IMG/VR virus record: IMGVR_UViG_3300042564_004235
Source: a virus
Lineage: Duplodnaviria > Heunggongvirae > Uroviricota > Caudoviricetes
DNA: 64,000 bases
Strand: one strand, 5' to 3'
Shown here: positions 1-64,000 of the stretch, in pieces
How positions within the stretch are numbered: position 1 is the first letter of the stretch
Layout: the number at the start of each line of letters is the position of its first letter
Translations under genes and position numbers: made by a program
Notes under the pieces: generated by a model
What the model saw: only the letters and a program-made list of their open reading frames with translations
What the model was told of the DNA's origin: nothing
Database searches by the model: none

Positions 1-67
1 TCATACAAACATTTCATTTTTTGATAAAAATAAAGTAATAGGAAGATTGGATTATTGGGGATCTGAA

Positions 68-940
68 ATGGAAAGATTAGAAAAATTAAAAATCCATAAA
101 CAAAGACTTGCACAACAAGACGTATTAAGAGAAGATGATGATTGGAATGTTGAAAATAATGACAAAGAATCAAATGAAACCGAAGCAATTTTTGAGTACC
201 TTAAAGAAAACGGTGTTGTAGAAGAAGGTGAAGATAAGTATTTTTTATTTAAAGAGAATTATAACCATTACGGAGACTCAAGTGTCTATCTTTGGTTAGG
301 ATCAAAAAACTTTGAAAGTGAATATGTTGTTTATGAAGGTGATAAAATATATGATGCGGCAAAAGAAAATTTAGAATCACAAATTGAGGAATCTGGTTTT
401 GACACATTTAGAGATTGGGTTTGGGAATACCATATTGATGAAAGATATGTGAGAGACTATCTTTATGAGGACTATAGCGAATACGTTAGACAAAGCCCTG
501 AAGATTGGAATATAACTAAAGAATTTACCAAACAACAAAAACAATATTTAGAAATACACCAAGCAAATATTGATAGACTAAATCAAAAACTCGAAGATGG
601 CGGATTAACCGATGAAGAACAAGAAGAAATTGAAAGTGATATTTACGACTACGAACAATTAATAGAAGACATTAAGGAAAATCCAGAAGGTGATTATAAT
701 GAACAAGAAATTGAAGATACCATAGAAGGTATGGTTGATGATAACAAAGATGATATATTTAGAACTTTAAAAGATAGAGGTTATGATAATCAATACCTTT
801 TAAATTTTGTGGATGTAGATGCTGCCATTGATTACGTAATTAGAACTGATGGGTATGGAAGTATTTTAAATGGTTATGACGGAACTGAAGACTCGTATAC
901 CATCAACGGAGAGGAATATTATGTGATGAGATATAACTAA
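68..940 (+). CDS. hypothetical acidic protein (D/E-rich)
   Basis: ORF track 47..940 begins at a TTG. First in-frame ATG (MERLEKL) is at 68. D/E-rich composition. Confidence 0.5.
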   Translation: MERLEKLKIHKQRLAQQDVLREDDDWNVENNDKESNETEAIFEYLKENGVVEEGEDKYFLFKENYNHYGDSSVYLWLGSKNFESEYVVYEGDKIYDAAKENLESQIEESGFDTFRDWVWEYHIDERYVRDYLYEDYSEYVRQSPEDWNITKEFTKQQKQYLEIHQANIDRLNQKLEDGGLTDEEQEEIESDIYDYEQLIEDIKENPEGDYNEQEIEDTIEGMVDDNKDDIFRTLKDRGYDNQYLLNFVDVDAAIDYVIRTDGYGSILNGYDGTEDSYTINGEEYYVMRYN

Positions 941-989
941 TCATTTACACTCATTAAAAAAACATCTATTTTTTATCTAAAATATTTTA

Positions 990-1739
990 ATGAAGACTGA
1001 CTGGTTATTCCAAGACCCAATAGATTTAGAACACAAACAATTGGTTCTTTTAGGTTATTTACAAAAATTAGATAAAAACTTAAATGGTTTTAAGTTATAC
1101 CCACAGTTTCAAGAAATATCACTACATCTTGCTAGTATCAATTTATTAATTGAAAAAGGTCAAATTTTAACACTTAATAGGACATTGAAGGACCCTGATG
1201 ATGAAATATTAATATCAGATTTAATACCCGTTGATTGTCCTTTACTAACAAAAGAAGAAATTTTAGAGGTTTACCACGTATGTAAATACTCGTCAACAAA
1301 ACTGACAGACTATTTTAATCACGCTAAAGCCATTTGGGATATTGTTAATGATACCGTTTCAATTGATCCAGTACAAAACCCAAAAAACATTGACCCAAAA
1401 CAAGGATTATTCTTTTTAGATTATAATGATAAGACATACCTTTATGAGTTTATTGTAAAACCAATAAAAAAAGATAGTGTGGAGACTAAGTGCCACATAA
1501 AAAAAATATGTGAATGTCCAAAAGGTGATTTTGACGATAAACTAAAAGAGGTTAAAAAACCACTAATTAAAAATTTACAGGACCCAAAGGTTCATAGTAA
1601 ATTGATTGTTTTTACTATTAACCACAATAATAATTACCCACTCAAAGAAACATTAATTCCTATTGCAAAAAGGAAAATAATGAACTACATGATTCAATCA
1701 AAAATTATTAAACACAAAAATTTGACAAATAAAATTTAG
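990..1739 (+). CDS. hypothetical protein
   Basis: 249-aa ORF with K/N/D-rich composition like the rest of the proteome. Confidence 0.5.
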   Translation: MKTDWLFQDPIDLEHKQLVLLGYLQKLDKNLNGFKLYPQFQEISLHLASINLLIEKGQILTLNRTLKDPDDEILISDLIPVDCPLLTKEEILEVYHVCKYSSTKLTDYFNHAKAIWDIVNDTVSIDPVQNPKNIDPKQGLFFLDYNDKTYLYEFIVKPIKKDSVETKCHIKKICECPKGDFDDKLKEVKKPLIKNLQDPKVHSKLIVFTINHNNNYPLKETLIPIAKRKIMNYMIQSKIIKHKNLTNKI

Positions 1740-1765
1740 TTTGATATTATTGAAATAAAAAAGTC

Positions 1766-1960
1766 ATGATAGTAAAACAAAGATCATTAAACGAGTTAAG
1801 ACAAGAAAAAGAGTTTGGGTACAAACACCCATCAGTTCAAAAAAAAGAAATCAACGTTGATTCAAAAGTAATAATTGAACTAGTAAAAAAATACCCTAAC
1901 GACATGGAGTTAGGTAAACAAGTAAGAAATTATTTAAACCAACTTGGGATTTATGAGTAA
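1766..1960 (+). CDS. hypothetical small protein
   Basis: 64-aa ORF in gene-dense context. Confidence 0.4.
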   Translation: MIVKQRSLNELRQEKEFGYKHPSVQKKEINVDSKVIIELVKKYPNDMELGKQVRNYLNQLGIYE

Positions 1961-2174
1961 TGAACAAGTAAATCACCCACAACATTATGGGGGAGAAGAT
2001 AACACATATGAAGCTATCAAGGTAATTGATGCGTGGGATTTAGGGTTCTCACTTGGTAATACTATTAAATACATATCAAGAGCCGGTAAAAAAAATAAAG
2101 AAAAGGAGTTGGAGGACCTAAAAAAGGCGTTGTGGTATTTACAACACCATATAAATACATTAGATAAAAAATGA
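1953..2174 (+). CDS. DUF3310-like small phage protein
   Basis: Motifs HPxHYGG, EAIKVI, GNxIKYIsRAGKK and DLKKAxWYL are recalled as typical of phage DUF3310 proteins. ATG at 1953; the track start at 1944 is a TTG. Confidence 0.45.
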   Translation: MSNEQVNHPQHYGGEDNTYEAIKVIDAWDLGFSLGNTIKYISRAGKKNKEKELEDLKKALWYLQHHINTLDKK

Positions 2175-2821
2175 AATATTTTTATTTTTTGTTAATATTG
2201 TTATTAACATCTTGTATTGAAATAATTGAAGATTTAAAATTAAACTCCGACGGATCAGGAACTTTTAAGTATTCAATTAACCTTAGTCAAAGTAAAACCA
2301 AAACCTCAGCAATACTTGCTCTTGATAGTTTATATGGTGAAAAAGTTCCTGAAATATCTGAAATAAAACAAAAAATTAGTTTTTTTAAAAAAACATTACA
2401 AGAACAAGAAGGTATCACAAATGTTACTATCACAGAAGATTATGAAAACTATATTGTAAGACTTCAGTGTGATTTTAAAAACGTGGAAATATTAGAAAGA
2501 GCATTAAAAAGTTCAGTATCAAAGTTATATCAAACAAATGAGTACGACTATGATTGGATATGTTACAAGGGTAAAACTTTAATTAGAAAGACACCAGTAC
2601 TTTATTTAGATGATATTAGAAAGTTTGGTGATAAGGATATTGATAAGTTAAAAACAGGTACCTATACTTCAATAACAAGATTTGCATCTAAAATAGACAC
2701 ATTTGAAAACATAAACTCAATTAGGTCTAAAAGTAATATGGCACTTATGATTAAAGTAAGTCCCGATATGTTATTGATAAATCAAAACTTGTTAGATAAT
2801 AAAATTAAATTACAAAAATGA
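2171..2821 (+). CDS. lipoprotein
   Basis: N-terminal signal peptide MKYFYFLLILLLTSC with a Bacteroidetes-type lipobox Cys. Start overlaps the previous stop in ATGA. Confidence 0.55.
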   Translation: MKYFYFLLILLLTSCIEIIEDLKLNSDGSGTFKYSINLSQSKTKTSAILALDSLYGEKVPEISEIKQKISFFKKTLQEQEGITNVTITEDYENYIVRLQCDFKNVEILERALKSSVSKLYQTNEYDYDWICYKGKTLIRKTPVLYLDDIRKFGDKDIDKLKTGTYTSITRFASKIDTFENINSIRSKSNMALMIKVSPDMLLINQNLLDNKIKLQK

Positions 2822-3666
2822 TAGAAACAAACAAGATTATAAATGGTGACTGCGTTGAGGTCATGAAAACATTACCTGAAGGTTGTATTGACCTAATCGT
2901 GACCTCACCACCCTATGGTGTTGGTATTGCTTATGATACGCATGATGACGACGTTGATTTTCAAGAATATGTTGTGTTTGCAAGAAATTGGTTAACTGAA
3001 GCTTATAAAGTATTAAAAGATGATGGAAGAATTGCATTAAACATCCCTTACGAAATTAACAGACAAAAGAAGGGTGGGAGAATATTCTTTGTTTCGGAGA
3101 TGTACCAAATAATGAAAGAAATCGGTTTTGGATTCTTTGGTATTGTTGATTTAGAAGAACAATCACCTCATCGTAGTAAAACCACAGCATGGGGATCGTG
3201 GATGAGTCCATCCAGTCCTTATATCTATAACCCAAAGGAATGTGTTATTTTGGCATATAAAAAAGTTCATATTAAAAAGGTTAAAGGTGAACCACAATGG
3301 AAAGGAGTCCCTACAGAGATAGAGCAAGAAGACGGAACTTTTAAGAAAAAAGTGGTGTACGAAGAACAAGATAAAAAAGAATTCATGGAACTTGTATTTG
3401 GTCAATGGAATTATTTTGCCGATACTAAGTCTCTAACCAAAGCAACCTTTTCAATGGACATACCAACAAAGGCAATCAAGATATTATCATATAAAGATGA
3501 TATAGTATTGGACCCATTTGCTGGAAGTGGTACTAGTTTAGTTGCCGCTGAAGTTCTCGGACGAAGGTGGTTAGGAATAGAACTATCACCAAACTACACC
3601 GAAATTGCGAAAACAAGAGTAGAATACTTTAAAAAGTTAGAAGATATTAAAGAAGACCAACAGTAA
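2818..3666 (+). CDS. DNA methyltransferase (beta-class N4-cytosine/N6-adenine)
   Basis: Motif IV DLIVTSPPYGVG precedes motif I VLDPFAGSGTSLVAAEVLGRRWLGIE, the beta-class order. SPPY points to amino-MTases (N4C or N6A). Confidence 0.85.
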   Translation: MIETNKIINGDCVEVMKTLPEGCIDLIVTSPPYGVGIAYDTHDDDVDFQEYVVFARNWLTEAYKVLKDDGRIALNIPYEINRQKKGGRIFFVSEMYQIMKEIGFGFFGIVDLEEQSPHRSKTTAWGSWMSPSSPYIYNPKECVILAYKKVHIKKVKGEPQWKGVPTEIEQEDGTFKKKVVYEEQDKKEFMELVFGQWNYFADTKSLTKATFSMDIPTKAIKILSYKDDIVLDPFAGSGTSLVAAEVLGRRWLGIELSPNYTEIAKTRVEYFKKLEDIKEDQQ

Positions 3667-3702
3667 TGTTGGTTTTTTTGTTTTGTTTCATATTTATTTA
3701 GT

Positions 3703-5442
3703 ATGAAAAGACTAATCAAAGAATCGGGAATTAGAGACATTAATTTACTGGCAAAAAGATACAAGAAAGCTAAAATATACTTTCACCAAGATTTAGATGG
3801 GGTTACTACGGCAATTGCAATGAAAAACTACCTTGAACAAAACGGTATTAATGTTGTTGATGCTGAAATTATTCAATACGGAGATAAAGAATTTGGAATA
3901 AAAAAACCTGAAGGTAGTGGTGAAGTTATGCCAGTTTTAGTTGATTTTGCACACGGAAAACCAATGTTTGTTATTCATACAGACCATCACGACAGTCAAG
4001 CGGGTGTAGAAAAGGACACCGCAACAAACTTCAAATCGTCAAGATCAAACGTTGAAACAATTTCACAAAGTATATCACCAAAAGAAATATTCACATCAGA
4101 AGACATACACCTAATATCAACAGTTGATTCTGCAAATTTTGCAGTAAATGACATAACACCGGAAATGGTAATGAATTATCTCTTCAAATATGATAAAAAT
4201 GAATCATTGAAAAGAAATAAAATGTTAATGGGGCTTGTAACAAACAAACTACTATTAGCATTTAAAAACAAACCAAAATTTTTAGAGCGACTTGTTTTAG
4301 AAGCAAAACCATCACTTTTGAGTATATTAAATTTGATTAAAAAAATCATAAAAGAAAAAGGTTATGCGAATATAGATGATTTAGTAAAAAATCAAGAAGA
4401 CTACGTTTCTAAAATGAAAAATTATAAAAATCTTGATGTACAAGGTAATGTGATTGTTCAATACGGAGGAGGATCAATGGTGAAGTCGGGATCTTATGAT
4501 AGGTATACACCATTTAGAAATAATCCTGATGCTGATTTTATTGTGATGGCTTGGCCTAAAGGGTTGGTTCAGTCTTCTTGCAATCCATACAAAAAAGAAA
4601 GAGCGTTAAAGGGTGTTGATTTAGGTGAGATAAAAGATGAGGTTTTAGATGTTTTTAAAAATGAATTAACCTCACAAAAAATAACATTTGGTACCCTAAA
4701 AAGATTATCTGAAATGGGAACGGAATATGGATCTGTTGGGTTTACATTTAAAGATATGATGGCAATATATGGAAACTCGCCTTCATTTAAAATACAAGGG
4801 GATTATGGAAGTTTAAGAGATATTTTATCTAATATATCATCTAGACTATATAGAAGTTTAAGTGAAAAACAAAGAATGTTATTAGATAAAGTTTCGGTTA
4901 ATGGGTTAGATGTTATAAAAGCTAATTCAGGAGGACATAAATGTATTACAAATATATCAGGTATTAATTTTTTATATAGTGGTAAAAAACAAGAAGGCGA
5001 TAGAAAATATGTTGATCTATTAAAGGATATTCAAAAAACATTTGTTGATATATTAAATAAAAAAATAGGGACACCAGCTAACCTAAAAGAATCTAAAGAA
5101 AGTTATAAAAAAGGTGTTGAATCACTTTTAAAAAATCATATAAAGGGTGGTAAAACTTTATCAGAAAAAGAATGGGACTATATAATGGAAAAATTAGATT
5201 GTGTTGTTGATAATAGAGGACAATGGGATCATCCTGAAAAATGTACAATGATTGAAAGTAATTCTATAACTATGAAAAACGTACCATACCCATTATTAGG
5301 TATTGATGATACTGGACATACAAAGTTAATGTTACCCGAAAAAACGTATAAATTTCCAGGTAATAACGTTTTTGAAATCCCACTTAAAGGAAAACACAAA
5401 ACTCTTGGAATAGAATTATTAAAAAATTTATCAAACTACTAG
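3703..5442 (+). CDS. DHH/DHHA1-family phosphoesterase
   Basis: DHH motif I FHQDLDG, motif III VIHTDHHDS, and a C-terminal DHHA1-like motif KANSGGHKCITN (GGGH-like). Confidence 0.7.
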   Translation: MKRLIKESGIRDINLLAKRYKKAKIYFHQDLDGVTTAIAMKNYLEQNGINVVDAEIIQYGDKEFGIKKPEGSGEVMPVLVDFAHGKPMFVIHTDHHDSQAGVEKDTATNFKSSRSNVETISQSISPKEIFTSEDIHLISTVDSANFAVNDITPEMVMNYLFKYDKNESLKRNKMLMGLVTNKLLLAFKNKPKFLERLVLEAKPSLLSILNLIKKIIKEKGYANIDDLVKNQEDYVSKMKNYKNLDVQGNVIVQYGGGSMVKSGSYDRYTPFRNNPDADFIVMAWPKGLVQSSCNPYKKERALKGVDLGEIKDEVLDVFKNELTSQKITFGTLKRLSEMGTEYGSVGFTFKDMMAIYGNSPSFKIQGDYGSLRDILSNISSRLYRSLSEKQRMLLDKVSVNGLDVIKANSGGHKCITNISGINFLYSGKKQEGDRKYVDLLKDIQKTFVDILNKKIGTPANLKESKESYKKGVESLLKNHIKGGKTLSEKEWDYIMEKLDCVVDNRGQWDHPEKCTMIESNSITMKNVPYPLLGIDDTGHTKLMLPEKTYKFPGNNVFEIPLKGKHKTLGIELLKNLSNY

Positions 5443-5535
5443 TTTTTTGTAACATATTTATATATTTATAAAATACCTCTAACAAAATTCATTATTTTTT
5501 TAAAAAAACAATTGACAGTTTAGAATAAATGTTTT

Positions 5536-5560
5536 AGATTTGTAAAACAATTAGGAAATG
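5536..5560 (+). promoter_or_regulatory. Bacteroidetes -7 promoter element (TAgaTTTG) plus conserved TTTGTAAAACAA leader
   Basis: ttgacag at about -33, then tagatttgtaaaacaa. Same module as at 5764, 18431 and 18612. Confidence 0.4.
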
Positions 5561-5591
5561 TCCTAATAATAAATTGAAATAATGTTAAGAC

Positions 5592-5732
5592 ATGAGCGAA
5601 GATCAAGTTGTAAATGAAATTTACGCCTACATCAATAACGAAGGTCAGAAAGTATATACACCTAATTATCAGTTTGCTGATATCATGGCTAAAAAATACG
5701 GAACTGACAAGGTGTACGTAGAAAAAAATTAA
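5592..5732 (+). CDS. small hypothetical protein (46 aa)
   Basis: Hand translation gives MSEDQVVNEIYAYINNEGQKVYTPNYQFADIMAKKYGTDKVYVEKN with stop at 5730-5732. Lies between two copies of the TTTGTAAAACAA promoter module. Confidence 0.3.
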   Translation: MSEDQVVNEIYAYINNEGQKVYTPNYQFADIMAKKYGTDKVYVEKN

Positions 5733-5763
5733 AAAAGTACTTGTCTAATTGAAAAAAAAGACT

Positions 5764-5790
5764 TAACTTTGTAAAACAAATCAGGAAAAG
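5764..5790 (+). promoter_or_regulatory. Bacteroidetes -7 promoter element (TAacTTTG) plus TTTGTAAAACAA leader; drives the GC-rich non-coding unit
   Basis: acttgtc ... taactttgtaaaacaaatcaggaaaagacc...gttctttgaaaaac. Same module as upstream of the tRNA genes. Confidence 0.4.
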
Positions 5791-5849
5791 ACCTGAAACG
5801 TTCTTTGAAAAACTAAAACCGACTGAAATTGTCGTCACAATTATAAAAA

Positions 5850-6696
5850 GCGAATTAACACCTCCCTTTCTTTAAGTGTGAAACTAAATTAAGTCATTGG
5901 GCCGTGTATGGTCCATTAAAATAAACCACGAAAGTGGGATAAAGTGAACCTAACGTGTAATGGGTTTGCGTCTTGGTGAGTCTTATGACTTGTTGAGGTC
6001 GAGTACACAAGCGGGATACCGTTTAACCTTTAGTACCGAGGGCAACGCTGTAGGGAAAGTGGTTCGACGAACTGGCAATGTGGGTTGTCAGTTTGAGGTG
6101 GGAACACCAAGAGGAATAACCCGTAGGAATTATGCAAAAAATAAGATTATCCGATTTTATTATTGCGTGTTCCATTATGATAGGGTACTTAAAACCGAAA
6201 GGTATGTTCGTGTACAGGTGGTGCTGTTACCAACCCTAATAATTCCTTACCAAAGGAATTGTTTTGAAGTAATCTTGATGTATGGAAATGGGGACATTTC
6301 ACAGAGTAGTTGAGTATCGATTCGTCCAAAAGATGGGTTGGCTCGGTTGGCAGACCACTACTTTGACAATCCACAACACACAACATTAATTTACATTAGG
6401 CTGTAAACTCTAAAAAGTAAAAATGTAAAAGTGTCTGTCAGGTTTGAATGAAAGGTGACTACATAGTAATGAGCCGTTCATTGCACACAAGGATCCCAAG
6501 TCTGAGTGTAATTATCCGAAAAACCTTTAGTCCCGCAAGGACGAACTGGGGAGGCATCCTCGGAAAGAGTCAAGTAAGGTGAGAGTAATTCAAACCTCAA
6601 GGAGTGATTCACCTAAATAATCGTCACTGAGGAATACTTCTCAAAAGGAAGTGGATAAGAGTAGAATAAATAATGACTCTAAAGGTTCTCAATAAC
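5850..6696 (+). ncRNA. candidate large structured non-coding RNA (GC-rich block, unknown family)
   Basis: About 50% GC against ~30% in the flanks. No ORF with proteome-like composition or start context. Promoter module upstream at 5764 and terminator at 6697-6720. Internal repeated segment cctttagtNccg...gacgaactgg at ~6027 and ~6527. Confidence 0.35.
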
Positions 6697-6720
6697 AGGT
6701 GTAATCTCAACCTTTTTTTA
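6697..6720 (+). terminator. rho-independent terminator
   Basis: aggtgtaatctcaacct hairpin followed by ttttttt. Confidence 0.5.
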
Positions 6721-6811
6721 AAACATGATTACTGGTAAAAAAAATTGATGGATGATAAAATATTATTGTCCATTTTTTTGTGCATTAAAAATTTTTGCAT
6801 ATCTTTGTATC

Positions 6812-7195
6812 ATGAAAGAAGGAAAAGCAATCAGAGACACACAAGTAAAGGCAATCAAAATGGTTTTGAAAGAATCAAATTTTGAATTAAAACAGGTAGA
6901 TAATGCCGCGTATTCTGAACTTGATAAGGCGGTTGTAAAAATTGTTAATGTAAGAAAATATAAAAACAGTTGGGGTAGTAGTTTTTTGTATGAAGTTGAT
7001 GTGGTTGTTGATATGAGAGTATACGGTAGTTATTTTTACTCAAACAGATACTGTGAAAGATTTAAAGTAAGATGTAATGGTTATTATAGATACAAAATTG
7101 AAAAAATAATAGCAAATGAGATTAAATATTTTGGCGTAGATACTCACTATGATAATGTGAATATTAAAAAAATAACTTACAAAGAAATTGTTTAA
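6812..7195 (+). CDS. hypothetical protein
   Basis: ATG 6812 (MKEGKAIRD) lies 6 nt after a -7 box atatctttgtatc. The track start at 6752 is probably an upstream extension. Confidence 0.5.
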   Translation: MKEGKAIRDTQVKAIKMVLKESNFELKQVDNAAYSELDKAVVKIVNVRKYKNSWGSSFLYEVDVVVDMRVYGSYFYSNRYCERFKVRCNGYYRYKIEKIIANEIKYFGVDTHYDNVNIKKITYKEIV

Positions 7196-7233
7196 TTTAA
7201 AATTTATTCTTAACTTTACAATAAATAAAAAAT

Positions 7234-7500
7234 ATGGCAACACATAAACACGTATTGATAGTTCATCCTAAGTTCGGAGAAGTTTTAAATGAGACTTTCA
7301 TGGATGAGGTGCAGTTTAAAATATTTTTAAATATGATTCACTCTTCAATAGAGTTGAATCAAAACCTTTCAACCTTTAACGGTAAGGACTTCTTAGTTCA
7401 TATACCAAACTCAATACTAAAAGAGTCATTAGTTATTGGTAAGACAAAAGAGGTGTCCATGGCTGAGGTGGTACTTGCAAAATCTAAATTGGAGGAATAG
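7234..7500 (+). CDS. hypothetical protein
   Basis: 88-aa ORF. Confidence 0.45.
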   Translation: MATHKHVLIVHPKFGEVLNETFMDEVQFKIFLNMIHSSIELNQNLSTFNGKDFLVHIPNSILKESLVIGKTKEVSMAEVVLAKSKLEE

Positions 7501-7566
7501 TTTCTTTGTTAATCTTTAAAACAAAGTGGTGGCAGTTCGCACACATCTTGTGTCGACCCTAAAATA

Positions 7567-7591
7567 GGTGAGGTAATACTCACCTTTTTTT
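7567..7591 (+). terminator. rho-independent terminator
   Basis: ggtgaggtaatactcacc followed by a T7 run. Confidence 0.6.
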
Positions 7592-7612
7592 ATTATTGAT
7601 ATATTTATATGT

Positions 7613-8005
7613 ATGATAATTCAATTAACAGAATCGCAACTAATAAATGTAATTAAAAATGTTACTAATAATAACAATTATATATATGAAGATATATATG
7701 GATCTGTTGAGGTAACCAAATTTAAAGACAATAATTTTTTAAATGAGGCAGAATACCAAGGAAGAAAAGTACAACTTGGTAAAATAATGCAAGGAGACAT
7801 TAAAAAATTCAAAGTCTATGTAAAAAACGACAAAGGAAAGGTTGTTAAAGTAAACTTTGGTTTTGGTGGTAAATCAGCTAAAGGTAAAAGGATGGTCATA
7901 AAGAAAAACAATCCTGAAAGAAGAAGATCTTTCAGAGCAAGACATAATTGTGATAATCCTGGACCAAGATGGAAACCAAGATATTGGGCATGTAGAACAT
8001 GGTAA
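7613..8005 (+). CDS. leader-family protein with basic C-terminus
   Basis: N-terminus MIIQLTESQLINVIKNV matches the shared [16 protein letters not shown]-like leader. C-terminus is K/R-rich (RRRSFRARHNCDNPGPRWKPRYW). Confidence 0.55.
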   Translation: MIIQLTESQLINVIKNVTNNNNYIYEDIYGSVEVTKFKDNNFLNEAEYQGRKVQLGKIMQGDIKKFKVYVKNDKGKVVKVNFGFGGKSAKGKRMVIKKNNPERRRSFRARHNCDNPGPRWKPRYWACRTW

Positions 8006-8031
8006 TAAAATAAATAAATAAATAAAACAAA

Positions 8032-8562
8032 ATGAGTAAAAGTTATAGTAAAATTAGACACATGCAAGAATCCAACCAAAGATTGGAGAATAATTTTTTA
8101 AATGAACAAAACGCAAATCTTGCTGGATTAAAGGCAAGAGTTGGTACTGGAATTAAAAACATTTTCACAAAATCTGAAAATGACATGTCACCAAGAATTG
8201 AAGCGGCGTTTGCTAGAGTAACCGCAAAAGGAAATCAATTGAGAAATGATTTAGCGGAATTTAGAGCCGATTATCAAAAATTATATACAGATAGAAAAGT
8301 TTATTTAGATAATGCGGTTGCAAAATTAAAAGCAAAAGGAAAGGCAAATGCCGGAAAAGTTGAACAAAGATTAGCATCACTAGATCAAAATTTTAATAAT
8401 ATCCAAGCAAAAATTGCAGAATTGGATAAAGTTATTTATGATGCTTTCTACACACAAAAGGGTCTGTTGTTACCAAACCCCGACGAATCTATTGAAGGTG
8501 GTAGTGAAGGTGGTGCTGAAGAAGGTGGATCTGAAGAAGAAGGAACTCAAGAATTACAATAA
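8032..8562 (+). CDS. hypothetical coiled-coil protein
   Basis: Heptad-like composition. C-terminal GGSEGGAEEGGSEEEG low-complexity tail. Confidence 0.5.
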   Translation: MSKSYSKIRHMQESNQRLENNFLNEQNANLAGLKARVGTGIKNIFTKSENDMSPRIEAAFARVTAKGNQLRNDLAEFRADYQKLYTDRKVYLDNAVAKLKAKGKANAGKVEQRLASLDQNFNNIQAKIAELDKVIYDAFYTQKGLLLPNPDESIEGGSEGGAEEGGSEEEGTQELQ

Positions 8563-8570
8563 TATAATAT

Positions 8571-8870
8571 ATGAGTAAAATTATTATAACAGAAGAACAA
8601 CTTGAGAGAATGGTAAAAATTCTTAAAGAAAACCATGAGGAAGGTTCTTATATGGCTAAACAACAATTATTTACAATTGCGACTTTAGCTTATAAGATGT
8701 GGGAAATGATGGAAGAAGGTGAAGAACTTGAAGATTGGATGGAGACAAAAATTGCTCAATCTGAACAATCAATCACCGCAGTAGTTAAATCATACATGTA
8801 CGGAGAAGTTGAAGATAGACTAAAAGGAACGGCAGGTCTTGACTTAGGTGGTCTTATTATTGGTACATAA
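8571..8870 (+). CDS. leader-family small acidic protein
   Basis: N-terminus MSKIIITEEQLERMVKIL is a leader variant. Confidence 0.5.
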   Translation: MSKIIITEEQLERMVKILKENHEEGSYMAKQQLFTIATLAYKMWEMMEEGEELEDWMETKIAQSEQSITAVVKSYMYGEVEDRLKGTAGLDLGGLIIGT

Positions 8871-8891
8871 AAAAACAATATATAAATTAAT

Positions 8892-8926
8892 CCCCCTTTC
8901 TTAGTTGACTGGGGGTTTTTATTTTT
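8892..8926 (+). terminator. rho-independent terminator
   Basis: ccccctttcttagttgactggggg followed by tttttattttt. Confidence 0.55.
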
Positions 8927-9130
8927 GTATTATTATTAAAAAAAGTTATGTACGTAATTATAAAACACATTAAAAAAATAAACAAAAAAAGAGTTCCTGT
9001 AACACTATTAGATAGTCAAGGTGAGATTTGGGAATTTGAAACTGAAGACGAGGCCGAAGAAATGAAAAATATTTTCCAAACCAACTCAGATTCTGGACAC
9101 GTTTACGAAGTTAAAAAGATCTAATAATTT

Positions 9131-9202
9131 GGTTCCGTGGTGAAAGGGATATCACAGTAGATTTCTAATCTTCTATTCCTGGTTCGAGTCCAGGCGGGAC
9201 TA
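9131..9202 (+). tRNA. tRNA-Arg (anticodon TCT), second copy
   Basis: Cloverleaf parts: acceptor GGTTCCG/CGGGACT, D-arm GTGA..TCAC, anticodon arm GTAGA-tttCTaa-TCTTC (one T:T mismatch), T-arm CCTGG-TTCGAGT-CCAGG. Overlaps the 3' end of the minus-strand HNH gene. Confidence 0.55.
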
Positions 9203-9719
9203 CTATTTTAGCGTGTACTTCTCTATGACAGTTTGCACAAACAAGAACACACTTGTCCAACTCAGATTTTACTATATCGTTAAATGAATACCTTTTTAAA
9301 CTGGATAAATTAAAATCTTTTTGTTTCGGATCTGTATGGTGGAATTCTAACGCACCTGTATACTTATCATACCCACATATTTGACAAGAACCACCTTTAT
9401 AATCAACCATTTGTTTTTTAAGTTTTTGCATTCTATTTAAAGACTGATCAGACGTACAAATTTTACAGTATGTTGATGAAAATTCAACCCCTCTACGTTT
9501 ATAGAACTGATCGGAAGGTAAGACCAACTTACATTTAGGACATTTTCTTTCAGGATTAACTCCTTTTTTCTCATTATATTTAAACTGGACATGCTTAGAC
9601 TCCAAACTATTTTTTTTAGCCCAATACCTAACAGTGGTTAATGATTTACCTGTTTCTTTACTAATTTGATTAAAAGATTTACCATCTTCAATAAATTTTT
9701 CTAACTCTTCTTTTTTCAT
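9165..9719 (-). CDS. HNH homing endonuclease with N-terminal HTH
   Basis: HTH-like SFNQISKETGKSLTTVRYWAKKN. HNH motif LEFHHTDPKQK...CVLVCANCHREVH. Last ~12 codons overlap tRNA-Arg on the opposite strand. Confidence 0.7.
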   Translation of the reverse strand: MKKEELEKFIEDGKSFNQISKETGKSLTTVRYWAKKNSLESKHVQFKYNEKKGVNPERKCPKCKLVLPSDQFYKRRGVEFSSTYCKICTSDQSLNRMQKLKKQMVDYKGGSCQICGYDKYTGALEFHHTDPKQKDFNLSSLKRYSFNDIVKSELDKCVLVCANCHREVHAKIVVPPGLEPGIED

Positions 9720-9919
9720 AGTTTAATGGATTATATTATATAAATATCCAACTAAACTAAAAAAGTTGATTATAATAAAAAAAATATTTATATTTTTAAT
9801 ATGGAAGAAATCTTTGAACAATTACACCAAGAATTTATTAATTCAGAAGAATTTATAAAATATCTTAAAGAACTTGACGAATATTCAGAAAAATATGTAT
9901 CTTTGTAAAAATAAACAAA

Positions 9920-10219
9920 ATGAACAAAGAACTTGTCTCCCTATTTTTCTCAATGACTCACGAATCTGACGAACTACTTGAAGTATTCAATAAGAAACAA
10001 CTATTAGATTTTTACATCAATGGATGTGAATTAAGACTTCGTATGGAAGGACGTTTGGAGAATTTTGAAAAGTTCAATAAAGAAACGGGAGTTGAGTTCA
10101 GCGCTTTGATCTCAAACAAATTTCACTTAGCAAAACAACTTCACGTATTAAAAATAGCCTTAGAAAAACTTGGAGTTAAAGGTTTAGAAGAAGATCAATA
10201 CGCAATGTTAAATAATTAA
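9920..10219 (+). CDS. hypothetical protein
   Basis: 99-aa ORF. A -7 box tatctttgtaaaaa sits ~12 nt upstream of the ATG. Confidence 0.5.
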   Translation: MNKELVSLFFSMTHESDELLEVFNKKQLLDFYINGCELRLRMEGRLENFEKFNKETGVEFSALISNKFHLAKQLHVLKIALEKLGVKGLEEDQYAMLNN

Positions 10220-10509
10220 TGAAATCATTTAAAGACATAGAATTTAAACCACATTCTTTTGGTGAGGGTGTACACGGACTATTATTTTTCCCAAATGGTT
10301 ATGGGGTGTCTGTTGTTAGATATAAAAACCCAATATCCAAAAGTTTTTCTTCCTACACATCAAATGATAGTGAATGGGAAGTTGCGATAATTTATGGTAA
10401 TAAAAAAGATTGGGAAATATCTTACAACACACATATTACTAATGACGTACTAGGACATTTAACTGAAGGTGAGGTTGATTGGGTTATGATTCAAGTTCAA
10501 GAACTATAA
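10219..10509 (+). CDS. hypothetical protein
   Basis: 96-aa ORF, start overlaps previous stop (TAATG). Confidence 0.5.
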   Translation: MKSFKDIEFKPHSFGEGVHGLLFFPNGYGVSVVRYKNPISKSFSSYTSNDSEWEVAIIYGNKKDWEISYNTHITNDVLGHLTEGEVDWVMIQVQEL

Positions 10510-10620
10510 GATATTTATAGATAACCTCTCAGGGATTTTGTTATTTTTACCCTATTGTCTAATACTCGGCCGTAAAAGCAATAAAGAAAAATTAACTCGG
10601 TAGTTGAGAATAACAAAGAA

Positions 10621-10680
10621 AATCACATGGTGTAATTGGTTAGCACAAAAATTGGTGTAGGTTTGAATCCTACTGTGATT
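10621..10680 (+). ncRNA. truncated tRNA-like element (no anticodon arm)
   Basis: Perfect 7-bp acceptor AATCACA/TGTGATT, canonical D-arm GTGT-AATTGGTTA-GCAC and T-arm GTAGG-TTTGAAT-CCTAC. Only ~10 nt lie where the anticodon arm and variable loop should be. Confidence 0.3.
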
Positions 10681-10709
10681 TCTTTTATCTTTTCCTATAT
10701 TTATTACAT

Positions 10710-11666
10710 ATGGAATTTAGACAGATATATTCACTTGCAAAAACTTTAGCCAATTTAGCCGAGTCCGAATTAAGTGATAAAGCAATAACAAGAACTAAAA
10801 TAAAACAATTGGCATCAAGTGACCATTTTGGTCAATTAATCATGTCAAAAGCACCAACAACTGCAGATAAACTTAAAATCATTATCACATCATGGTTTAT
10901 AATTAATAAGCCAAGACTTAAACCTGAAGACATCAATAGAATTATTAATAATCTTTATGTTTTAACAGTTGATATATATGATGAAATGGGTTATAAAAGT
11001 GAAACATGTGACGACTGTGCTGGTGATGGGTATTATGATTGTTCTAGTTGTGGTGGTAGTGGTGAACAAGATTGTAGATATTGTGATGGTGAAGGAACTG
11101 AAGAATGTTATGATTGTAGCGGTGAAGGATCTCAAGAGTGTAGGTATTGTGATGGTAAAGGAACTGAAATTGAAACAGAAGAAGATGATGAAGGGGACGA
11201 AGTTGAAGTTGAGGTAGAATGTGTTCATTGCGATGGTGAAGGTGCCGAAAGATGTGATTCTTGTGGTGGACAAGGAAATTTTAATTGTGGTACTTGTGAA
11301 GGTAGTGGTACTGAAAGTTGTGATTCTTGTGATGGAAATGGACACGAAGATTGTGATTATTGTGGTGGAAGTGGAGAAGTTGATAGTTATAATTATTATT
11401 ACAATATTGAAAGGGTTGATTATTTAATTCTTGGAAAAAGTTTAGAAAAATATATTGATAGACCAATAGAAAAAGATTTTTTTGATGATATTGAAAATGA
11501 AGATCCTTCTTTTGATTACTATATGATATTAAAATCAAATAACTATATGAGTGAAGAAGATGTTGATGATACAAGAGAACAATATGGTATGGAAGATAAT
11601 TTTGTAATTATTCAAGATATTAATAAACTCGAAGAACTTAGTATTAGAGTTCATGGACTTTCTTAA
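10710..11666 (+). CDS. Cys-rich repeat protein (CxxCxGxG repeats, DnaJ zinc-finger-like)
   Basis: At least 12 tandem CxxC(x)GxG motifs (CDDCAGDGYYDCSSCGGSGEQDCRYCDGEGTEECYDCSGEG...). Repetitive at DNA level. Acidic C-terminal half. Confidence 0.55.
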   Translation: MEFRQIYSLAKTLANLAESELSDKAITRTKIKQLASSDHFGQLIMSKAPTTADKLKIIITSWFIINKPRLKPEDINRIINNLYVLTVDIYDEMGYKSETCDDCAGDGYYDCSSCGGSGEQDCRYCDGEGTEECYDCSGEGSQECRYCDGKGTEIETEEDDEGDEVEVEVECVHCDGEGAERCDSCGGQGNFNCGTCEGSGTESCDSCDGNGHEDCDYCGGSGEVDSYNYYYNIERVDYLILGKSLEKYIDRPIEKDFFDDIENEDPSFDYYMILKSNNYMSEEDVDDTREQYGMEDNFVIIQDINKLEELSIRVHGLS

Positions 11667-11696
11667 CCATTAACATATTTATATAATAAAAAAATA

Positions 11697-11948
11697 ATGA
11701 AAAAAATAATTAGACTTACAGAATCAGATTTGGCAAGAATTGTTAGAAAGACATTAAAAGAAGATAAGGATAAAAATCCACTTTATAATGATATAAAAGA
11801 TATATTATGGGATTCATATGAATCTCAAGAATCTAAAGTATTTATATTAAGACAAATCGCTGATGAAATAGAAGGTGATATGGATTTAAGAAGTGACGTT
11901 TCAAAAAGATGGTCAAAAGAAAAGGAAGGACCGATAAATAGATTTTAA
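11697..11948 (+). CDS. leader-family small protein
   Basis: N-terminus [22 protein letters not shown]. Confidence 0.55.
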
Positions 11949-11956
11949 TAAAAAAT

Positions 11957-12649
11957 ATGAAAAAAATAATAAGACTTACAGAATCAGATTTAACAAGAAT
12001 TGTTAGACGAACAATAAATGAAATGGAGGATGAAGAAGACTATGGAACCATGAGAGGTAGATTTTTTGACGATGAGGATGAAGGCGACGAAGAGTGGGGT
12101 GAAACCGATATGGGTGAAGAAGAACTTCAAGATTTAATTGAAGAAGCAAGAGATTTTCTTGAAAATGAATGTGGATATGATTTACACGATATTAATTTAA
12201 TGGGCGAGGAAGATATTGTTGATGCTTTATATGATGAAGGTAATGATAATTTGGCTAACAATATTGAAAGTTTAATGGAAAAAGAAGGTTTTTATAATGC
12301 CGATGAGGACGAACCATACGATTCAATTGGAGGACACTCTGTTAATGATTTAAAGAAAGCATTTGCAAAAACAAAAGGAAGAGATGAAGAATTAGGTGAA
12401 GGGTTTGATGATTTTATTACCAAAAAAAGATTCAAAGACTACAACCCAAGAGAATTTAGAACAATTAAAAAAGATGATTACAAAAGAAATTTAAGACCAG
12501 GAATGAGAGACTTTGAAGGTACGGAATTAATGGGGTCGGAAGAAGAACCATTTGACGAATATAAAGATTTAAGTATGTATAATCCATATTATGATTCAGA
12601 TTTTGATGATGATGATTTTGAAGATTTTGATGACGAAGAATTTGTATAA
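11957..12649 (+). CDS. leader-family highly acidic protein
   Basis: N-terminus [22 protein letters not shown], then very D/E-rich with C-terminal [16 protein letters not shown]. Confidence 0.55.
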
Positions 12650-12885
12650 AAAAATAATAAAAACACTTGTCAATTAAAAAAAAATACCTATATTTGTAGG
12701 GTAATTAAAACTTTTAGAAAAAACTATATATTTATAACAAGATGAGAACAACTAATAAACATATGAACATTTGTAACCCGAGCATTCAGTGGTCGTTTAA
12801 CGTGTATCGTACGCTTAAGTCACATAATAGGGCATTTTCATTTATGAGTTGATAAAGATTAACAAAAAATATAAAAGAAATATAA

Positions 12886-12917
12886 GACCCGAACTCAAAA
12901 CAGTTCGGGTTTTTTTA
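12886..12917 (+). terminator. rho-independent terminator
   Basis: gacccgaactcaaaacagttcgggtc hairpin followed by ttttttt. Confidence 0.6.
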
Positions 12918-12930
12918 TACCCAAAAATTT

Positions 12931-13003
12931 GGTTCCTTAGTATAGTTTGGTAATATCCCGGCTTTGTAACCCGGAGTCATCAGTTCGAACCTGATAGGAA
13001 CCT
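12931..13003 (+). tRNA. tRNA-Thr (TGT)
   Basis: Acceptor GGTTCCT/AGGAACC is perfect. D-arm GTAT-agtttggta-ATAT. Anticodon arm CCGGC-tTTGTaa-CCCGG has one C:C mismatch. T-arm ATCAG-TTCGAAC-CTGAT. Confidence 0.55.
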
Positions 13004-13043
13004 CAAAAAAAGAAAAAGTTCTTTGACATATTGGCTTCATAAT

Positions 13044-13115
13044 TCTCCCCTCGTCTAATTGGCAGGACACCTGGTTTTGGACCAGAGAATCAAGGTTCGA
13101 GACCTTGGGGGAGAT
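13044..13115 (+). tRNA. tRNA-Gln (TTG)
   Basis: Acceptor TCTCCCC/GGGGAGA, D-arm GTCT..GGAC, anticodon loop ttTTGga, T-arm CAAGG-TTCGAGA-CCTTG. Preceded by gttctttgacata. Confidence 0.6.
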
Positions 13116-13211
13116 CAATAAGGAAGATGAATCACAGCGGCCTGTGACCCCGTCTTGAAAACGGGCGGTACCGAAAGGTATTGGGATCGACACCTACTTC
13201 TTCCTCTATAA

Positions 13212-13286
13212 CGGGATGTGGACTAATTGGTAAGTCGCCACTTTTGGGAAGTGGACATCATCCAGGTTCGAGTCCTGGTATCCCGA
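13212..13286 (+). tRNA. tRNA-Pro (TGG)
   Basis: Acceptor CGGGATG/TATCCCG, D-arm GACT-aattggta-AGTC, anticodon arm CCACT-ttTGGga-AGTGG, T-arm CCAGG-TTCGAGT-CCTGG. Confidence 0.7.
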
Positions 13287-13344
13287 CTAATAATAAACAA
13301 ATAAAAATAAGTGTTATGGAAAGTGACAAGTATGACAAACAGAA

Positions 13345-13419
13345 GATCTCGTAGCTCAGTTGGTTTAGAGCACTCCACTTTTAATGGAGGGGTCGTGAGT
13401 TCGAGCCTCACCGGGATCA
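13345..13419 (+). tRNA. tRNA-Lys (TTT)
   Basis: Acceptor GATCTCG/CGGGATC, D-arm GCTC..GAGC, anticodon arm CTCCA-ctTTTaa-TGGAG, T-arm GTGAG-TTCGAGC-CTCAC. Confidence 0.75.
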
Positions 13420-13424
13420 CAAAA

Positions 13425-13460
13425 AAATTTGGTAGATTAAAAAAAAGTATTATCTTTGTA
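13425..13460 (+). promoter_or_regulatory. Bacteroidetes-type promoter (TTTG at -33, tatcTTTG at -7)
   Basis: aaaaaaatttggtagattaaaaaaaagtattatctttgta immediately before ATG 13463. Near-identical module at 18585-18625 and 19835-19872. Confidence 0.5.
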
Positions 13461-13462
13461 AT

Positions 13463-13678
13463 ATGAAAACAGTAAAAGAAATTAAGAAAGGACTACCAAA
13501 AGGAATGGTTAAAGTTGGTGAAGAATGTGAAAGAGCTATTGTACGATTAATAAAACAAGGACAAACTCAAGAACAAGCAACAAACACCGTTCTAAGACTT
13601 TTGAATGATAGTAAACCTTATTTAGAACAAGGAATGTACTCTACCACAATTGAAAGTATTAAAATGATAACATCATAA
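13463..13678 (+). CDS. hypothetical small protein inside the tRNA island
   Basis: 71-aa ORF with promoter module directly upstream. Confidence 0.45.
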   Translation: MKTVKEIKKGLPKGMVKVGEECERAIVRLIKQGQTQEQATNTVLRLLNDSKPYLEQGMYSTTIESIKMITS

Positions 13679-13681
13679 AAC

Positions 13682-13755
13682 ACACTCTTAGCTCAGATGG
13701 TAGTAGCGGTAGTATTACAAACTACAGGTCACAGGTTCGACCCCTGTAGGGTGTA
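13682..13755 (+). tRNA. tRNA-Val (TAC)
   Basis: Acceptor ACACTCT/AGGGTGT (one G:U), anticodon arm GTAGT-atTACaa-ACTAC perfect, T-arm ACAGG-TTCGACC-CCTGT. Confidence 0.7.
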
Positions 13756-13765
13756 CAAAAAATAA

Positions 13766-13851
13766 GGGAGAGTTGAGCAATTGGTTGGCTCAGCAGACTG
13801 TAAATCTGTCGTCGTGAGACCTTGGGGGTTCGAGTCCCTCCTCTCCCACCA
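13766..13851 (+). tRNA. tRNA-Tyr (GTA), type II, encoded CCA
   Basis: Acceptor GGGAGAG/CTCTCCC, anticodon loop ctGTAaa, 15-nt variable arm, T-arm GGGGG-TTCGAGT-CCCTC, 3' ACCA encoded. Confidence 0.75.
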
Positions 13852-13855
13852 CAAT

Positions 13856-13928
13856 GGACAAGTAGCTCAATTGGTAGAGCAATCGGCTGTTAACCGATAG
13901 GTTACAGGATCGTACCCTGTCTTGTCCG
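13856..13928 (+). tRNA. tRNA-Asn (GTT)
   Basis: Acceptor GGACAAG/CTTGTCC perfect, D-arm GCTC-aattggta-GAGC, anticodon arm ATCGG-ctGTTaa-CCGAT, T-loop ATCGTAC. Confidence 0.75.
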
Positions 13929-14004
13929 CAACCACCGAGAAGTGACTGACGAGTCCGCTGACGAGCTGAGGGGGTGGTTAAGAAATACCCCTAAATACGT
14001 ACCA

Positions 14005-14077
14005 GCTCACGTAGCTCAATTGGTAGAGCGCCGATCTGATACGTCGGAGGTAATGGGATCGTAACCCGTCGTGAACA
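14005..14077 (+). tRNA. tRNA-Ile (GAT)
   Basis: Acceptor GCTCACG/CGTGAAC (one C:A mismatch), canonical D-arm, anticodon arm CCGAT-ctGATac-GTCGG. Confidence 0.6.
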
Positions 14078-14135
14078 CAAAAAGGGGAATAACTAGTGTG
14101 GGTGCCCCAACTACTGCAGGAGTACCACACTCTAC

Positions 14136-14221
14136 GGAAGATAAACCTTGATGGCGATAGGGTCCGCCTGCTAAGCGAGATGTACCCGTAAGGGTGTTTG
14201 GTTCGATTCCAATGTCTTCCG
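14136..14221 (+). tRNA. tRNA-Ser (GCT), type II
   Basis: Acceptor GGAAGAT/GTCTTCC, anticodon arm TCCGC-ctGCTaa-GCGAG, long variable arm tgtACCCgtaaGGGTg, T-loop TTCGATT. Confidence 0.55.
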
Positions 14222-14226
14222 CAAAT

Positions 14227-14296
14227 GCCGATAGGAGAGGTTTCCGGTCCGGGCTCATATCCTGGATGTCATTGGGTTCGATACCCTTTATCGGTA
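14227..14296 (+). tRNA. tRNA-like, probable CAT anticodon (Met/Ile2), degenerate
   Basis: Acceptor GCCGATA/TATCGGT and anticodon arm CCGGG-ctCATat-CCTGG fold. D-arm and T-stem are weak (T-stem 3 GC pairs plus two U:U). Only 70 nt. Confidence 0.35.
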
Positions 14297-14302
14297 CTAT
14301 AT

Positions 14303-14376
14303 GGTGTATGTAGCTCAGTTGGTAGAGTGTCGTTCTGTGAAAGCGGAGGTCGTGGGATCGTGACCCATCATACACA
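14303..14376 (+). tRNA. tRNA-His (GTG) with G-1
   Basis: Extra 5' G before the perfect acceptor GTGTATG/CATACAC. Canonical D-arm. Anticodon arm TCGTT-ctGTGaa-AGCGG (2 G:U). Confidence 0.75.
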
Positions 14377-14382
14377 CAACAT

Positions 14383-14454
14383 ACCTTCGTAGCTTAATGG
14401 AAAAGCCTTAGAATACGAATCTAATGATTGGGAGTTCGACCCTCTCCGAAGGTA
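14383..14454 (+). tRNA. tRNA-Arg (ACG)
   Basis: Acceptor ACCTTCG/CGAAGGT perfect, D-stem GCTT/AAGC, anticodon arm TTAGA-atACGaa-TCTAA perfect, T-arm GGGAG-TTCGACC-CTCTC. Confidence 0.75.
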
Positions 14455-14457
14455 CAA

Positions 14458-14632
14458 AAGATGATAAGAAGCGTAGAATGACAGACGTGGAGAGACGTGT
14501 CGCAAGGGTACAAACTAAGGAAAGGTATTCAATCTTAATTGTATTGATGTAATAACCCAACTCTCTAATGGTGTGTGAAGCTTTGATAGAAGTAGCGGGA
14601 TTCCTGATAAAGTCATTCATCATCTTTTATTC
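14458..14632 (+). ncRNA. candidate structured RNA element in tRNA island
   Basis: About 175 nt non-coding between two tRNAs. Closed by an inverted repeat aaagatgat ... atcatcttt and ending in a T-run. No ORF. Confidence 0.2.
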
Positions 14633-14704
14633 GCCCCTTTCGTATAATGGAAGTACAACACTCTTCTAAGGTGTCAGGTCGGAGTTCGAGTCTCTGAGGG
14701 GGTA
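14633..14704 (+). tRNA. tRNA-Arg (TCT)
   Basis: Acceptor GCCCCTT/AGGGGGT (2 G:U), D-arm GTAT-aatggaa-GTAC, anticodon arm ACACT-ctTCTaa-GGTGT, T-arm CGGAG-TTCGAGT-CTCTG. Confidence 0.7.
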
Positions 14705-14742
14705 CGGATCCGATGTCGGTCCCGAGCTAGGTCGGGCAATTT

Positions 14743-14814
14743 GCGTCTCTGGTGTAATAGGTAGCATGATGGATTCCAAACCCATCGGTCAGGGTTCGAG
14801 ACCTTGGGGACGCG
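14743..14814 (+). tRNA. tRNA-Trp (CCA)
   Basis: Acceptor GCGTCTC/GGGACGC, anticodon arm ATGGA-ttCCAaa-CCCAT (one A:C), T-arm CAGGG-TTCGAGA-CCTTG. Confidence 0.65.
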
Positions 14815-14879
14815 CTAAAAATTTAATTTTGTTAATTAAAAAAAAATACTTATATTTGTTTTATTAAATATTAAAAAAT

Positions 14880-15314
14880 ATGACTTTAAAAATTTCTAAC
14901 ATACAAAAACAAAAATTTTATGATTTAGGACATAAATTACCAAAATGTATAAATCCTGGATGCAATAACAATGTTGCTGTAAGAAATTGGTCCAATTGGT
15001 CTTTTAAATCTGAATGTCCACGTTGCCAAAAGGCAAGAAAGAAGGGTGTTGTTATTGAGGGTATCACTATACATAAAAAAAAATATTGTGAAAATATAGA
15101 CGGTCATTTAGGTTTTATGTGTCCTGTTCCTAGTATAGAAAATTGGAAAGGGTTTGAGGTTGGATGTTTAGATTTAGATCACATAGATGGAGACCACAAT
15201 AACAATTCAGTAGAAAATGTTAAAACTTATTGTAAATTGTGTCACAATAGAAAAAGTATTGAGAGCGGTGACTGCTCTAATAAAAAAGATTCGGCAAGAA
15301 CATTTAACACATGA
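14880..15314 (+). CDS. HNH endonuclease
   Basis: Zn-ribbon Cys pairs CINPGC...CPRC. HNH core GCLDLDHIDGDHNNNSVENVKTYCKLCHNRK. Stop overlaps the start of the MTase gene in ATGA. Confidence 0.7.
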   Translation: MTLKISNIQKQKFYDLGHKLPKCINPGCNNNVAVRNWSNWSFKSECPRCQKARKKGVVIEGITIHKKKYCENIDGHLGFMCPVPSIENWKGFEVGCLDLDHIDGDHNNNSVENVKTYCKLCHNRKSIESGDCSNKKDSARTFNT

Positions 15315-16096
15315 AACAAAAAATTATATGTAAAGATTGTCTTTTAGGTATTAAAGACATTAAAAATGAAACAATACACTTAACTTGGACATCACCACCA
15401 TACTTTAATGCAAAATCTTATAGTACATGGGAAACATATGATGATTATTTATCGTTTCTTAAAGAAGTGTTTTCTGAAGTGTTTAGAGTAACTAAAGAAG
15501 GTAGAATGTGTGTTGTTAATTTATCTCCGGTAATAATACCTAGAGAAAATAGGAATTGTGAGAGTAAAAGATTACCAATACCCTTTGATTTTTTTCCAAT
15601 AATGAAAGAAATTGGTTGGAAATATTTAGATGATATTGTGTGGGTAAAACCTGAAGGAGCGGCAATAAATAGAAATGGAGGGTTTTACCAACATAGAAAA
15701 CCAGTTGCATATAAACCAAATTTAGTGTCTGAAGTAATATTTGTTTTTCAAAAACCGGCAAGTTTTCTTATAGATAAAGTTGTTAGATCTTATAAAGGTG
15801 AAATTTTAGAAAAATCACTGGTTAATGAAACTTATGAGAGGAGTAATGTTTGGACGATAAACCCCGAAACTAAATCAAAACATTTAGCACCATACCCTGA
15901 AGAGTTATCAGATAAAATTATAAAATATTATTCTTTTGTTGGTGATATTGTTTTAGATCCATTTTTAGGTTCGGGAACAACATTATTATCTTGTGAAAAA
16001 TTAGATAGGTTAGGTATTGGGTTTGATATACATGAGGAATACTGTGAAATGTGTACTGATAGAATTAATGATTGGGTTAATAAACATAAAAAATAA
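15311..16096 (+). CDS. DNA methyltransferase (beta-class N4C/N6A), second copy
   Basis: Motif IV LTWTSPPYFNA and motif I VLDPFLGSGTTLLSCEKLDRLGIGFDIHEEY. Confidence 0.85.
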   Translation: MKQKIICKDCLLGIKDIKNETIHLTWTSPPYFNAKSYSTWETYDDYLSFLKEVFSEVFRVTKEGRMCVVNLSPVIIPRENRNCESKRLPIPFDFFPIMKEIGWKYLDDIVWVKPEGAAINRNGGFYQHRKPVAYKPNLVSEVIFVFQKPASFLIDKVVRSYKGEILEKSLVNETYERSNVWTINPETKSKHLAPYPEELSDKIIKYYSFVGDIVLDPFLGSGTTLLSCEKLDRLGIGFDIHEEYCEMCTDRINDWVNKHKK

Positions 16097-16172
16097 GGAA
16101 CTATGGTGTAAGTATGGTGTGTCACGCTGGTCTGAAAAACCAGAGGTTGCGGTTCGACTCCGCATGGTTCCA
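16097..16172 (+). tRNA. tRNA-Phe (GAA)
   Basis: Acceptor GGAACTA/TGGTTCC, anticodon arm CTGGT-ctGAAaa-ACCAG perfect, T-arm TGCGG-TTCGACT-CCGCA. D-region is unusually long, with a direct 7-nt duplication atggtgt. Confidence 0.6.
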
Positions 16173-16188
16173 CAAAAAAATAGAAATA

Positions 16189-16644
16189 ATGAACAGAGTA
16201 TTTAGAACGGTTAACGGTGAAACAATTCCTGATGTGGTAAAACATACCTTAGATGTTCTAAAAGAATGTCCATGGGTGGAAGTACACATCGGTACAGACT
16301 CACAAAACCACAGAAGAAGTACCGTGTATGTTACGGTAATAGCTTATAGGTATGGGAATCGTGGTGTCCACTACATACTACATAAACAGAAAGTGAAAAA
16401 AATTAAAGACAAATGGACACGTCTTTGGAATGAGGCCGATTATTCAATTGAGGTTGCGGAATGGTTAACCAAAAAAGTAAAGGTACAAGTTGAGATTGAC
16501 TTAGATTATAATAGTCAAGAAAAACATTTCAGTTCAAAATTGGTTCAACCTGTTGTTGGGTGGGCAACATCTTTGGGGTATAAAACAAACATTAAACCCG
16601 ACAACCAAATTGCAACAAAAGCGGCAGATCACCACTGCCGTTAA
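16189..16644 (+). CDS. hypothetical protein
   Basis: Track ORF 16114.. runs through tRNA-Phe; first plausible ATG is 16189 (MNRVFRTVNGE). Contains a HIGTDSQ motif of unknown significance. Confidence 0.45.
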   Translation: MNRVFRTVNGETIPDVVKHTLDVLKECPWVEVHIGTDSQNHRRSTVYVTVIAYRYGNRGVHYILHKQKVKKIKDKWTRLWNEADYSIEVAEWLTKKVKVQVEIDLDYNSQEKHFSSKLVQPVVGWATSLGYKTNIKPDNQIATKAADHHCR

Positions 16645-16649
16645 TATAT

Positions 16650-16721
16650 GCTCAGGTGTCTGATAGGTAAAGTCCCGGTCTGCAAAACCGTGGTATGTGG
16701 GTTCAAATCCCTCCCTGAGCT
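16650..16721 (+). tRNA. tRNA-Cys (GCA)
   Basis: Acceptor GCTCAGG/CCTGAGC perfect, anticodon arm CCGGT-ctGCAaa-ACCGT, T-arm GTGGG-TTCAAAT-CCCTC. D-arm irregular. Confidence 0.6.
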
Positions 16722-16730
16722 CAAAAACAG

Positions 16731-16811
16731 GCCTTCGTGGTGGAACGGTAGACACATCCGGCTTAGACCCGGATTCCGAAAGGAGTGAGAGTTCGAGTCT
16801 CTCCGGAGGTA
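16731..16811 (+). tRNA. tRNA-Leu (TAG), type II
   Basis: Acceptor GCCTTCG/CGGAGGT, anticodon arm TCCGG-ctTAGac-CCGGA perfect, 13-nt variable arm, T-arm GAGAG-TTCGAGT-CTCTC. Confidence 0.75.
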
Positions 16812-16851
16812 CAAATCTTTATTATCAACATATTTATATTAAAATGTTGAT

Positions 16852-17964
16852 ATGAAAAGAATTATTAGACTAACAGAATCTGATTTAACAAGAATAGTTA
16901 AACAAGTTATTCAAGAACAATCAGAACACGTTAAAAATTTATATAAATCGTGGGCCAATAAAAGGAGTGGGAATCCCGAAAAAGCATTATCAATTATTGA
17001 TGATGTTTTTAAATACCAAAAACAATTATCAAAAAAAGATTTTGCTCAATATTCTTCATACGAAGAATTGGTTGGTGATTTAAATAGAATTAAACAAGCC
17101 GCCAAATCAGAGGATGCCACAAAAATTTATGAAGATAAAGATTTGTTGGTATTAAAGGCAAACACACACGAAGCAAGTTGTAAATATGGTGCAGGATCTA
17201 AATGGTGTACAACCGCAAAAGATGATAGTTCATATTGGAGAAGACATAATGATACTGGAACTGAGTTCTTTTGGATATTCAAAAATAAACCACAAGATGA
17301 TCCGAATCATAAATTTTCTTATCACGTAAAAATAACTGGAGAGCCTGATTGGTGTAATGCGGTTAATAATTGTATGTCAACTTCAAGATTATCTGAAGAG
17401 TCTTATCCAAAGAAACATCCAAGATATACTGAAATTATTGAAAAATTACAAGAAATTCATGATGCTAGAGGATTGAAAGCACCAGAAAAAAGTGAAAGAC
17501 AACGACTTATTAATCAAATTGTAGATTGGGTTAGTGAAAATTTTGATGAAATTGAACCTATAATCCTTGATAATGATACTATTAATGATATTGTAAACAA
17601 TTGTACTTCATTTTTTTTAGATAGTGATGTATATGATTATTTACCATTTGATATAGATTTAGATGATGAAGACGCGACAGATGAATTTATCAGTAATTTA
17701 GAAAAAGAAATAAGAAACAATTTTGTACCAGATGTTGATGGGTCATCATTTGAAATTATTCATGGTTTATCGTGGTTAATTAATGATAATTTTGAAGACC
17801 CAATTGATTACTTAAACGCACACACACCGGAAGAGGTAATTAATGAATTAGGTGAAATGGATTCAAGAGGTCTTGAAGAAATTATTAATGAAGTACTTTA
17901 TGGTGGAATTACAGATCAATTAGTAGATTTCACTCTATATTACGGAGATAATTATCAACCATAA
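16852..17964 (+). CDS. leader-family protein (370 aa)
   Basis: N-terminus [22 protein letters not shown]. Acidic C-terminal half. Confidence 0.55.
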   Translation: MKRIIRLTESDLTRIVKQVIQEQSEHVKNLYKSWANKRSGNPEKALSIIDDVFKYQKQLSKKDFAQYSSYEELVGDLNRIKQAAKSEDATKIYEDKDLLVLKANTHEASCKYGAGSKWCTTAKDDSSYWRRHNDTGTEFFWIFKNKPQDDPNHKFSYHVKITGEPDWCNAVNNCMSTSRLSEESYPKKHPRYTEIIEKLQEIHDARGLKAPEKSERQRLINQIVDWVSENFDEIEPIILDNDTINDIVNNCTSFFLDSDVYDYLPFDIDLDDEDATDEFISNLEKEIRNNFVPDVDGSSFEIIHGLSWLINDNFEDPIDYLNAHTPEEVINELGEMDSRGLEEIINEVLYGGITDQLVDFTLYYGDNYQP

Positions 17965-18267
17965 TATTTGATTAATTAAAAAATAAGTTATATATTTGTA
18001 TTGTGATTGGTTGATGACTCCCACCGGTAAAATAGGTTGAGTCTCCCACACAAAAAACTGGGTTTGGCCACCCGGAGGTTAGCTAACCAAAAATTAACGA
18101 GGGTTAAGGTATGTGTCCCCATTATACACGATTTTGGGTTTTGATACAAGGAAGGTTGGACACTAATTCGTGATTAAATGTGTTCTTGTAGTTAATTTTA
18201 TTTTAAAAAAACTTGACACTTTTGAAAAGTAGCATATATTTATAAGACAAAACAAATAAAAACGCAA

Positions 18268-18342
18268 ATGAAAAATTTACATATCATACTATTAGGCGGA
18301 TTGGCGATAGCTGAGGATCGTTCCTTTAGGGAGGTGGTATGA
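18268..18342 (+). CDS. tiny hydrophobic peptide ORF (24 aa), speculative
   Basis: Hand translation MKNLHIILLGGLAIAEDRSFREVV. Followed by a strong terminator at 18367-18398. Confidence 0.2.
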   Translation: MKNLHIILLGGLAIAEDRSFREVV

Positions 18343-18366
18343 TAATTTAATACATAATAAATTTTG

Positions 18367-18398
18367 AAACCCATCTCCAAAAGAGGTGGGTTTTTTTG
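18367..18398 (+). terminator. rho-independent terminator
   Basis: aaacccatctccaaaagaggtgggttt hairpin followed by tttttt. Confidence 0.65.
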
Positions 18399-18419
18399 TT
18401 TAAGGGTATTGTGGAATTA

Positions 18420-18468
18420 AAAGTTTTTTGTAACTTTGTAAAACAAAAGAGGTTCTTTGACATAATGG
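18420..18468 (+). promoter_or_regulatory. promoter module (taacTTTGtaaaacaa ... ggttctttgacata) upstream of tRNA-Leu
   Basis: Same TTTGTAAAACAA plus GGTTCTTTGA(C/A)AT module as at 5764, 18612 and 13018. Confidence 0.45.
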
Positions 18469-18481
18469 TGATGAATAAAAT

Positions 18482-18565
18482 GGTTCGGTGGTGGAATTGG
18501 TATACACGACAGGTTTAAGCCCTGTTGCCCTTTGAGGCTTGTGGGTTCGAGTCCCACTCGGACTA
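18482..18565 (+). tRNA. tRNA-Leu (TAA), type II
   Basis: Acceptor GGTTCGG/TCGGACT (3 G:U), D-stem GTG/CAC, anticodon arm ACAGG-ttTAAgc-CCTGT perfect, 15-nt variable arm, T-arm GTGGG-TTCGAGT-CCCAC. Confidence 0.6.
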
Positions 18566-18584
18566 CAGAAAAAAAGTTTAAAAA

Positions 18585-18625
18585 AGATTTGGCAGATTAA
18601 AAAAGATTATATATCTTTGTAAAAC
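18585..18625 (+). promoter_or_regulatory. Bacteroidetes-type promoter (aaaaagtttaaaaaagatttggcagatt ... tatcTTTGtaaaacaa)
   Basis: Near-identical to the modules at 13425 and 19835. Confidence 0.5.
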
Positions 18626-18759
18626 AAATAAGGAAAAAAGGTTCTTTGAAATATTAAAAATATGTGGTTGTAAGAAACGGGAAACTCGTAAAGTGCATTA
18701 ACCTGTTGACTCAAGATGGTGAAACGAGAGTTTGAGTCAACTACTAAACTACAAATTAT

Positions 18760-18833
18760 GGTGCGGTAGCTCAGTTGGTAGAGCAAGGAGACGGAAACCT
18801 CCTGTGCCGATGGTTCGATTCCATTCCCACACC
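18760..18833 (+). tRNA. non-canonical tRNA-like (8-nt anticodon loop), possible pseudogene
   Basis: Canonical D-arm GCTC-agttggta-GAGC and T-arm GATGG-TTCGATT-CCATT. The only stable anticodon helix AGGAG/CTCCT leaves an 8-nt loop acggaaac. Acceptor GGTGCGG/CCACACC has a C:A mismatch and needs one extra nt after the T-stem. Confidence 0.35.
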
Positions 18834-18842
18834 ACAAACATA

Positions 18843-18925
18843 GCGGGATAGTCAGTAGTTGGTAGCTAGCGAGGCTCATAACCTTGTGTCGAAAGGCCCC
18901 GGTGGTTCGAGTCCACCTCCCGCAA
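18843..18925 (+). tRNA. tRNA-like, CAT-anticodon hairpin, irregular
   Basis: Clean T-arm GGTGG-TTCGAGT-CCACC and hairpin CGAGG-ctCATaa-CCTTG. D-region and a 14-nt stretch before the T-arm do not fit a standard cloverleaf. Confidence 0.3.
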
Positions 18926-18928
18926 CAA

Positions 18929-19007
18929 GTGTTGTTCCCTTGAGAAAGGAATGTAGGAGTAACAAATATAGACGTTAACAACACCGAGGAACTCAACCTC
19001 AAATTTG
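18929..19007. repeat. repeat A (structured element, copy 1 of 2)
   Basis: gtgttgttcccttgagaaaggaa ... aacaacac ... caacctcaaattt. The 8-bp helix GTGTTGTT/AACAACAC is preserved in copy B at 20255-20357 despite different internal length. Confidence 0.5.
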
Positions 19008-19087
19008 CTGATGTACCAGTGGACGCTTATATCGTCCATACCTGTAGCGGTAAGTTGAAAACGTTGGTTCGAATCCAACCGTCAGTA
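19007..19087 (+). ncRNA. tRNA-like fragment (acceptor plus perfect T-arm; internal arms unresolved)
   Basis: Acceptor GCTGATG/CGTCAGT (2 G:U) and T-arm GTTGG-TTCGAAT-CCAAC. Internal hairpin GGACG-cttatat-CGTCC, but no D-arm can be placed. Confidence 0.25.
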
Positions 19088-19303
19088 CGGGAGTGTAGAC
19101 AGTAGAGTTCTGTCAGAGAGAAGAGGGTGACACGCACTTAAAATAGGGGTCACAAGGCATCTGACCGTTTAGTAGTTTTGGGCGATAAAAACTAACGTTT
19201 TGTGGAGATAGTTTAACGTATAAACTTACACCCGTGTTGTTAGTAGGTTTGATCACCCCATTCACGTTAAGTGACGAAACTACCCAAGGAGTAGTCACAC
19301 TTC

Positions 19304-19375
19304 GCAGGTATCGTATAACGGTTATTACTTCTGACTTCCAATCAGAAGATCTCGGTTCGATTCCGGGTACCTGCT
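19304..19375 (+). tRNA. tRNA-Gly (TCC)
   Basis: Acceptor GCAGGTA/TACCTGC perfect, D-arm GTAT-aacggtta-TTAC, anticodon arm TCTGA-ctTCCaa-TCAGA perfect, T-arm CTCGG-TTCGATT-CCGGG. Confidence 0.75.
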
Positions 19376-19544
19376 CAAATAAACCTTACAGAAGTCCGAA
19401 TAGCGCGGATGAAAGGAACCTTGGCTCTCATAGGATCGCAACCTTTACGGAGAGTTTGAATGTCCCAAGGTACTCTGTAATGGACCCTGCTCTGATGTGC
19501 ACGTCAACAGGTGATGGGGAACAAACCATCGATCAAATCCAAAC

Positions 19545-19577
19545 CCGTGGTGAGCACGGAAGGTTTATTTTTTTTTA
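19545..19577 (+). terminator. rho-independent terminator
   Basis: ccgtggtgagcacgg hairpin followed by aaggtttattttttttt. Closes a ~190-nt GC-rich non-coding unit downstream of tRNA-Gly. Confidence 0.5.
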
Positions 19578-19744
19578 TGGGCCTGATGCCGACGGCAGGT
19601 CGACTGATTTGCAATCAGATCGTTTGGGTTCGATTCCCACAGTGTCCACGAAGACCGGAGTAATTAACCGAGTCCTAACAAGAAGATGGGTCATATATCA
19701 CAGTGTAGTTTGGTACCAATAATTCCTGTCTGTCCTCTTGAATA

Positions 19745-19817
19745 ACTACTTATGGTGTAAATGGAGAGCACGTCGGCACCTAGCCGGAAGATGTAGGTTC
19801 GAGTCCTATGGGTAGTT
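19745..19817 (+). tRNA. tRNA-like, possible Arg(CCT) with A33, irregular D-arm
   Basis: 73 nt. Acceptor ACTACTT/GGGTAGT (2 G:U), T-arm GTAGG-TTCGAGT-CCTAT, anticodon hairpin GTCGG-caCCTag-CCGGA. Position 33 is A rather than U. Confidence 0.3.
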
Positions 19818-19834
19818 CAAAAAAAGTTTAAAAA

Positions 19835-19872
19835 AGATTTGGTAGATTGAAATAAAATACCTATCTTTGTGA
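19835..19872 (+). promoter_or_regulatory. Bacteroidetes-type promoter driving tRNA-Glu
   Basis: aaaaagtttaaaaaagatttggtagattgaaataaaatacctatctttgtgag. tRNA-Glu starts ~12 nt after the -7 box. Confidence 0.5.
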
Positions 19873-19880
19873 GAGTTAAA

Positions 19881-19954
19881 CGCCCGTTGGACAAGCGGTT
19901 TAAGTCGTCTCCCTTTCACGGAGAAGATCATGGGTTCGATTCCCATACGGGTGA
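19881..19954 (+). tRNA. tRNA-Glu (TTC)
   Basis: Acceptor CGCCCGT/ACGGGTG, anticodon arm TCTCC-ctTTCac-GGAGA perfect, T-arm ATGGG-TTCGATT-CCCAT. Confidence 0.75.
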
Positions 19955-20016
19955 CAATAGGACGAACAACGCGACCGCAGGAGTTGTACCTTTATGGTTT
20001 TGTAATGTGGTTTTTT

Positions 20017-20088
20017 GGTCCATTGGTGTAACGGCTAACATATATCCCTGTCACGGATATGCTTCGGGTTCGATTCCCGGATGGACCG
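20017..20088 (+). tRNA. tRNA-Asp (GTC)
   Basis: Acceptor GGTCCAT/ATGGACC perfect, anticodon arm TATCC-ctGTCac-GGATA perfect, T-arm TCGGG-TTCGATT-CCCGG. Confidence 0.75.
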
Positions 20089-20108
20089 CACAAAGTGTTC
20101 TTTGAAAA

Positions 20109-20250
20109 TATTGATAGTGGACGCCTCTACTTATGTTGTCGACGAACTAGGTAGGTCAAGGATAGTCATCACCCTTCTGCCGGTGCACCCTAAAACTCGG
20201 GCAAGCAGTTAAGATTGGAGCGAGACCGGGTACTCCATCACTATCAATAA
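20109..20250 (+). ncRNA. candidate structured RNA element closed by a long-range helix
   Basis: tattgatagtgga ... tccatcactatcaata terminal inverted repeat around ~140 nt of GC-rich non-coding sequence. Confidence 0.2.
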
Positions 20251-20254
20251 TATT

Positions 20255-20357
20255 GTGTTGTTCCCTTGAGAAAGGAAATATAAAGATGAGTGACATTACT
20301 TGAATTATGGAAAACATAATCGTACACTACAACACAGAGGATTTCAACCTCAAATTT
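20255..20357. repeat. repeat B (structured element, copy 2 of 2)
   Basis: Shares gtgttgttcccttgagaaaggaa, the closing helix partner acaacac and caacctcaaattt with copy A. Lies directly upstream of the nuclease-like gene. Confidence 0.5.
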
Positions 20358-20494
20358 GGTAAATGTAATTAGGAGGTAAAAGTGAAATTCTTACCTTAAT
20401 TAGTGTAGGTGTATCAGCAACCTAATTACATTACCTTTATAATCAGGTAACACCTTTGTCCTGTATTGTGATATTTATTAATAAACTAAATATT

Positions 20495-20881
20495 ATGAAA
20501 ACACAAGGTGATAATGCTGAACTTAAATTTATGTTATTCAGTTATGAATTAGGATATATAATATCAAAACCATTTGGGGATAATAGTAAGTATGATTTAA
20601 TAATTGATAACGGAGATTCTTTAGAAAGAATACAAATAAAATCAACAAGTAGAAAAGACACTTCATCCGGAATGGATTGTTATAGTTGTTCTGTTTGCTC
20701 AGGGTCAAAATTGAAAAAAAAATATAACGAAAAAGATGTTGACTTTATTGTTATTTATGTGATACCTGAAAATACTTGGTATAAAATACCAACAAAAGAA
20801 ATAAAAGGAAAGACAGTAAAATTATACCCCCATAGGAAATCACAAAGAAACACCTATGAAAAGTATAGAATCTTGTCCTGA
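20495..20881 (+). CDS. PD-(D/E)xK-like nuclease with Zn-ribbon insert (tentative)
   Basis: First ATG in good context is 20495 (MKTQGDNAELKF). Pattern E..(20)..YDLIID..(8)..ERIQIKS resembles D...(D/E)xK cores. CYSCSVCSG Cys cluster. Confidence 0.35.
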   Translation: MKTQGDNAELKFMLFSYELGYIISKPFGDNSKYDLIIDNGDSLERIQIKSTSRKDTSSGMDCYSCSVCSGSKLKKKYNEKDVDFIVIYVIPENTWYKIPTKEIKGKTVKLYPHRKSQRNTYEKYRILS

Positions 20882-20934
20882 CTACGTGGGAAAGATTCAT
20901 CCCGAAATTAGAACATGGATCACAAACACGTAAA

Positions 20935-21007
20935 CCTAAGTACCCATACCGCTGACGGTGGGCTAAGTAAGATACAATTTCGTACCGCGGGAAGTAGAAT
21001 GCTTAGG
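20935..21007. repeat. tRNA-sized structured element C (paralog of D)
   Basis: 73 nt closed by CCTAAGT/GCTTAGG. Shares gggctaagt.a.atacaatt and gggagtagaatgctt with D. Confidence 0.45.
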
Positions 21008-21108
21008 AGCGTGTTTTTAAATTATAAAAAATTATGACACCATTATTGTTTTTAATATTTATTTTATTTATCTTTGGGGTAAGAAAAAGAAGATAAGTTT
21101 TTGATAAA

Positions 21109-21184
21109 CTCAAGTACCTGTACAGCGGTGAGTAACGGGCTAAGTTATATACAATTCCTCGGAGCTGGGAGTAGAATGCTTGAG
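21109..21184. repeat. tRNA-sized structured element D (paralog of C)
   Basis: 76 nt closed by CTCAAGT/GCTTGAG, a compensatory double change relative to C that keeps the terminal helix. Confidence 0.45.
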
Positions 21185-21195
21185 AGTCAAAGGTT

Positions 21196-21311
21196 GGTCA
21201 GGAGCGTAATGAGGCACGGTGCCGAGTCCTAAAAGTACCACGGTCCATAAGCAATTGGACGCGAGAAACTATAAAGGTTGCTCATTGTGGGTTCGAATCC
21301 CACCCTGACAT
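21196..21311 (+). ncRNA. 116-nt tRNA-like element with internal insertion
   Basis: Acceptor GGTCAGG/CCTGACA (one mismatch at 1:72) and perfect T-arm GTGGG-TTCGAAT-CCCAC. About 45 nt of excess internal sequence with hairpins GGCA-cgg-TGCC and GTCC..GGAC. Confidence 0.3.
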
Positions 21312-21476
21312 CACCGGTTACTTGATTCCTGGTAGTAGAGTAACAACCATTGGGGAATTCGGGATGTCCCGCGAATGGTGGTGTAAGATAAGAGAAACTT
21401 ACAACGGTAGAGTACCATAAACAAAAGAAACAAGACGTAGAGGTGACTCTGCGTTGGCGCAAATCTCTACCAACTT

Positions 21477-21568
21477 AGTCAGGTTGGTACAAGGTCGGTT
21501 CGAGTCCGATGGAAGGTCATGGATGTCGGGTAGCTCCCTGTAGAGAGGTTCGATTCCTCTCCTGACTA
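21477..21568 (+). ncRNA. 92-nt tRNA-like element (possible type II; internal Ser(CGA)-like hairpin)
   Basis: Perfect acceptor AGTCAGG/CCTGACT and T-arm AGAGG-TTCGATT-CCTCT. Internal hairpin GTCGG-ttCGAgt-CCGAT. Arms cannot be placed unambiguously. Confidence 0.3.
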
Positions 21569-21607
21569 CACTTGACATTATTAAATTAATGTCTTATTAT
21601 TATACAA

Positions 21608-21680
21608 AACCGGGTAGCTCAGCTGGTAGAGCAATCCTTTTTAAACAGGACGTGTCATTGGTTCAATCCCTTTCCCGGTT
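21608..21680 (+). tRNA. degenerate tRNA-like (perfect acceptor and D-arm, weak anticodon and T stems)
   Basis: Acceptor AACCGGG/CCCGGTT, canonical TA-GCTC-agctggta-GAGC. Anticodon region only pairs as TCCT/AGGA with an 8-nt loop ttttaaac. T-stem ATTGG/CCTTT is poor. Followed by a T-run. Confidence 0.35.
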
Positions 21681-21705
21681 TTTTTATTTATAAAATTAAA
21701 ATATT

Positions 21706-21912
21706 ATGAAAAAGTTTCTTTTATTGGTTTTGTCTTATGTTCTGTCATTCAGTATTGTTTGGATTGGTTTGGGGTTGTTCAAATACTATTTGGAATCAGA
21801 ATCATCAATCGGAACTTTTTTAATTGGATTAGTTGGTTTTTTCGTTGCCATTAATCCTGCTATGGATGTATGGGAAAAATTATTCAAACGCTGGTTTAAA
21901 ATCAAAGAATAA
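21706..21912 (+). CDS. small membrane protein
   Basis: Two hydrophobic segments (LLLVLSYVLSFSIVWIGLGLF and FLIGLVGFFVAINPAM). Confidence 0.45.
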   Translation: MKKFLLLVLSYVLSFSIVWIGLGLFKYYLESESSIGTFLIGLVGFFVAINPAMDVWEKLFKRWFKIKE

Positions 21913-22094
21913 TAATTTAATAGTATGATCCACTCAAGAGGAGTGTTGGAACGGAGTTTGTTAATCTATTTATAAAAAAAACACTATGGAAATAATTATC
22001 GCATGTTTAGTACCGATCGCGTTGATAGGTATTATGGTAGTATCTTATTTGACCTACAAGGGGAGATAAAAAAAGGGACCGAAGTCCCTTTATG

Positions 22095-22703
22095 TTATTT
22101 AATGTCTGTTGACTCTATTAGAGTATATGAAAACTTGTTTCCGTGAATTTTAGATGCCTTCTTACATAAAGACATAAACACATCAAAGTCTTTTACTCTT
22201 TTAAATACTTGACAACCCTCACTCCAATTTTCTACCCACTGAGAGTCTTGACCTGCTTTGTGGATGTTAATACCAAAAATACCTGTATCAGTTTTTGTTT
22301 CTTCAAAAATAAGGTCTTTGTTTACATCTCTCCAAACAGTTACATTACCAAGTCTTTGACAAAGAGCTTCGTATTTTCCTTGATGCAAATCAATTTTCCA
22401 TACGCCTCTGTATTGTCCCGGTACTAATCTTGCAACACCATTTTTGTTATGGAATTGTTGTACACCCTTTTTACCTGGATCACATGTTGCCATCCAACAA
22501 TAGTATTGCCAAGCACCTTTTTCATCTTTAAATGATAATGTAAGGTGATCATCAAACACGTTTGTTACTTTTTTTGCAACTGAAGGTGCGTTATTTCTTA
22601 CTCCTACGATATTCACATCGTAACTTTTGTTGTTTGCGTCTTCAAACCAAACATACCCTTTGGCTTTTACGGCAGCCTCAACCTGTTCTCTTGTGTAACT
22701 CAT
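22095..22703 (-). CDS. hypothetical protein with L,D-transpeptidase-like (YkuD-type) His/Cys motif
   Basis: GINIHKAG ...(~16 aa)... SEGCQVFKR resembles the YkuD catalytic signature H..S.GC.R. Only minus-strand gene in this region. Confidence 0.4.
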   Translation of the reverse strand: MSYTREQVEAAVKAKGYVWFEDANNKSYDVNIVGVRNNAPSVAKKVTNVFDDHLTLSFKDEKGAWQYYCWMATCDPGKKGVQQFHNKNGVARLVPGQYRGVWKIDLHQGKYEALCQRLGNVTVWRDVNKDLIFEETKTDTGIFGINIHKAGQDSQWVENWSEGCQVFKRVKDFDVFMSLCKKASKIHGNKFSYTLIESTDIK

Positions 22704-22770
22704 AATAATTAATTTTCATTATAAATATTGTGATTTTTGAAAAGTAAAGAGTTAAGGTATATTTATTAAT

Positions 22771-24369
22771 ATGATTAAAAAACGTAAACTATTAATAATA
22801 CCATCTGTAATATTGATGGTTATTTTTCTTTTAACTAAAATTTTTGTTTTATCGGGTCTTATTGAAGCCACTGATATAACAAGAATTATTGAGATATCTT
22901 GCTTTTTATTATTTTCCCCATTATTTTATTTCTTAATGAAATCTCAAACCGTAGAATTAAAAGGTGAATTATTAAAACAAATAAAAGATAGTGAGGATTT
23001 TATTGATTCTGCAACCATTGTTTCTGTTGCCGATAAATACGGTAAAATTACATACGTTAATAAAAAATTTGAGGAGGTTTCAGGTTGGTCTTTAGATGAG
23101 GTTAAAGGTGAAGATCATAGTGTTGTTAACTCTGGATTACAACCTGATGGGTATTGGGGTAAGATGTATGAAACCGTTATGAAAGGTGAGATATGGAATG
23201 ATGTTGTGACCAATAAAGGAAAGTCAGGAGAACTTTATTATGTTGATACATATATTAAGGCAAAATTTGACAAGAATGGTAAGTTGGAAGGGTTTTCATC
23301 AATTAGACAAGACGTTACGGAGCTTAAGAAAAAAGAAGTGGAAATTCGTAATAGAATGAACGCAATAAATAAATCTAATGCTGTTATTGAGTTTGATTTG
23401 GAAGGAAACATAATTTTTGCTAACGAATTGTTTTTAACAACTATGGGTTATTCATCAATTGATGAAGTTGCAGGAAAACACCATAGAATTTTTATAGACG
23501 AAGACCATTCAAAAAGTGAGGAGTATTCACTTTTTTGGAAAAAATTAAATGACGGTATATTATTTACTGGTGAAATCACTAGAGTTAAAAAAGATGGTTC
23601 TTTAGTTCATCTACAAGCAACATACAATCCGATTGTTGGTTTGGATGGTAAGATTTATCGTGTTATGAAAATAGCAACAGATGTTACCAATTCTTACGAA
23701 CAAAAGAAAGAGATTGAAAAGAAAAATACCTATTTAGAACATGCGGCAAAGATATTAAGACACGATATGCACTCAGGTATCAATACATATATGCCAAGAG
23801 GGTTAAGTTCTTTAGAGAGAAGATTAAAACCCGAAGACATATCCGATTTAAAAATAGAGGCACCAATTAGAATGATTAAGGAAGGTCTTAAACATTCACA
23901 AAAAGTGTATAAAGGGGTATATGAGTTTACAAATCTTGTTAAAAAAGACGTTGTCTTAAATAAATCGGAATGTGATTTAAAAGTGATCCTATCTGATTAT
24001 CTATCATCAACCGCATATAGTAGTCAAGTTATTATTGAGGACTTACCAACAATAGAAGTAAACGAGGCGTTATTTTGTACTGCAGTAGATAACCTTATTA
24101 GGAATGGTTTAAAGTATAATGATTCTGACACTAAGTTTGTTAAAATTTATTATGATGAGAATAATATATACATTCAAGATAATGGTAGGGGAATCACACA
24201 ACAAGATTTTGATCACCTACGTAAACCATACGTAAGAAAAGAAGGACAAACAGAATCAGGTACTGGTTTGGGATTAAATATTTGCGTTGCAATTTTAGAA
24301 GAACACAGGTTTACTATTACTTGTGAGAAGAATGAAATAGGAACAAAAATGAAAATAAAAATAAAATAA
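22771..24369 (+). CDS. membrane-anchored PAS-domain sensor histidine kinase
   Basis: Two N-terminal TM helices. PAS-like repeats (GKITYVNKKFEEVSGWSLDEV, NIIFANELFLTTMGYSSIDEV). H-box AAKILRHDMHSGIN. N-box DNLIRNGLKYN. G1 DNGRGI. G2 GTGLGLNI. Confidence 0.8.
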   Translation: MIKKRKLLIIPSVILMVIFLLTKIFVLSGLIEATDITRIIEISCFLLFSPLFYFLMKSQTVELKGELLKQIKDSEDFIDSATIVSVADKYGKITYVNKKFEEVSGWSLDEVKGEDHSVVNSGLQPDGYWGKMYETVMKGEIWNDVVTNKGKSGELYYVDTYIKAKFDKNGKLEGFSSIRQDVTELKKKEVEIRNRMNAINKSNAVIEFDLEGNIIFANELFLTTMGYSSIDEVAGKHHRIFIDEDHSKSEEYSLFWKKLNDGILFTGEITRVKKDGSLVHLQATYNPIVGLDGKIYRVMKIATDVTNSYEQKKEIEKKNTYLEHAAKILRHDMHSGINTYMPRGLSSLERRLKPEDISDLKIEAPIRMIKEGLKHSQKVYKGVYEFTNLVKKDVVLNKSECDLKVILSDYLSSTAYSSQVIIEDLPTIEVNEALFCTAVDNLIRNGLKYNDSDTKFVKIYYDENNIYIQDNGRGITQQDFDHLRKPYVRKEGQTESGTGLGLNICVAILEEHRFTITCEKNEIGTKMKIKIK

Positions 24370-24383
24370 AAAAAAAGAAAAAA

Positions 24384-24821
24384 ATGATTGACTCAATTTT
24401 ATTGGTAGATGATGAGGATTTATTCCATTTGGTATTTGAAGACGCTTGTTCATTACTTGACATAAGTTTGTCTTTAACCGCATTAAATAGTTCTGACGAA
24501 GCTGCAAAGAAATTTGAAAAATGGTTCAAAAGTGGGGACGATAACGATAAACCTGAATGTGTGTTTGTTGATTTAAACATTATTGGTAGTTCTTTTGATG
24601 GTATAGAATTAATTAGAAAAATTAATTTTGAATATGGTAATCACGTAGTTGTTGGTATTATATCATCGTCAAACGAACCTGAAGAACAAGCAAAGGCGGT
24701 TCAAGCCGGTGCTCAGTTTTGGATTATTAAATCTGACGATATTGAACCTCGTTTAGAAGAGTTCAGAAAAGATTATGAAGGGTATAAAAATAGAACATTA
24801 CCATTTAAAGTTTACAAATGA
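24384..24821 (+). CDS. stand-alone response-regulator receiver (CheY-like)
   Basis: ILLVDDED acidic pocket, phospho-acceptor context CVFVDLNIIG, conserved T/S (IISSS) and K (WIIKSD). Confidence 0.7.
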   Translation: MIDSILLVDDEDLFHLVFEDACSLLDISLSLTALNSSDEAAKKFEKWFKSGDDNDKPECVFVDLNIIGSSFDGIELIRKINFEYGNHVVVGIISSSNEPEEQAKAVQAGAQFWIIKSDDIEPRLEEFRKDYEGYKNRTLPFKVYK

Positions 24822-25495
24822 TAAAAATAGATAGTAATACTAAAAAAACATTGATGGACTTATACCTTAAAAAAGGTATAGGTCTTGAAGGTAATATTAC
24901 TAAACTTATTGATACTGAAAATGATGAAGATTTTAAAAACTATTTAAAAGATTGTGAAACAAAAGACGGAGACAAAAGAAGAAAACGTCTTGAGATGACA
25001 AAAAAAATACAAAAACAAAATGAAGAACTTGTAACGTTAAATGAAAAAAACGAAAAAATGATGGAGGACCTTCAAAACAAAATCACAGAAATAGAAGAGT
25101 CCAAGTTAACATTTGAAGTTCAAAACAGAGAACTTAACGAATGGAAAAAAGAAAATTTAGAACTTACAGAAAAACTTCAAACAGAAATGATGAAGTCCGA
25201 AAAGGCGAGAGTTGATGCTGAAGCAGCAAAACAAAATGCAGAAAATGATTTAGATTTATTACAAAAGAAAACACAAAACGAACTCATATCCACAATAGTT
25301 AAAGTGGCTCTTTGGGTTATCATGGGTGTAGGTGTTGTCACTACCGGCGTATATGTTTTAACATTATTTGTTGGTAAGGACACCCAAGTTATCAGTGCTG
25401 CTTGGTCAAACATATTTGGTATTCTTTTAACAAACGCTTTTTCAATAGTAGGAACAATTATGGGTATAAAATACGCAACAGAAAATAAACAATAA
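24818..25495 (+). CDS. coiled-coil protein with C-terminal double TM (possible lysis-associated membrane protein)
   Basis: N-terminal K/E-rich heptads. C-terminal VALWVIMGVGVVTTGVYVLTLF and FGILLTNAFSIVGTIMGI. Directly upstream of the endolysin. Confidence 0.45.
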   Translation: MIKIDSNTKKTLMDLYLKKGIGLEGNITKLIDTENDEDFKNYLKDCETKDGDKRRKRLEMTKKIQKQNEELVTLNEKNEKMMEDLQNKITEIEESKLTFEVQNRELNEWKKENLELTEKLQTEMMKSEKARVDAEAAKQNAENDLDLLQKKTQNELISTIVKVALWVIMGVGVVTTGVYVLTLFVGKDTQVISAAWSNIFGILLTNAFSIVGTIMGIKYATENKQ

Positions 25496-25506
25496 AACAA
25501 AAACGT

Positions 25507-26331
25507 ATGTTATTAAAAGTAGGATCTACAGGAGAAGATGTAAAAAAACTCCAAACAAAATTAGGATTAACCGCTGATGGTTCTTTTGGACCTAAAACTG
25601 AAACGGTGGTAAAAGAATGGCAAACTAAAAACGGATTAACCGCTGATGGTATTGTTGGTGACGGTACTTGGTCTAAAATGTTCGGGACAACTCAGGTGGT
25701 TAAAGAAGATGTTGTTATTCAACCTGCAGGTGGATTAAACATTCAAAAATTAAAAGGACACATTCCGGATGTTGTTATCGCACAGATTCCTGAAACTGCA
25801 AAAAAATTTAATATCACAAGTAACTTGAGACTTGCTCACTTCTTATCACAATGTGGACACGAGTCAGGTGGTTTTAAAGCAGTATCAGAAAATTTAAATT
25901 ATTCTGCTGATGGATTAAAAAGAACGTTTGGTAAATACTTTCCTGGTAACTTGGCTGAATCATATGCTAAACAACCTGAAAAGATCGCATCAAGAGTTTA
26001 TGCTAACCGTATGAGTAATGGAGATGAAGCATCAAAAGAAGGGTTTAAATTTAGAGGAAGAGGTTATATTCAATTAACAGGAAAGGCGAACTATACTAGT
26101 TTCACTAAATTTATTGGCGAAGATTGTGTTTCGAACCCTGACTTAGTTGCAACTAAATACCCATTGGCATCTGCGGCATTTTTCTTTGACTCAAACAAAC
26201 TTTGGTCAATATGTGATAAAGGAGCTGATGATGCTACGGTTACTGCGGTAACAAAAAGAGTAAATGGAGGAACAATAGGTCTTGCGGATAGAATTAAACA
26301 CTTCAAAGAGTATTATAACTTATTAAAATAA
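25507..26331 (+). CDS. endolysin: peptidoglycan-binding domain plus GH19 chitinase-like lysozyme domain
   Basis: Two PG_binding_1-like repeats (LGLTADGSFGPKTETVVKEWQ, GLTADGIVGDGTW). GH19 motifs FLSQCGHESGGF and GRGYIQLTGKANY. Confidence 0.8.
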   Translation: MLLKVGSTGEDVKKLQTKLGLTADGSFGPKTETVVKEWQTKNGLTADGIVGDGTWSKMFGTTQVVKEDVVIQPAGGLNIQKLKGHIPDVVIAQIPETAKKFNITSNLRLAHFLSQCGHESGGFKAVSENLNYSADGLKRTFGKYFPGNLAESYAKQPEKIASRVYANRMSNGDEASKEGFKFRGRGYIQLTGKANYTSFTKFIGEDCVSNPDLVATKYPLASAAFFFDSNKLWSICDKGADDATVTAVTKRVNGGTIGLADRIKHFKEYYNLLK

Positions 26332-26340
26332 AATAAAAAA

Positions 26341-27195
26341 ATGGCAGAAAATAATACAATATTTTTTAAACTTGAGGAATACTACGACAACGATGGATCT
26401 AAGGAGTTACAAGCATCTACCGGTGTAAGTGGTAAGGTTAATATCTCAGTAATTAATTTACTAAATAAGGAAACCGCTGCGGATCAACCTAGAGAAGTTG
26501 TTGGTTTAACTCCACTATCACGATACACCATAAATGATACGACAGAAAATTTATTTAGTGTTAGTTTTATAACTGACAATGATGGGTATACTAAAGTTGA
26601 CCTATCCAAAATGTTATTAAACACTACATTTATAAAGTTTTATCAAAAGTACAAAGGTGAGGTAACTTTAAATGTAACAATTGAAATACCAAAAACAGAT
26701 AAATATAACGTTTTTGTTGGTAACGCTAAAATAACACCATCGTGGAAAAAAGAAGAATCAGGAATTATATTTGAAAGTTATGACTATTACAACAATGACG
26801 ACACCATCATTTTATCACCAATTGAAGATAAAGTGACTGATTTGGCAACATTAAGACAAACATATAAAACAGTTGAAGAAAATTACCTTTTAGTTAAAAA
26901 AAGATATGAGAGTCAAATTGTTGGTGAGGTTGATTTAGAAATTGATACTACGGAAACTTATGAACCTAAAAGTCTTAAAACCGTTATAACAAGATTATTA
27001 GAATTTCAAGTGGGTACTTTACAACCGGCACTTGAATATACAAAAACCGCAAAACTAACAACAGAATACGACAGGTTAAACACAATGGATAAATTAGTTA
27101 ATATTTTATCTAAAATGTATCCAAATATTACTATTGAAGATGGTGAAGGTATTCCTTATAATTCGGATATTGATCCAAAATCGGAAACATTGTAA
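26341..27195 (+). CDS. hypothetical protein
   Basis: 284-aa ORF. Confidence 0.5.
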   Translation: MAENNTIFFKLEEYYDNDGSKELQASTGVSGKVNISVINLLNKETAADQPREVVGLTPLSRYTINDTTENLFSVSFITDNDGYTKVDLSKMLLNTTFIKFYQKYKGEVTLNVTIEIPKTDKYNVFVGNAKITPSWKKEESGIIFESYDYYNNDDTIILSPIEDKVTDLATLRQTYKTVEENYLLVKKRYESQIVGEVDLEIDTTETYEPKSLKTVITRLLEFQVGTLQPALEYTKTAKLTTEYDRLNTMDKLVNILSKMYPNITIEDGEGIPYNSDIDPKSETL

Positions 27196-27230
27196 TATTT
27201 ATATATAAATAAACTTTTAAATTTTCAATT

Positions 27231-27398
27231 ATGAAACTTACAAAAGAACAAGTATTAGGTATTGTTAGACACACATTAACATTTGTTGGTGGTATTGTTG
27301 TAATGAAAGGTCTTGTTGATGAGGCAACCGTTACTGAGATCATCGGTGGAGTTATGACGTTAACTGGTACTATTTGGTCAGTTATTACCAAAAAATAA
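27231..27398 (+). CDS. holin-like small two-TM protein (55 aa)
   Basis: Hand translation MKLTKEQVLGIVRHTLTFVGGIVVMKGLVDEATVTEIIGGVMTLTGTIWSVITKK. Sits 3' of the endolysin and is followed by a terminator. Confidence 0.45.
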   Translation: MKLTKEQVLGIVRHTLTFVGGIVVMKGLVDEATVTEIIGGVMTLTGTIWSVITKK

Positions 27399-27417
27399 TT
27401 TTATTAAATTAATACTT

Positions 27418-27446
27418 AACCCCCATAAATAGTGGGGGTTTTTTAA
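27418..27446 (+). terminator. rho-independent terminator
   Basis: aacccccataaatagtgggggtt hairpin followed by ttttaattt. Confidence 0.65.
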
Positions 27447-27470
27447 TTTAAGATATATTTATAATTTAGT

Positions 27471-28079
27471 ATGGAAAATTATGTAGGAATAATAATCGCA
27501 TTTATAACAGGTGTGATTGGTCCAATTTTGGTTCTTTATATAAAGAGTAGATTGGAAAAGAAGGAGAAACCAGACATGGTTAAAGAAACTTTAAGAGTTT
27601 CAGAGTTGGTTACAAACAAGATAGAACATATAAAAGAAGAGTTTAATGCTGACAGAGTTTGGATTACACAATTCCATAACGGAGGAAACTTCTACCCAAC
27701 AGGTAAGTCAATGGCGAAGTTTTCAATAATGTATGAGACCGTACATCCGGGAGTAACATCAGTACAAAACAATTTCCATAATATACCGGTTAATTTATTT
27801 TCAAAGTCAATCAATCAACTATTAAGTAATGATGTAATTGAAATACCGGACTATAAAGACGAGACAATAGCTACTTATGGTTTAAAATATATTGCAGAAG
27901 ATACTGGATGTAAATCAGGTTATTTATTTGCTATTAAAACTATTGATGATAGATTTATTGGGACTTTAGGTGTTGAATATACAAAAAGAAAAACGAAATT
28001 AAATATTGAATCAATAAATCATTTATTAGTACACGCAACATCACTTGGTGGTGTTTTAATGACTCACTTACAACAATGA
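27471..28079 (+). CDS. hypothetical membrane-anchored protein
   Basis: N-terminal TM segment IIIAFITGVIGPILVLYI. Confidence 0.5.
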   Translation: MENYVGIIIAFITGVIGPILVLYIKSRLEKKEKPDMVKETLRVSELVTNKIEHIKEEFNADRVWITQFHNGGNFYPTGKSMAKFSIMYETVHPGVTSVQNNFHNIPVNLFSKSINQLLSNDVIEIPDYKDETIATYGLKYIAEDTGCKSGYLFAIKTIDDRFIGTLGVEYTKRKTKLNIESINHLLVHATSLGGVLMTHLQQ

Positions 28080-28729
28080 GACAACAAATTATAGAATCAC
28101 TTATTGGTAGAATTACAAACCGGTTAATCAACGAAAGAAAGTCAGATGAGTTATCAATAAAACTTTCCCGAATGGTTATCAAGCAATTTAAAAAAGATGA
28201 GGACTTTGAGTTGTATGATTTAAGATTTGACAGGGGAGATGAGTATGCGGTCTTTGATTTTAAGTGTTATTTTTTGGAGGATATTGATTTGGACGATCCA
28301 TTCTCAATACATGCTGAGGCAGATATGGAAGAGATATATATGGAGATCACATTCAACCCACAACATTTTCCTAAAAGTATGAGTGATTTGGTTGCTGAAG
28401 TTAAAGAAACTATTGAACACGAGTTAGAACACGTTGAACAACAGAATTTTGAGGATATGGAATTTGAACGTGAAGATGATATTGAAGACGATGAAGAATA
28501 TAATTTTAAATACCTCACATCAAAAGTTGAAATACCCGCATATGTTAGAGGATTAATAAAAAGATCCAACACCAAAAAAATGTCATTGTCCGATGCTATG
28601 GAAGAATGGTTTAAAGAAAACAAAAGAAATTTTAAAGACCCCAAAAAAGATTGGTCAAGAGTTAAAAAAGTTTGGATGAAATATGCCTCCGAAATGAGAG
28701 GAAAAGAAAAAATCAAAAAATTTAAATAA
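28076..28729 (+). CDS. hypothetical acidic protein
   Basis: 217-aa ORF overlapping the previous stop. Confidence 0.5.
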   Translation: MRQQIIESLIGRITNRLINERKSDELSIKLSRMVIKQFKKDEDFELYDLRFDRGDEYAVFDFKCYFLEDIDLDDPFSIHAEADMEEIYMEITFNPQHFPKSMSDLVAEVKETIEHELEHVEQQNFEDMEFEREDDIEDDEEYNFKYLTSKVEIPAYVRGLIKRSNTKKMSLSDAMEEWFKENKRNFKDPKKDWSRVKKVWMKYASEMRGKEKIKKFK

Positions 28730-28778
28730 AAGTTTGTTTTATACCAAATGTTTTCCTAACTTTGGTAAAAAATAAATT

Positions 28779-29216
28779 ATGAGTGTAAAAAGTTGGACTA
28801 GACGATTGTATAAACGTTTAAAAGTAAAATTCTATATTTGGGAAAGAGGACATAAGTGGTTTAAAGCACCAGAAGACTCAACAGGTTATGAAAATATCAC
28901 AACCGCGATTGTTAGAAAAATGATCAATCATCCCGATTCTAAATTTACCATTGCTCCACTTTCAGGTAAAAGATATATAGTCAATAAGACTTTGGATATT
29001 TTTATCATTATGGAGGATAGTAAAGTAGAAATCACCAACCACGTTTATCATTATGTTTCAACATTAGGTCAAAGAGACTTACAGAAACTCAAAAAACTTT
29101 ACGATACCAAAGTGGAGGATCAAAGAACTAATTATGAGGAAGAAATCAAATCTCAAATAACAAATACATTACAATCAATTTATGATAAAATCAATAAACA
29201 ATCAGCCAATAATTAA
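28779..29216 (+). CDS. hypothetical protein
   Basis: 145-aa ORF. Confidence 0.45.
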   Translation: MSVKSWTRRLYKRLKVKFYIWERGHKWFKAPEDSTGYENITTAIVRKMINHPDSKFTIAPLSGKRYIVNKTLDIFIIMEDSKVEITNHVYHYVSTLGQRDLQKLKKLYDTKVEDQRTNYEEEIKSQITNTLQSIYDKINKQSANN

Positions 29217-29394
29217 TACACCAAAGGGTGTTGGGCAAATTGAAAAACTTTACGTGTCTGATCTTGGATTTTTGATGGTGAGGGTTTATTTTGATAACGG
29301 CACGTACACAACCTATAATATGGGAAAACACGATATTCAAAACAACCTGATCACCAACCAATTATTTGAAGATGAAAGTAAAACTTTTGGTTGA
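29182..29394 (+). CDS. hypothetical small protein
   Basis: 70-aa ORF. Confidence 0.35.
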   Translation: MIKSINNQPIINTPKGVGQIEKLYVSDLGFLMVRVYFDNGTYTTYNMGKHDIQNNLITNQLFEDESKTFG

Positions 29395-29517
29395 TAACGA
29401 GATAACCGAAGGGGTTGTTGAGATTGATGAAAGATTTTATGGTGGCAAAAAAGTAATTTACCAAAATAAAGAAAAAATAATGTGTGTTATATCAATAAAT
29501 TTAGTTACCTTTGTATT

Positions 29518-29736
29518 ATGAAAAAATTATTAATTATGTTATGTCTTGTGTCCTGTACATCAAACGGGTACAAGTACAAAATTGAAGGTGTGGTTGAAAC
29601 AAAAGATGGTGGACATCCAGCAGTCTGGTATACCGACACAATAAGTTTTGATGGTGATACTGCGTATTACTTTAATAGTGATGGTAGTGAAGTAAGAATC
29701 AGTCCTCCATATGTTATTAAAACGATTAAATTATGA
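29518..29736 (+). CDS. lipoprotein
   Basis: MKKLLIMLCLVSCTSNG; ATG 29518 follows the -7 box tacctttgtatt. Confidence 0.5.
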   Translation: MKKLLIMLCLVSCTSNGYKYKIEGVVETKDGGHPAVWYTDTISFDGDTAYYFNSDGSEVRISPPYVIKTIKL

Positions 29737-30005
29737 ATGTGAAAGAATTAAACGACGGAGAACTTTTAGATTTGGCTCGGAAAAATTTGGCAATTGCCGA
29801 TAAACACATGTACTCAACAATAATCTTAACTATTGTATCACTTATACAATCTATCTTATTATTTTTTAATTTTGTTGGAGTAGTTAGTTTTTTAATTGTA
29901 TACCTAATCTGTTTTTTATTATATCTTTATCATAGAAAAAAACAAGAAAAATATATGAAGGTTGTTGACGAAGCACTTAAAGAATTTACATCAAGAGAAA
30001 TTTGA
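29733..30005 (+). CDS. small membrane protein
   Basis: Hydrophobic core TIVSLIQSILLFFNFVGVVSFLIVYLICFLLYL. Confidence 0.45.
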   Translation: MNVKELNDGELLDLARKNLAIADKHMYSTIILTIVSLIQSILLFFNFVGVVSFLIVYLICFLLYLYHRKKQEKYMKVVDEALKEFTSREI

Positions 30006-30256
30006 TTATGAAAAAAATGTTATATATATTTGTTCTGTGGTTGGTAACGAGTTGTTCAAACTGGCAATATAAAGATTTCACATATTTGAAATGTAAAAAG
30101 TTGGATAAAATACATGTCCATCTGTATTATCACGAAACTTGTGAATGGAATTGTTTAAACATGGACCATCAGTACATTTTAGTTGTTGATACTGTTAGGG
30201 TTAAATATAAAACAGATAAAAACGGAGATTTAAAAAAAATAAAACTAATAAAATGA
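30002..30256 (+). CDS. lipoprotein
   Basis: MIMKKMLYIFVLWLVTSCSNW lipobox. Confidence 0.5.
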   Translation: MIMKKMLYIFVLWLVTSCSNWQYKDFTYLKCKKLDKIHVHLYYHETCEWNCLNMDHQYILVVDTVRVKYKTDKNGDLKKIKLIK

Positions 30257-30516
30257 AGAAAGTATTTTTAGCGATTTTAATGGGTGTTATGGTAACATCT
30301 TGTACAGAAAACGAAAGAGTTAAAAGTTTTGGCGGTGAAGGAACAATACATCTACCAAAAGGACGTAAATTGGTGACTGTTACTTGGAAAGAAACCCAAA
30401 TTTGGTATTTGACACGTCAGATGGATTCTAATGATGTTGCCGAAACATATCAATTTCACGAAGAATCATCTTGGGGTGTAATTGAAGGAACTTATAACAT
30501 TATAGAAACTAAGTAA
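30253..30516 (+). CDS. lipoprotein
   Basis: MKKVFLAILMGVMVTSCTENE lipobox. Confidence 0.5.
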   Translation: MKKVFLAILMGVMVTSCTENERVKSFGGEGTIHLPKGRKLVTVTWKETQIWYLTRQMDSNDVAETYQFHEESSWGVIEGTYNIIETK

Positions 30517-30517
30517 T

Positions 30518-30769
30518 ATGACAGAAAGAGAATTAATACTTTTAGGGTTTAAAAGTGAGGAAATCAGAGAACACGATGAAGATGAGTCCTATTACTATGT
30601 TCTTGATATTGTGGACGGTTTAACCTTTATTACACCAACTAACGAGGAAATAAAGGAAGATAAATGGTACGTTGATTTTTTCAATACTGATCCACTTGTT
30701 AGATTTCACGAGTTCGGTGAATTACAAGGATTAATCAACCAGTTAACAAGGGCAATAATAAAAAAATAA
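30518..30769 (+). CDS. hypothetical protein
   Basis: 83-aa ORF. Confidence 0.4.
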   Translation: MTERELILLGFKSEEIREHDEDESYYYVLDIVDGLTFITPTNEEIKEDKWYVDFFNTDPLVRFHEFGELQGLINQLTRAIIKK

Positions 30770-30779
30770 AAATAAAAAA

Positions 30780-30965
30780 ATGGAACAAAACAACGGAATT
30801 TTGCAAGGAGCTTTAATGGAACAACATAGAAGAATCATTAATGAAATTGCAGACATTAAAGCAGAAAAGTTTGAATTAACTGAAGAGGATAAACAAAAAA
30901 TTTCAAAATTAGAATTTCAATTAAAAGAAATTGCTCAAAGATTGTACGTACTTTATAATAAGTAA
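30780..30965 (+). CDS. hypothetical small protein
   Basis: 61-aa ORF. Confidence 0.35.
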   Translation: MEQNNGILQGALMEQHRRIINEIADIKAEKFELTEEDKQKISKLEFQLKEIAQRLYVLYNK

Positions 30966-30967
30966 TA

Positions 30968-31339
30968 ATGAAGAAAATACCAACACACGATCCACAGACC
31001 GGAGAACTTAATCCTTACTACGAAGAACTAACAGGTGAGAAAAATCCATTATCAAAAGATGTGGAAAATGAAAGGTTTGATATTCCAAGATTTGTCGGTA
31101 GAAAGTTTAGGTATAATGGAAAATATGGATTATCAACTTGGACCGATACTGTTAAAAGGATATCATATAGACAAGGGGTAGTATTTGATAAACCATTAAA
31201 GTTTAAAGTACCAAAAAAAGGTGAAGACTTTAAAGCAGAAAAAATAAACATTATTGGTTATAACATTGAATTAGATGTAATATCCTCAAGATCCGGACAA
31301 GTTTATGAATTTAAGAATTGTGTTTTTATAAATGATTAA
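30968..31339 (+). CDS. hypothetical protein
   Basis: 123-aa ORF. Confidence 0.45.
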   Translation: MKKIPTHDPQTGELNPYYEELTGEKNPLSKDVENERFDIPRFVGRKFRYNGKYGLSTWTDTVKRISYRQGVVFDKPLKFKVPKKGEDFKAEKINIIGYNIELDVISSRSGQVYEFKNCVFIND

Positions 31340-31354
31340 TATATAAAAAATGAA

Positions 31355-31549
31355 ATGAAGTTTTTTAAAGTGTTTCTGATGTGGTTAGGCTTTATCGCAA
31401 TCGGAACAATGTTTGGCGAATATGTCGTCAGTAGAGAAGTAAACGGATTCCTCCAACTGTTAAGTTTCGTTGGTGTTGTTGGACTCCTTATGTATGTAAT
31501 AAACGAAACAATAAAATTATTTAACAAAAAAGAAGAAAAAAATGATTAG
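31355..31549 (+). CDS. small membrane protein (NfeD-like partner of the SPFH protein?)
   Basis: Two TM helices. Directly upstream of and overlapping the SPFH gene. Confidence 0.4.
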   Translation: MKFFKVFLMWLGFIAIGTMFGEYVVSREVNGFLQLLSFVGVVGLLMYVINETIKLFNKKEEKND

Positions 31550-32489
31550 TACTTTAATTTTTATTTTAGGATTGGTAATTGCTGGATTTGTAGCATTTAC
31601 AACAAGAGACCGAATGTATGTAACAGGAACAGACAGATGGGGTGATAGTAAAGAGATGTTTAATACTATGTGGATAGTTAAACCAATTGGTATTTTTGTC
31701 TTGGCTATTATAATCTCTAGCATCCAACCATTCGCATTAGATAGAGTAGATGCTGGACACGTTGGGATTAAAGTTAATTTAACCGGTGACAAAAGAGGTG
31801 TGTCAAGTTATGAATATAAAACGGGGTGGGTATTATACAATACTTGGACAGAACAGATGTTAGAGTTTCCTACATACCAACAACATATTGAATATAAGGA
31901 TCAGACCGTGATTACAAAAGGTGGATTTGCAGCAACAATTAAACCAAGTTTTAACTATTCATTAAAACCGACGGCAATTGGTAATATGTTTGAGAACTTA
32001 CGTTTAGATATAAAACAAATTGAACAAGGATGGTTAATGAACGCAATTGTCTCTTCAGTAAATGACGTGGCTAATAAATGGGAAGTGGATGCTATCTTTA
32101 ATAAAAGAGAGGAATTTGAAGCGGCTATTGTTGCTGAGTGTAATAAAAGATTATCTAAATGGTTTGAAGTATCACAGTTAAGAACTAACATCACACCACC
32201 AAAAGCACTACAACAGGCGATTGAATCTAAAACAAAGGCGGTTCAGGAGGCACAGGCTGCGATGCAACGTAAGTTAGTTGCGGAAGCTGAAGCTCAAGAA
32301 AAAATCGCAATCGCTCGTGGAGATTCGGCAAAAGTTATAATTGACGCACAAGCCTTGGCCTTGGCAATGAAGTTAAAACAAAAAGAAATTACACCTCTTT
32401 ATGTTGAATATTTGAAAGCACAATCTTGGGACGGAAAACTTCCTACAACAGTTGCGGGTGGATCAGGAACATTTTTAAACATTAAATAA
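31542..32489 (+). CDS. SPFH/band-7 (prohibitin/HflK-like) membrane protein
   Basis: N-terminal TM segment, then an SPFH-like core and an Ala/Glu-rich coiled coil (QRKLVAEAEAQEKIAIARGDSAKVIIDAQALALAMK). Confidence 0.6.
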   Translation: MISTLIFILGLVIAGFVAFTTRDRMYVTGTDRWGDSKEMFNTMWIVKPIGIFVLAIIISSIQPFALDRVDAGHVGIKVNLTGDKRGVSSYEYKTGWVLYNTWTEQMLEFPTYQQHIEYKDQTVITKGGFAATIKPSFNYSLKPTAIGNMFENLRLDIKQIEQGWLMNAIVSSVNDVANKWEVDAIFNKREEFEAAIVAECNKRLSKWFEVSQLRTNITPPKALQQAIESKTKAVQEAQAAMQRKLVAEAEAQEKIAIARGDSAKVIIDAQALALAMKLKQKEITPLYVEYLKAQSWDGKLPTTVAGGSGTFLNIK

Positions 32490-32490
32490 T

Positions 32491-32742
32491 ATGATAAGAA
32501 ATTTTAGTTTTATAATTTTATTTATAATATTAACATCTGTATTATTTAGTTGGTTTGTGTACATCTCAATCCAAAATGATAAAGTTTGTGATGAGTTAGT
32601 AATATTAAATGATGGATCACAAATTGAAGCAACACAGGTAATATCATATGAAAGTGGAATGAGTACCATAAAAATGTGTAACGGACAATGGATGGACACA
32701 CCAACCGTTAATATAAAGATGGTCAAACCTATTGAGAAATAA
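32491..32742 (+). CDS. small membrane protein
   Basis: N-terminal TM segment FSFIILFIILTSVLFSWFVYI. Confidence 0.4.
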   Translation: MIRNFSFIILFIILTSVLFSWFVYISIQNDKVCDELVILNDGSQIEATQVISYESGMSTIKMCNGQWMDTPTVNIKMVKPIEK

Positions 32743-32750
32743 GATTCAAA

Positions 32751-32782
32751 CCCCACCTTCTACCGGTGGGATTTGTTTTTTT
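32751..32782 (+). terminator. rho-independent terminator
   Basis: ccccaccttctaccggtggg hairpin followed by atttgttttttt. Confidence 0.6.
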
Positions 32783-32807
32783 AATTTAATTTTTTTACAT
32801 TTGTATT

Positions 32808-33323
32808 ATGAAAGCAAAACTGATTAAGACTGATTCCAATTATTATCTGTATGTTGATGGAAAAATAATTGCGTCAACAGAATATGTTGAAGGAAATCAA
32901 AAACTCTTCAAACAAAACTGTGATGAGATATTTGGTGTAGTTGATGTTATTGATGTTGTATATAAACAAGTTAGAAACGGATTTGATGGGGTTATAGATT
33001 CATTCACTGAAGCATTTGCTAAAGAATGTATCAACAAAGCAATTGAGTTGAACAAAGACAAGGTATTTACTTTGGAGGATGTTAGAAAAGCATATATGGA
33101 TGGAGTGTCTAATGGTCATAATTTTGGTTATCCTGCAATAGACCACACAGATAAATATATCCAATCCCTTCAACAACCAACAGAAATTGATGTTGAGATT
33201 AAAATGGAACCTTGTTTCTATGACCAATCATTAGGTGGATTTTCAACATCGTATACTGAAGACAAACCAAAAGAACAACCAAAACTTGACGAGAACGGAT
33301 GTTTAATTTTAAAAAAAGCATAA
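32808..33323 (+). CDS. hypothetical protein
   Basis: 171-aa ORF; -7 box acatttgtatt precedes the ATG. Confidence 0.5.
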   Translation: MKAKLIKTDSNYYLYVDGKIIASTEYVEGNQKLFKQNCDEIFGVVDVIDVVYKQVRNGFDGVIDSFTEAFAKECINKAIELNKDKVFTLEDVRKAYMDGVSNGHNFGYPAIDHTDKYIQSLQQPTEIDVEIKMEPCFYDQSLGGFSTSYTEDKPKEQPKLDENGCLILKKA

Positions 33324-33324
33324 A

Positions 33325-33561
33325 ATGGAAAATAGAAGCACACACTACGGAGACGTATCAAACTGGATTGAAAAGATAATTGATTCTTGTGAAACATACC
33401 AACAAACATTTACCGCTAAAAAATTGATTAGTAATTTTGCAAAACAATTAAGAACTAAATCTCCAGATAAATACTGGAACAGTTATCAATACACAGTTAT
33501 TGACCCACTTAATGATTTGGTAAGAATTAAACGACAATCATTCATAAATAAATCGGAATAA
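33325..33561 (+). CDS. hypothetical protein
   Basis: 78-aa ORF. Confidence 0.4.
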   Translation: MENRSTHYGDVSNWIEKIIDSCETYQQTFTAKKLISNFAKQLRTKSPDKYWNSYQYTVIDPLNDLVRIKRQSFINKSE

Positions 33562-33878
33562 TGGAAGAAGTAAAATATCCAATAGGTGGATTTGCTCCTG
33601 GGTTTTATCACTGTAATTGTATAACATGTAAGAATACTTTTTCAGGTGATAAAAGATCCGTTCAGTGTGAACCTTGTGCTATTGAAATGGTTAGAACTAA
33701 AATAGTTGAAAGTGAAAATGGTGGATTTGAAATTGAACAAGATTATTTACAAGGTTTTATTGATCAGTTCGGAGATGGTCCATTAGGTGAATTGGATCCA
33801 AATGAATGGACGGCACCTGATTTTTTAGAATGGTTAAAACTTAACAAATATAAAATTATAAAAGAAAATAAAATATGA
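33561..33878 (+). CDS. hypothetical protein with CxxC pairs
   Basis: HCNCITCKN ... CEPCAIE zinc-ribbon-like motif. Confidence 0.4.
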   Translation: MEEVKYPIGGFAPGFYHCNCITCKNTFSGDKRSVQCEPCAIEMVRTKIVESENGGFEIEQDYLQGFIDQFGDGPLGELDPNEWTAPDFLEWLKLNKYKIIKENKI

Positions 33879-34063
33879 ACAACAACCCCTTTGATCCAAA
33901 TATGTTTAAAAATTTGGAAAACGTAATGAAAGGTTTTCAACAACCACAAAACAATAACGGATTTTTTAATTTTAATAAGATTAAAAAATATTTAATAACA
34001 TTTATTGTTTCAATATTTGTGTCAGGATTTGCATTAGGATTGGCAATTGGATTATTATTTTAA
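33875..34063 (+). CDS. small membrane protein
   Basis: C-terminal TM segment ITFIVSIFVSGFALGLAIGLLF. Confidence 0.4.
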   Translation: MNNNPFDPNMFKNLENVMKGFQQPQNNNGFFNFNKIKKYLITFIVSIFVSGFALGLAIGLLF

Positions 34064-34075
34064 AATTAAAAAGGC

Positions 34076-34225
34076 ATGGAAAAAGTAATTGAAGTAAATT
34101 TAGGAATTGGAATGAATATGTTATTCCCTGAAACAGTAAAGATCGTTATTGAAGACGATACAGATGATGAAACAACTAAAAAACCAAGTAAGGTTAAACC
34201 GGAAATAGAAATAGAAAAGGAGTAG
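34076..34225 (+). CDS. small acidic ORF (49 aa), speculative
   Basis: Hand translation MEKVIEVNLGIGMNMLFPETVKIVIEDDTDDETTKKPSKVKPEIEIEKE. Confidence 0.25.
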   Translation: MEKVIEVNLGIGMNMLFPETVKIVIEDDTDDETTKKPSKVKPEIEIEKE

Positions 34226-34302
34226 GGGTTTACCCTATATTTTAACAAAAAAACTTTTTTAATCAAAATAAATTGTTTAAGTTTGTATAAAAAAGATAGA
34301 AA

Positions 34303-35028
34303 ATGAAAAACATACATTTATTACCAACAGAAAAACCAAGTAGGTTAACTAAACCTGGTGGGAGTTCATCCATTAAACTTTATACTAATGGATTAACTAA
34401 CACACCAAAAGGACATTGTAAGAATTATCATTTATACATCACTTCTAACGAAGAAATTAAAGAAGGAGATTATGGATTAATTGGAAAAGAAGTTGGTAAA
34501 ATTATATTAACTGAAGATGGGTATGAATTTTTAATTGGCAAAGGAGTTTCTTATGAATATGGAGATTATCATTCTTTGCAAAAAGTTTGTAAAAAAATCA
34601 TCCTGACAACAGACCAAGATTTAATCGCAGATGGTGTACAAGCTATTGATGATGAGTTCTTAGAATGGTTTGTTAAGAATCCAAGTTGTGAGTTTGTTGA
34701 AATTAGAAAATATCATAGTGGTATTTTAAGTGATATTACCGAAATTACTTCTTCTCTAAAAATCATCATTCCACAAGAAGAACCTAAACAAGAAACACTT
34801 GAAGAGTATTCTAATGGACTTTACAAACAAAGTTTAAAAGATGATGTAGATTTAACATTTAGTGATGGTGTTAAATTAGGTGCTAAATGGCAATCTGAAA
34901 GAATGTATAGTGAGGAAGAACTAAAAAATGCAATTGAAATATCTGTAGCTAAAGCACTTGGTGTAATGAGCTTTACAATAAATGAAGAATCGTTTGAACA
35001 ATTTAAAAAGAAGTACCATATAAAATGA
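34303..35028 (+). CDS. hypothetical protein
   Basis: 241-aa ORF. Confidence 0.5.
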   Translation: MKNIHLLPTEKPSRLTKPGGSSSIKLYTNGLTNTPKGHCKNYHLYITSNEEIKEGDYGLIGKEVGKIILTEDGYEFLIGKGVSYEYGDYHSLQKVCKKIILTTDQDLIADGVQAIDDEFLEWFVKNPSCEFVEIRKYHSGILSDITEITSSLKIIIPQEEPKQETLEEYSNGLYKQSLKDDVDLTFSDGVKLGAKWQSERMYSEEELKNAIEISVAKALGVMSFTINEESFEQFKKKYHIK

Positions 35029-35269
35029 TTGACTGATGAAAAAAATTTACATATTTTTTTGGTGGTTATGGAATTATCCTGAAATAGTGTGGATGAAATT
35101 CAAATCAAAATTTAAGAGATGACAAATAAAATGAAAGAGTTTCTTGATAAAGTGGATAAAATTTGTTATGAATATCGTTATGAAATAAAACCCACCCATC
35201 CTGTTCCAGATGATGAATATCCCACTTTAACAATTATAGGTGATGGTGAAACGGTAAAGTTAATATACA

Positions 35270-35755
35270 TTGACGGAGAGGGAATTGGTATTAAATAGTA
35301 AAACAAAGATGAAAAACATTAAAGAACTTACTGAAGACGAAGCAAAAGATATTTTAAAATTTGTCTATCCAAATGAGAAATATTATTGGTTTAAAAAATT
35401 ATCATTTGAACCGGTTATTACTGAAGATGGTAAACAACAAATAACATTTGATGGTCGGTCAATTATAGGTATTGAATTTCACGATGGTCAGGACAATTGC
35501 ATATTACATTTTGATAATTCCAAAGTGGTTTTATGGTTACATAAAAATGGTTATGATATTACAGAATTACTTGAAACAAATTCTTACCTTAGCCAAATGG
35601 AAAAAGATTTTGAAAACTTCGCATTTGCAATTGAATGGATATCAAAAGGTGAAGAAGGATTTAAAGATGGTTTTAAACAAAATTGGACATTGGAATATGT
35701 TACAAAAAAATGTAGAGAATTATTAGACAAATACTACTATAAAGATTATGAGTGA
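35270..35755 (+). CDS. hypothetical protein
   Basis: 161-aa ORF. Confidence 0.45.
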   Translation: MTERELVLNSKTKMKNIKELTEDEAKDILKFVYPNEKYYWFKKLSFEPVITEDGKQQITFDGRSIIGIEFHDGQDNCILHFDNSKVVLWLHKNGYDITELLETNSYLSQMEKDFENFAFAIEWISKGEEGFKDGFKQNWTLEYVTKKCRELLDKYYYKDYE

Positions 35756-35975
35756 ACAAATTAAAATAGAACTTTCCTTTACTATGGAGGAAATGGAGAA
35801 CTTCCTTTTATACAACTACCCAACAAACTATCACTGGAAAGACAGGGTTAAAAAAGACGTAATGGTGTGGGGTAACGATATTGTTGTTGAAGACATAAAA
35901 GAAGAATTTGTTAAGTGTTTCAAGGAAACATTATTGAGTCAAAGACTTAATTCAAGACCATCAATATACAAATAA
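35748..35975 (+). CDS. hypothetical small protein
   Basis: 75-aa ORF. Confidence 0.4.
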   Translation: MSEQIKIELSFTMEEMENFLLYNYPTNYHWKDRVKKDVMVWGNDIVVEDIKEEFVKCFKETLLSQRLNSRPSIYK

Positions 35976-35982
35976 AACAAAG

Positions 35983-36501
35983 ATGAATAAAGAAACAAAG
36001 TTTAAAGTGGGAGACAAGGCTCACAAACCAAAAGGTTATAAATTTCCTTGCACAATTGTAGGTGTATTTGAAACAATTGCTGGTGAAGTTCGGGTGATTG
36101 GTGAAATGGATGAATACGGATTATTACACATCTTTAACGAAAATCAATTGGAACATTATGGTAAAAACGAACCAGACTTATTGAATGAGGCTTATATGGG
36201 TTATTACTGGATAATGGGGGATAAAATTAAATTAACACAAAATGAATTTATCAACAAATGTAAAACAGATCTGGAGTTCTCTGAAAGGTGGGGATTAACC
36301 ATTGAAGAACGAGAGTTGAGTGATGATGAAAGGTTTAGAATTGCTTACAAAAATTTAGATTTAAGAAAGGAATTAGAAGCGCAAAGTAAAATGTTACACT
36401 ATCCTGATGGTCATAATAAAGCTATGGATGAAGCAAACATCCCAACCAAATTAATCACAATAACATACAACGATAAAACAATAGAAAGTTATGAGCAATG
36501 A
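35983..36501 (+). CDS. paralog-array protein P1 (SERWGL motif plus C-terminal IPTKLITITYNDKTIESYE)
   Basis: Contains TDLEFSERWGLTIEERELS and the conserved 19-aa C-terminus. Stop overlaps the start of the next gene. Confidence 0.55.
   Translation: MNKETKFKVGDKAHKPKGYKFPCTIVGVFETIAGEVRVIGEMDEYGLLHIFNENQLEHYGKNEPDLLNEAYMGYYWIMGDKIKLTQNEFINKCKTDLEFSERWGLTIEERELSDDERFRIAYKNLDLRKELEAQSKMLHYPDGHNKAMDEANIPTKLITITYNDKTIESYEQ
36441..36498. repeat. junction cassette J1 (~58 bp, conserved at DNA level)
   Basis: cccaaccaaattaatcacaataacatacaacgataaaacaatagaaagttatgagcaatg. About 90% identical to J2, J3, J5 and J6. Confidence 0.6.
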
Positions 36502-36742
36502 TAAAACAAAATGGGAAGACATAAATTTCCCAAGAGTTAAAAATATACAAGCAAAAACACTAGCTGATAGCATTGAAGGAATTCCAACAAAAGACATGCC
36601 AAAACGTATGGCAGAAATGTATACGTCAGTATTTAAACACGCATTAGAAACAATAAACAAAGAACTAAATGAAATACGTGGCGTTGAAGGTAAAGAAGAT
36701 AGAGTTAAATACCTTGAAGAACTTTTAGCAGCGTGGTCATAA
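36491..36742 (+). CDS. hypothetical small protein (array interstitial gene)
   Basis: 83-aa ORF starting inside junction cassette J1. Confidence 0.4.
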   Translation: MSNDKTKWEDINFPRVKNIQAKTLADSIEGIPTKDMPKRMAEMYTSVFKHALETINKELNEIRGVEGKEDRVKYLEELLAAWS

Positions 36743-36755
36743 AAAATTGAAAGTT

Positions 36756-37145
36756 ATGAATAAAGAACAACAAGAATTATTGGGTGAGGCTTATAAGGCA
36801 TTTGAAAAGTGGTACAACGAACATTCAGGTAAGGAAGATTATACAGGTTACTTTGTCCCGGACAAAGAAGAATTTATTAGACTAATCAAAACAGATGATC
36901 TGTTTTCTGAAAGGTGGGGATTAAAAATTGAAGAACGAAAGTTGAATTTAGATGAACGAGCTAAACTCCACCCAAATCCTGAAAATTTCTATGATATTCA
37001 CGGAACATTTTCAATTAGTAATAGTATTGAAGATAGTAACTTTCCAGATAAAGATTGGTTACACGAACAATTTGATAAACACAATATCCCAACCAAACTA
37101 ATCACAATAACGTACAACGATAAAACAATTGAAAGCTATGAGTAA
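36756..37145 (+). CDS. paralog-array protein P3
   Basis: ATG 36756 (MNKEQQELL); the track start at 36747 is a TTG. Contains DDLFSERWGLKIEERKLN and the C-terminal NIPTKLITITYNDKTIESYE. Confidence 0.55.
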   Translation: MNKEQQELLGEAYKAFEKWYNEHSGKEDYTGYFVPDKEEFIRLIKTDDLFSERWGLKIEERKLNLDERAKLHPNPENFYDIHGTFSISNSIEDSNFPDKDWLHEQFDKHNIPTKLITITYNDKTIESYE

Positions 37146-37146
37146 A
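37088..37146. repeat. junction cassette J2
   Basis: cccaaccaaactaatcacaataacgtacaacgataaaacaattgaaagctatgagtaa. Confidence 0.6.
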
Positions 37147-37335
37147 CAAGAATACGAACTTGCAGTGGGTATGTACCAACAATACCAAAAAGATGTTGCT
37201 ATAGTAGGAAATCCTATGAACATTTATCAAGTAAAAACATTACAACTGCTTGAAAAAAACTTTAAAGATAAACAAATAATTGAACCAAAATGGTATCAAA
37301 AATTAATAGGAGCATTTAAAAATAGAAAGTTATGA
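37129..37335 (+). CDS. hypothetical small protein
   Basis: 68-aa ORF starting in J2 (MKAMSKQEYEL). Confidence 0.4.
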   Translation: MKAMSKQEYELAVGMYQQYQKDVAIVGNPMNIYQVKTLQLLEKNFKDKQIIEPKWYQKLIGAFKNRKL

Positions 37336-37589
37336 ATAACGAATTATCGGTTAAAGACATTAAATACGGGTTGATAGTCGTTGATCCAACGCAAGAAAGT
37401 GAAATGATGGACATCCTACATTTTGTCGGTTACTGGACTGAACCAACCAAAAATGACGCTAATTTATTGAGAGAGGAACTAATGACTGATGAAGAATTTG
37501 GACTGACGGAAATTGCTCACCGACTTGATATTCTACCCGCACCTGATTATATTGTTAAAGAATATATTAAAGACCTCGACGATGAATAA
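37332..37589 (+). CDS. hypothetical small acidic protein
   Basis: 85-aa ORF. Confidence 0.4.
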   Translation: MNNELSVKDIKYGLIVVDPTQESEMMDILHFVGYWTEPTKNDANLLREELMTDEEFGLTEIAHRLDILPAPDYIVKEYIKDLDDE

Positions 37590-37935
37590 AGAACAACAAG
37601 AAATAATTGATGAAGCTTACGAGAATTATTGTAAAGAATACGAAAATGGTACTCATTTAATAGGTACTGGCTTATTATGGATGGCAAAAGAAACTAAAGG
37701 AACGTTTGTCTATAGAAGCAAAACCGATCTTGAGTTCTCTGAAAAGTGGGGACTAAAGATTGAGGAGCGAGATTTGAGTTTCGAAGAAAGACAAGAAAGA
37801 TGCCCTGTATGGACAAAAGATTCTTATGGAATGGATGGCGAATTAAGGTCTCCTATTACAATAGATTGGGATAAAACTCCAACAAAACTAATCACAATAA
37901 CATACAACGATAAAACAATTGAAAGTTATGAATAA
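37582..37935 (+). CDS. paralog-array protein P6
   Basis: ATG 37582 (MNKEQQEIIDEAYENY). Contains TDLEFSEKWGLKIEERDLS and the C-terminal TPTKLITITYNDKTIESYE. Confidence 0.55.
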   Translation: MNKEQQEIIDEAYENYCKEYENGTHLIGTGLLWMAKETKGTFVYRSKTDLEFSEKWGLKIEERDLSFEERQERCPVWTKDSYGMDGELRSPITIDWDKTPTKLITITYNDKTIESYE

Positions 37936-37936
37936 A
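37877..37936. repeat. junction cassette J3
   Basis: ctccaacaaaactaatcacaataacatacaacgataaaacaattgaaagttatgaataaag. Confidence 0.6.
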
Positions 37937-38131
37937 GATGTATACGATTGGATGAAGCAATGGTCAGACCTTGTTAATAAAGAAATACCACAAGAAGATT
38001 TTTGGATTGAAACACCTGTTGGTAGATTTAAGAATCCTAAATTTATACCAGAAGAAAGTGAATTTGATAATGAAATCAACATTACTATCAAGTATGATGA
38101 GTGGGATAAAACAATTGAAAGTTATGAGTAA
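37928..38131 (+). CDS. paralog-array short member (C-terminal DKTIESYE only)
   Basis: MNKDVYDWMKQW ... YDEWDKTIESYE. Keeps only the 3' half of the cassette (J4, 38105-38131). Confidence 0.45.
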   Translation: MNKDVYDWMKQWSDLVNKEIPQEDFWIETPVGRFKNPKFIPEESEFDNEINITIKYDEWDKTIESYE

Positions 38132-38516
38132 AGAACAGGAAAAATTGGTGGATGAGGCTTATAATAATTTTATTAAGAAAACTAAAGGTTTAAATCTTTT
38201 TTTAGAAGTCAATAAAGATATTGTAGCGGTAGAAGGACCTGTTTACAACGCACATCCAAAATTATTAACACAAGAAGAGTTCATCAACAAAATCAAAACA
38301 GATGATGAGTTCGCTAAAAAGTGGGGATTAAAAATTGAAGAACGAGAGTTGAGTTTGGAAGAAAGGTATAAAATAGCCCTCCCAATATGGAAAGAAAAAT
38401 ACGGTCTTTTAGCTAATATGATGGTTCCTACTAATGTAGATAACACACCTTATAAAATCCCAACCAAACTAACCACAATAACATACAACGACAAAACAAT
38501 AGAAAGTTATGAATGA
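38124..38516 (+). CDS. paralog-array protein P8
   Basis: ATG 38124 (MSKEQEKLVDEAY). Contains DDEFAKKWGLKIEERELS and the C-terminal IPTKLTTITYNDKTIESYE. Confidence 0.55.
   Translation: MSKEQEKLVDEAYNNFIKKTKGLNLFLEVNKDIVAVEGPVYNAHPKLLTQEEFINKIKTDDEFAKKWGLKIEERELSLEERYKIALPIWKEKYGLLANMMVPTNVDNTPYKIPTKLTTITYNDKTIESYE
38459..38516. repeat. junction cassette J5
   Basis: cccaaccaaactaaccacaataacatacaacgacaaaacaatagaaagttatgaatgaa. Confidence 0.6.
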
Positions 38517-38850
38517 AATTGAAACAATACAAGAAACGATAACTAGGTTTATCAATAAGGGTGTGTATCAAACTAAAATAATACCAACTGAATCACCTTC
38601 TGTCGTTATTTGGTCAAAGACACGAAAATGTCTTGTAGGTGGTAAAGACCAACCAAATTCACTTGAAGTGATAGATGATGGTAATGGTAATTTATCACTT
38701 GGTATTGATAACAATATCTTTATCTCTTTACAAAACAGAAGTGAATTATCCGAATCTGATGTGAAAGAAATAAATGAATCCGAAGGGATTATAGTTACAA
38801 ACGCAACATATGGCAAACCTTATTTTAGATATGGATTTATACCAAACTAA
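38509..38850 (+). CDS. hypothetical protein (array interstitial gene)
   Basis: 113-aa ORF (MNEIETIQET...). Its 3' end runs into the decayed cassette J6. Confidence 0.45.
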   Translation: MNEIETIQETITRFINKGVYQTKIIPTESPSVVIWSKTRKCLVGGKDQPNSLEVIDDGNGNLSLGIDNNIFISLQNRSELSESDVKEINESEGIIVTNATYGKPYFRYGFIPN

Positions 38851-38895
38851 TCACAATAAAATGCAACGACAAAAAAATTGAAAGTTATGAATAAA
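38841..38895. repeat. junction cassette J6 (decayed; reading frame broken)
   Basis: ataccaaactaatcacaataaaatgcaacgacaaaaaaattgaaagttatgaataaag. Stops interrupt the ancestral ...PTKLITI..NDKKIESYE frame, but nucleotide identity is kept. Its ATG serves the thyA-family gene. Confidence 0.55.
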
Positions 38896-39717
38896 GCCGA
38901 TAAATATTATATCCAAAATCTATCAAATATTATGTCAGATGGATCTTGGGATGAAAATCCAAGACCAAAGTATTCTGATGGAACACCGTCACATTCAAAG
39001 TTTATAACACAAGTATTTGAAGAATATGACATATCAAAAGGCGAGTTTCCAATCCCAACATTAAGAAATACCGCAATTAAAATTGGTATTAAAGAAATTT
39101 TATGGATATACCAAAAACAAACTTCATCACTTGATGTTGCTCGTGAGATGGGTATTAACTGGTGGGAAGAATGGAATATTGGAGATAATAGTATTGGTCA
39201 GAGATATGGCGCAACAATCAAAAGATATGATTTGATGAATAAACTACTTGATGGATTAGTTAATGATCCATTTGGTAGAAGGCATATTATTAGTATGTAT
39301 CAATATGTTGATTTAGAAGAAACAAATGGTTTATTTCCTTGTGCTTATGAAATACTCTGTTCGGTTAGAAAAGTTGATAAAGATAAGGTTTTGGATATGA
39401 CGTTGGTCCAAAGATCAAACGATTATTTGGTTGCGGGTTATATTAATAAAGTGCAATATTTGGCTTTACAAATGATGGTTGCGGGACATTGTGGTTATAA
39501 AGTTGGTAAGTTCTGTCATTTAGTCCAAAACCTTCATATATATGATAGACATTTTGATGGTGTTTCAGAACTATTAAACAAGGAACCATTAGACACACAA
39601 CCAAAGTTAATTTTAAAGGAAAATAAAAACTTCTACGACTATACAATTGATGATTTTGAGATTACCGGTATTGACGGTATAACTAAAATAAATTCAAAAT
39701 TAGAGTTGGCAATTTAA
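38887..39717 (+). CDS. thymidylate synthase-family enzyme (ThyA or dNMP hydroxymethylase-like)
   Basis: FGRRHIISMYQY (like SRRxIxSAWNP), nucleophile context LFPCAYEI (like PCH.F.QF), TLVQRSNDYLVAGYINKVQY (like LYQRS.D..LG.PFNIASY) and NLHIYDRH (like DAHIYxNH). ATG 38887; the track start at 38878 is a TTG. Confidence 0.65.
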   Translation: MNKADKYYIQNLSNIMSDGSWDENPRPKYSDGTPSHSKFITQVFEEYDISKGEFPIPTLRNTAIKIGIKEILWIYQKQTSSLDVAREMGINWWEEWNIGDNSIGQRYGATIKRYDLMNKLLDGLVNDPFGRRHIISMYQYVDLEETNGLFPCAYEILCSVRKVDKDKVLDMTLVQRSNDYLVAGYINKVQYLALQMMVAGHCGYKVGKFCHLVQNLHIYDRHFDGVSELLNKEPLDTQPKLILKENKNFYDYTIDDFEITGIDGITKINSKLELAI

Positions 39718-39765
39718 ACTTTTTTGGTTTTAATAGATATTTATATGGTAAGGAGGTAATACCAT

Positions 39766-40518
39766 ATGATTATTTATAAGACAACAAATTTAGTAAACCA
39801 AAAATTTTATGTGGGTAAGGACACAAATAATAACCCTAACTATTATGGTTCAGGTAAAAGGTTAAAACTGGCAATTAAAAAATACGGAATTGTGAACTTC
39901 AAAAAAGAAACTTTAGAAGTTTGTAACACACTAGAGTTACTTAATGAAAGAGAAAAATTTTGGATTAAAGAATTAAAAGCAATCACTGAAGGTTATAATA
40001 TTTCGTTAGGTGGTGATGGTGGCGATACTATAAGTAATAATCCAAGAAGGGATGATATAAGATTGGAACATAGTAGAAAAATGAAATCACCAAAACACAA
40101 TAAGAAGAAAGGAACTAAAATTATAAAATTAAAAAAAAGAGACGATCCCGATTGGGTTAACCCACGAAAAGGTAAAGTTGGCCCAATAAAAGGTAGACCA
40201 AACGGAAAAAAAGGCATACCAAACCCGGAACACTCAAAATGGATGAAAGAAAACAACCCGTTCAAAGGGAAAACACATACACCAGAAGTGGTCCAAAAAA
40301 TAAAAGAAGTAAATTCAAAACCTAAAAGTGAAGAGCATAAACGAAAAATATCAGAAACGTTAAAGGGAAATAAACCAGGTAATATGAGAAAAGTTATTGT
40401 TGATGGTATTGAGTATGAAAGTTTAAGTGAAGGTGCGAGACAAATTGGTATACCGACATCAACTATAAAAAATAGATTAAAATCACCAAAGTTTGAAAAT
40501 TACAAATATAAAGAGTAA
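39766..40518 (+). CDS. GIY-YIG homing endonuclease with NUMOD3-like C-terminal repeats
   Basis: MIIYKTTNLVNQKFYVGKD...YYGSGKRLKLAIKKYG (GIY...YIG). C-terminal repeats EHSRKMKSPKHNKKKG, EHSKWMKENNPFKGKTHTPE and EHKRKISETLKGNKPGN. Confidence 0.8.
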   Translation: MIIYKTTNLVNQKFYVGKDTNNNPNYYGSGKRLKLAIKKYGIVNFKKETLEVCNTLELLNEREKFWIKELKAITEGYNISLGGDGGDTISNNPRRDDIRLEHSRKMKSPKHNKKKGTKIIKLKKRDDPDWVNPRKGKVGPIKGRPNGKKGIPNPEHSKWMKENNPFKGKTHTPEVVQKIKEVNSKPKSEEHKRKISETLKGNKPGNMRKVIVDGIEYESLSEGARQIGIPTSTIKNRLKSPKFENYKYKE

Positions 40519-40525
40519 ATTAATT

Positions 40526-40774
40526 ATGATACACCAAATAAAAACCTTTGATGATAAGACCCTTGTGGAACTGAAAATTATTGATCACGGAACAGAATTT
40601 TATACTTCAAACGAACTTTCCGTTCTTAAACAAAAAATTATGGATGCAAACCAGGAACACGGTTTACAATTTGAGAATGACTTCTCATATTTAAATGGAA
40701 TTAAAGAAGAAACAATAAACGATAAATTCACTGAGATAAGTGAAAGATGGGGATTAACCTACGAAAAAGTGTAA
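40526..40774 (+). CDS. hypothetical small protein
   Basis: ATG 40526 (MIHQIKTFDD) avoids overlap with the GIY-YIG 3' end. Confidence 0.4.
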   Translation: MIHQIKTFDDKTLVELKIIDHGTEFYTSNELSVLKQKIMDANQEHGLQFENDFSYLNGIKEETINDKFTEISERWGLTYEKV

Positions 40775-40989
40775 CTATGAAAGAACTATCAAATAGACAT
40801 ATGAACACACTTAAAAACACATTTCCTGACCTTGAAATTCAAAAGGAAGTTGAACCACAAACACAACTTGATGAACTAAACGACTATTTGAGGTTATTGG
40901 CTGATATGGATAATATTGGTATTAGAAGAAAACTTTTTCTTCTTGAGGGATATATGAATAAAGTTATAAGTCAATTAAAAAATAAATAA
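40747..40989 (+). CDS. hypothetical small protein
   Basis: 80-aa ORF. Confidence 0.4.
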   Translation: MGINLRKSVTMKELSNRHMNTLKNTFPDLEIQKEVEPQTQLDELNDYLRLLADMDNIGIRRKLFLLEGYMNKVISQLKNK

Positions 40990-40990
40990 T

Positions 40991-41497
40991 ATGAGCGAAA
41001 AACAAACGTATGATTATGGATGTGTGATGTTGTATTTTGATTTTCCTGAAATCAAAAACCTACATTCATTAATTGATGAAGAAGATATATACACCGAAGA
41101 TGGTGATAGAAGTTTTGGTTTAGAAGATGAACCACACACAACATTACTTTATGGATTGCATGATGATGTGACAGAAGATGATGTTAGAGATGTTGTTAAT
41201 GGTTTTGATTATGTAACTTGTAGAATCACAAATCCATCTTTATTTGAAAATGAAAACTATGATGTTTTAAAATTTGATGCGAGTGGGCCAAACCTACACG
41301 AAACAAATTTTGAACTAAAAAATTATCCACACACGACATCTTTTCCTAACTACCATCCACATTTAACTATCGGTTATTTAAAACCAGGTATGGGTAAAAA
41401 ATATGTAAATAAACTAAAAGGATTACAGTTTAAATTGGATCCGACCCATGTTGTTTATTCTATGGCAAATGGGGATCAAATAAATTATGATTTATGA
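40991..41497 (+). CDS. 2H phosphoesterase superfamily protein (LigT/Acb1-like)
   Basis: Two H-x-T-x motifs (EPHTTLLYGL and HPHLTIGYL) ~75 aa apart, in a 168-aa protein. Confidence 0.6.
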   Translation: MSEKQTYDYGCVMLYFDFPEIKNLHSLIDEEDIYTEDGDRSFGLEDEPHTTLLYGLHDDVTEDDVRDVVNGFDYVTCRITNPSLFENENYDVLKFDASGPNLHETNFELKNYPHTTSFPNYHPHLTIGYLKPGMGKKYVNKLKGLQFKLDPTHVVYSMANGDQINYDL

Positions 41498-41754
41498 AAT
41501 ACAGAAAAAAACCAGTAGAAATTGATGCGATACAATGGGTATCCGATAACATTGAACAAGTGTATGAAATGTTAGGTGATAATCTAATAATAAATACAGA
41601 TGAAGATAAAGATGAGGTAAAACATTTCATTAACACATTGGAAGGTAAAATGGAGATGTCTTGGGGTGACTACATAATCAAAGGAGTTAAGGGCGAATTT
41701 TATCCGTGTCGTGAGGATATATTTTTATTAACTTATGAAAAATGCGTTGATTAA
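41494..41754 (+). CDS. hypothetical small protein
   Basis: 86-aa ORF. Confidence 0.4.
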   Translation: MKYRKKPVEIDAIQWVSDNIEQVYEMLGDNLIINTDEDKDEVKHFINTLEGKMEMSWGDYIIKGVKGEFYPCREDIFLLTYEKCVD

Positions 41755-41797
41755 TATTTTATGGTGTTTATTTTACTTATAAACCAAAAAATAAAAG

Positions 41798-42562
41798 ATG
41801 CCGTTTAAAGACAAAGAAAAATTAAAAGAGTGGAGAAGAAAATGGTGGTCATCATTAAATCCTGAAAGAAAAAAAGAAAAACAAGAAAAGGCAAACAATA
41901 GATCTAAAAAAATAAAACAGTTTCTTGCTGAATATAAAATAGAAATAGGATGTGTGGATTGTGGTTATAATATCCACCATGCGGCATTAGATTTTGATCA
42001 TATCACAAATGATAAATCATTTAATGTTTGTTTTGCAAAAAGTATTACACAGGCTAAAAAAGAAATTAAAAAATGTGAAGTAGTTTGTGCTAATTGTCAT
42101 AGAATAAGAACATATAATAGAATACAAAAAAATAAAATTATGAAAACAAAAGTATATTCAGCATTTCCTGGTGTAGGGAAAACAACTTATTTTAACACCA
42201 CAGATAAAAACGTATTGGACAGCGATAGTTCAAAGTTTGATAAGAAACTATTTCCTGCAAACTATATTGAACATATTGAAAGAAACATCCAAGACCCAAA
42301 GGTTGATATGATCCTTGTATCATCACATAAAGACGTTAGAGACGCACTTCTTAAAAAAGGAATACCTTACGTATTGGTTTATCCACAAAGAGACATCAAA
42401 GATGAGTATATCCAAAGATATAAAGATAGAGGAAACAACGACGCGTTTGTTGACTTATTGAATAAAAATTGGGATAATTGGATGGATGAGATGGACAGTC
42501 AAGAAGGTTGTGAAAAAGTAACACTTGGTCCTGGTCAATATTTAGCTGACGTAATAAATTAA
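41798..42562 (+). CDS. HNH endonuclease domain fused in-frame to a P-loop kinase-like domain
   Basis: N-terminal HNH (CVDCGYNIHHAALDFDHITNDKS...CEVVCANCHRIRTYN). Internal Met then Walker A MKTKVYSAFPGVGKTTYFN and VLDSD. Confidence 0.55.
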   Translation: MPFKDKEKLKEWRRKWWSSLNPERKKEKQEKANNRSKKIKQFLAEYKIEIGCVDCGYNIHHAALDFDHITNDKSFNVCFAKSITQAKKEIKKCEVVCANCHRIRTYNRIQKNKIMKTKVYSAFPGVGKTTYFNTTDKNVLDSDSSKFDKKLFPANYIEHIERNIQDPKVDMILVSSHKDVRDALLKKGIPYVLVYPQRDIKDEYIQRYKDRGNNDAFVDLLNKNWDNWMDEMDSQEGCEKVTLGPGQYLADVIN

Positions 42563-42639
42563 GATATGAAAAGATTATTTAAATACCTTGCTTGGTTAGA
42601 GCAAGAAAGAATTAAAGCGATGTCACAATCCGGTAGAGG

Positions 42640-42876
42640 ATGGGGATAAAACGTATTCACGTTAATCAACATAATGTTAGGTCCAATAAAACAAAGGACA
42701 CCGATCTTCCTGTAATAACAATTAAGGAAGGTAAGACCAATACGTACTGTAACGAAGTGGAGATACTTGGACCAAGTAAAATAAAGTATTGTGGTAGTGG
42801 AGATAAAAAACCATTATTACCTTGTGGTGCTAGAGTAGTAATAGAAACAGAGAGTGAAATTAAAATAATAAGTTAA
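42640..42876 (+). CDS. hypothetical small protein
   Basis: 78-aa ORF. Confidence 0.4.
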   Translation: MGIKRIHVNQHNVRSNKTKDTDLPVITIKEGKTNTYCNEVEILGPSKIKYCGSGDKKPLLPCGARVVIETESEIKIIS

Positions 42877-42877
42877 C

Positions 42878-43198
42878 ATGACAGATAAAGACATCTCAAA
42901 ATTCGGAGAAATACAATACCTCAAAGGTAGATTAGATGAACTATTTAAAGCGTTACCGACAGTATTTGATGTAAGTAGAAGTAGAAAACTTGACCAAAGA
43001 GTGGAAAAGTATTTGATTAAACTTAGAAACGTTGATGAGGTTTCTTTTCATTTATATCAAGTGGAATTAAAAACCAGACACAAATCAAAAGAAAGATCCA
43101 AAAAAGAAATAAAAGAACTATTGGAGGAAGTGTCTAAATCAGAAAACATATCAGAAGAATTATTAGAAAAAATTAAAAAACAAATTGATAAATATTAA
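42878..43198 (+). CDS. hypothetical coiled-coil protein
   Basis: 106-aa K/E-rich ORF. Confidence 0.4.
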   Translation: MTDKDISKFGEIQYLKGRLDELFKALPTVFDVSRSRKLDQRVEKYLIKLRNVDEVSFHLYQVELKTRHKSKERSKKEIKELLEEVSKSENISEELLEKIKKQIDKY

Positions 43199-43605
43199 TG
43201 GAATTAATCTCAACACACCCAATTAAAAAATCAGATTTAGGATTTCATGGTAACCTATTTGGCGGATCTCTATTAAAATGGATTGATGGTTCCGCTGCGG
43301 GGTATGCCATGCAACTTTGTGATACACCAAGAATGGTGACTGTATCTATTGATAAATGTAATTTTGAAAAACCCGCAAGAGAAGGTCAGTTATTAAAAAT
43401 ATATGGCTATCCATCCGCTGTTGGTAATAGTTCTGTAACATTATATATGGAAGCAAGAGCTCATAATGTTTATACTGGTAAACAAGTGATTGTATTAAAA
43501 ACACAAATAAAGTTTGTGCACATAGACGAGGAGGGTAACCCAATTCCAATCGGAGAAAAAGGAAGAAGAAGAATTCAAACATTAATTGATGCCAATTCAA
43601 AATAA
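43198..43605 (+). CDS. hotdog-fold acyl-CoA thioesterase-like protein
   Basis: GNLFGGSLLKWIDGSAAGYAM ... VTVSIDKCNFEKPAREGQLLKIYG resembles the 4HBT/YbgC-type thioesterase core. Confidence 0.5.
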   Translation: MELISTHPIKKSDLGFHGNLFGGSLLKWIDGSAAGYAMQLCDTPRMVTVSIDKCNFEKPAREGQLLKIYGYPSAVGNSSVTLYMEARAHNVYTGKQVIVLKTQIKFVHIDEEGNPIPIGEKGRRRIQTLIDANSK

Positions 43606-43622
43606 TTTATTATCTTTGTATT

Positions 43623-44327
43623 ATGAAAATGAGAATCACATTTATATCGGATACACATAATAAACACAATCAAATAAATAGTTTTTTGACTGGTGGTGAT
43701 TTATTAATACATGCTGGAGATATATCTAGTAGAGGTTATGTACACGAAATAGAGAATTTTGCGAAGTGGTATGATAAAATAGATAACTACGACAGTAAAG
43801 TTTTTATATGTGGTAATCACGACTTTGGGTTTCAAGATGATGCTGAAAAAGTAAAAGGATTACTTACTGGTTATAAAAACATAGATTATCTTCAAGATGA
43901 TTGGATGGGTGTTGGTGAAGATATAGATAACATGGTTAAAATATGGGGTAGTCCATGGCAACCTGAGTTCCATAATTGGGCTTTTAATTTACCTCGTGGT
44001 GAAAAACTAATGGAGAAGTGGAACTTGATACCAAAAGACGTTGATATCTTGGTTACTCACGGACCCGCTTTTGGTAAATTAGATTTTGTTCCATATGACG
44101 GTTTAAATGTTGGTTGTGAAGATTTGTTATCTAAAATACAAGAAGTAAAACCTAAAATCCATGTTTGTGGTCACATCCACGAAGGTTATGGGTATGTGTT
44201 TGATGGTACAACTCACTTTATAAATGCTTCCGTTCTTAACGGACGATATGAATTCCGAAACAAACCATTAACTGTTGATTGGGATCCAAAAACAAACGAA
44301 TTAGAATTTGTTGATAACGCAGGTTAA
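43623..44327 (+). CDS. calcineurin-like metallophosphoesterase
   Basis: Motifs ISDTHNKH (DxH), GDISSRG (GDxxDRG), GNHD and GHIHEG (GHxH). Confidence 0.75.
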   Translation: MKMRITFISDTHNKHNQINSFLTGGDLLIHAGDISSRGYVHEIENFAKWYDKIDNYDSKVFICGNHDFGFQDDAEKVKGLLTGYKNIDYLQDDWMGVGEDIDNMVKIWGSPWQPEFHNWAFNLPRGEKLMEKWNLIPKDVDILVTHGPAFGKLDFVPYDGLNVGCEDLLSKIQEVKPKIHVCGHIHEGYGYVFDGTTHFINASVLNGRYEFRNKPLTVDWDPKTNELEFVDNAG

Positions 44328-45904
44328 TCTACCTGCGTTATTGATACTATTTCAGCACCAAACCCTTTATTTAGTAATGTGATTTCTATTTCGTTAGGAT
44401 AAAGAATATTATTCTTTATTGATTCATAAAAATCAATCATATGTTTTTGTACTTTCACAGTGATCAAATAACAATTATCACCATATGAACTATCTCTTAA
44501 TGGTCCGTAATGGTTATTTAATAAATGATTCTTTTTTACTGAGTAATGTGAACCTGGATATTGTGTATCTATTTCATCTTTACTTCCTGCAAAAACTAAT
44601 CTATATAAAGTAAGACTTTCAGGTAACATATCATAATAATCCGTTAAATTGTTTAATTCATAAAGGGCGTCGTCATTATCAAAACCCATCTCATATAAAT
44701 ATCCAAGTAAGTTGTCAGTGTTATCTTCGCTCAATCTAATATAACTTTCATCTAAAGTTTTTCTTTCTTCTGGTGTTGTATTTTTAGGTGAAAGAGGTGG
44801 ATCCAATAAGAACTTCTCATTTAACCAATATCTTAATTCATTTTCAACAAAAAACTCAGGAACTTCTTCATCATCAGGTTTTTCTGATGCGGTATCTGCA
44901 ATGTATCTTGCAAATTTAACTTTTAATTTATCATCTAACATCGTCATTAAACCATCCGATATAAAAAATATTTTAGATAAAGGATCGGTTGTGCCTAACT
45001 CACCCTCCACTAAATTAAAGATTTTCATAATGGTTTTACCCCACCATGTTTTATAACCGGTAGTTTCTTCTAACGTAGGCCTAAAAACTTTATTAAATGC
45101 TCTTAACAATGAACCTGTAAAACCAGCAATTGCTAACTGAGGAAAAAACCATGGCAATAACCTTAATGTTGCCTTATAACCACCCTCACCGACATGTAAA
45201 ATTAATCTATTGGTTTTGGCGTTTTCAACCAATTCTCTTAACTGACCGAATGTTATTTTTCCTTGAGCTTTACAAAACTTTTTTGCGTCACAAATATTTT
45301 TAATTGTTTTAGATGAAGGTTCAATGTCTTCTTTTAGAGTTACAAAACTTTCACCTAAATTATATTTTGATTTTTTTAATAGGTTTTTAATAAAAAATAC
45401 AATACCTCCTAATACAACACCACTTACCAATACTTGTAAATTATCGGTGGTTATATTTCTATCATTTATTATTGATCCAATGATCTTCATAACCGGATTC
45501 AATAAGAATGCAAATCCAAGTATTTCACTTAATGAATATGAAACACCTAAAACACCTTTAACGACTTCTCTTATTATGTCCGTTGAATTTTTAATTAAAT
45601 TTTTTACACCATCAAATGCCTTTGTTAAATTCATTTCTTTTAATCTATCAAACAACAATTCTTTATTTTTGTCATTAATTAAATGTGCAATTGATGTTAT
45701 AATTAAAAGGGAAATCTCTGTTTCATTAAATGAAAACCCTGATCCTGTAAGCAATCTTTCAACGGGACCTAAAAATGCTGCCATTCCTGTACCGAAGGTG
45801 AATAATATACCTGTGTTTATTTTAAGATCCTTTAAGGTGTCCTTAAATAAATTCTCATTTATTAAACTTTTATATTGTTCTTCTGTTATTATTATTTTCA
45901 TCAT
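44324..45904 (-). CDS. leader-family membrane protein (526 aa)
   Basis: N-terminus MMKIIITEEQYKSLINENL (leader variant). Several TM segments (ILFTFGTGMAAFLG, VVLGGIVFFIKNLL). Confidence 0.55.
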   Translation of the reverse strand: MMKIIITEEQYKSLINENLFKDTLKDLKINTGILFTFGTGMAAFLGPVERLLTGSGFSFNETEISLLIITSIAHLINDKNKELLFDRLKEMNLTKAFDGVKNLIKNSTDIIREVVKGVLGVSYSLSEILGFAFLLNPVMKIIGSIINDRNITTDNLQVLVSGVVLGGIVFFIKNLLKKSKYNLGESFVTLKEDIEPSSKTIKNICDAKKFCKAQGKITFGQLRELVENAKTNRLILHVGEGGYKATLRLLPWFFPQLAIAGFTGSLLRAFNKVFRPTLEETTGYKTWWGKTIMKIFNLVEGELGTTDPLSKIFFISDGLMTMLDDKLKVKFARYIADTASEKPDDEEVPEFFVENELRYWLNEKFLLDPPLSPKNTTPEERKTLDESYIRLSEDNTDNLLGYLYEMGFDNDDALYELNNLTDYYDMLPESLTLYRLVFAGSKDEIDTQYPGSHYSVKKNHLLNNHYGPLRDSSYGDNCYLITVKVQKHMIDFYESIKNNILYPNEIEITLLNKGFGAEIVSITQVD

Positions 45905-46291
45905 CTATTTTTTCAATGGTGATTTACGTTTAAGAACATCTGCGTCCTGTTTATACTTTTCATTAAACCATTTTAAAATCATATTATCATCTGGTATATA
46001 ATTTTGTATTTCATCATAAGTTCTACCATCAATCCATAAAGTTTTTGGTAGATCTTTGTATTTTGTAATTTCATCGTCATTATCATCAAAATCCCAAACT
46101 AAAGCTCTTCTTGCTTCAGAAACTCTAAAGTAATATTCCTTATTTTTAGGGTTGTAATATATGGTATTATATCCATACAAATTTGAACTAAAGTTGGATT
46201 TTCGTTTAAGGTTATTAAGTTCGGGCATTGCAGATTCAATAAAATCATTCATCACCTCTTCCTTTAATATTTTTCTAATTAAGTTTTTCAT
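45905..46291 (-). CDS. hypothetical protein (LIRKILKE N-terminal subfamily)
   Basis: MKNLIRKILKEEV, paralogous N-terminus to the next gene. Confidence 0.5.
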   Translation of the reverse strand: MKNLIRKILKEEVMNDFIESAMPELNNLKRKSNFSSNLYGYNTIYYNPKNKEYYFRVSEARRALVWDFDDNDDEITKYKDLPKTLWIDGRTYDEIQNYIPDDNMILKWFNEKYKQDADVLKRKSPLKK

Positions 46292-46773
46292 AAATAATAA
46301 TCTACAAGAGATTCAAAAGTTAAATTTAATAAATCATCCGATAACTTTTTAAGTGGTAAAAAATAGTCATCAACACTTTCATCATACATATTACCATCTT
46401 CATCATATTCATAAACACTAACCCGAACAGAACCGTCACCTACTAAAATCATATACTCTTCAAATGTGTGTCCGTCACCACTATCATAAGCGTCATCAGA
46501 ACCTAAATATATATCTCTTCCGAGTATATCGTAAAAATATATATAACCATCAGGATCATTAGCATTAACAAGTTCATTAATTAAATCTATTTTGTGACTT
46601 TTTTTAGAAAAGTAATCGGGAACTATTTCATTAAAAATATCAATATCACCAACCATTTTTATTGTTTCTAAAACACCAACGGTTGAAATATAACCCATTA
46701 AGGTTTCTTTAAGATTTGTTAGTTTTTTTTCTTCTTCCACCTCCTTTAATATTTTTCTAATTAGTCTTTGCAT
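46288..46773 (-). CDS. hypothetical acidic protein (LIRKILKE N-terminal subfamily)
   Basis: Likely start is MQRLIRKILKEVEEE (46773); the track start at 46815 is an upstream extension. Confidence 0.5.
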   Translation of the reverse strand: MQRLIRKILKEVEEEKKLTNLKETLMGYISTVGVLETIKMVGDIDIFNEIVPDYFSKKSHKIDLINELVNANDPDGYIYFYDILGRDIYLGSDDAYDSGDGHTFEEYMILVGDGSVRVSVYEYDEDGNMYDESVDDYFLPLKKLSDDLLNLTFESLVDYYL

Positions 46774-46826
46774 GATAATATTATAAATAGTTTGATTAAT
46801 TAAAAATATAATCATACTTTTGCATT

Positions 46827-48239
46827 ATGGAAATAACACCTAAAATAAGAAAATTGATATATGGCATGTTTGATGACATGATTGAAGGTGCCGATAAGTA
46901 TGTAACAAAATCATCAATGTGGTTAATATTCACAGAAGAAAAAAGATGGGTTATTGAATTTACAAACACAAAAACTCTTTGGTTTAATTATAATCTATTT
47001 CATTCTGAATTAAAATTACTTAGCATTGATTGTGTTGAGTCAAAAGATATAATTAAAGAATGGTTTGAATCAAGATTTTTAGAAAAAGACATTGAACATG
47101 TTACTGACACATCTAATGTACCGTATTCAATAGTTGAAAACGTAGTTCAAAATGGGGTGAAGGACGCCAAACAAAAAAATATGATTTACTACAGGCGAGT
47201 TGAAGATACCATTCAAAATGGGGTAAAGGACACCTCATATCAAAATGAGTTGGTACAACACTTAGTTGAAGACACCATTCAAAATGGAGTGAAAAATACT
47301 GAACCCGATGATTTTATGAATGACATGGGTGTTGAAAACGCAATTCAAAATGGGGTAAAGCACACCTTCTTTGATTTTATAAAAGGAAGGATGTTTGTTG
47401 AAGACGCCATTCAAAATGGAGTGAAAGAAATTATAGATAATCCATTTTCTATGACAACCAATGTTGAAAATGCCATTCAAAATGGGGTAAAGGAAATTGA
47501 CGGTGATTCAAGTCCGTTGGAGGATATCGTTGAAGACACCCTTCAAAATGGGGTAAAATATGTCAAGGACGTACTTGAATCCTTAAATCCTGATTTTGAA
47601 GATACCCTTAAAAATGGAGTGAAAGAAAGTTATCCGTATTATTTTGAGGGAGATATAAATGTTGAAGACACAATTCAAAATGGGGTAAAGGACACCCAAA
47701 CACGAATGTGGTATCCATTGGGTGCGGTTGACGAAACTATTCAAAATGGGGTAAAAGAAATCTCAGCTTGGGTTTTCCCAAGAAGTAGGGAAATTAAAAA
47801 TGCGATTGAATTTGGTGGTCAGCAACCACCGAATGTTGATAAGACAATTAAAAATGGGGTGAAAGATATTGGACACTTTGACATGGATGATAATATTATT
47901 GCTGAAGATGTTATAGAAAATGGGGTGAAAGAGGTGAAGTCGGTATACCTAAGGAGTTGTTTAGGGGTTGGAGACGCCATTCAAAATGGTGTAAAAGAGA
48001 CTATCGGTACGCTACGACGTACTCTTCTTGGGGTTGATGACATTATTCAAAATGGTGTAAAAGACACAGGTGCTAGACATCTCCGTATAAATCGTAAAGT
48101 TGATGATGTTATACAAAATGGTGTTAAAGAAGTTAAACATAAGATGGCTGAAAGTTATCAACAAAAAGATCATATGGTTACTAACGCTATAATTACTGAA
48201 GATATTAATTATGCTATTGAAAATGGTATTAAAGAATAA
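46827..48239 (+). CDS. tandem-repeat protein (about 19 copies of (E/V)(D/N)(T/A)IQNGVK(D/E))
   Basis: Periodic IQNGVKD motif every ~18-25 aa along 470 aa. DNA-level repeats attcaaaatggggtaaaggac. ATG follows the -7 box catacttttgcatt. Confidence 0.55.
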   Translation: MEITPKIRKLIYGMFDDMIEGADKYVTKSSMWLIFTEEKRWVIEFTNTKTLWFNYNLFHSELKLLSIDCVESKDIIKEWFESRFLEKDIEHVTDTSNVPYSIVENVVQNGVKDAKQKNMIYYRRVEDTIQNGVKDTSYQNELVQHLVEDTIQNGVKNTEPDDFMNDMGVENAIQNGVKHTFFDFIKGRMFVEDAIQNGVKEIIDNPFSMTTNVENAIQNGVKEIDGDSSPLEDIVEDTLQNGVKYVKDVLESLNPDFEDTLKNGVKESYPYYFEGDINVEDTIQNGVKDTQTRMWYPLGAVDETIQNGVKEISAWVFPRSREIKNAIEFGGQQPPNVDKTIKNGVKDIGHFDMDDNIIAEDVIENGVKEVKSVYLRSCLGVGDAIQNGVKETIGTLRRTLLGVDDIIQNGVKDTGARHLRINRKVDDVIQNGVKEVKHKMAESYQQKDHMVTNAIITEDINYAIENGIKE

Positions 48240-48260
48240 AAAAATTATTATATTTGCAAT

Positions 48261-48665
48261 ATGGAAAAAATGTTATATTTAGTTAGAGGAATACCAGGTT
48301 CAGGAAAATCAACATTTGCTAAAACGATAAGTCCTATTATTGTTGAGGCGGATCAATACTTTATTGATGGTGAAGGTAATTACAAGTTTGATGGGTCAAA
48401 AATAAAATTGGCTCATGAATATTGTAGAGCACAAACCGAAGCTTGGATGCAAACTAAAGGAGACCAAGTGAATGTTGATAAAATTGCAGTATCAAACACC
48501 TTTACACAGTTCTGGGAAATGGAACCATACTTTGAACTTGCAGAGAAATATGGGTATAAAACTTTCAGTATTGTGGTTGAAAACAGACATGGTAATAAAA
48601 GTATTCACAATGTCCCTGAAGATAAGGTGCAAATGATGAAAGACAGGTTTGAGATTAAGATTTAA
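48261..48665 (+). CDS. P-loop polynucleotide-kinase-like protein (T4 Pnk kinase-domain-like)
   Basis: Walker A YLVRGIPGSGKSTFAKT, close to the T4 Pnk GCPGSGKST context. 134 aa, kinase domain only. Confidence 0.55.
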   Translation: MEKMLYLVRGIPGSGKSTFAKTISPIIVEADQYFIDGEGNYKFDGSKIKLAHEYCRAQTEAWMQTKGDQVNVDKIAVSNTFTQFWEMEPYFELAEKYGYKTFSIVVENRHGNKSIHNVPEDKVQMMKDRFEIKI

Positions 48666-49245
48666 CAATAAACTTTTTGTAGTCAGTTGTTGAAGGTTTT
48701 TCATTTTTAAAGTAATACGTTTCAGTTTTACCGTTATATGTGATTTTTTTATAATACCCATCAGGTACAGTTGCACCAGATTTTAAAACAACTGAAGTTT
48801 TAGAAAACATACAAGTAACGGTTACTGTCACCGTATATTTTAAAGCCAATTCTCTTTCATATACCTCCAACAATCTCCAAGTAGTTCGGTTTAGGTCCTG
48901 ATGTTGTAGTGTACAATTTAAATAACTAAAGGTTTTCTTTAACATTATTTTATCACAATTAAAATCTGCCGCAGGGGCCATATGACCCTTGTCCCAAACA
49001 TTACTTTCATAATCTTTACTGTCTGATGTCTTAACAGAATCACAAGTAAAAAAATCCATACCTGATCTTGATGCGGAACCTGAAGGACACTGAACGGTGT
49101 ATGTTACTGAAAGTGGTTGTTCTAATTTTTCGGAGTAAACGACTTGAAATATGTCGGTTTTAATTGTGACATTATCTCTTAATACTTTTTGAGATAATAA
49201 AATAAAAGGTAAAATAAAAAATAATAGTAGTAAAAACTTTTTCAT
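48655..49245 (-). CDS. secreted DNA/RNA non-specific endonuclease (NucA family)
   Basis: Signal peptide MKKFLLLLFFILPFILLSQ. Active-site motif WDKGHMAPAADF (DRGH.AP-like). Confidence 0.6.
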   Translation of the reverse strand: MKKFLLLLFFILPFILLSQKVLRDNVTIKTDIFQVVYSEKLEQPLSVTYTVQCPSGSASRSGMDFFTCDSVKTSDSKDYESNVWDKGHMAPAADFNCDKIMLKKTFSYLNCTLQHQDLNRTTWRLLEVYERELALKYTVTVTVTCMFSKTSVVLKSGATVPDGYYKKITYNGKTETYYFKNEKPSTTDYKKFIVKS

Positions 49246-49272
49246 CTAAATAAATATTAGTATATTTGTATT

Positions 49273-49926
49273 ATGAGTTTTAGAAAATTATTAACAACAG
49301 GAAAAGTATATATAACATCCGATACCCATTTCGGACACAAAAATATTGTGCGAGGAGTAACCAATTGGAGAACACAAGATGGTGAAGTACCTATTGATTC
49401 AACAAGGGACTTTCAAACAATTGAACAGATGAACGAACGTTTGATTGATGGTATTAACCACTTTGTTGGTCAAGATGACACATTAATAATGTTAGGTGAC
49501 GTTTCATTTGGTGGGTTTGATAACATCGGTATCTTTCTTGAAAGATTGGTTTGTCACAACATCCATTTAATACTTGGAAATCACGATCATCACATAGATA
49601 GAAACCGTGACTTTGTTCAAGGAAGATTTTTAAGTGTTCAACACTATTTGGAAGTAAATATTGAAGGTCAGGACTTTGTGTTATGTCACTATCCTTTACA
49701 AAGTTGGAACGGACTTAACAAAGGTGTTATCCATTTGCACGGCCACGTACACCTTAGTCCTAATAGAAAATTTGGTAATGGAAAAAGACTTGACGTTGGT
49801 ATGGATGGAAATGGAATGGACCCATACAGTATTTCTGAAATAATAAAAATTATGGATAAAATACCTGTTGGTTCTGATATGTCAGGTGATCACCATTTGG
49901 ACGGATTAGTTGGTGTTGTAGGTTAA
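49273..49926 (+). CDS. calcineurin-like metallophosphoesterase (second copy)
   Basis: Motifs ITSDTHFGH, GDVSFGG, GNHDHH and GHVH. Confidence 0.7.
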   Translation: MSFRKLLTTGKVYITSDTHFGHKNIVRGVTNWRTQDGEVPIDSTRDFQTIEQMNERLIDGINHFVGQDDTLIMLGDVSFGGFDNIGIFLERLVCHNIHLILGNHDHHIDRNRDFVQGRFLSVQHYLEVNIEGQDFVLCHYPLQSWNGLNKGVIHLHGHVHLSPNRKFGNGKRLDVGMDGNGMDPYSISEIIKIMDKIPVGSDMSGDHHLDGLVGVVG

Positions 49927-49952
49927 ATCACAACACCAATATATTTATTATT

Positions 49953-51185
49953 ATGAAAATCATTTTAACAGAAAGTCAATTTAGAATATTACAGGAAGCT
50001 GTCGGTGTTCCTGAAGGAATATTACAAGCGGGTGAAGAATTATACAATTTAGTATCTGATGAATTAAAAACAATAGATACCACCGAAGAAAATTATAGTT
50101 TTAAAATTTATAGTGACTTAGTAATATCTGATGTAACGTTCACTAAAATAAATGTTGAAGTTTCTGTTGAAGAAGTTGAAGATTTCCCATATGAATATCC
50201 GGTGATTGCATCTATGGGTGTTGGTAATGAATTTAAATTTGACGAAGGTGTAATGTTGCAAGTTAACGCTAAAAGCCAAACAATAGAACTACACATAAAC
50301 TTTATATCTCCCGAAGGTTGGGAACCTGAAGAGTTATATGAAGAATTCACCAAAGATAAAGAACAAACAATATCTGTAATGTCACACGAAATAATGCATA
50401 GATTTCATAGACAAAAACAAGAACACGAACTTATTGGTGGAACTGCTGATTATAACGTTTATTCTTCAGGAACTTTAAGATTTGGAATACCTGTGATTAA
50501 TGAATTTATGAGGTATAGTTATTTTATACAACAATCAGAAAACATTGTAAGACCAACTGAGGTTGCCTCAAGAATGATCCAAAAAGGAATTAAAAAACAA
50601 GATTTTTATGATTTTATTGTAAATGATGAGGTTTTTACTGAACTTAAAAAAATACGTGAATTTTCATATGATTATTTAATGGAGCAGTTATACGAACAAA
50701 TGGATAGTATTGATGGATTAATTAGTCATGCGGGTGGAGATCCTGATACTATGAATGATGAAGAAAAAATTAAATCAGTTTTGGAACTTATTTATATTAA
50801 CTTAGTTAATGCTAAAGTGGATACATTTGATAATTTCTTTTATACACATTCTGAAAAAATGGCACAAATGTTCAGTGGATTTATGGGTCAATTATTTGGT
50901 AAAACACAAGAACCAAGTGGAGAAAAAGAAAAGGTTAGAAGAAAGTTTATTAATCACGTTTCAAAATATAAAGATAGAGAAATGGACTTCTTCGTGGATG
51001 AATGTGAAAGATTTAATTATGTCTCAACAAATTTAATGAAAAAAATATCAAAAATATATTCTCTCCTTCCTGATGAAAAAGAACAAACAAACGAATCTAT
51101 ATTAGATTGGGACTTACACCAAAAACTTATGGAAAAAAGATATGGTAAAAGACCAATAGAAACTTCCTACAAATTCAAAAAATAA
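49953..51185 (+). CDS. leader-family protein with HExxH zinc-metallopeptidase motif
   Basis: N-terminus MKIILTESQFRILQEAV (leader). VMSHEIMHRFH is a HExxH motif. Confidence 0.55.
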   Translation: MKIILTESQFRILQEAVGVPEGILQAGEELYNLVSDELKTIDTTEENYSFKIYSDLVISDVTFTKINVEVSVEEVEDFPYEYPVIASMGVGNEFKFDEGVMLQVNAKSQTIELHINFISPEGWEPEELYEEFTKDKEQTISVMSHEIMHRFHRQKQEHELIGGTADYNVYSSGTLRFGIPVINEFMRYSYFIQQSENIVRPTEVASRMIQKGIKKQDFYDFIVNDEVFTELKKIREFSYDYLMEQLYEQMDSIDGLISHAGGDPDTMNDEEKIKSVLELIYINLVNAKVDTFDNFFYTHSEKMAQMFSGFMGQLFGKTQEPSGEKEKVRRKFINHVSKYKDREMDFFVDECERFNYVSTNLMKKISKIYSLLPDEKEQTNESILDWDLHQKLMEKRYGKRPIETSYKFKK

Positions 51186-51221
51186 TTTGTTTAATCAAAT
51201 TTAATTTCCTACCTTTGTAAG

Positions 51222-51416
51222 GTGAAAAAACCTTGTAAAGAATGTCCACACTTTATTCGTAATCGTCACAACGATATGATTGTTGATTTTGCCGATAGAA
51301 CCGGTAAGAAACACAATTGTCATATGACGGAAGGAAAAAAAGATTTGTGGAATGTTAAAGATAAAAAATTAGAATGTTATGGAAGTAAAACAGACAGCAG
51401 TAGAATGGTTATATGA
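51222..51416 (+). CDS. hypothetical small protein
   Basis: 64-aa ORF; -7 box tacctttgtaagg precedes the ATG. Confidence 0.4.
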   Translation: MKKPCKECPHFIRNRHNDMIVDFADRTGKKHNCHMTEGKKDLWNVKDKKLECYGSKTDSSRMVI

Positions 51417-51897
51417 CCAAATAGAGAATGAAGGAAAATGTATCTATGAAGTAATTGAACAAGCAAAAAAAATGGATGATGAGTTTTTAGAAAAACTTAA
51501 AGATTTTGATGTTTGGAAAGAATGGAAAAATTCTAGTATGAAAACAAAAGAAACTAAATTTGGAACTTACGTTGAAACTGAAAGTGCAACAAAACTAACC
51601 GGTGATAAGATCACAAGGTTTGTTGAAAGATTGAAAAAAATTGGTATTGATGTGAAACTATCAGGGAACTTTCCTTGGGTTTATATTGATGAAATCTGCG
51701 GAATTAGAGTTACTGAAAAATTTGAGGCAAATCACGGATTTACTTTGATATTTCTTCCAGGAAGAAATGATAGTCCTGTATCTGAATTTACAGATATTAC
51801 AGAGATTTTCAAACTTATACGAAGATATTCAAGAGAAGCTAGACTAACACAAATGATGAAAGATGATGAAGAAAATGGATTATATGAAGAATTGTAA
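51379..51897 (+). CDS. hypothetical protein
   Basis: 172-aa ORF. Confidence 0.45.
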   Translation: MEVKQTAVEWLYDQIENEGKCIYEVIEQAKKMDDEFLEKLKDFDVWKEWKNSSMKTKETKFGTYVETESATKLTGDKITRFVERLKKIGIDVKLSGNFPWVYIDEICGIRVTEKFEANHGFTLIFLPGRNDSPVSEFTDITEIFKLIRRYSREARLTQMMKDDEENGLYEEL

Positions 51898-52297
51898 GCT
51901 CTTTTTAGATGACGTGCGTTCACCAAAGGACGCAATTGGATTGGTACCGGATAAACATAATAAGTTTTATTGGGAGAATGATTGGGATGTTGTAAGAAAC
52001 TATGATGAGTTCGTACAATACTTAGAAGTAAATGGTGCTCCTGAGTTTGTTTCATTTGATCACGACCTTGGAGATACTGCAATGGATGAATATTTTAGAA
52101 ATGTTGCAACCAAAGGAACTTTGGACTACGACAACATCAAAGAAAAAACTGGACTTGACTGTGCTAAATTTCTTGTTGAATACTGTGCGGATGAAAACCA
52201 ACCATTACCGGAATATTTGGTCCATTCGGCAAATCCTGTTGGTAAAAAAAATATTGAATTATTTTTGGAAAATGCAAAAAAACATTTATCTTTGTGA
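51863..52297 (+). CDS. hypothetical protein
   Basis: 144-aa ORF with FLDDVRSP...SFDHDLGD motif of unknown family. Confidence 0.45.
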   Translation: MMKKMDYMKNCKLFLDDVRSPKDAIGLVPDKHNKFYWENDWDVVRNYDEFVQYLEVNGAPEFVSFDHDLGDTAMDEYFRNVATKGTLDYDNIKEKTGLDCAKFLVEYCADENQPLPEYLVHSANPVGKKNIELFLENAKKHLSL

Positions 52298-52298
52298 T

Positions 52299-52709
52299 AT
52301 GGAAAAAGAATTTGTTATATACTCACTTGCATTAAGGATGAAAAAACTTGGGTATAATCGTCCTTGTTTTGCTTTTTATCAAGTAGAGAACTTTGAAGAA
52401 AAACCTTGTGGTGTTGATGATAGAGATGAGTATATTAGAACAGGTTTTGCCACTTGTAAGAACTCTGAAATTCCTGAACATTTTACATCGGCACCAACCT
52501 ACTCACAAGCATTTAGATGGTTTAGAGAGAAGTATCAGTTACAATCTGAAATTCTTTGGATAACTGATATGAACTGTTTTTGGTATAAAACAGGTAAGTT
52601 TAAATATAGTTCACGTGATTTATCAAAAAATGATTATAAAACTTACGAAGAAACAGAACTTGCTTGTCTTGAAAAGTTAATTGAAATTGTAGAACAAAAA
52701 GAGAAATAA
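52299..52709 (+). CDS. hypothetical protein
   Basis: ATG 52299 (MEKEFVIYSL) directly after the -7 box tatctttgtgat; the track ORF 52032.. is an upstream extension. Confidence 0.45.
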   Translation: MEKEFVIYSLALRMKKLGYNRPCFAFYQVENFEEKPCGVDDRDEYIRTGFATCKNSEIPEHFTSAPTYSQAFRWFREKYQLQSEILWITDMNCFWYKTGKFKYSSRDLSKNDYKTYEETELACLEKLIEIVEQKEK

Positions 52710-52710
52710 T

Positions 52711-52962
52711 ATGAAACTAATTAAATTAACATCCCATAAAGACGATAGTTTCATTTACATCAATATTAATGAAATTGGACATTTTTACGAAGTAAAGGAA
52801 AGTCAAATGTGGCATCAAGGAGAACCAATATCAAAAAAACATACAGTTGTTGGTGTAACGACACATAATAACGGAGGTTTCAAAGTTAAAGAAACGCCAG
52901 AAGAAATACTTGAAAAAATTAGAATGATACGTAATGCTTTATCAACATACATAATACTATGA
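52711..52962 (+). CDS. hypothetical small protein
   Basis: 83-aa ORF. Confidence 0.4.
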   Translation: MKLIKLTSHKDDSFIYININEIGHFYEVKESQMWHQGEPISKKHTVVGVTTHNNGGFKVKETPEEILEKIRMIRNALSTYIIL

Positions 52963-53480
52963 ACTTAGATAAACTAACAATGGACGAACTTATTTCATTA
53001 CGAAATAAAATTGAATATAAAATAAATTCTTATGAAGATGGGTATTTGTATATCTGTTCTGTCCGTCAGTTTGGTAGTGTCTGGGAAGAAAGACCAAGTA
53101 GTGTATATGGTTTAAGAGAACTTTGTGATTCATATTACGGTGACAACGGTATTGTTGATGTTTATACCAACAATCCAAATTTAGAATTTCCTGAAATGGG
53201 GTTTGAAAATTATGGTGACGTTATGTATATTAAATCTGAGGATGATTACAGAGAGTGGATTAAACATACTAAGACTAAAAACCTTATTGAAGATGTAACA
53301 AAACGACTTGATGAATGGGATGAAAGTAAAAATTTACCATTTAAGTATCGTCCTTCTTTTGCTCCACATTGGACAAGAGAAGATGTTAGTGAATGGATCA
53401 CAGAGTTTGAAAGTAAGAAGTGGGATTTCACTGAACCAAGATCTATGAAGATAAATTATCTTGAAGACGACGTTGAATAA
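52959..53480 (+). CDS. hypothetical protein
   Basis: 173-aa ORF. Confidence 0.45.
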   Translation: MNLDKLTMDELISLRNKIEYKINSYEDGYLYICSVRQFGSVWEERPSSVYGLRELCDSYYGDNGIVDVYTNNPNLEFPEMGFENYGDVMYIKSEDDYREWIKHTKTKNLIEDVTKRLDEWDESKNLPFKYRPSFAPHWTREDVSEWITEFESKKWDFTEPRSMKINYLEDDVE

Positions 53481-53638
53481 TTAAAAAATAATTATTATAT
53501 TTGTGATATGAAATATTTAGGAATTGGTTTGATTTATTTAGGTTTCTTTGGATTAATAGGAACTGCACTATACATTACCCAAAGTGCTACGTGTCTTTGG
53601 GCTTTATTATTAACACCCAGTTTAAAAATGAATGACTG

Positions 53639-53899
53639 ATGGAATTAGAAAAATTTGAACAAGCAAAAAAAGTTAAAGAAACCCTTGATAGGTTGGAAAC
53701 ACAAAAGTCTAAATTAGAATATGCACTCAAATCTTGTTCTTTGGGAGCAACAATTGCATACTCAAGAGGTGGAGAATTCCGAAGTAAAGGTGAAGTTAAT
53801 ATTTATAACACAGGATCAATTAGGGAGATGTTATCTAAAGAACTTGAAAGATTGAAAGAAGAAATAGATTCAGTAAAAAAAGAATTTGAAAATATATAA
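53639..53899 (+). CDS. hypothetical coiled-coil protein
   Basis: 86-aa K/E-rich ORF. Confidence 0.4.
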   Translation: MELEKFEQAKKVKETLDRLETQKSKLEYALKSCSLGATIAYSRGGEFRSKGEVNIYNTGSIREMLSKELERLKEEIDSVKKEFENI

Positions 53900-53901
53900 A
53901 A

Positions 53902-55035
53902 ATGGAAAATTTAAATAGTGTTGCATATGTTGGTAAGATAGGTTCTATATCTGAAATACCAAACGCCGATAACATAGAGTTAGTTACTGTTGGTGGGTGG
54001 AACGCCATAACCAAGAAAGGCGAATACAAAGTAGACGATAAGGTTGTTGTTGCAACTACTGATGCGGTAATACCACAAGCTTTATCTGACTTGATGGAAG
54101 TAACTAACTACCTTCGTAAAGGACAAAGAGTTCGTACCGTTAAACTTCGAGGTGTTTACTCTGAATGTTTATTAATACCATTCAAATACTTGGCACCAAA
54201 ATCATTGGAGAACAACGTTAATGAAGGTGATGATATGATGGGAATACTTGGTATAACTAAATACGAACCACCAGTTAAAACCGTTCAGTTAAGTGTTGGT
54301 GGACGTAAAATAAAATACCACCAAAACCCTAACTTCAAAGTTTACTACAAGTTCCCTAACCAAAAGAACGTACCTGATATGTTCAGTGAGGAAGATGAAG
54401 TTGTTATAACTCGTAAACTTCATGGAACTAATGCTCGTTACGGTATAGTTAGAAAGAAAAAACTATCTATATGGGATCGTGTTAAAATGTTCTTTGGAAA
54501 TCAATGGGCAGCATTTGAATATGTTTATGGTTCTCATAACGTAGAAAAAGGTTCTGACTCACAAGGATTCTATGATACTGATGTGTGGAAAACTGTAGCA
54601 AACAACTACGACATAAGAGGTAAGTTGTGGGATCACGTAAAAGATACTTACGAACCACTTGACTTGACTGAAGGTGTTGTAATATACGGTGAGATATATG
54701 GTGCTGGTATACAGAAAAACTACGAGTACGGTTTGACTGATGTTAAATTTGCTGGATTTGATGTTGAAGTTGACGGAGTGTACCAACCATACATAAATGA
54801 AACGGTACATTTTGATTGTCTTCAATTACCTCAAGTTGAGTTACTATACAAAGGCATATGGGTTAAAGAAATACAAGATAGTTTTGTATTCAATAACAAC
54901 ATAGAAGGGACTAAAGTACCACACGAAGGTGTTGTTGTTAAATCTATAACTGGTGACCGTAGAAAGGTTAGTAAGGTAATAAATCCTGACTATTTAATAT
55001 ATGGTGAAAAAAATAACGTAGGTGACTCCCATTAA
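53902..55035 (+). CDS. RNA ligase, Rnl2/Rnl5-like nucleotidyltransferase
   Basis: Motif I ITRKLHGTNARYG (KxHGxN, the Rnl2-family lysine-adenylylation motif), preceded by an N-terminal ~110-aa domain as in Rnl5/NgrRnl-type ligases. Confidence 0.55.
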   Translation: MENLNSVAYVGKIGSISEIPNADNIELVTVGGWNAITKKGEYKVDDKVVVATTDAVIPQALSDLMEVTNYLRKGQRVRTVKLRGVYSECLLIPFKYLAPKSLENNVNEGDDMMGILGITKYEPPVKTVQLSVGGRKIKYHQNPNFKVYYKFPNQKNVPDMFSEEDEVVITRKLHGTNARYGIVRKKKLSIWDRVKMFFGNQWAAFEYVYGSHNVEKGSDSQGFYDTDVWKTVANNYDIRGKLWDHVKDTYEPLDLTEGVVIYGEIYGAGIQKNYEYGLTDVKFAGFDVEVDGVYQPYINETVHFDCLQLPQVELLYKGIWVKEIQDSFVFNNNIEGTKVPHEGVVVKSITGDRRKVSKVINPDYLIYGEKNNVGDSH

Positions 55036-55058
55036 CTTGATGGAGTCACTTTTTTTTA
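55022..55058 (+). terminator. rho-independent terminator
   Basis: gtgactcccattaacttgatggagtcac hairpin followed by tttttttt; overlaps the ligase stop codon. Confidence 0.65.
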
Positions 55059-55081
55059 TTAACTTTATAAAAAATTAAATT

Positions 55082-55348
55082 ATGCCTTACATAAATGTAA
55101 AAGTGGAATTGGATGAGGTTTATGACCAAATGGGTACGTATGATAAAAATGATATTGCCGAATGGTTATACGAAGACGGAATATTAGAAACACACCCAAA
55201 TTCCGAAATAAGAAAATTAGTTAGAGGTAAAGAAGAATCTAATGGGGAAAAAGAGTTAAGAGATAATTTAGCTAAATTATGGAATGCTCATTACCAACTA
55301 ACAAATGAAGAAGAATTATTAATTAAACAAATAGCAAATAGATTATGA
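55082..55348 (+). CDS. hypothetical protein
   Basis: 88-aa ORF. Confidence 0.4.
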   Translation: MPYINVKVELDEVYDQMGTYDKNDIAEWLYEDGILETHPNSEIRKLVRGKEESNGEKELRDNLAKLWNAHYQLTNEEELLIKQIANRL

Positions 55349-55584
55349 TACAGCCAGCAAGAGAAATTATTTACGGTGTTTGTGATAAAACCGGTGATTG
55401 TGATTCGTATTTTGGATTCTTTAAAAATTATGAAGACGCACAAAAAGAAGTTAAAACTCAATCAGACAGATTAAAAAATGAATTAGGTATGATGGATATT
55501 GTCGTTAAAGAAGACAGGGCAATTGTACCTAAAGATAGAGTAGAAACCGTTGTAATAATAATTCATAGTTATGTCCTTAGATAA
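55345..55584 (+). CDS. hypothetical protein
   Basis: 79-aa ORF. Confidence 0.4.
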   Translation: MIQPAREIIYGVCDKTGDCDSYFGFFKNYEDAQKEVKTQSDRLKNELGMMDIVVKEDRAIVPKDRVETVVIIIHSYVLR

Positions 55585-55783
55585 AGAAAAAGAACCAATA
55601 GGGTTAAAGATCACGAAGTTTATAGTGGCGAACGTTTTTTGGTATTTGTTATTTTCTATAATTTATCTTAATATTGATTGTAGAGAATGGTGGTTAGTTA
55701 AAGGTGCATGGGGTAGATTCGTGCTTGTGGTTTTAGAATTATTAATTTATGGAAATATATTTTTAAATGGGAAAAAAAATTGA
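55571..55783 (+). CDS. small membrane protein
   Basis: Two hydrophobic segments. Confidence 0.4.
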   Translation: MSLDKEKEPIGLKITKFIVANVFWYLLFSIIYLNIDCREWWLVKGAWGRFVLVVLELLIYGNIFLNGKKN

Positions 55784-55970
55784 AGTTTTAGTTAGGTTTG
55801 CAAATGAAGGAACTTACTACAATACCATTAGTATTGATCCAAAAAAAATAGAAGACCCGATGATTTTTACAGATGAGGTTTTTGTGACTATTGATGGTAT
55901 TAGAGTTGCAATAAAAAAAGAAGATTGGAATAAAATTGAATCATGGGTAGAGATTGGAAAAGAGAATTAA
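55767..55970 (+). CDS. hypothetical small protein
   Basis: 67-aa ORF. Confidence 0.35.
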   Translation: MGKKIEVLVRFANEGTYYNTISIDPKKIEDPMIFTDEVFVTIDGIRVAIKKEDWNKIESWVEIGKEN

Positions 55971-57016
55971 AAGAAATTTTAAAAAAAAATAATATGAGTG
56001 AAGAATATATTGAAGAAACGGTAGGGTACGGTGATACTGTACCTGAAGAAGAAGTAGAATACGCAGATGATGAAAGAATGGATGAACCTGTGATTACTGG
56101 AAGGTTTGGTAGGTTAAGAGCATCTATAGAAGATAAAAAAATTGATGCGGATGTACCTTCTTGTTGGAGTAATTTAAAAAATAATGAATATGCGCCAGCA
56201 TATCCTACAGTACCAAAAGTACCTGCCGGTGTTTATGAAATCGGGTGGAATGGTAATTTATCAACACATACATTAAAGAAACAACCATTCAAGACAGATG
56301 AGTTATACCATTTACCATCATATGAGATCACAGACATATTAAAAGACATTGATAATTTTTGGAATAGAGCAGACAATTATAAGAAGTATAACTACATCCA
56401 CAAGAGAGGAATTTTAATGTATGGTGAACCAGGTTGTGGTAAATCAGGAATTATTCAACTAATATCACAACAAATAATTGAAAAAGATGGCATTGTGATC
56501 AATGTTAAAGATGAAGAAGATGTTGAAAGGTTTACATCATTTATTGCAACATTTAGAAAAGTTGAACCTAATAGACCATTGATTGTTTTATTAGAAGATA
56601 TTGATTCACTTGCCGGTGAAGGTAGAAGTCAGACCGCAAGACTATTAAACATCCTTGATGGTGTAAAACAAATTGAAGGTGTTGTTTATATTGCAACAAC
56701 AAACTATCCTGAGAAGTTACAAGATAGAATCACAAACAGACCATCTCGTTTTGACAGACGTTATAAAGTGGAACTACCAAACGCCGATATTAGAAGAGCA
56801 TATATTCAACACAAATTAAATGATGAAGATTTAAAAGGTATTGATATTGAAGAATGGATCAAAAAAACTGAAGGAATGTCTTTGTCACATTTAAAAGAAG
56901 TTGTAATTTCGGTTATTGTTATGGGTAGAACATTTGAAGAAACAATTGAAAACCTTGAAGGGTTGAAAAAAACACCAACAATTAAAGGTGGAGGTAAAGT
57001 AGGGTTTGGAAATTAA
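55943..57016 (+). CDS. AAA+ ATPase
   Basis: Walker A GILMYGEPGCGKSGI. Walker B IVLLEDIDSL. Sensor/Arg-finger region TTNYPEKLQDRITNRPSRFDRRY. Confidence 0.8.
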   Translation: MGRDWKRELKEILKKNNMSEEYIEETVGYGDTVPEEEVEYADDERMDEPVITGRFGRLRASIEDKKIDADVPSCWSNLKNNEYAPAYPTVPKVPAGVYEIGWNGNLSTHTLKKQPFKTDELYHLPSYEITDILKDIDNFWNRADNYKKYNYIHKRGILMYGEPGCGKSGIIQLISQQIIEKDGIVINVKDEEDVERFTSFIATFRKVEPNRPLIVLLEDIDSLAGEGRSQTARLLNILDGVKQIEGVVYIATTNYPEKLQDRITNRPSRFDRRYKVELPNADIRRAYIQHKLNDEDLKGIDIEEWIKKTEGMSLSHLKEVVISVIVMGRTFEETIENLEGLKKTPTIKGGGKVGFGN

Positions 57017-57022
57017 AAGATT

Positions 57023-57460
57023 ATGAGACATCACGCAAATTTTTATACAAATAGATTAGTCAAGGAATGGTTGAAAAACGGTAAGGTCATAATTGCTTGT
57101 GACCTTGATGATACAATCATTCCTTACAACGAAGAAATCAAAGAGAACTGTAAAAAAATGGTTAATTTGATTTTGGACTGTCAAAAAGAAGGTATTATAT
57201 TTTTAATTAACACAGCAAGAAGTGAACACCAATTAGAAAGGGCAAAACAACAAGTTGAAGAACTTGGTATTATTGTTCACGGAGTAAATGAAATGCACCC
57301 TGAATGGGATAAACCTTATGGTGTAAATGGGAAGTTGTATGCAAATATCTTCCTTGATGATAGAGGAGGTTTTTGGGACACGTATTGGACTTTATCAAAC
57401 GCTTTAAGTATTGTTAGACACCAAAGAAAAAATGGGGATCAGAATGAACGACAATCATAG
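57023..57460 (+). CDS. HAD-superfamily hydrolase-like protein
   Basis: Motif I KVIIACDLDDTII (DxDxT). Confidence 0.45.
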   Translation: MRHHANFYTNRLVKEWLKNGKVIIACDLDDTIIPYNEEIKENCKKMVNLILDCQKEGIIFLINTARSEHQLERAKQQVEELGIIVHGVNEMHPEWDKPYGVNGKLYANIFLDDRGGFWDTYWTLSNALSIVRHQRKNGDQNERQS

Positions 57461-57995
57461 AACAGATTTTGAATTTGAAAGTTTTTTAAATTCAATTAGT
57501 GGGGTAACAATTTCACATAAACCACATTTACCACCAATTACAGAAAGAAGATATTTTGGAATTAACAATGGTTGGTTAGGAATTTTACAAAGATTATTTG
57601 AAACGTTGATTGCTCTTGGTTGGGATAAAAGTTTTATAAATGTAAAAGAAAAGTTTGGAGGTATGAGTATATTTTTGGATAACCTACCTGAAAACGGATT
57701 TTATTTTGTGGTGGAAGCAGAAAGAGAAACATTTAAAGTTTGTGAAGTTTGTGGAGAGCCGGGAGAACAAAATCGTATTAACGGTTGGGTCCATACTTTA
57801 TGTGAAAAACATAGAGATGAAAAACTATATGTTGATCATGAAGGTAAAACATACCTTAAAAAATTAATGGAACCAATATTAAACGGAGACCTGTATTACA
57901 ATGCTTTAAATAATGAAATTATACTTTGTGATGTGGATAAATTTTTTGATCCTTGGTCATTAAAAGTTGTTGAAGTTATAAAAAATAATAATTAA
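57411..57995 (+). CDS. hypothetical protein with CxxC...C..H cluster
   Basis: FKVCEVCGEPGEQNRINGWVHTLCEKH. Confidence 0.45.
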   Translation: MLDTKEKMGIRMNDNHRTDFEFESFLNSISGVTISHKPHLPPITERRYFGINNGWLGILQRLFETLIALGWDKSFINVKEKFGGMSIFLDNLPENGFYFVVEAERETFKVCEVCGEPGEQNRINGWVHTLCEKHRDEKLYVDHEGKTYLKKLMEPILNGDLYYNALNNEIILCDVDKFFDPWSLKVVEVIKNNN

Positions 57996-58004
57996 ATTTT
58001 TGTT

Positions 58005-58325
58005 ATGGAAAGTGAAATTGAAAGATTAAACAAAATGAGAGAAAGAATAATTGAAAAGGCAGAAAAAATTAAACCAGATTTTAAACCAAGACAAGAGCCA
58101 AAACAAGATTTGGGAGATGAAGGTTACGGACCAATGACATTTACCATCTACCCAAAAGAAAACAAAATACTTAACGAATGGATGGGAAGTATTTACGGTG
58201 TTTATGGTAAGTATGGTAACTTTGATTACACATTCAAATCAACAGGTGGGTTAGGTTGGGATATTTGGGTTTATAGCGAATTAGCAAAAACAGAAATATG
58301 TTTAACAAAAGATGTTGACTATTAA
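58005..58325 (+). CDS. hypothetical protein
   Basis: 106-aa ORF. Confidence 0.4.
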   Translation: MESEIERLNKMRERIIEKAEKIKPDFKPRQEPKQDLGDEGYGPMTFTIYPKENKILNEWMGSIYGVYGKYGNFDYTFKSTGGLGWDIWVYSELAKTEICLTKDVDY

Positions 58326-58349
58326 AAATTAAAATTATATAATTGAACT

Positions 58350-58784
58350 ATGAATATAAAACAAGCACTTAAACAGAAAAATAAGTTGATCAAAGAGATC
58401 ACCGAAAACACAAGGTTAATGCAAGAGTATAACTCAATTGAACTTGGAAATGAGAGACCATATAGTATAAATTCACTTTATGATGAGGTAATTAACGCAT
58501 CTTTAGAATTATCTAAATTAAAAGCAAAAATCCATAGAGCAAATGTTCCTGTGTTAGAAGACATATTCTTAATGGCAGAAATGAAATCAACAATCCAGTC
58601 ACTTAAAAAAATGGATTGCACATCAGGAAAATCAAATAGGAATATGTATTCCTCAACAGAAATTGTTTTAATGGTTGAAATGAATATTGTTGAAAGAAAT
58701 AATAAAATTAAACAATTAGAAAATAGAATTGAAGAAATTCAAGATAAGCTTGATATATTCAATGCAAACACAGAAATAGTATAG
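58350..58784 (+). CDS. hypothetical coiled-coil protein
   Basis: 144-aa ORF. Confidence 0.4.
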   Translation: MNIKQALKQKNKLIKEITENTRLMQEYNSIELGNERPYSINSLYDEVINASLELSKLKAKIHRANVPVLEDIFLMAEMKSTIQSLKKMDCTSGKSNRNMYSSTEIVLMVEMNIVERNNKIKQLENRIEEIQDKLDIFNANTEIV

Positions 58785-58957
58785 TTTGAGTAAAAGGTTA
58801 AAAATTATGGTTTACTTCATTGAAAATCCGGCTGGAAGATAAGTGATACTGATAATGCATAGTCCCAAACTCAAAATTCAAATCATCATAAATCATTTAG
58901 TTAAAATTTAAAATTCTCGCTTTGACCATTTTTAACTCTTGAACCAAACTATATTAA

Positions 58958-58990
58958 GCCCCCAGTATTTTTATTGGGGGTTTGTTTATT
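58958..58990 (+). terminator. rho-independent terminator
   Basis: gcccccagtatttttattggggg hairpin followed by tttgtttatt. Confidence 0.55.
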
Positions 58991-59017
58991 TAAAATATTT
59001 TTATTATCTTTGTTATT

Positions 59018-59563
59018 ATGAAAGTTTTATTTTTAGATTTTGATGGGGTTATATGTCTATCTTCAGAATGGGGAGGACGATATAAAAAAAAAGGGTTTGA
59101 TTCAAATCCCGAAACACCTATGGACACCCGAATGGACAGTTTCAATCAAAAAGCCGTTAAAGTATTAAATGAAATCATAGAAAAAACTGGATGTGAATTA
59201 GTTATTTCATCTGATTGGAAAAAACACGGAACTTTGGACCAACTAAAAGAAATGTTTATTACTCGTGGAATTAAACCACCAGTTGATATAACACCATTTT
59301 GTAGTGTTCTATTTCGTGAAGGTAAATTACCTGATGATTTTGTTTTACCACACTTTAATAAAACAGAATATGAACGACATATTGAAATATTAAATTGGTT
59401 AAAAGAACATCCTGAAGTAACACATTGGGTTGCTGTTGATGATCTTGATATGTCAAAACGAGATGGTTGGGGACTTGAAAACTTTGTTCACTGTAAACGA
59501 CCATATAATGAAGGTATCAAACAATCAGGAATTAAAGAAAAAATTATAAAATTTTTGGAATGA
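59018..59563 (+). CDS. HAD-superfamily phosphatase-like protein
   Basis: Motif I VLFLDFDGVIC (DxDG[TV]). Confidence 0.5.
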   Translation: MKVLFLDFDGVICLSSEWGGRYKKKGFDSNPETPMDTRMDSFNQKAVKVLNEIIEKTGCELVISSDWKKHGTLDQLKEMFITRGIKPPVDITPFCSVLFREGKLPDDFVLPHFNKTEYERHIEILNWLKEHPEVTHWVAVDDLDMSKRDGWGLENFVHCKRPYNEGIKQSGIKEKIIKFLE

Positions 59564-59874
59564 TTAATATAAAAGATTTATTTAAAAAAAGACCTGATTT
59601 GCTTGCAGAATTGGAAGTTAAAAAACTTATCGAACACACCAAGGAACTTGAGGGTGAAATATTTGAAAAGAAAATAGAAGAAACATATAATAAAGAACAC
59701 ATATTAAAATCAATGTTGTCTGACATTCTTACAAGTTGTAGAGAGCATGAGGAAAATAAATTACTCCAAGATAGATACCCAGAATTATATGAAAAAGTTG
59801 ATGCGGATTCTTTAGTTAAAAATTTAATGGATTATATTATATCTATGAATGCTAAAAACGATTTGAGGTTATGA
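59560..59874 (+). CDS. hypothetical protein
   Basis: 104-aa ORF. Confidence 0.4.
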   Translation: MINIKDLFKKRPDLLAELEVKKLIEHTKELEGEIFEKKIEETYNKEHILKSMLSDILTSCREHEENKLLQDRYPELYEKVDADSLVKNLMDYIISMNAKNDLRL

Positions 59875-60251
59875 AAAAAAGAGTTTATTTAATTGATATT
59901 GATGGGACTGTATGTGACGATATAAAAAACGAAGACAGCCATTTATATAAAGACGCAAAACCATATGAGGGGTCTAAAGAAGAAATAAATAAACTTTATG
60001 ATGAAGGAAATAAAATTGTTTTCTTTACTGCAAGGGAATATAAAGATAAGGGAACCACACTTATTTGGTTATGGAAACACGGGTTTAAGTTTCACGATTT
60101 AATAACCGATAAACCAAGATGTGGTGAGGATGAAGAATACGTTTGGATTGATAACAAACCAGTAAGAGGTATAACATATAAAGGAGAGTGGGGACCAATT
60201 GTTGAAACAAAAAATCAAGAGGTTGAAACTTTATTAAATTTTAAAAACTAA
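59871..60251 (+). CDS. HAD-superfamily phosphatase-like protein (polynucleotide 3'-phosphatase candidate)
   Basis: Motif I VYLIDIDGTVC, identical in form to the T4 Pnk phosphatase DxDGT motif. Confidence 0.5.
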   Translation: MKKRVYLIDIDGTVCDDIKNEDSHLYKDAKPYEGSKEEINKLYDEGNKIVFFTAREYKDKGTTLIWLWKHGFKFHDLITDKPRCGEDEEYVWIDNKPVRGITYKGEWGPIVETKNQEVETLLNFKN

Positions 60252-60562
60252 TGGAACAAACATTTAAAATATTTGTGGTTCAAAATGAACCATATCTTAC
60301 AATAGATGAAGACGTAAAAGTTGGGGATAAAGTAATTGTAACTGTTAATGAAATGTATGCAACTTTGGTTGAGTGTCAAAATGAAGAACAAATTAATTTG
60401 TTTCAAAAACCAAAAACATCAATGACCAAAAGACATAAAGTGGTAATGACTCCTGATAAGTTGGAATTGGAAAACGACATTTTAAATCTATTGAGTGAAA
60501 GAGATGAACCATTAACAGTAACATATGTGGATGGAGTGATTAAGGTCGTGACAGAAATGTAA
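60251..60562 (+). CDS. hypothetical protein
   Basis: 103-aa ORF. Confidence 0.4.
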   Translation: MEQTFKIFVVQNEPYLTIDEDVKVGDKVIVTVNEMYATLVECQNEEQINLFQKPKTSMTKRHKVVMTPDKLELENDILNLLSERDEPLTVTYVDGVIKVVTEM

Positions 60563-60575
60563 ACTATTTATTAAT

Positions 60576-60932
60576 ATGCCAATATCCGATGCGATTAAAA
60601 CATATATTAAAGAGTTTTATGAGGTAAGTTATTACCCAAAAGAAAAACAAATTTTACTTCATGATATTCCTGAATCACAAACAAGAAACAACAGAATAGA
60701 TATTGGAAGAGTTGGTCGTGTTAAAATTACTTTAATGTGGGGTAAAATTGAAGAAATTACTGGTGTACAATATCACCACAAAGAATTTCAGTCAGAGTTA
60801 TCAAAATTTTTTGTAAATTTGATAACGGAAAAAAAATCAAAAGACTTTTTTAAATTGATGACTGAAGAAAATATTCCAGTAAGTTTTACGTTAAATGAAA
60901 TGATTGATGAGTTTCCTGTTTTAAATGACTAA
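60576..60932 (+). CDS. hypothetical protein
   Basis: 118-aa ORF. Confidence 0.4.
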   Translation: MPISDAIKTYIKEFYEVSYYPKEKQILLHDIPESQTRNNRIDIGRVGRVKITLMWGKIEEITGVQYHHKEFQSELSKFFVNLITEKKSKDFFKLMTEENIPVSFTLNEMIDEFPVLND

Positions 60933-60944
60933 GTATTTATTGTT

Positions 60945-61328
60945 ATGAAAAGAATTTTTTTAACTGAAGAAGAAAAAGACGACCTATCAAAAAAACATGA
61001 AGATATTGACAGAAAACTTATGAACTTTCTTTTAAGAAGGTATAATGTAGAAAAAAGAACATTACCAAAAACTCCTTTTTTTGATCCCGATGACGACGAT
61101 TTGCCACCAATTAGTTGGACTGAAGTTAATTTTGTGGATTTTCCTGGATATGGACTTTCAAGTTATATGAGTAGAAAAGATATGGAGTGGAGATTACTTA
61201 ATATGTTAGAAGAGGCCGAAAAACTTAATACTGATGATTTCAGAGGTAATAGAGGATTTGATGCTGATAGACAAAAAAAGATGAAAACAATAAGAACATT
61301 TTTAAATTTTGTATTACCTGTAAAATGA
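60945..61328 (+). CDS. hypothetical protein (weak leader-like N-terminus MKRIFLTEEEKDDL)
   Basis: 127-aa ORF. Confidence 0.4.
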   Translation: MKRIFLTEEEKDDLSKKHEDIDRKLMNFLLRRYNVEKRTLPKTPFFDPDDDDLPPISWTEVNFVDFPGYGLSSYMSRKDMEWRLLNMLEEAEKLNTDDFRGNRGFDADRQKKMKTIRTFLNFVLPVK

Positions 61329-61726
61329 AAATAGAAGAAAATATCAAAATAAAAAAATTACTTATTAATATGTTTGAAAACCAAGAGTTTGAAACAACAT
61401 ATCAAGATGAGGTAACTTCATGGAATGAAGAAAATTTTTATGAAGATTACGTTTTCAAGTATTATATAGAGGTAGGTAAAGTGTTAGGTGAAGGAACAAT
61501 GACCGTTGCTTCTATTAACATTATTATAACTGAATTCACCGTTGATGGTGAAGATAAGATGTTAATTTGGAAAGAAGATAATTATGACGAACATCTTTGG
61601 TATATAGTAACATTAGAAAATGAAATATATGAAGATAAATTAAAAGATATTCCAATATCAACTTATCTAACTTGTTATGCTGAAGATGAATATGAAAATT
61701 TACCTTTTGAACAAAAAAACTTATAA
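61325..61726 (+). CDS. hypothetical acidic protein
   Basis: 133-aa ORF. Confidence 0.4.
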   Translation: MKIEENIKIKKLLINMFENQEFETTYQDEVTSWNEENFYEDYVFKYYIEVGKVLGEGTMTVASINIIITEFTVDGEDKMLIWKEDNYDEHLWYIVTLENEIYEDKLKDIPISTYLTCYAEDEYENLPFEQKNL

Positions 61727-61743
61727 TTAAATCAAAAAATATT

Positions 61744-62097
61744 ATGGCACATCCAATTCTACACGCAAAAAGTTCTGCCAAAAAGTTTGGAGGAATTTGG
61801 GAAGATTATATTCATCTACATAATTGGCTTGACGAAACCAAAGGATGGTACGGACATTCGTATCATAGAATGTGGAGACACCACTCAGAAGGGATATTTG
61901 AGATGGAACAAAGGTTTGGTCCTGAGTTTAAAAATAGTGACGGGAAAACCGTTTATACTCGTTATGTTGGTGAACAACATGTAAAAGAAGACTGTGATGG
62001 ATACATACCATCAGCCAAAGAATGGTTCATGATTGTTGAAAATAAACAACGACCTATATGGGCAACTAAAACTCAAAAGTTAGAGTTTGAAGATTAG
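61744..62097 (+). CDS. hypothetical protein
   Basis: 117-aa ORF. Confidence 0.4.
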   Translation: MAHPILHAKSSAKKFGGIWEDYIHLHNWLDETKGWYGHSYHRMWRHHSEGIFEMEQRFGPEFKNSDGKTVYTRYVGEQHVKEDCDGYIPSAKEWFMIVENKQRPIWATKTQKLEFED

Positions 62098-62111
62098 AAG
62101 TATTTATAGTT

Positions 62112-62858
62112 ATGAGTTCATTACAAGAAAAACTACAAAAAGAATTAACTCCTGAATTAAAAAGAGAATTTAGGAAGTATTGTTTATTATTACAAGGGTA
62201 TTCGGACTCCAATAGTTGGGTATATGAGTGTGACTTTAGATTAACTGACAACATTTATTGGAATGATTTTGTTTTTTATAGTACAAAACAAGGTGTTGAA
62301 ATGTTACCACCAATAGAAGAATATTTTAAAAAAGTAATCAAATACTATATTGATACCGATGAACTATGGGAACACATTGAAAGAGAACCTGAAACATTAG
62401 TAGAAACGGGATGGTTACATTTTACTATTTTTCCAACACAAAACAAATTACAAATTGAAATGGAGTATGACTACTACGATAATATGGGAACGACACACGA
62501 AGAAAGTATCGCCAATATGATTGAGTTATATTCAAAAGGTGATGAGGACAACACACAAATACAATTATTAAAGTGGGAAAAACAAGGAGCTATCTTTACA
62601 GTAAAATACGAAGGGTCTGAATGGGGTGATTATATTGATGATAGTTGCAGTAGTAATATTGGAATCACAAAAACACCAGAAATAATTGAACATTTAAGTG
62701 AAATGATGATTGAAGAATATGAAGAGGGTTATCATTTAGAAAATGATGGAGGAAGTGGAGAAATTAAATTTGATTTTAAAACGGATACTGTTTTAATGGA
62801 ACATACACAATATAATACGTCTTCTACTGAAGTAGAATTAGCAGAATTAAATTTTTAA
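62112..62858 (+). CDS. hypothetical acidic protein
   Basis: 248-aa D/E-rich ORF. Confidence 0.45.
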   Translation: MSSLQEKLQKELTPELKREFRKYCLLLQGYSDSNSWVYECDFRLTDNIYWNDFVFYSTKQGVEMLPPIEEYFKKVIKYYIDTDELWEHIEREPETLVETGWLHFTIFPTQNKLQIEMEYDYYDNMGTTHEESIANMIELYSKGDEDNTQIQLLKWEKQGAIFTVKYEGSEWGDYIDDSCSSNIGITKTPEIIEHLSEMMIEEYEEGYHLENDGGSGEIKFDFKTDTVLMEHTQYNTSSTEVELAELNF

Positions 62859-62862
62859 TTGA

Positions 62863-63627
62863 ATGAAAACAATAAAATTAACTGAGGAACAAAAACAAAA
62901 ACTAGTAAGACCAAATGGTTATATTGCTGCAGTATTTGGCGATGGAATAGAATGGAGTGTATATTGTTATTCCGACTATGGATTAGAGATGGATCAATTA
63001 AATGGACCATTACCTGCGGGAGATAACGGATGGGATAGAAGAAACGAACTTGATCGAATTGATAGAGATCCTGGTTTTGATATCATATGTGATACTGCAG
63101 AAAAAATTGTGAAAAATTCTGAAGATGACTTAGTTGATGAATTGTCTTGTGATGATTGTACAGGGAATGGTTATTTATATGTAAATTATGATGGAGAAAC
63201 AATGACTTTTACCACTAGAGTTGAAAAATATGTAAGAGATTCACAAGATAGTGAATACATGAAAACTTTTGATGAGTGGGCCAGTACACAACCACAATAC
63301 CCATGGCAAACTTTTACATACCTAAAAAAATTAAAAGATCCTAATTTTATTGAAGAATATAAAAATGAAGGTGAAAATGGTGTATTTGAATTAGTTTATA
63401 ATGGTGGAGGAGATAGCGGACAATTTGATGAACCAATAGATATTCCAAGAGATATTGAATATTTGGGTTATGAAATAATAGATGTTTATCATAGTGGTTG
63501 GGAAAATAATGAAGGTGCTGATGGAAGAATTGTGATAGATTTTAATGAAAAAACAATATCACTTTATCACCAACATTATTATGAAGAATCTGAAGAAATA
63601 GAATTAGAAAAATACCAATTTGTATAA
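62863..63627 (+). CDS. hypothetical acidic protein (weak leader-like N-terminus MKTIKLTEEQKQKL)
   Basis: 254-aa D/E-rich ORF. Confidence 0.45.
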   Translation: MKTIKLTEEQKQKLVRPNGYIAAVFGDGIEWSVYCYSDYGLEMDQLNGPLPAGDNGWDRRNELDRIDRDPGFDIICDTAEKIVKNSEDDLVDELSCDDCTGNGYLYVNYDGETMTFTTRVEKYVRDSQDSEYMKTFDEWASTQPQYPWQTFTYLKKLKDPNFIEEYKNEGENGVFELVYNGGGDSGQFDEPIDIPRDIEYLGYEIIDVYHSGWENNEGADGRIVIDFNEKTISLYHQHYYEESEEIELEKYQFV

Positions 63628-64000
63628 TGGAAAATTTACAAGAAAATATAAATAGAATTAAAGAATTGATGTTGGTTGAAAATGACGACCAACTTTCTTT
63701 ATTTTCTAGTGATGAAGGAAAACCAATAAACATCAACTCAGACGAATTTACAAAAAGATTTAAAGAAAAAGTTTATTTTATATTAAAAGATTTATATAAA
63801 TCAAATTGGGATAGCGATAGAAGTAGAGGACCTGGTGGAGGTGGAGGAGTTGTTGGTGTTCATACTGTTTTTGATTTATTAAATAAAAAAGGTTTGACAG
63901 ATTATGATCCTGAAGGTGGCGATTGGTCAATACTAAATTACTTTGACACAAACCCACAAGTTAGAAGAACAATTGTTGGGTTATATGAAAAAGAAACAGG
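63627..64000 (+). CDS. hypothetical protein, 3'-truncated by window end
   Basis: ATG at 63627 overlaps the previous stop (taATGg). Gly-rich RSRGPGGGGGVVGV segment. Runs off the window. Confidence 0.4.
   Translation, partial: MENLQENINRIKELMLVENDDQLSLFSSDEGKPININSDEFTKRFKEKVYFILKDLYKSNWDSDRSRGPGGGGGVVGVHTVFDLLNKKGLTDYDPEGGDWSILNYFDTNPQVRRTIVGLYEKET

What the first reader, a model, noticed from the sequence alone, without database searches (positions are those of the whole stretch)
12931..21683. Large tRNA island with at least 23 canonical tRNAs plus several non-canonical tRNA-like genes
Manual cloverleaf folding recovers Thr, Gln, Pro, Lys, Val, Tyr, Asn, Ile, Ser, His, Arg(ACG), Arg(TCT) x2 (one at 9131), Trp, Phe, Cys, Leu(TAG), Leu(TAA), Gly, Glu, Asp and a CAT-type.

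Interleaved are elements that have perfect acceptor stems and T-arms but abnormal bodies:
- two with 8-nt anticodon loops (18760-18833, 21608-21680)
- one 116-nt element with ~45 nt internal insertion (21196-21311)
- one 92-nt element with a Ser(CGA)-like internal hairpin (21477-21568)
- one Arg(CCT)-like element with A33 (19745-19817)
- one anticodon-arm-less mini-tRNA at 10621-10680

These may be pseudogenes, intron or insertion-bearing tRNAs, or functional tRNA mimics. The 8-nt-loop species could in principle be +1 frameshift or quadruplet decoders.
Basis: seen in the sequence. Interest (0 to 1): 0.6.

Follow-up and report, generated by a model that had tools for sequence, protein, structure and literature searches.

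The report
Phage tRNA island with tRNA-framed RNAs
A freshwater phage carries a tRNA set for all 20 amino acids, interleaved with conserved but structurally abnormal tRNAs and tRNA-shaped RNAs that have no working anticodon; two of these resemble a large group of phage RNAs that I did not find in Rfam 15 or in my literature searches.

Summary
ARAGORN and Rfam agree on 20 canonical tRNAs, all on the + strand.

The irregular elements are not decaying pseudogenes. All have homologues in other uncultured viral contigs. Seven of the nine (E1, E3, E4, E5, E6, E8, E9) show compensatory or selectively conserved stems.

- **Likely working decoders:** two (8/4)-type tRNA-Ser, a D-arm-less tRNA-Ile(UAU), a compact tRNA-Ala(UGC) with G3·U70, and two CAU tRNAs. 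These complete a set for all 20 amino acids that matches the phage's A-ending codons.
- **8-nt loops:** two tRNA-Phe-like genes keep 8-nt anticodon loops (ACGGAAAN, TTTTAAAC) while their stems change.
- **Non-decoders:** four elements (10621, 19745, 21196, 21477) keep only the acceptor stem and T-arm.
- **Wider group:** 21477 shares both frames with at least 129 phage elements that have a tRNA-Leu-type top half and a hypervariable middle. A PD-(D/E)XK homing endonuclease inserts into them.

The tRNA(-like) genes abut other conserved structured RNAs exactly. This suggests tRNA-punctuated processing of an RNA operon, which is inferred and not shown.

No intron, recoding or +1 frameshift site was found. 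The role of the 8-nt loops is unresolved.

The parts
9131..9203 (+). tRNA-Arg(UCU), an outlying canonical copy
   Evidence: ARAGORN; RF00005 53.7 bits
10621..10681 (+). E9: mini tRNA-like element. It has an acceptor stem, a D-arm and a T-arm, but a 10-nt linker in place of the anticodon arm. It lies 29 nt upstream of the ORF at 10710.
   Evidence: RF00005 43.8 bits. The MFE fold gives exactly these three helices. The L095:3277-3337 homologue has a different acceptor-stem sequence that still pairs.
12931..13116 (+). tRNA-Thr(UGU) 12931-13004 and tRNA-Gln(UUG) 13044-13116, with a boxA-like GTTCTTTGA at 13018 between them
13122..13206 (+). tRNA-Ser(UGA) with an (8/4) architecture: 8-bp acceptor stem and 4-bp T-stem
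   Evidence: ARAGORN -ps80 drawing; conserved in L080 and L132; (8/4) tRNA-Ser is reported in phages (PMC5389517)
13212..14078 (+). Canonical tRNAs: Pro(UGG) 13212-13287, Lys(UUU) 13345-13420, Val(UAC) 13682-13756, Tyr(GUA) 13766-13851, Asn(GUU) 13856-13929, Ile(GAU) 14005-14078
14136..14222 (+). tRNA-Ser(GCU) with an (8/4) architecture
   Evidence: ARAGORN -ps80; the Rfam tRNA-Sec model gives 33.2 bits, which fits an 8-bp acceptor; conserved in L004, L132 and L046
14226..14297 (+). CAU-anticodon tRNA (Met or Ile2 type) with an irregular D-arm
   Evidence: ARAGORN -ps80; 96-97% identical copies in L132 and L004
14304..14815 (+). Canonical tRNAs: His(GUG) 14304-14377, Arg(ACG) 14383-14455, Arg(UCU) 14633-14705, Trp(CCA) 14743-14815
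14880..16644 (+). Protein genes inside the island: HNH-endonuclease-like ORF 14880-15314, DNA methylase 15311-16096, RNaseH-like ORF 16189-16644. tRNA-Phe(GAA) 16097-16173 lies between the last two.
   Evidence: PHROGs HNH families E 3e-6; Pfam N6_N4_Mtase E 5e-42; Pfam RNaseH_like E 9e-26; tRNA-Phe
16650..16812 (+). tRNA-Cys(GCA) 16650-16722 and tRNA-Leu(UAG) 16731-16812
18482..18566 (+). tRNA-Leu(UAA), preceded by a boxA-like motif at 18452
18640..18758 (+). R1: conserved structured RNA that ends 1 nt before E1. It begins with a boxA-like GTTCTTTGA and follows a Bacteroidota-type promoter at 18588-18619.
   Evidence: Six homologues with a consensus fold; promoter and boxA scans; no Rfam hit
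18760..18835 (+). E1: tRNA-Phe-like gene with the 8-nt anticodon loop ACGGAAAC and an extra unpaired C between the T-stem and the acceptor stem
   Evidence: RF00005 32.2 bits. Eight distinct sequences come from 13 contigs. The anticodon stem is 100% paired, and 3 of its 5 pairs change on both sides. L029 holds a 7-nt-loop GAA relative.
18842..18926 (+). E2: CAU tRNA with a 1:72 mismatch and a long (about 14-nt) variable arm
   Evidence: ARAGORN. The long arm is kept in L132, L266 and L029. Canonical short-arm relatives occur in L268, L009 and L086.
18927..19006 (+). X1: conserved structured RNA (motif X) that exactly fills the gap between E2 and E3
   Evidence: Homologues in L080, L056 and L118; a second copy at 20253-20366
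19007..19088 (+). E3: tRNA-Ile(UAU) without a D-arm. Only 7 nt separate the acceptor stem from the anticodon stem, and a 25-nt region containing GG precedes the T-arm.
   Evidence: Six distinct sequences, 100% of cells paired, with compensatory changes at pairs 12:37 and 18:28. L001 has the canonical orthologue. AUA makes up 36% of Ile codons.
19089..19303 (+). V: conserved 215-nt structured RNA that exactly fills the gap between E3 and tRNA-Gly
   Evidence: Homologues in L001, L254, L132 and L114; alifold -37.8 kcal/mol; no Rfam hit
19304..19376 (+). tRNA-Gly(UCC)
19476..19537 (+). freshwater-1 RNA (RF02979), followed by a hairpin and T-run at about 19540-19578
   Evidence: 85.2 bits against a gathering score of 72; also present in L001; sequence read
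19579..19650 (+). E4: compact tRNA-Ala(UGC). Its acceptor stem is 7 bp with a bulged U and includes G3·U70, and the discriminator is A73. The D-arm has a 3-nt loop. The anticodon stem is 7 bp with a bulged A.
   Evidence: ARAGORN -ps80; fold. In three distinct sequences, four of the seven variable columns form the two compensatory pairs 23:44 and 24:43, and the UGC anticodon is kept. GCA makes up 46% of Ala codons.
19745..19818 (+). E5: tRNA-like element ('Arg CCU' with A33). Only the acceptor stem and T-arm are conserved.
   Evidence: ARAGORN; RF00005 28.2 bits. L269:6382-6457 keeps the acceptor stem and T-arm but has a different anticodon loop, ACATAGT.
19881..20089 (+). tRNA-Glu(UUC) 19881-19955 and tRNA-Asp(GUC) 20017-20089, downstream of the promoter at 19838-19869
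20096..20366 (+). W (20096-20252) and X2 (20253-20366): two conserved structured RNAs that start 7 nt after tRNA-Asp. W begins with a boxA-like motif.
   Evidence: Homologues and consensus folds. In L256, L073 and L132, motif X is followed within 2-4 nt by an AGTCAGG element.
20495..20885 (+). PD-(D/E)XK homing-endonuclease ORF. The ATG is at 20495 and the ORF ends at 20881. Its end overlaps TTGTCCTGACTAC (20873-20885), a copy of the 3' frame of the tRNA-like group.
   Evidence: Pfam PF11645 E 2e-24; PDB 2OST E 3e-7. All four copies (window, L010, L011, L012) end in this frame. L095 has an intact element at this position and no ORF.
20928..21192 (+). Y1 (20928-21020) and Y2 (21100-21192): tandem copies of a conserved structured RNA. 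Y2 ends 3 nt before E6.
   Evidence: Nine homologues. The outer stem covaries through five sequence versions (CCTAAG/CTTAGG, CTTCGG/CCGAAG, CTCAAG/CTTGAG, CTTTAG/CTAAAG, CTTCAG/CTGAAG). No Rfam hit.
21196..21312 (+). E6: 116-nt tRNA-framed RNA. Its acceptor stem is (G)GTCAGG/CCTGAC(A). It has a D-arm-like 5' part and a T-arm, and a roughly 50-nt irregular hairpin replaces the anticodon domain.
   Evidence: Homologues in L258, L256, L047, L257, L095, L254 and L125. Nine of the 28 predicted pairs are kept through changes on both sides. Fold z-score -2.2. No RF00005 hit.
21313..21476 (+). Z: conserved 164-nt structured RNA that exactly fills the gap between E6 and E7
   Evidence: Homologues in L253, L256, L258, L080 and L047; alifold -42.9 kcal/mol. 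In L047 and L080 it also follows an AGTCAGG element.
21477..21569 (+). E7: 92-nt tRNA-framed RNA with AGTCAGG...CCTGACT plus A73. It has no Leu-type D-arm, and its insert holds a second T-arm-like hairpin.
   Evidence: 92-98% identical copies in L065, L117, L023 and L110. Its 3' end matches the 22-nt 3' frame of the group with 2 mismatches, where 0 matches are expected by chance. No RF00005 hit.
21607..21682 (+). E8: tRNA-Phe-like gene with the 8-nt loop TTTTAAAC. A T-run follows it, and it lies 24 nt upstream of the ORF at 21706.
   Evidence: RF00005 42.1 bits. Found in eight viral contigs. The divergent L259 copy has different acceptor and anticodon stems but the same loop.

Best explanation
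This is the RNA-gene island of a large, AT-rich freshwater phage that probably infects Bacteroidota.

**Shown**
- The island holds 20 canonical tRNAs.
- It also holds six non-standard but conserved tRNAs: two (8/4)-type Ser, a D-arm-less Ile-UAU, a compact Ala-UGC with G3·U70, and two CAU tRNAs.
- Together these give at least one tRNA for each of the 20 amino acids. Their U34 anticodons match the phage's dominant A-ending codons.
- There are two tRNA-Phe-derived genes whose 8-nt anticodon loops are kept while their stems change.
- Four elements (E5, E6, E7, E9) conserve only the acceptor stem and T-arm, the 'top half' of a tRNA. Their anticodon domain is missing, replaced or unconserved.
- E7 shares both acceptor strands and the 3' frame with at least 129 distinct elements in viral contigs. 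Those elements have the form AGTCAGG, a tRNA-Leu-type D-arm, an insert of 22-131 nt (one outlier of 228 nt) that falls into 103 sequence clusters, then ACAGGTTCGAATCCTGT-CCTGACT-A. E6 shares only a GTCAGG/CCTGAC acceptor.
- A PD-(D/E)XK homing endonuclease sits in the 3' frame of such elements.
- tRNA and tRNA-like genes abut other conserved structured RNAs (R1, X, V, W, Y, Z) to within 0-7 nt.

**Inferred**
- Several Bacteroidota-type promoters with boxA-like leaders transcribe the island as polycistronic RNA.
- RNase P and RNase Z (or 3' exonucleases) cut at every tRNA-shaped top half. This releases the decoders and also the interleaved RNAs, as in mitochondrial tRNA punctuation.
- The top-half elements therefore act as processing handles and as stabilising scaffolds for whatever replaces the anticodon domain.
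- Homing endonucleases, and recombination between the shared frames, shuffle these cassettes among phages.

**Open**
- What the 8-nt-loop genes do.
- What the cargo inserts do.
For: **tRNA set and codon match**
- ARAGORN and Rfam calls.
- Codon usage: AUA 36% of Ile, GCA 46% of Ala, AGA 72% of Arg, UUA 56% of Leu; the standard genetic code is used.

**Conservation and covariation**
- E1: 3 of 5 anticodon-stem pairs change on both sides, 100% paired, across 8 distinct sequences.
- E3: 100% paired with 2 compensatory pairs; the canonical orthologue is in L001.
- E4: four of the seven variable columns form two compensatory stem pairs. Its acceptor stem has G3·U70 and A73, the bacterial Ala identity set (PMC9976931).
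- E6: 9 of 28 pairs are kept through changes on both sides.
- E8: the same loop occurs in the divergent L259 body.
- E9 and E5: the frames are conserved while the middle is absent or different.

**(8/4) Ser**
- ARAGORN drawings, plus the report of (8/4) tRNA-Ser in phages (PMC5389517).

**The wider group**
They yield 129 unique elements, 116 with discriminator A, and 103 insert clusters.
- ARAGORN calls only 28 of them, and the 'anticodons' are scattered and often begin with A.
- The 5' frame matches annotated tRNA-Leu genes of cultured phages.
- The largest insert cluster shows covarying T-stems and insert stems.

**Homing endonuclease**
-. L095 has an uninterrupted element where the window has the ORF.

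**Punctuation**
- Exact abutment of modules in the window and in relatives.
- All tRNAs near group members lie on the same strand.
- Promoter-like sites: 14 found against 4.8 expected. boxA-like sites: 6 found against 1.2 expected, clustered in the island.
- GOLLD and ROOL RNAs are known to sit near tRNAs, possibly co-transcribed (PMC5737381).

**Cassette shuffling**
- L095 goes straight from E6 to E8, whereas the window has Z and E7 in between. The junction lies in the shared 3' frame.
Against: - No transcript data are available. Transcription, processing, CCA addition and charging are all inferred.
- Covariation rests on few, closely related sequences (3-9 per element). Some compensatory changes are single evolutionary events. 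The shuffle control of the counting tool can be exceeded by relatedness alone.
- The apparent invariance of the group's frames is partly built in, because the loci were fetched with an exact 17-mer of the 5' frame.
- Only 57 of 129 group elements have another tRNA within 1 kb. About 29% sit 12-40 nt upstream of an ORF. Punctuation of RNA operons therefore cannot be their only context.
- Inserts on their own fold only slightly better than shuffles (median z -0.7). They show no excess antisense matches to their own loci. A cargo function is thus unproven.
- E7 lacks the Leu-type D-arm that defines the group, and E6 shares only the GTCAGG/CCTGAC acceptor.
- The E7 fold is not better than shuffles (z -0.5).
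Confidence: 0.55

Rival explanations
1. The irregular elements are decaying tRNA pseudogenes. They would be debris from duplication and endonuclease-driven rearrangement in the island, with no function of their own.
For: - Three homing-endonuclease-type ORFs lie in or near tRNA genes: HNH at 14880, PD-(D/E)XK at 20495, and a GIY-YIG-like ORF in L001.
- A degenerate copy of a frame lies just upstream of the endonuclease ORF, at about 20438-20468.
- The anticodon loop of E5 is not conserved.
- The E7 fold has a z-score of only -0.5.
Against: - Every element recurs in several other contigs. Seven of the nine keep their stems through compensatory changes, or keep only selected stems.
- The 8-nt loops persist while the stems are replaced.
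- E3 and E4 fill the only gaps in the decoding set (UAU and UGC) for codons the phage uses heavily.
Confidence: 0.1
2. The long forms (21196, 21477 and the AGTCAGG group) are intron-containing tRNA genes. Splicing would restore a normal tRNA.
For: - ARAGORN with the intron option calls both of them.
- The associated endonuclease belongs to the family of I-Ssp6803I, which (from memory) is encoded in a group I intron of a cyanobacterial tRNA-fMet gene.
Against: - There is no Rfam group I intron hit at E<=5 in 8500-23000.
- At 22-131 nt, the inserts are far too short for group I or group II introns.
- No conserved anticodon arm remains on either side of the insert. ARAGORN's anticodons for 28 of 129 members are scattered and often begin with A.
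- The shortest inserts (22 nt) are shorter than a class II anticodon arm plus variable arm.
- The endonuclease ORF is free-standing in the T-loop/3' frame and does not sit inside a ribozyme.
Confidence: 0.03
3. The two 8-nt-loop genes are quadruplet decoders, that is, +1 frameshift tRNAs. Both derive from tRNA-Phe. They would read UUCC (E1, anticodon GGAA) and UUAA (E8, anticodon UUAA), either to express frameshifted phage products or to disturb host translation.
For: - Both bodies resemble tRNA-Phe, and both keep A35 and A36 with one extra base on the wobble side.
- The loops are conserved while the stems covary.
- E8 fits the NU-NNNN-AN format used by engineered quadruplet tRNAs (format recalled from memory).
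Against: - E1 has C33, and its L130 relative has A33, in place of the universal U33.
- E8 has U73 and a weak T-stem with two U·U pairs.
- No +1 junction at TTCC, TTAA or TTCG was found in the 64-kb window.
- TTAA would occur very often in frame in a genome with 31.6% G+C (for the G+C figure).
- The known natural tRNAs with enlarged loops, including ones in a phage, are not known to frameshift (PMC5009743). The yeast mt-tRNA-Thr with an 8-nt loop reads triplets (PMC7609411).
Confidence: 0.2
4. The abnormal anticodon regions exist to evade or absorb host tRNA-targeting defences such as anticodon nucleases and other tRNA-modifying toxins. The altered loops would resist cleavage, and the top-half mimics would act as decoys.
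For: - The window encodes an RNA ligase (53902-55035; Pfam RNA_ligase E 3e-13) and a calcineurin-like phosphoesterase (43623-44327). From memory, T4 uses a comparable enzyme set to repair tRNA cut by an anticodon nuclease.
- The variation is concentrated in the anticodon domain, while the frames stay fixed.
Against: - No defence system or nuclease target is known for this host.
- Decoys would not need inserts of 22-131 nt, or conserved structured inserts such as those in E6.
- There is no direct evidence.
Confidence: 0.2
5. The conserved frames matter mainly at the DNA level. They would be homing-endonuclease targets and recombination 'landing pads' that let cassettes move between co-infecting phages. 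Any RNA produced would be incidental.
For: - All four endonuclease copies sit in the 3' frame.
- L095 and the window differ by a cassette whose junction lies in the shared frame.
- The island is a mosaic of modules shared with many contigs.
Against: - T-stems covary within the group (ACAGG/CCTGT, GCCCG/CGGGT, GTGGG/CCTAC, AGGGG/CCTCT). This points to selection on RNA pairing, not on a fixed DNA site.
- The endonuclease is present in only 3 of more than 130 loci that carry an element.
- D-loop GG and the T-loop consensus are retained.
Confidence: 0.15

Closest known systems
Phage T4 tRNA gene cluster, with its stable 'species 1 and 2' RNAs and the SegB homing endonuclease (T4 RNAs from memory; SegB as cited in PMC6582537)
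   Same: A phage tRNA cluster transcribed as polycistrons and processed by host tRNA enzymes. It contains extra small stable RNAs of unknown function and a free-standing homing endonuclease that promotes inheritance of the tRNA region.
   Different: - This island has many more genes (about 26 decoders against 8) and at least eight other structured RNAs.
- Its tRNA-like elements lack anticodon domains.
- The endonuclease here is PD-(D/E)XK, whereas SegB is GIY-YIG.
- No sequence relationship to T4 was tested.
Horizontally transferred tRNA arrays with GOLLD RNA and HNH endonuclease, as in mycobacteria (PMC6582537; Weinberg et al. 2017, PMC5737381)
   Same: A large tRNA cluster that includes tRNA-Ile(UAU). 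GOLLD RNA lies nearby (window 6302-6713, 318 bits). Homing-endonuclease genes sit inside the cluster, and co-transcription of the ncRNA with the tRNAs has been suggested.
   Different: The window also carries structurally abnormal decoders, top-half tRNA mimics and several uncatalogued RNA motifs. Here GOLLD lies 2.4 kb upstream of the first tRNA and is not inside the array.
(8/4) tRNA-Ser / allo-tRNAs (Mukai et al. 2017, PMC5389517)
   Same: Both Ser genes are drawn with an 8-bp acceptor stem and a 4-bp T-stem. The paper reports this architecture for tRNA-Ser in bacteriophages.
   Different: The architecture here comes only from ARAGORN drawings and a sub-threshold tRNA-Sec hit. No alignment with published allo-tRNAs was made.
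Mitochondrial D-arm-less tRNAs and mitochondrial tRNA punctuation (PMC7609411; PMC5435911, from the listing only)
   Same: - E3 lacks a D-arm but keeps its acceptor stem, anticodon arm and T-arm.
- tRNA-shaped elements flank other RNAs exactly, as in the punctuation model.
   Different: - E3 is in a phage of bacteria. The 2020 review of non-canonical tRNAs does not contain the word 'phage', and describes D-arm loss only in mitochondria.
- E3 has a long segment containing GG after the anticodon arm, whereas the mitochondrial forms have a short connector.
Natural and mutant tRNAs with 8-nt anticodon loops: suf frameshift suppressors, yeast mt-tRNA-Thr(UAG), and 'tRNAs in a phage' (PMC5009743, PMC7609411)
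   Same: One extra nucleotide in the anticodon loop of an otherwise tRNA-like gene. Such genes have been noted before in a phage.
   Different: - Here two different loops are each conserved across contigs, and both derive from tRNA-Phe.
- E1 lacks U33.
- Decoding behaviour is unknown.
Engineered 'tRNA scaffold' for recombinant RNA expression (Ponchon and Dardel; PMC3753655, from the listing plus memory)
   Same: An acceptor stem, D-arm and T-arm frame with the anticodon arm replaced by arbitrary cargo. Host tRNA enzymes then process and protect the RNA.
   Different: That system is synthetic. In the natural elements no cargo function is known, and many inserts are only weakly structured.
YrlA / bacterial Y RNAs (RF02553; PMC4201824)
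   Same: Non-coding RNAs that contain a tRNA-like module.
   Different: Rfam YrlA scores only 21.8-27.4 bits against a gathering score of 69. From memory, the tRNA-like domain of YrlA is closed at the acceptor end and opens at the anticodon side, which is the opposite topology. Presence of a Ro60/Rsr gene in the window was not tested.
I-Ssp6803I, a PD-(D/E)XK homing endonuclease (PDB 2OST; Pfam PF11645)
   Same: The ORF at 20495-20881 matches PF11645 (E 2e-24) and 2OST (E 3e-7). Both endonucleases are associated with a tRNA(-like) gene.
   Different: From memory, I-Ssp6803I sits inside a group I intron in the anticodon loop. This ORF is free-standing in the T-loop/3' end of a tRNA-like gene, and no ribozyme was detected.

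Membership tests
Canonical tRNA (Rfam RF00005 / cloverleaf) | Score at or above the RF00005 gathering score (29 bits) | tested here: inconclusive
   - Pass: E1 32.2, E8 42.1, E9 43.8 bits.
- Just below: E5 28.2 bits.
- Well below: E4 20.1 bits.
- No RF00005 hit at E<=5: E2 (matches only the tRNA-Sec model, 23.1 bits), E3, E6, E7.

From.
Canonical tRNA (Rfam RF00005 / cloverleaf) | 7-nt anticodon loop with U33 and a conserved anticodon | tested here: not met
   - E1 and E8 have 8-nt loops.
- E5 has A33, and its loop is not conserved.
- E6, E7 and E9 have no anticodon arm.
- The feature is met by E2, E3 (CUUAUAU) and E4 (UUUGCAA).

From.
Canonical tRNA (Rfam RF00005 / cloverleaf) | D-arm present | tested here: not met
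   - E3 has only 7 nt between the acceptor stem and the anticodon stem.
- E7 lacks a D-stem.
- A D-arm is present in E1, E2, E4 (3-nt loop), E6, E8 and E9.
(8/4) tRNA-Ser (Mukai et al. 2017) | 8-bp acceptor stem plus 4-bp T-stem, long variable arm, Ser anticodon | tested here: met
   ARAGORN drawings of 13122-13206 (UGA) and 14136-14222 (GCU) show 8 acceptor pairs (one a mismatch or G·U), 4 T-stem pairs and a long variable arm. The tRNA-Sec model gives 33.2 bits. This rests on secondary-structure prediction only.
AGTCAGG tRNA-Leu-framed element group (defined here) | Acceptor stem AGTCAGG/CCTGACT with discriminator A | tested here: met
   - E7 has exactly AGTCAGG...CCTGACT-A-C.
- E6 has (G)GTCAGG...CCTGAC-A, with position 1:72 mismatched.
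AGTCAGG tRNA-Leu-framed element group (defined here) | 3' frame GGTTCGAATCCTGTCCTGACTA (T-loop, T-stem and acceptor strand) | tested here: met
   - E7 matches with 2 mismatches in 22 nt, where 0 matches are expected by chance. The mismatches are the T-stem bases compensated on the 5' side (AGAGG/CCTCT).
- E6 is not found within 3 mismatches.
AGTCAGG tRNA-Leu-framed element group (defined here) | tRNA-Leu-type D-arm TGGCGGAAT(T)GGTAGACGC | tested here: not met
   No site in the window matches AGTCAGGTGGCGGAA within 3 mismatches, apart from one chance-level hit. E7 reads AGTCAGGTTGGTAC. E6 has an AGCGTAAT-type 5' part like the tRNA in L011. E6 and E7 are therefore allied types and not core members.
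Group I intron-containing tRNA gene | Group I ribozyme core between two tRNA halves | tested here: not met
   There is no RF00028 hit at E<=5 in 8500-23000, the inserts are at most 131 nt, and the endonuclease ORF is not embedded in a recognisable ribozyme.
Quadruplet-decoding / +1 frameshift suppressor tRNA | 8-nt loop with U33, a four-base anticodon and a purine at position 37 | tested here: inconclusive
   - E8 (UU-UUAA-AC, or AU-UUAA-AC in its relatives) fits the format.
- E1 (AC-GGAA-AC) and the L130 copy (AA-CGAA-AG) lack U33.

From.
Quadruplet-decoding / +1 frameshift suppressor tRNA | Cognate frameshift sites in genes, or demonstrated four-base reading | tested here: not met
   A scan of the window for in-frame TTCC, TTAA or TTCG followed by a long +1 frame gave three hits. 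All three are ordinary adjacent genes. Decoding itself cannot be tested with these tools.
PD-(D/E)XK homing endonuclease (PF11645, I-Ssp6803I-like) | Match to the family profile above the curated cut-off, and to the solved structure's sequence | tested here: met
   PF11645 86.4 bits against a cut-off of 26.1; 2OST_A E 3e-7. Catalytic residues and cleavage activity were not examined.
tmRNA / YrlA | Rfam gathering score | tested here: not met
   tmRNA-family models give 11.7-19.7 bits against gathering scores of 47-84. YrlA gives 21.8-27.4 bits against 69.

The most novel reading that the evidence does not exclude
Freshwater Bacteroidota phages may use the tRNA 'top half' (acceptor stem, T-arm and elbow) as a general-purpose cassette.

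- One large group, with a tRNA-Leu-type frame, A73 and a hypervariable middle, would be a natural counterpart of the engineered tRNA scaffold. It would deliver diverse small RNAs. Because LeuRS does not need the anticodon arm, these RNAs might even be leucylated.
- The same phages would tolerate or select radically remodelled yet functional decoders: a D-arm-less tRNA-Ile, a compact tRNA-Ala and 8-nt-loop tRNA-Phe derivatives. These would be the first such forms outside organelles.
- Homing endonucleases or host tRNA nucleases may drive this remodelling.
Probability: 0.3. Interest if true: 0.85.

Novelty: new variant of a known kind. Interest (0 to 1): 0.72.

Why it matters
- **Rules of tRNA architecture.** tRNA structure outside organelles is regarded as almost invariant. 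A conserved D-arm-less tRNA-Ile(UAU), a compact tRNA-Ala and two conserved 8-nt-loop tRNA-Phe derivatives in phages would extend those limits. They would also give tRNA biologists natural test cases for bacterial ribosomes, EF-Tu and the synthetases.
- **A candidate new RNA class.** The tRNA-Leu-framed elements with hypervariable inserts are numerous. They are absent from Rfam 15, from GenBank phages by the test run here, and from the literature searched.
- **How phages express non-coding RNAs.** If the top-half elements punctuate RNA operons, that would explain why GOLLD, ROOL, freshwater-1 and other orphan phage RNAs sit next to tRNAs. It would also give a direct route to mapping their mature ends.

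Tried and rejected
- **Group I intron split by the endonuclease ORF.** The PF11645 hit and the repeated motifs X and Y suggested this. I rejected it because Rfam finds no intron. Motifs X and Y are independent, widely shared modules, and the ORF sits in the 3' frame of a tRNA-like element.
- **Stop-codon recoding.** An E8 'UUA' anticodon could in principle act as an ochre suppressor. I rejected this because the standard code gives normal genes with 40 TAA, 12 TGA and 4 TAG stops. Treating TAA as sense only merges neighbouring genes.
- **+1 frameshift junctions.** The three hits are ordinary adjacent genes.
- **Inserts as antisense RNAs against their own locus.** The longest complementary match averages 9.2 nt, the same as for shuffled inserts.
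- **Inserts as strongly structured aptamers.** Median z-score is only -0.7.
- **GenBank phages.** No close relative of the island was found, and no record holds both frames.
- **Genome-collection scan.** The 15-mer was too short, so most hits were chance. Real elements occurred only on small contigs of MAGs: Sediminibacterium, Flavobacterium and two doubtful bins.
- **A wasted scan.** One viral scan failed because of a spacing error in my pattern. I repeated it correctly.
- **Covariance model of the frames.** I did not build one. It would also hit ordinary tRNAs, and direct sequence comparison answered the membership question.

Full report
**1. What is there**

The window has 31.6% G+C. ARAGORN at default settings finds 23 tRNA genes, all on the + strand. 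Rfam RF00005 gives 22 hits at gathering score.

Twenty genes are canonical by both tools:
- Arg(UCU) at 9131
- Thr, Gln, Pro, Lys, Val, Tyr, Asn, Ile(GAU), His, Arg(ACG), Arg(UCU), Trp, Phe, Cys, Leu(UAG), Leu(UAA), Gly, Glu and Asp, between 12931 and 20089

Rfam also finds GOLLD RNA at 6302-6713 (318 bits) and freshwater-1 RNA at 19476-19537 (85 bits) inside the island.

A lowered ARAGORN threshold and a permissive Rfam scan add these genes and elements:
- Ser(UGA) 13122-13206
- Ser(GCU) 14136-14222
- a CAU gene at 14226-14297
- the 8-nt-loop element at 18760-18835
- a UAU element at 19007-19088
- an Ala(UGC) element at 19579-19650
- the mini element at 10621-10681

Between 17964 and 21706 the only convincing ORF is a 128-aa PD-(D/E)XK endonuclease (ATG at 20495). 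It matches Pfam PF11645 at E 2e-24 and PDB 2OST at E 3e-7.

**2. Phage and host context**

Megablast against GenBank phages finds only scattered tRNA matches.

Sites of the form TTTG-N17-21-TAnnTTTG number 14 against 4.8 expected. Five lie in the island. From memory, this is the Bacteroidota sigma-A promoter consensus.

GTTCTTTGA occurs 6 times against 1.2 expected. From memory, it resembles the boxA antitermination element of rRNA operons. Four copies sit at the start of tRNA or ncRNA runs, and one lies about 500 nt upstream of GOLLD.

Relatives are uncultured IMG/VR contigs. In the genome collection, true relatives of the tRNA-like group occur only on small contigs binned with Sediminibacterium and Flavobacterium MAGs, plus two doubtful bins.

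The genes use the standard code: 40 TAA, 12 TGA and 4 TAG stops. Codons are strongly A/T-ending.

**3. The irregular elements are conserved, so they are not junk**

BLAST of each element against the fetched loci, and two pattern scans, gave homologues for all of them.

*E1 (18760).*
- Eight distinct sequences come from 13 contigs.
- The anticodon stem takes five different sequence versions and is always 5 bp. Three of its 5 pairs change on both sides, and the stem is 100% paired.
- The loop is always 8 nt. The search pattern fixed ACGGAAA, but not the loop length or the stems.
- An L029 relative is a normal tRNA-Phe(GAA) with a 7-nt loop. An L130 relative has another 8-nt loop, AACGAAAG.

*E8 (21607).*
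- Seven further contigs carry near-identical copies.
- L259 carries a divergent copy. Its acceptor and anticodon stems are entirely different (CTTGT/ACAAG), but the loop is again TTTTAAAC.

*E3 (19007).*
- There are six distinct sequences with 100% of cells paired.
- Compensatory changes occur in the anticodon stem. They also occur in a 3-bp helix (CAG:CUG to CGG:CCG) that encloses the anticodon arm.
- The close relative L001 has a canonical tRNA-Ile(UAU) with the same acceptor stem and anticodon arm at this position. The alignment shows a 13-nt D-arm deletion and a 20-nt insertion before the T-arm in E3.

*E4 (19579).*
- In three distinct sequences, four of the seven variable columns form two compensatory pairs of a 7-bp anticodon stem, and UGC is kept.
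- The fold gives a 7-bp acceptor stem with a bulged U and with G1:C, G2:C and G3·U, followed by A73.
- These include G3·U70 and A73, two of the listed bacterial alanine determinants (PMC9976931).

*E6 (21196).*
- Nine of its 28 predicted pairs are kept through changes on both sides.
- The central hairpin is replaced by a different sequence of the same shape in the L095, L254 and L257 copies.

*E7 (21477).* Four other contigs carry copies that are 92-98% identical.

*E9 (10621).* The L095 copy has a different acceptor-stem sequence that still pairs.

*E5 (19745).* The L269 copy keeps the acceptor stem and T-arm but has a different anticodon loop. E5 is therefore not a conserved Arg(CCU) decoder.

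**4. Which elements are probably decoders**

With Ser (two genes), a CAU gene, E3 (UAU) and E4 (UGC), the island covers all 20 amino acids. The U34 anticodons match the most used codons:

| Codon | Share of its amino acid |
|---|---|
| AUA | 36% of Ile |
| GCA | 46% of Ala |
| UCA | 36% of Ser |
| AGA | 72% of Arg |
| UUA | 56% of Leu |
| AAA | 85% of Lys |

ARAGORN draws both Ser genes with an 8-bp acceptor stem and a 4-bp T-stem. Mukai et al. reported this (8/4) form for tRNA-Ser in phages (PMC5389517).

I found no report of D-arm loss outside mitochondria. The 2020 review of non-canonical tRNAs does not contain the word 'phage' (PMC7609411).

**5. A large group behind the two long elements**

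While tracing the endonuclease I found that its homologues in L010-L012 lie next to elements that begin AGTCAGG-TGGCGGAAT(T)GGTAGACGC and end ACAGGTTCGAATCCTGT-CCTGACT-A.

These stretches contain 129 distinct elements:
- They are 72-181 nt long (median 106), apart from one 278-nt detection that spans two tandem elements in L065.
- The discriminator is A in 116.
- The 3' acceptor strand is CCTGACT in 104.
- The inserts fall into 103 BLAST clusters.
- ARAGORN calls only 28, with scattered and often A-initial 'anticodons'. They are therefore not a decoding family.

The 5' frame matches annotated tRNA-Leu genes of cultured phages, but no GenBank phage has both frames.

In E. coli, leucine identity depends on A73 and not on the anticodon or the variable arm. 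The anticodon arm is dispensable for leucylation (PMC9976931). Charging of these RNAs is therefore conceivable, but it is only an inference.

In the largest insert cluster the T-stem covaries (ACAGG/CCTGT, GCCCG/CGGGT, GTGGG/CCTAC, AGGGG/CCTCT), and so do the insert stems. This argues for selection at the RNA level.

Caveat: the 5' frame was fixed by my search pattern. Its invariance, and that of its pairing partner, is therefore partly built in.

*Relation of E6 and E7 to this group.*
- E7 has the same acceptor stem, discriminator and 3' frame (2 mismatches in 22 nt, 0 expected). It lacks the Leu-type D-arm.
- E6 shares only GTCAGG/CCTGAC. Its 5' part is like that of the tRNA in L011.
- I therefore treat both as allied types and not as core members.

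**6. Homing endonuclease and cassette shuffling**

All four copies of the PD-(D/E)XK ORF end in (T)CCTGTCCTGACTAC, which is the 3' frame. The three copies in L010-L012 also have an element 155-182 nt upstream.

L095 has an intact element where the window has the ORF.

L095 passes directly from E6 to E8. The window has Z and E7 in between, and the junction lies in the shared frame.

The window also holds an HNH-like ORF inside the island. It has an I-TevI-like ORF next to thymidylate synthase. L001 has a GIY-YIG-like ORF directly upstream of its canonical tRNA-Ile.

Endonuclease genes inside horizontally moving tRNA arrays are known (PMC6582537).

**7. Punctuation**

The non-tRNA sequence of the island is not spacer. 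R1, X (two copies), V, W, Y (two copies) and Z all have homologues in several contigs and have consensus folds. The outer stem of Y covaries through five versions. None of them matches Rfam.

Their ends coincide with tRNA(-like) ends:
- X1 fills 18927-19006, between E2 and E3.
- V fills 19089-19303, between E3 and tRNA-Gly.
- Z fills 21313-21476, between E6 and E7.
- Y2 ends 3 nt before E6.
- R1 ends 1 nt before E1.
- W starts 7 nt after tRNA-Asp.

In L256, L073 and L132, motif X is followed within 2-4 nt by an AGTCAGG element.

From established knowledge, RNase P and the 3'-processing enzymes recognise the acceptor/T-arm half of a tRNA. I infer that the tRNA-shaped elements serve as processing signals that release the neighbouring RNAs. 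This would also explain why only the top half is conserved in E5, E6, E7 and E9. None of this is shown.

The model cannot be the whole story:
- Only 57 of 129 group elements have another tRNA within 1 kb, although all of those are on the same strand.
- 37 of 129 lie 4-40 nt upstream of an ORF, with a peak near 15 nt, against 100 of 645 random positions. E8 and E9 do the same in the window.

**8. The 8-nt loops**

Both genes look like tRNA-Phe derivatives with one extra base on the 5' side of an AA-ending anticodon.

For quadruplet reading (UUCC, UUAA):
- the format of the E8 loop
- the conservation of both loops

Against quadruplet reading:
- C33 or A33 in the E1 family
- U73 and a weak T-stem in E8
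- no +1 junctions in the window
- literature stating that natural enlarged-loop tRNAs, including ones in a phage, are not known to frameshift (PMC5009743)
- an 8-nt-loop mitochondrial tRNA that reads triplets (PMC7609411)

E8 is followed by a run of 7-8 T in eight contigs and may also act at the end of the transcription unit.

An RNA ligase gene at 53902-55035 keeps open a role in a conflict with tRNA nucleases.

**9. Verdict**

- The pseudogene and intron readings are not supported.
- 'Functional mimics' is supported by conservation.
- The quadruplet reading remains open.
- In outline the island is a known kind of thing: a phage tRNA array with homing endonucleases and nearby GOLLD RNA.
- It also carries a conserved D-arm-less decoder, a compact tRNA-Ala and two conserved 8-nt-loop genes.
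- It further carries top-half tRNA mimics allied to a very large group that I did not find in Rfam 15, in GenBank phages by the test run, or in the literature searched. These features make it a new variant worth experimental follow-up.

Noticed in passing
window 6302-6713 (+): Full-length GOLLD RNA (RF02032, 318 bits). It lies about 2.4 kb upstream of the first tRNA and about 500 nt downstream of a boxA-like GTTCTTTGA at 5800.
   Followed up: partly
window 19476-19578 (+); L001 4359-4420: freshwater-1 RNA (RF02979) inside the island, followed by a hairpin and T-run that looks like a terminator. The 100 nt upstream of it (19377-19475) are also conserved in L001, L064 and L023.
   Followed up: partly
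window 20928-21020 and 21100-21192 (+); also L029, L047, L065, L080, L089, L108, L118, L255, L257, L258: Motif Y is an RNA of about 90 nt. Its outer stem covaries through five versions, and it has invariant stretches GGGCTAAGT..ATACAATT and GGGAGTAGAATGC. It has no Rfam match and often lies just upstream of tRNA-framed elements.
   Followed up: partly
window 18927-19006 and 20253-20366 (+); also L023, L056, L073, L080, L118, L132, L256, L258: Motif X has the form GTGTTGTTCCCTTGAGAAAGGAA...ACAACAC.GAGG..TCAACCTCAA. It may form a pseudoknot between the hairpin loop CTTGAG and the downstream CTCAA. It directly precedes tRNA(-like) genes and has no Rfam match.
   Followed up: partly
window 19089-19303 (V), 20096-20252 (W), 21313-21476 (Z), 18640-18758 (R1): Four further conserved, apparently structured RNAs of 119-215 nt, shared with several viral contigs. 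None is in Rfam 15.
   Followed up: partly
window 13018, 18452, 18641, 20097 and 5800 (+): A GTTCTTTGA(C/A)A motif, 6 copies against 1.2 expected, sits at the start of RNA-gene runs. It resembles rRNA-operon boxA antitermination sites, a resemblance recalled from memory and not tested.
   Followed up: partly
window 11690-11774, 11950-12034, 16845-16929 (+): Three ORFs (11697, 11957, 16852) share a conserved N-terminal segment of about 28 aa ([15 protein letters not shown]...) at 64-82% DNA identity. L001 has extra copies in a 1-kb insertion.
   Followed up: no
window 53902-55035 and 43623-44327 (+): An RNA ligase (Pfam RNA_ligase plus PHA02142 OB-fold) and a calcineurin-like phosphoesterase. 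Together they could form a tRNA-repair tool kit.
   Followed up: no
window 38878-40518 (+): Thymidylate synthase is followed directly by an ORF with I-TevI DNA-binding and NUMOD3 domains. This is another homing-endonuclease-type gene.
   Followed up: no
window 22771-24369 (+): A phage-encoded PAS-domain histidine-kinase-like protein (PAS plus HATPase_c) lies just downstream of the island.
   Followed up: no
L011 679-738: A Pistol ribozyme hit (RF02679, 37.6 bits against a gathering score of 34.5) on a viral contig that also carries the PD-(D/E)XK endonuclease next to a tRNA.
   Followed up: no
L006-L009 9318-9710: Distant relatives of the 370-aa island protein lie on large viral contigs (up to 226 kb) that encode a tmRNA (RF00023, 99 bits).
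   Followed up: no
L053, L061, L062, L068, L089, L091, L119, L127, L130 (AGTCAGG elements): Some group members carry a second insertion, an extra hairpin inside the D-loop (for example GGCGGAAGGAGGATGGTGTCCATCCTCGTGGTAGACGC). Both variable sites of the frame therefore accept cargo.
   Followed up: no
AGTCAGG elements in L012, L079, L105, L107, L110, L122; window E8 and E9: About 29% of the elements end 4-40 nt (peak about 15 nt) upstream of an ATG-started ORF. The intervening leader is A-rich (CTAC-TAA.TTTAAAA...ATG). This suggests a role in the 5' UTR or in mRNA processing.
   Followed up: partly

What the first reader, a model, noticed from the sequence alone, without database searches (positions are those of the whole stretch)
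20935..21184. Two paralogous tRNA-sized structured elements with compensatory changes in the closing helix
Element C (20935-21007, 73 nt) is closed by CCTAAGT/GCTTAGG. Element D (21109-21184, 76 nt) is closed by CTCAAGT/GCTTGAG. Two positions changed on both strands so pairing is maintained, the classic signature of selection on RNA secondary structure.

Both share internal blocks (gggctaagt.a.atacaatt and gggagtagaatgctt) and lie in the tRNA island. Neither folds as a cloverleaf. They flank a 20-codon hydrophobic mini-ORF (21034-21096).
Basis: seen in the sequence. Interest (0 to 1): 0.65.

Follow-up and report, generated by a model that had tools for sequence, protein, structure and literature searches.

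The report
Conserved pseudoknotted RNA in phage tRNA-islands
The two flagged elements are copies of a previously uncatalogued, very strongly conserved ~95-nt folded RNA that large freshwater phages carry inside their tRNA gene clusters; its job is unknown, but its conservation makes it a good candidate for a new functional RNA class.

Summary
Both elements are real and are two copies of one RNA family.

**Structure.** 92 distinct copies align. Every helix that varies shows compensatory changes (29 P1 and 52 P0 haplotypes). 92.7% of cells pair, against about 40% in slid controls. The fold is P0, an internal loop and P1, closing a double pseudoknot: P2/P3 plus CCC:GGG (invariant, inferred) and AUUC:GAGU.

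**Strand and context.** Invariant G·U pairs put the RNA on the tRNA strand, and 739 of 749 neighbouring tRNAs are co-oriented. About a quarter of copies abut a tRNA end.

**Negative searches.** There is no Rfam 15 family, no tRNA call and no match in cultured phages. There is no homology with T4 rnaC/rnaD, no linked protein gene and nothing in the searched literature.

**Best reading.** This is a new family of stable non-coding RNA carried in the tRNA operons of GOLLD-bearing freshwater phages. It is probably cut out by tRNA-processing enzymes and acts in trans through its near-invariant core. The function is open; a ribozyme, a tRNA-directed binder or decoy, or a ligand sponge are all possible.

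The parts
20924..21016 (+). Element C, full family member (P0 to P0')
   Evidence: R1 covariance-model hit 20921-21025, 110.5 bits; row 1 of alignment A2.
21098..21193 (+). Element D, full family member (P0 to P0')
   Evidence: R1 hit 21095-21202, 103.2 bits; row 2 of A2. In related loci the mini-ORF is followed directly by the tRNA-like unit, so D is an extra copy in the window/L074 lineage.
20924..20930 (+). C: P0 5' strand AAACACG, pairs with 21010-21016 CGTGTTT; internal loop TAAA (20931-20934) / AG (21008-21009)
   Evidence: All 7 P0 pairs show double changes; 52 haplotypes.
20935..20942 (+).
   Evidence: 6 of 8 pairs covary; 97.8% of cells paired; U23.G88 wobble in 91 of 92 copies.
20943..20947 (+). 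C: pseudoknot PKa 5' strand CCCAT, pairs with GTGGG 20958-20962
   Evidence: CCC:GGG is invariant, so it is inferred and not tested. RNAalifold predicts it independently. The extension pair 28:45 is AU 49 / GC 14 / 26 unpaired.
20949..20957 (+). C: P2 5' (CCGC 20949-20952) and P3 5' (ACG 20955-20957), pairing with CGT 20981-20983 and GCGG 20987-20990
   Evidence: 32:76 AU 56 / CG 26 / UA 9; 39:70 GC 60 / AU 30; 40:68 AU 60 / CG 32.
20963..20980 (+). C: near-invariant strand CTAAGTAAGATACA (lone pair C20963:G20967 closing TAA) followed by PKb 5' strand ATTT (20977-20980), which pairs with AAGT 20992-20995; AGAA linker 20996-20999
   Evidence: With an anchor that does not constrain the block, 31 of 44 copies have it exactly and the rest differ by 1-2 nt. 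C49 to U co-occurs with G53 to A. 66:79 is CG 72 / UA 18.
21109..21184 (+). D: P1-bounded core. P1 21109-21116/21177-21184; PKa 21117-21121/21135-21139; P2 21123-21126/21164-21167; P3 21130-21132/21158-21160; invariant strand 21140-21153; PKb 21154-21157/21169-21172
   Evidence: Same columns of A2 as for C.
21034..21096 (+). Conserved 20-codon hydrophobic mini-ORF (MTPLLFLIFILFIFGVRKRR*) between C and D. It is a neighbour, not part of the RNA.
   Evidence: Same-length peptides with conservative substitutions follow the RNA element in L074, L051, L058, L092, L079, L002 and L007.
21197..21310 (+). tRNA-like unit directly 3' of D: GTCAGG acceptor 5' strand, T arm GTGGGTTCGAATCCCAC, CCTGAC-A. This is the presumed RNase P substrate that defines D's 3' end.
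   Evidence: Acceptor and T-arm fold, -37.4 kcal/mol, z = -2.73. It belongs to a family of such units in the related loci. ARAGORN does not call it.

Best explanation
C and D are two copies of a new family of about 95-105-nt non-coding RNAs. The family is encoded on the tRNA strand inside the tRNA islands of large, uncultivated, freshwater-type phages, the same phages that carry GOLLD RNA and tmRNA.

**Fold.** Two stacked closing helices, P0 (free in sequence) and P1, clamp the ends. Inside them, about 63 nt with 39 near-invariant positions form a compact double pseudoknot. This can be read as two hairpins whose loops kiss through P2 and P3. They are joined by an invariant 14-nt strand, CUAAGUNANAUACA, and an AGAA linker.

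**Proposed mechanism.** The first three steps are inferred.
1. The element is co-transcribed with the tRNAs.
2. It is released when host RNase P cuts at the 5' end of the next tRNA or tRNA-like unit, and the tRNA 3'-end machinery (RNase Z or E plus exonucleases) cuts behind the preceding one.
3. P0 and P1 then protect its ends, so it accumulates as a stable small RNA.
4. The invariant core acts in trans as a specific binding or catalytic module directed at a conserved host or phage component. This last step is a guess.

**Shown:** family membership, strand, the helices P0, P1, P2, P3 and one pair of PKb, and the tRNA-array context.
**Not shown:** transcription, processing, the CCC:GGG pairing, and the target.
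For: A further ~57 contigs came from an independent anchor.

**Structure.** 92 distinct copies are 92.7% paired, against 39-46% for slid controls. The covariation score is 0.45 against 0.06-0.12, and 0 of 500 shuffles reach it. There are 29 P1 and 52 P0 haplotypes, nearly all fully paired. RNAalifold independently recovers P0, P1, CCC:GGG and AUUCC:GGAGU. Two loci carry an extra hairpin inserted in the P2/P3 internal loop, which fits that loop facing the solvent.

**RNA level and strand.** U23.G88 occurs in 91 of 92 copies and U64.G81 in 92 of 92. On the other strand these would be A.C mismatches.

**Context.** 739 of 749 ARAGORN tRNAs in 120 loci are co-oriented with the element. 33 of 125 copies have a tRNA 3' end within 60 nt upstream of the core block, most of them at 37-41 nt, or 27-28 nt where P0 is absent. 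28 of 125 have a tRNA start within 70 nt downstream, most at 42-48 or 33-36 nt. In L046 the element exactly fills the tRNA-Leu/tRNA-His gap. 37 of 99 distinct copies are followed by a GTCAGG-type tRNA-like 5' end.

**Independence from tRNAs.** Some copies (L011, L211) have no tRNA nearby. That favours a role for the RNA itself over a role as a pure tRNA-processing aid.

**No protein partner.** No protein family is co-located in more than 13% of loci.

**Precedent.** The T4 tRNA cluster holds the small stable RNAs rnaC and rnaD next to tRNA-Arg and a homing endonuclease. That they are processed from the tRNA precursor is from my own knowledge.
Against: - No expression or end-mapping data were available, so transcription and processing rest on position alone.
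- Element C in this window is not flanked by a canonical tRNA. It follows a degenerate tRNA-like 3' end by 39 nt and precedes a mini-ORF.
- CCC:GGG and three of the four PKb pairs never vary, so those pairings are untested. Two odd copies (L298 with GGA, L301 with GAAAG) break them.
- Nothing indicates what the core binds. No antisense target above chance was found in the window.
- The alignment was gathered with exact patterns, which inflates apparent conservation of the anchored blocks. controls for this only in part.
Confidence: 0.5

Rival explanations
1. It is a new class of self-cleaving ribozyme. It would cut at or near its own boundary to help mature the neighbouring tRNAs or tRNA-like RNAs, as HDV-like theta ribozymes do behind phage suppressor tRNAs.
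For: The element is small, pseudoknotted and has 39 near-invariant positions in a ~63-nt core. P0-less copies start 2-3 nt after a tRNA 3' end. Theta ribozymes (PMC10879173, found) are a precedent for ribozymes behind phage tRNAs.
Against: No Rfam ribozyme model matches even at E <= 10. The P0/P1 internal loop UAAAC/AG, the obvious candidate site, is not kept in the TTCAGG-type copies. Several copies have no tRNA nearby. The helix order differs from twister and HDV folds, judged by reading against remembered topologies.
Confidence: 0.12
2. It is a tRNA-directed RNA. Either it is a decoy or mimic that titrates a host tRNA-targeting defence nuclease or tRNA-processing enzyme, or it is an RNA that docks on tRNAs or tRNA-like scaffolds, for example at the elbow.
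For: It is exclusively associated with tRNA islands and with unusual non-decoding tRNA-like scaffold units. It is tRNA-sized with two kissing hairpins closed by a stem. The invariant strand contains a covarying lone pair that closes a triloop (C-UAA-G), followed by U-N-A-N-A. That resembles T-loop-like modules, a resemblance from memory that was not tested. The phage encodes an RNA ligase.
Against: There is no cloverleaf, T-loop or anticodon-like arm. The stacking topology is the mirror of tRNA: the 5' strand of P1 continues into hairpin A, whereas in tRNA the 3' strand continues into the T arm. P0 buries the acceptor-like end. No defence or nuclease gene is linked.
Confidence: 0.12
3. It is a free-standing ligand-binding aptamer, an RNA sponge for a metabolite or an immune signalling nucleotide, made in bulk from the tRNA operon.
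For: The pattern of conserved unpaired nucleotides inside a pseudoknotted pocket with freely varying helices is what riboswitch aptamers look like. No protein partner gene is linked.
Against: Most loci have no expression platform and no consistent downstream gene. No known aptamer model matches. The idea has no direct support.
Confidence: 0.08
4. It is a cis-acting element. It could be a structural insulator or exonuclease block that helps neighbouring tRNAs fold and be processed, or a 5' leader that regulates the mini-ORF downstream.
For: It sits in inter-tRNA gaps. In one sub-lineage it always precedes the conserved mini-ORF by about 17-20 nt.
Against: An insulator needs stable helices, not 39 invariant core positions. 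The mini-ORF arrangement occurs in only about 8 of about 97 distinct copies. D in this window precedes a tRNA-like unit, not an ORF. The start region of the ORF does not overlap P0 or P1.
Confidence: 0.07
5. It is a DNA-level feature, such as a repeated recombination or homing-endonuclease target site, or a decayed tRNA gene, and not a functional RNA.
For: A PD-(D/E)XK homing-endonuclease-like ORF (PF11645, E 2.3e-24) lies just upstream of C. tRNA islands are mosaic.
Against: Compensatory changes keep pairing in every helix that varies. Invariant G.U wobbles are strand-specific. The endonuclease family is not co-located in other loci. No cloverleaf remnant exists.
Confidence: 0.02

Closest known systems
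Phage T4 small stable RNAs rnaC and rnaD (species 1 and 2 RNAs)
   Same: They are non-tRNA stable RNAs encoded on the tRNA strand inside a phage tRNA cluster, next to a homing endonuclease gene. Their function is unknown. From my own knowledge, they are released from the tRNA precursor.
   Different: There is no sequence or structure homology: the family model gives no hit on rnaC or rnaD with filters off. T4 rnaC carries a T-arm-like 3' end, which this element lacks.
freshwater-1 RNA motif (Rfam RF02979)
   Same: It is an orphan small structured RNA from freshwater metagenomes. A copy sits in the same tRNA island of this window, at 19476-19537 between tRNA-Gly and tRNA-Arg.
   Different: It is a different family. 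The RF02979 model does not match C or D, and there is no similarity by eye. It is 62 nt against about 95 nt.
GOLLD and ROOL large ornate RNAs
   Same: They are phage-borne, lie near tRNA islands, and have unknown function (PMC5737381, PMC12286853). GOLLD co-occurs here, at window 6302-6713 and in 3 of 10 scanned loci.
   Different: They are 400-800 nt multimerising RNAs, whereas this is a ~95-nt compact pseudoknot. There is no model match.
HDV-like theta ribozymes behind phage tRNAs (PMC10879173)
   Same: They are small double-pseudoknotted RNAs placed immediately 3' of tRNAs in phage genomes.
   Different: There is no HDV-family model hit. The order of helix strands differs, from memory of the HDV fold. 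Cleavage is untested. This element is also found without tRNAs.
Twister ribozyme
   Same: A closing stem encloses a hairpin whose loop makes two pseudoknots with the flanking joining strands. It has many invariant nucleotides and an optional outermost helix.
   Different: No twister model matches at E <= 10. The 5' strands of the pseudoknot and P2 are in the opposite order, and none of twister's conserved nucleotides are present. This comparison is from memory and is a lead only.
tRNA
   Same: It shares size, strand and position in tRNA arrays. Like tRNA it has two hairpin loops that interact, closed by a 7-8-bp stem.
   Different: There is no cloverleaf, anticodon arm or T-loop. It is not called by ARAGORN or RF00005.

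Membership tests
tRNA (RF00005 / ARAGORN) | Cloverleaf with D, anticodon and T arms; score above the model threshold | tested here: not met
   ARAGORN finds 23 tRNAs in the window, none at C or D. RF00005 gives no hit there at gathering score or at E <= 10.
Any Rfam 15 family (4227 models) | cmscan score at or above the family gathering score | tested here: not met
   No hit overlaps C or D at gathering score. Only noise appears at E 3-8. In 10 further loci only tRNA, tmRNA and GOLLD were found.
freshwater-1 (RF02979) | Match to the RF02979 covariance model | tested here: not met
   The only hit in the window is 19476-19537.
T4 rnaC / rnaD | Sequence and structure homology | tested here: not met
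   Model R1 with filters off on T4 69500-73500 gives no hit inside rnaC or rnaD. The best hits elsewhere have E 0.5-10.
T4 rnaC / rnaD (as a kind: stable RNA embedded in a phage tRNA operon) | Non-tRNA RNA gene on the tRNA strand within a tRNA cluster | tested here: met
   739 of 749 tRNAs are co-oriented, and the element abuts tRNA ends. The T4 layout is shown.
T4 rnaC / rnaD (as a kind) | Accumulates as a discrete stable RNA after processing of the tRNA precursor | not testable with these tools
   No transcriptome data were available.
Self-cleaving ribozymes (twister, HDV-like/theta, hatchet, pistol, hammerhead, hairpin) | Match to a class model or class-specific conserved nucleotides | tested here: not met
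   No ribozyme family appears among matches at E <= 10 on 20100-22300.
Self-cleaving ribozymes (any class, including a new one) | Site-specific self-cleavage | not testable with these tools
   This needs an in vitro transcription and cleavage assay.
Riboswitch | Aptamer in a 5' leader with an expression platform and a consistent downstream gene | tested here: not met
   In about a quarter of copies the nearest downstream feature is a called tRNA, and in 37 of 99 a tRNA-like unit. An ORF follows in a minority only, and it is not the same ORF.
Structured RNA under purifying selection (general) | Compensatory substitutions that maintain helices beyond controls | tested here: met
   21 of 31 pairs show double changes. 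92.7% of cells are paired, against 39-46% for slid controls. 0 of 500 shuffles reach the covariation score.

The most novel reading that the evidence does not exclude
The element is a new class of catalytic or ligand- or tRNA-binding RNA. It could be a self-cleaving ribozyme, a free-standing aptamer that soaks up a host signalling molecule, or an RNA that docks on tRNA elbows. The phage would mass-produce it by hitch-hiking on tRNA operon transcription and tRNA processing.
Probability: 0.25. Interest if true: 0.9.

Novelty: new member of a known kind. Interest (0 to 1): 0.62.

Why it matters
Phage tRNA clusters have been known for fifty years to hide small stable RNAs of unknown function, such as T4 species 1 and 2. 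More recently they were found to sit beside giant RNAs that build cages (GOLLD, ROOL).

This element adds a compact, widespread and extremely conserved member to that set. It is small enough (~95 nt) for immediate biochemistry: cleavage assays, in-line probing, pull-downs and structure determination. Few orphan RNAs combine 39 near-invariant positions with two pseudoknots and freely varying helices. In the past that profile has often marked ribozymes or aptamers.

It also comes with a natural delivery system, excision from tRNA arrays, which mirrors engineered tRNA-scaffold and tRNA-gRNA designs. The neighbouring family of non-decoding tRNA-like scaffolds suggests that these phages run a whole repertoire of tRNA-processed non-coding RNAs.

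Tried and rejected
1. **tRNA or degenerate tRNA.** Rejected by ARAGORN and Rfam.
2. **Any known RNA family.** Nothing in Rfam 15 at gathering score or at E <= 10, in the window or in 10 related loci.
3. **Cultured-phage homologues.** blastn against 50,697 GenBank phage records found nothing, even at E <= 1. No host could be read off.
4. **Bacterial genomes.** The model confirmed only 2 of 120 loci: L150, a lake MAG fragment, and L211, an 81-kb contig binned as Bacteroidia. This says little about true prevalence in genomes and cost the single genome scan.
5. **Homology with T4 rnaC/rnaD.** None.
6. **A linked protein partner.** All-against-all clustering of 2186 ORFs from 119 loci found no family in more than 16 loci.
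7. **An antisense target of the invariant strand in the window.** None above chance.
8. **Literature.** Four text searches and one sequence-string search found no description. The 2023 IMG/VR survey of 8495 candidate RNAs (PMC10690425) may contain it unnamed, but its supplements are not held.
9. **A third viral scan to find variants of the invariant GGG.** The four new copies included two that break pseudoknot pairs, which is too few to judge.
10. **K-turn or loop-E readings of the conserved loops.** Considered by eye and dropped, because the required strand arrangement is absent.
11. **Single-sequence folding as evidence.** It is weak, because the pseudoknots are not modelled.

Full report
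**1. Observation**

- C (20935-21007) and D (21109-21184) align at 80% identity.
- They share GGGCTAAGTNANATACAATT exactly. Chance expectation in the window is 0.08 matches even with 3 mismatches allowed.
- They also share GGRAGTAGAATGCTT.
- The closing helices differ at two pairs, and both are doubly compensated.
- ARAGORN (23 tRNAs, none here) and Rfam give no tRNA call and no other family. Rfam was run at gathering score on the whole window and at E <= 10 on 20100-22300.

**2. The family**

An independent anchor on the flanking conserved bases (GTACCCNNACNGC...GGGAGTAGAATGC) adds about 57 more.

Listing the flanks showed two things at once.

I aligned 92 distinct copies, with C and D as rows 1-2 (A2). 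I tested an explicit structure on that alignment:

| Helix | Result |
|---|---|
| P0 | 7 of 7 pairs with double changes |
| P1 | 6 of 8 pairs covary; 97.8% of cells paired |
| P2 | 32:76 is AU 56 / CG 26 / UA 9 |
| P3 | 39:70 is GC 60 / AU 30; 40:68 is AU 60 / CG 32 |
| PKb (AUUC:GAGU) | 66:79 is CG 72 / UA 18 |
| PKa (CCC:GGG) | never varies, apart from 10 U.G at 27:46 |

- Overall, 92.7% of cells pair, against 39-46% when the 3' partners are slid by 1-3 columns.
- The covariation score is 0.45 against 0.06-0.12, and 0 of 500 shuffles reach it.
- There are 29 P1 and 52 P0 haplotypes, almost all fully paired, so the signal does not come from one inherited change.
- RNAalifold, which cannot draw pseudoknots, chose P0, P1, CCC:GGG and AUUCC:GGAGU. 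Those are the other half of the same double pseudoknot.
- 39 columns between G22 and C89 are at least 97% conserved. Eighteen of them were imposed by the search pattern. With the independent anchor, 31 of 44 distinct copies still have the block exactly, and the others differ by 1-2 nt.
- Those variants reveal a further covarying lone pair, C49:G53 to U:A, closing a UAA triloop. They also include A63 to G, which keeps a wobble with U82.
- Invariant U.G wobbles at 23:88 and 64:81 fix the functional strand as the + strand and show that selection acts on RNA, not DNA.

**3. Anatomy in the window**

*Element C*
- P0: 20924-20930 with 21010-21016
- Internal loop: TAAA / AG
- P1: 20935-20942 with 21000-21007
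- PKa: 20943-20947 with 20958-20962
- P2: 20949-20952 with 20987-20990
- P3: 20955-20957 with 20981-20983
- Invariant strand: 20963-20976
- PKb: 20977-20980 with 20992-20995
- AGAA linker: 20996-20999

*Element D*
- P0: 21098-21104 with 21187-21193
- P1: 21109-21116 with 21177-21184
- PKa: 21117-21121 with 21135-21139
- P2: 21123-21126 with 21164-21167
- P3: 21130-21132 with 21158-21160
- Invariant strand: 21140-21153
- PKb: 21154-21157 with 21169-21172

A covariance model built from A2 (R1) finds exactly these two copies in 64 kb, at 110.5 and 103.2 bits. Between C and D, seven pairs are doubly compensated and P0 is entirely replaced.

The fold can be described in two equivalent ways. One is a hairpin (P2 and P3) whose large loop pairs with both joining strands. 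The other is two hairpins (stems PKa and PKb) whose loops kiss through P2 and P3, all closed by P1.

**4. Context**

- In 120 oriented loci, 739 of 749 ARAGORN tRNAs lie on the element's strand, and 91 of 125 copies have a tRNA within 2 kb.
- The distances have sharp modes. 33 of 125 copies have a tRNA 3' end within 60 nt upstream of the core block, most at 37-41 nt, or 27-28 nt where P0 is missing. That places the tRNA end 2-3 nt before P0 or P1.
- 28 of 125 have the next tRNA start within 70 nt downstream, most at 42-48 or 33-36 nt after the block, which is 5-11 nt after the element.
- In L046 the element exactly fills the gap between tRNA-Leu and tRNA-His.
- Where ARAGORN sees nothing, the neighbours are often unusual tRNA-like units that begin (A)GTCAGG and end CCTGACT-A. 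37 of 99 distinct copies are followed by one. D in this window is followed by one at 21197-21310, which folds with an acceptor stem and a T arm (z = -2.73).
- A few lineages carry the element with no tRNA nearby (L011, L211).
- The carrier contigs reach 295 kb. Three of ten scanned loci also hold GOLLD and three hold tmRNA. The window itself has GOLLD at 6302-6713, freshwater-1 at 19476-19537, 23 tRNAs, an RNA ligase and a DNA methylase. It is therefore a large phage of a freshwater type.
- No cultured phage in GenBank has the element.
- Two bacterial-genome records have it. One is a 4.5-kb fragment of a Swedish lake MAG. The other is an 81-kb contig binned as Bacteroidia. That is the only hint of a host.

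**5. Mechanism**

Shown:
- It is an RNA-level, strand-specific, double-pseudoknotted family.
- It sits in tRNA transcription units.
- It has no consistent protein neighbour. No ORF family occurs in more than 16 of 119 loci.
- There is no consistent downstream ORF.
- There is no antisense target in the window.

Inferred from position and from established knowledge of tRNA maturation:
- The element is co-transcribed with the tRNAs. RNase P cuts 5' of tRNAs and of acceptor/T-arm minihelices, and RNase Z or E with exonucleases trims 3' trailers. T4 species 1 and 2 RNAs come from the tRNA precursor. All of this is from my own knowledge. The neighbours' processing would therefore free the element, and P0/P1 would protect its ends.
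- What the invariant core does is unknown. Its conservation exceeds that of the surrounding tRNAs and spans phages with otherwise different flanks. That argues for recognition of a very conserved partner, or for catalysis.

I commit to a trans-acting stable RNA released by tRNA processing as the most likely reading, at 0.5 for the whole chain. The identity part alone is about 0.9.

Rivals and their weights:
- **New self-cleaving ribozyme (0.12).** Its placement behind tRNAs resembles theta ribozymes (PMC10879173). However, no class model matches, the candidate loop is not universal, and some copies lack tRNAs.
- **tRNA-directed binder or decoy (0.12).**
- **Ligand sponge (0.08).**
- **Cis-acting insulator or leader of the mini-ORF (0.07).**
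- **DNA-level site (0.02).** This is contradicted by the covariation and the G.U pairs.

**6. Comparison with known systems**

- *T4 rnaC/rnaD.* It works most like these, being a stable RNA in a phage tRNA cluster beside a homing endonuclease. It is not homologous to them.
- *freshwater-1.* It shares its habitat, and even this island, with freshwater-1, but it is not that family.
- *GOLLD.* It co-occurs with GOLLD but is a tenth of the size.
- *Twister.* Its topology recalls twister: a closing stem, a hairpin loop that makes two pseudoknots, and an optional outer helix. The strand order differs and no model matches. This is a resemblance from memory, not membership.

No paper in the searchable library describes the element. 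It may be among the unnamed candidates of PMC10690425, which I could not check.

**7. Verdict**

This is a new RNA family of a known kind: orphan structured RNAs embedded in phage tRNA islands. It has an unusually strong conservation profile. I score interest at 0.62. It would score higher if biochemistry shows catalysis or specific ligand or tRNA binding.

Noticed in passing
window 21197-21310 and 21520-21570; many loci, e.g. L029 842, L046 6116-6196 and 6565-6631, L074 2119: There is a large family of non-decoding tRNA-like 'scaffold' genes. The 5' end is (A)GTCAGG-TG-GCGGAATGGTAGACGC, a tRNA-Leu-like acceptor and D arm. A 30-90-nt hypervariable insert replaces the anticodon and variable arms. 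The 3' end is ACAGGTTCGAATCCTGT-CCTGACT-A. A second subfamily, GTCAGGAGYGTAATGAGGCAYGGTGCC...CTCATTGTGGGTTCGAATCCCACCCTGACA, is the unit right after D. ARAGORN mostly misses them or reports 2-nt 'anticodons'. Rfam tRNA scores some at 35-38 bits.
   Followed up: partly
window 21034-21096: The 20-codon mini-ORF is conserved as a peptide, MTPLL[FL]..F[IL]F..[VI]RKRR*. Nucleotide changes keep length and hydrophobicity in at least 7 related loci (L074, L051, L058, L092, L079, L002, L007). It is a likely real single-helix membrane micropeptide gene.
   Followed up: partly
window 20443-20884 (ORF 20456-20881): A PD-(D/E)XK (PF11645, I-Ssp6803I-type) homing-endonuclease-like ORF, E 2.3e-24. It appears to sit inside a degenerate tRNA-like scaffold, with AATCAGGTAAC... 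at its 5' side and ...TCTTGTCCTGACTA overlapping its stop.
   Followed up: partly
window 21572-21682: A tRNA with an 8-nt anticodon loop, which ARAGORN reports as 'ttaa' (RF00005, 42 bits). It could be an ochre or quadruplet suppressor. It is preceded by a near-consensus sigma-70-type promoter, TTGACA-17-TATTAT (11 of 12). The same arrangement occurs in L051 and L058.
   Followed up: no
window 20255-20277 and 20329-20353; L046 about 6830-6740 (minus strand); L111: Another conserved non-coding module, GTGTTGTTCCCTTGAGAAAGGAA ... ACAACACAGAGGAYTTC..CCTCAA, recurs in the tRNA islands. In about 15 loci it directly precedes the pseudoknotted element (flanks CATCCTCAA or AACCTCAA). It may be a further RNA motif.
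   Followed up: no
window 6302-6713 and 19476-19537: A GOLLD RNA (318 bits) and a freshwater-1 RNA (85 bits) lie in the same phage tRNA region. GOLLD and tmRNA also occur in several related loci.
   Followed up: partly
window 21311-21520: This is about 210 nt of non-coding sequence between two tRNA-like units. It has a further T-arm-like hairpin (GGTCGGTTCGAGTCCGATGG, around 21490-21510) and no tRNA or Rfam call. The 21197-21570 span is tmRNA-sized, but ARAGORN and Rfam do not recognise it as tmRNA.
   Followed up: no
window 22771-24369 and 24384-24821: A phage-encoded PAS-domain histidine kinase (PAS_9 2.8e-17, HATPase_c 1.9e-14). The ORF after it looks like a response-regulator receiver, judged by eye only.
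   Followed up: no
window 53902-55035: An RNA ligase with a PHA02142-type OB fold (PF09414, PF21189). It could be relevant to tRNA repair in a phage so heavily invested in tRNA-like RNAs.
   Followed up: no
L211 1-8000 (Bacteroidia MAG contig JBBALJ010000002.1): Only one ORF of at least 120 aa lies in the 8 kb around a true copy of the element. The region is either dense in small genes and non-coding RNA, or uses a reassigned stop codon.
   Followed up: no
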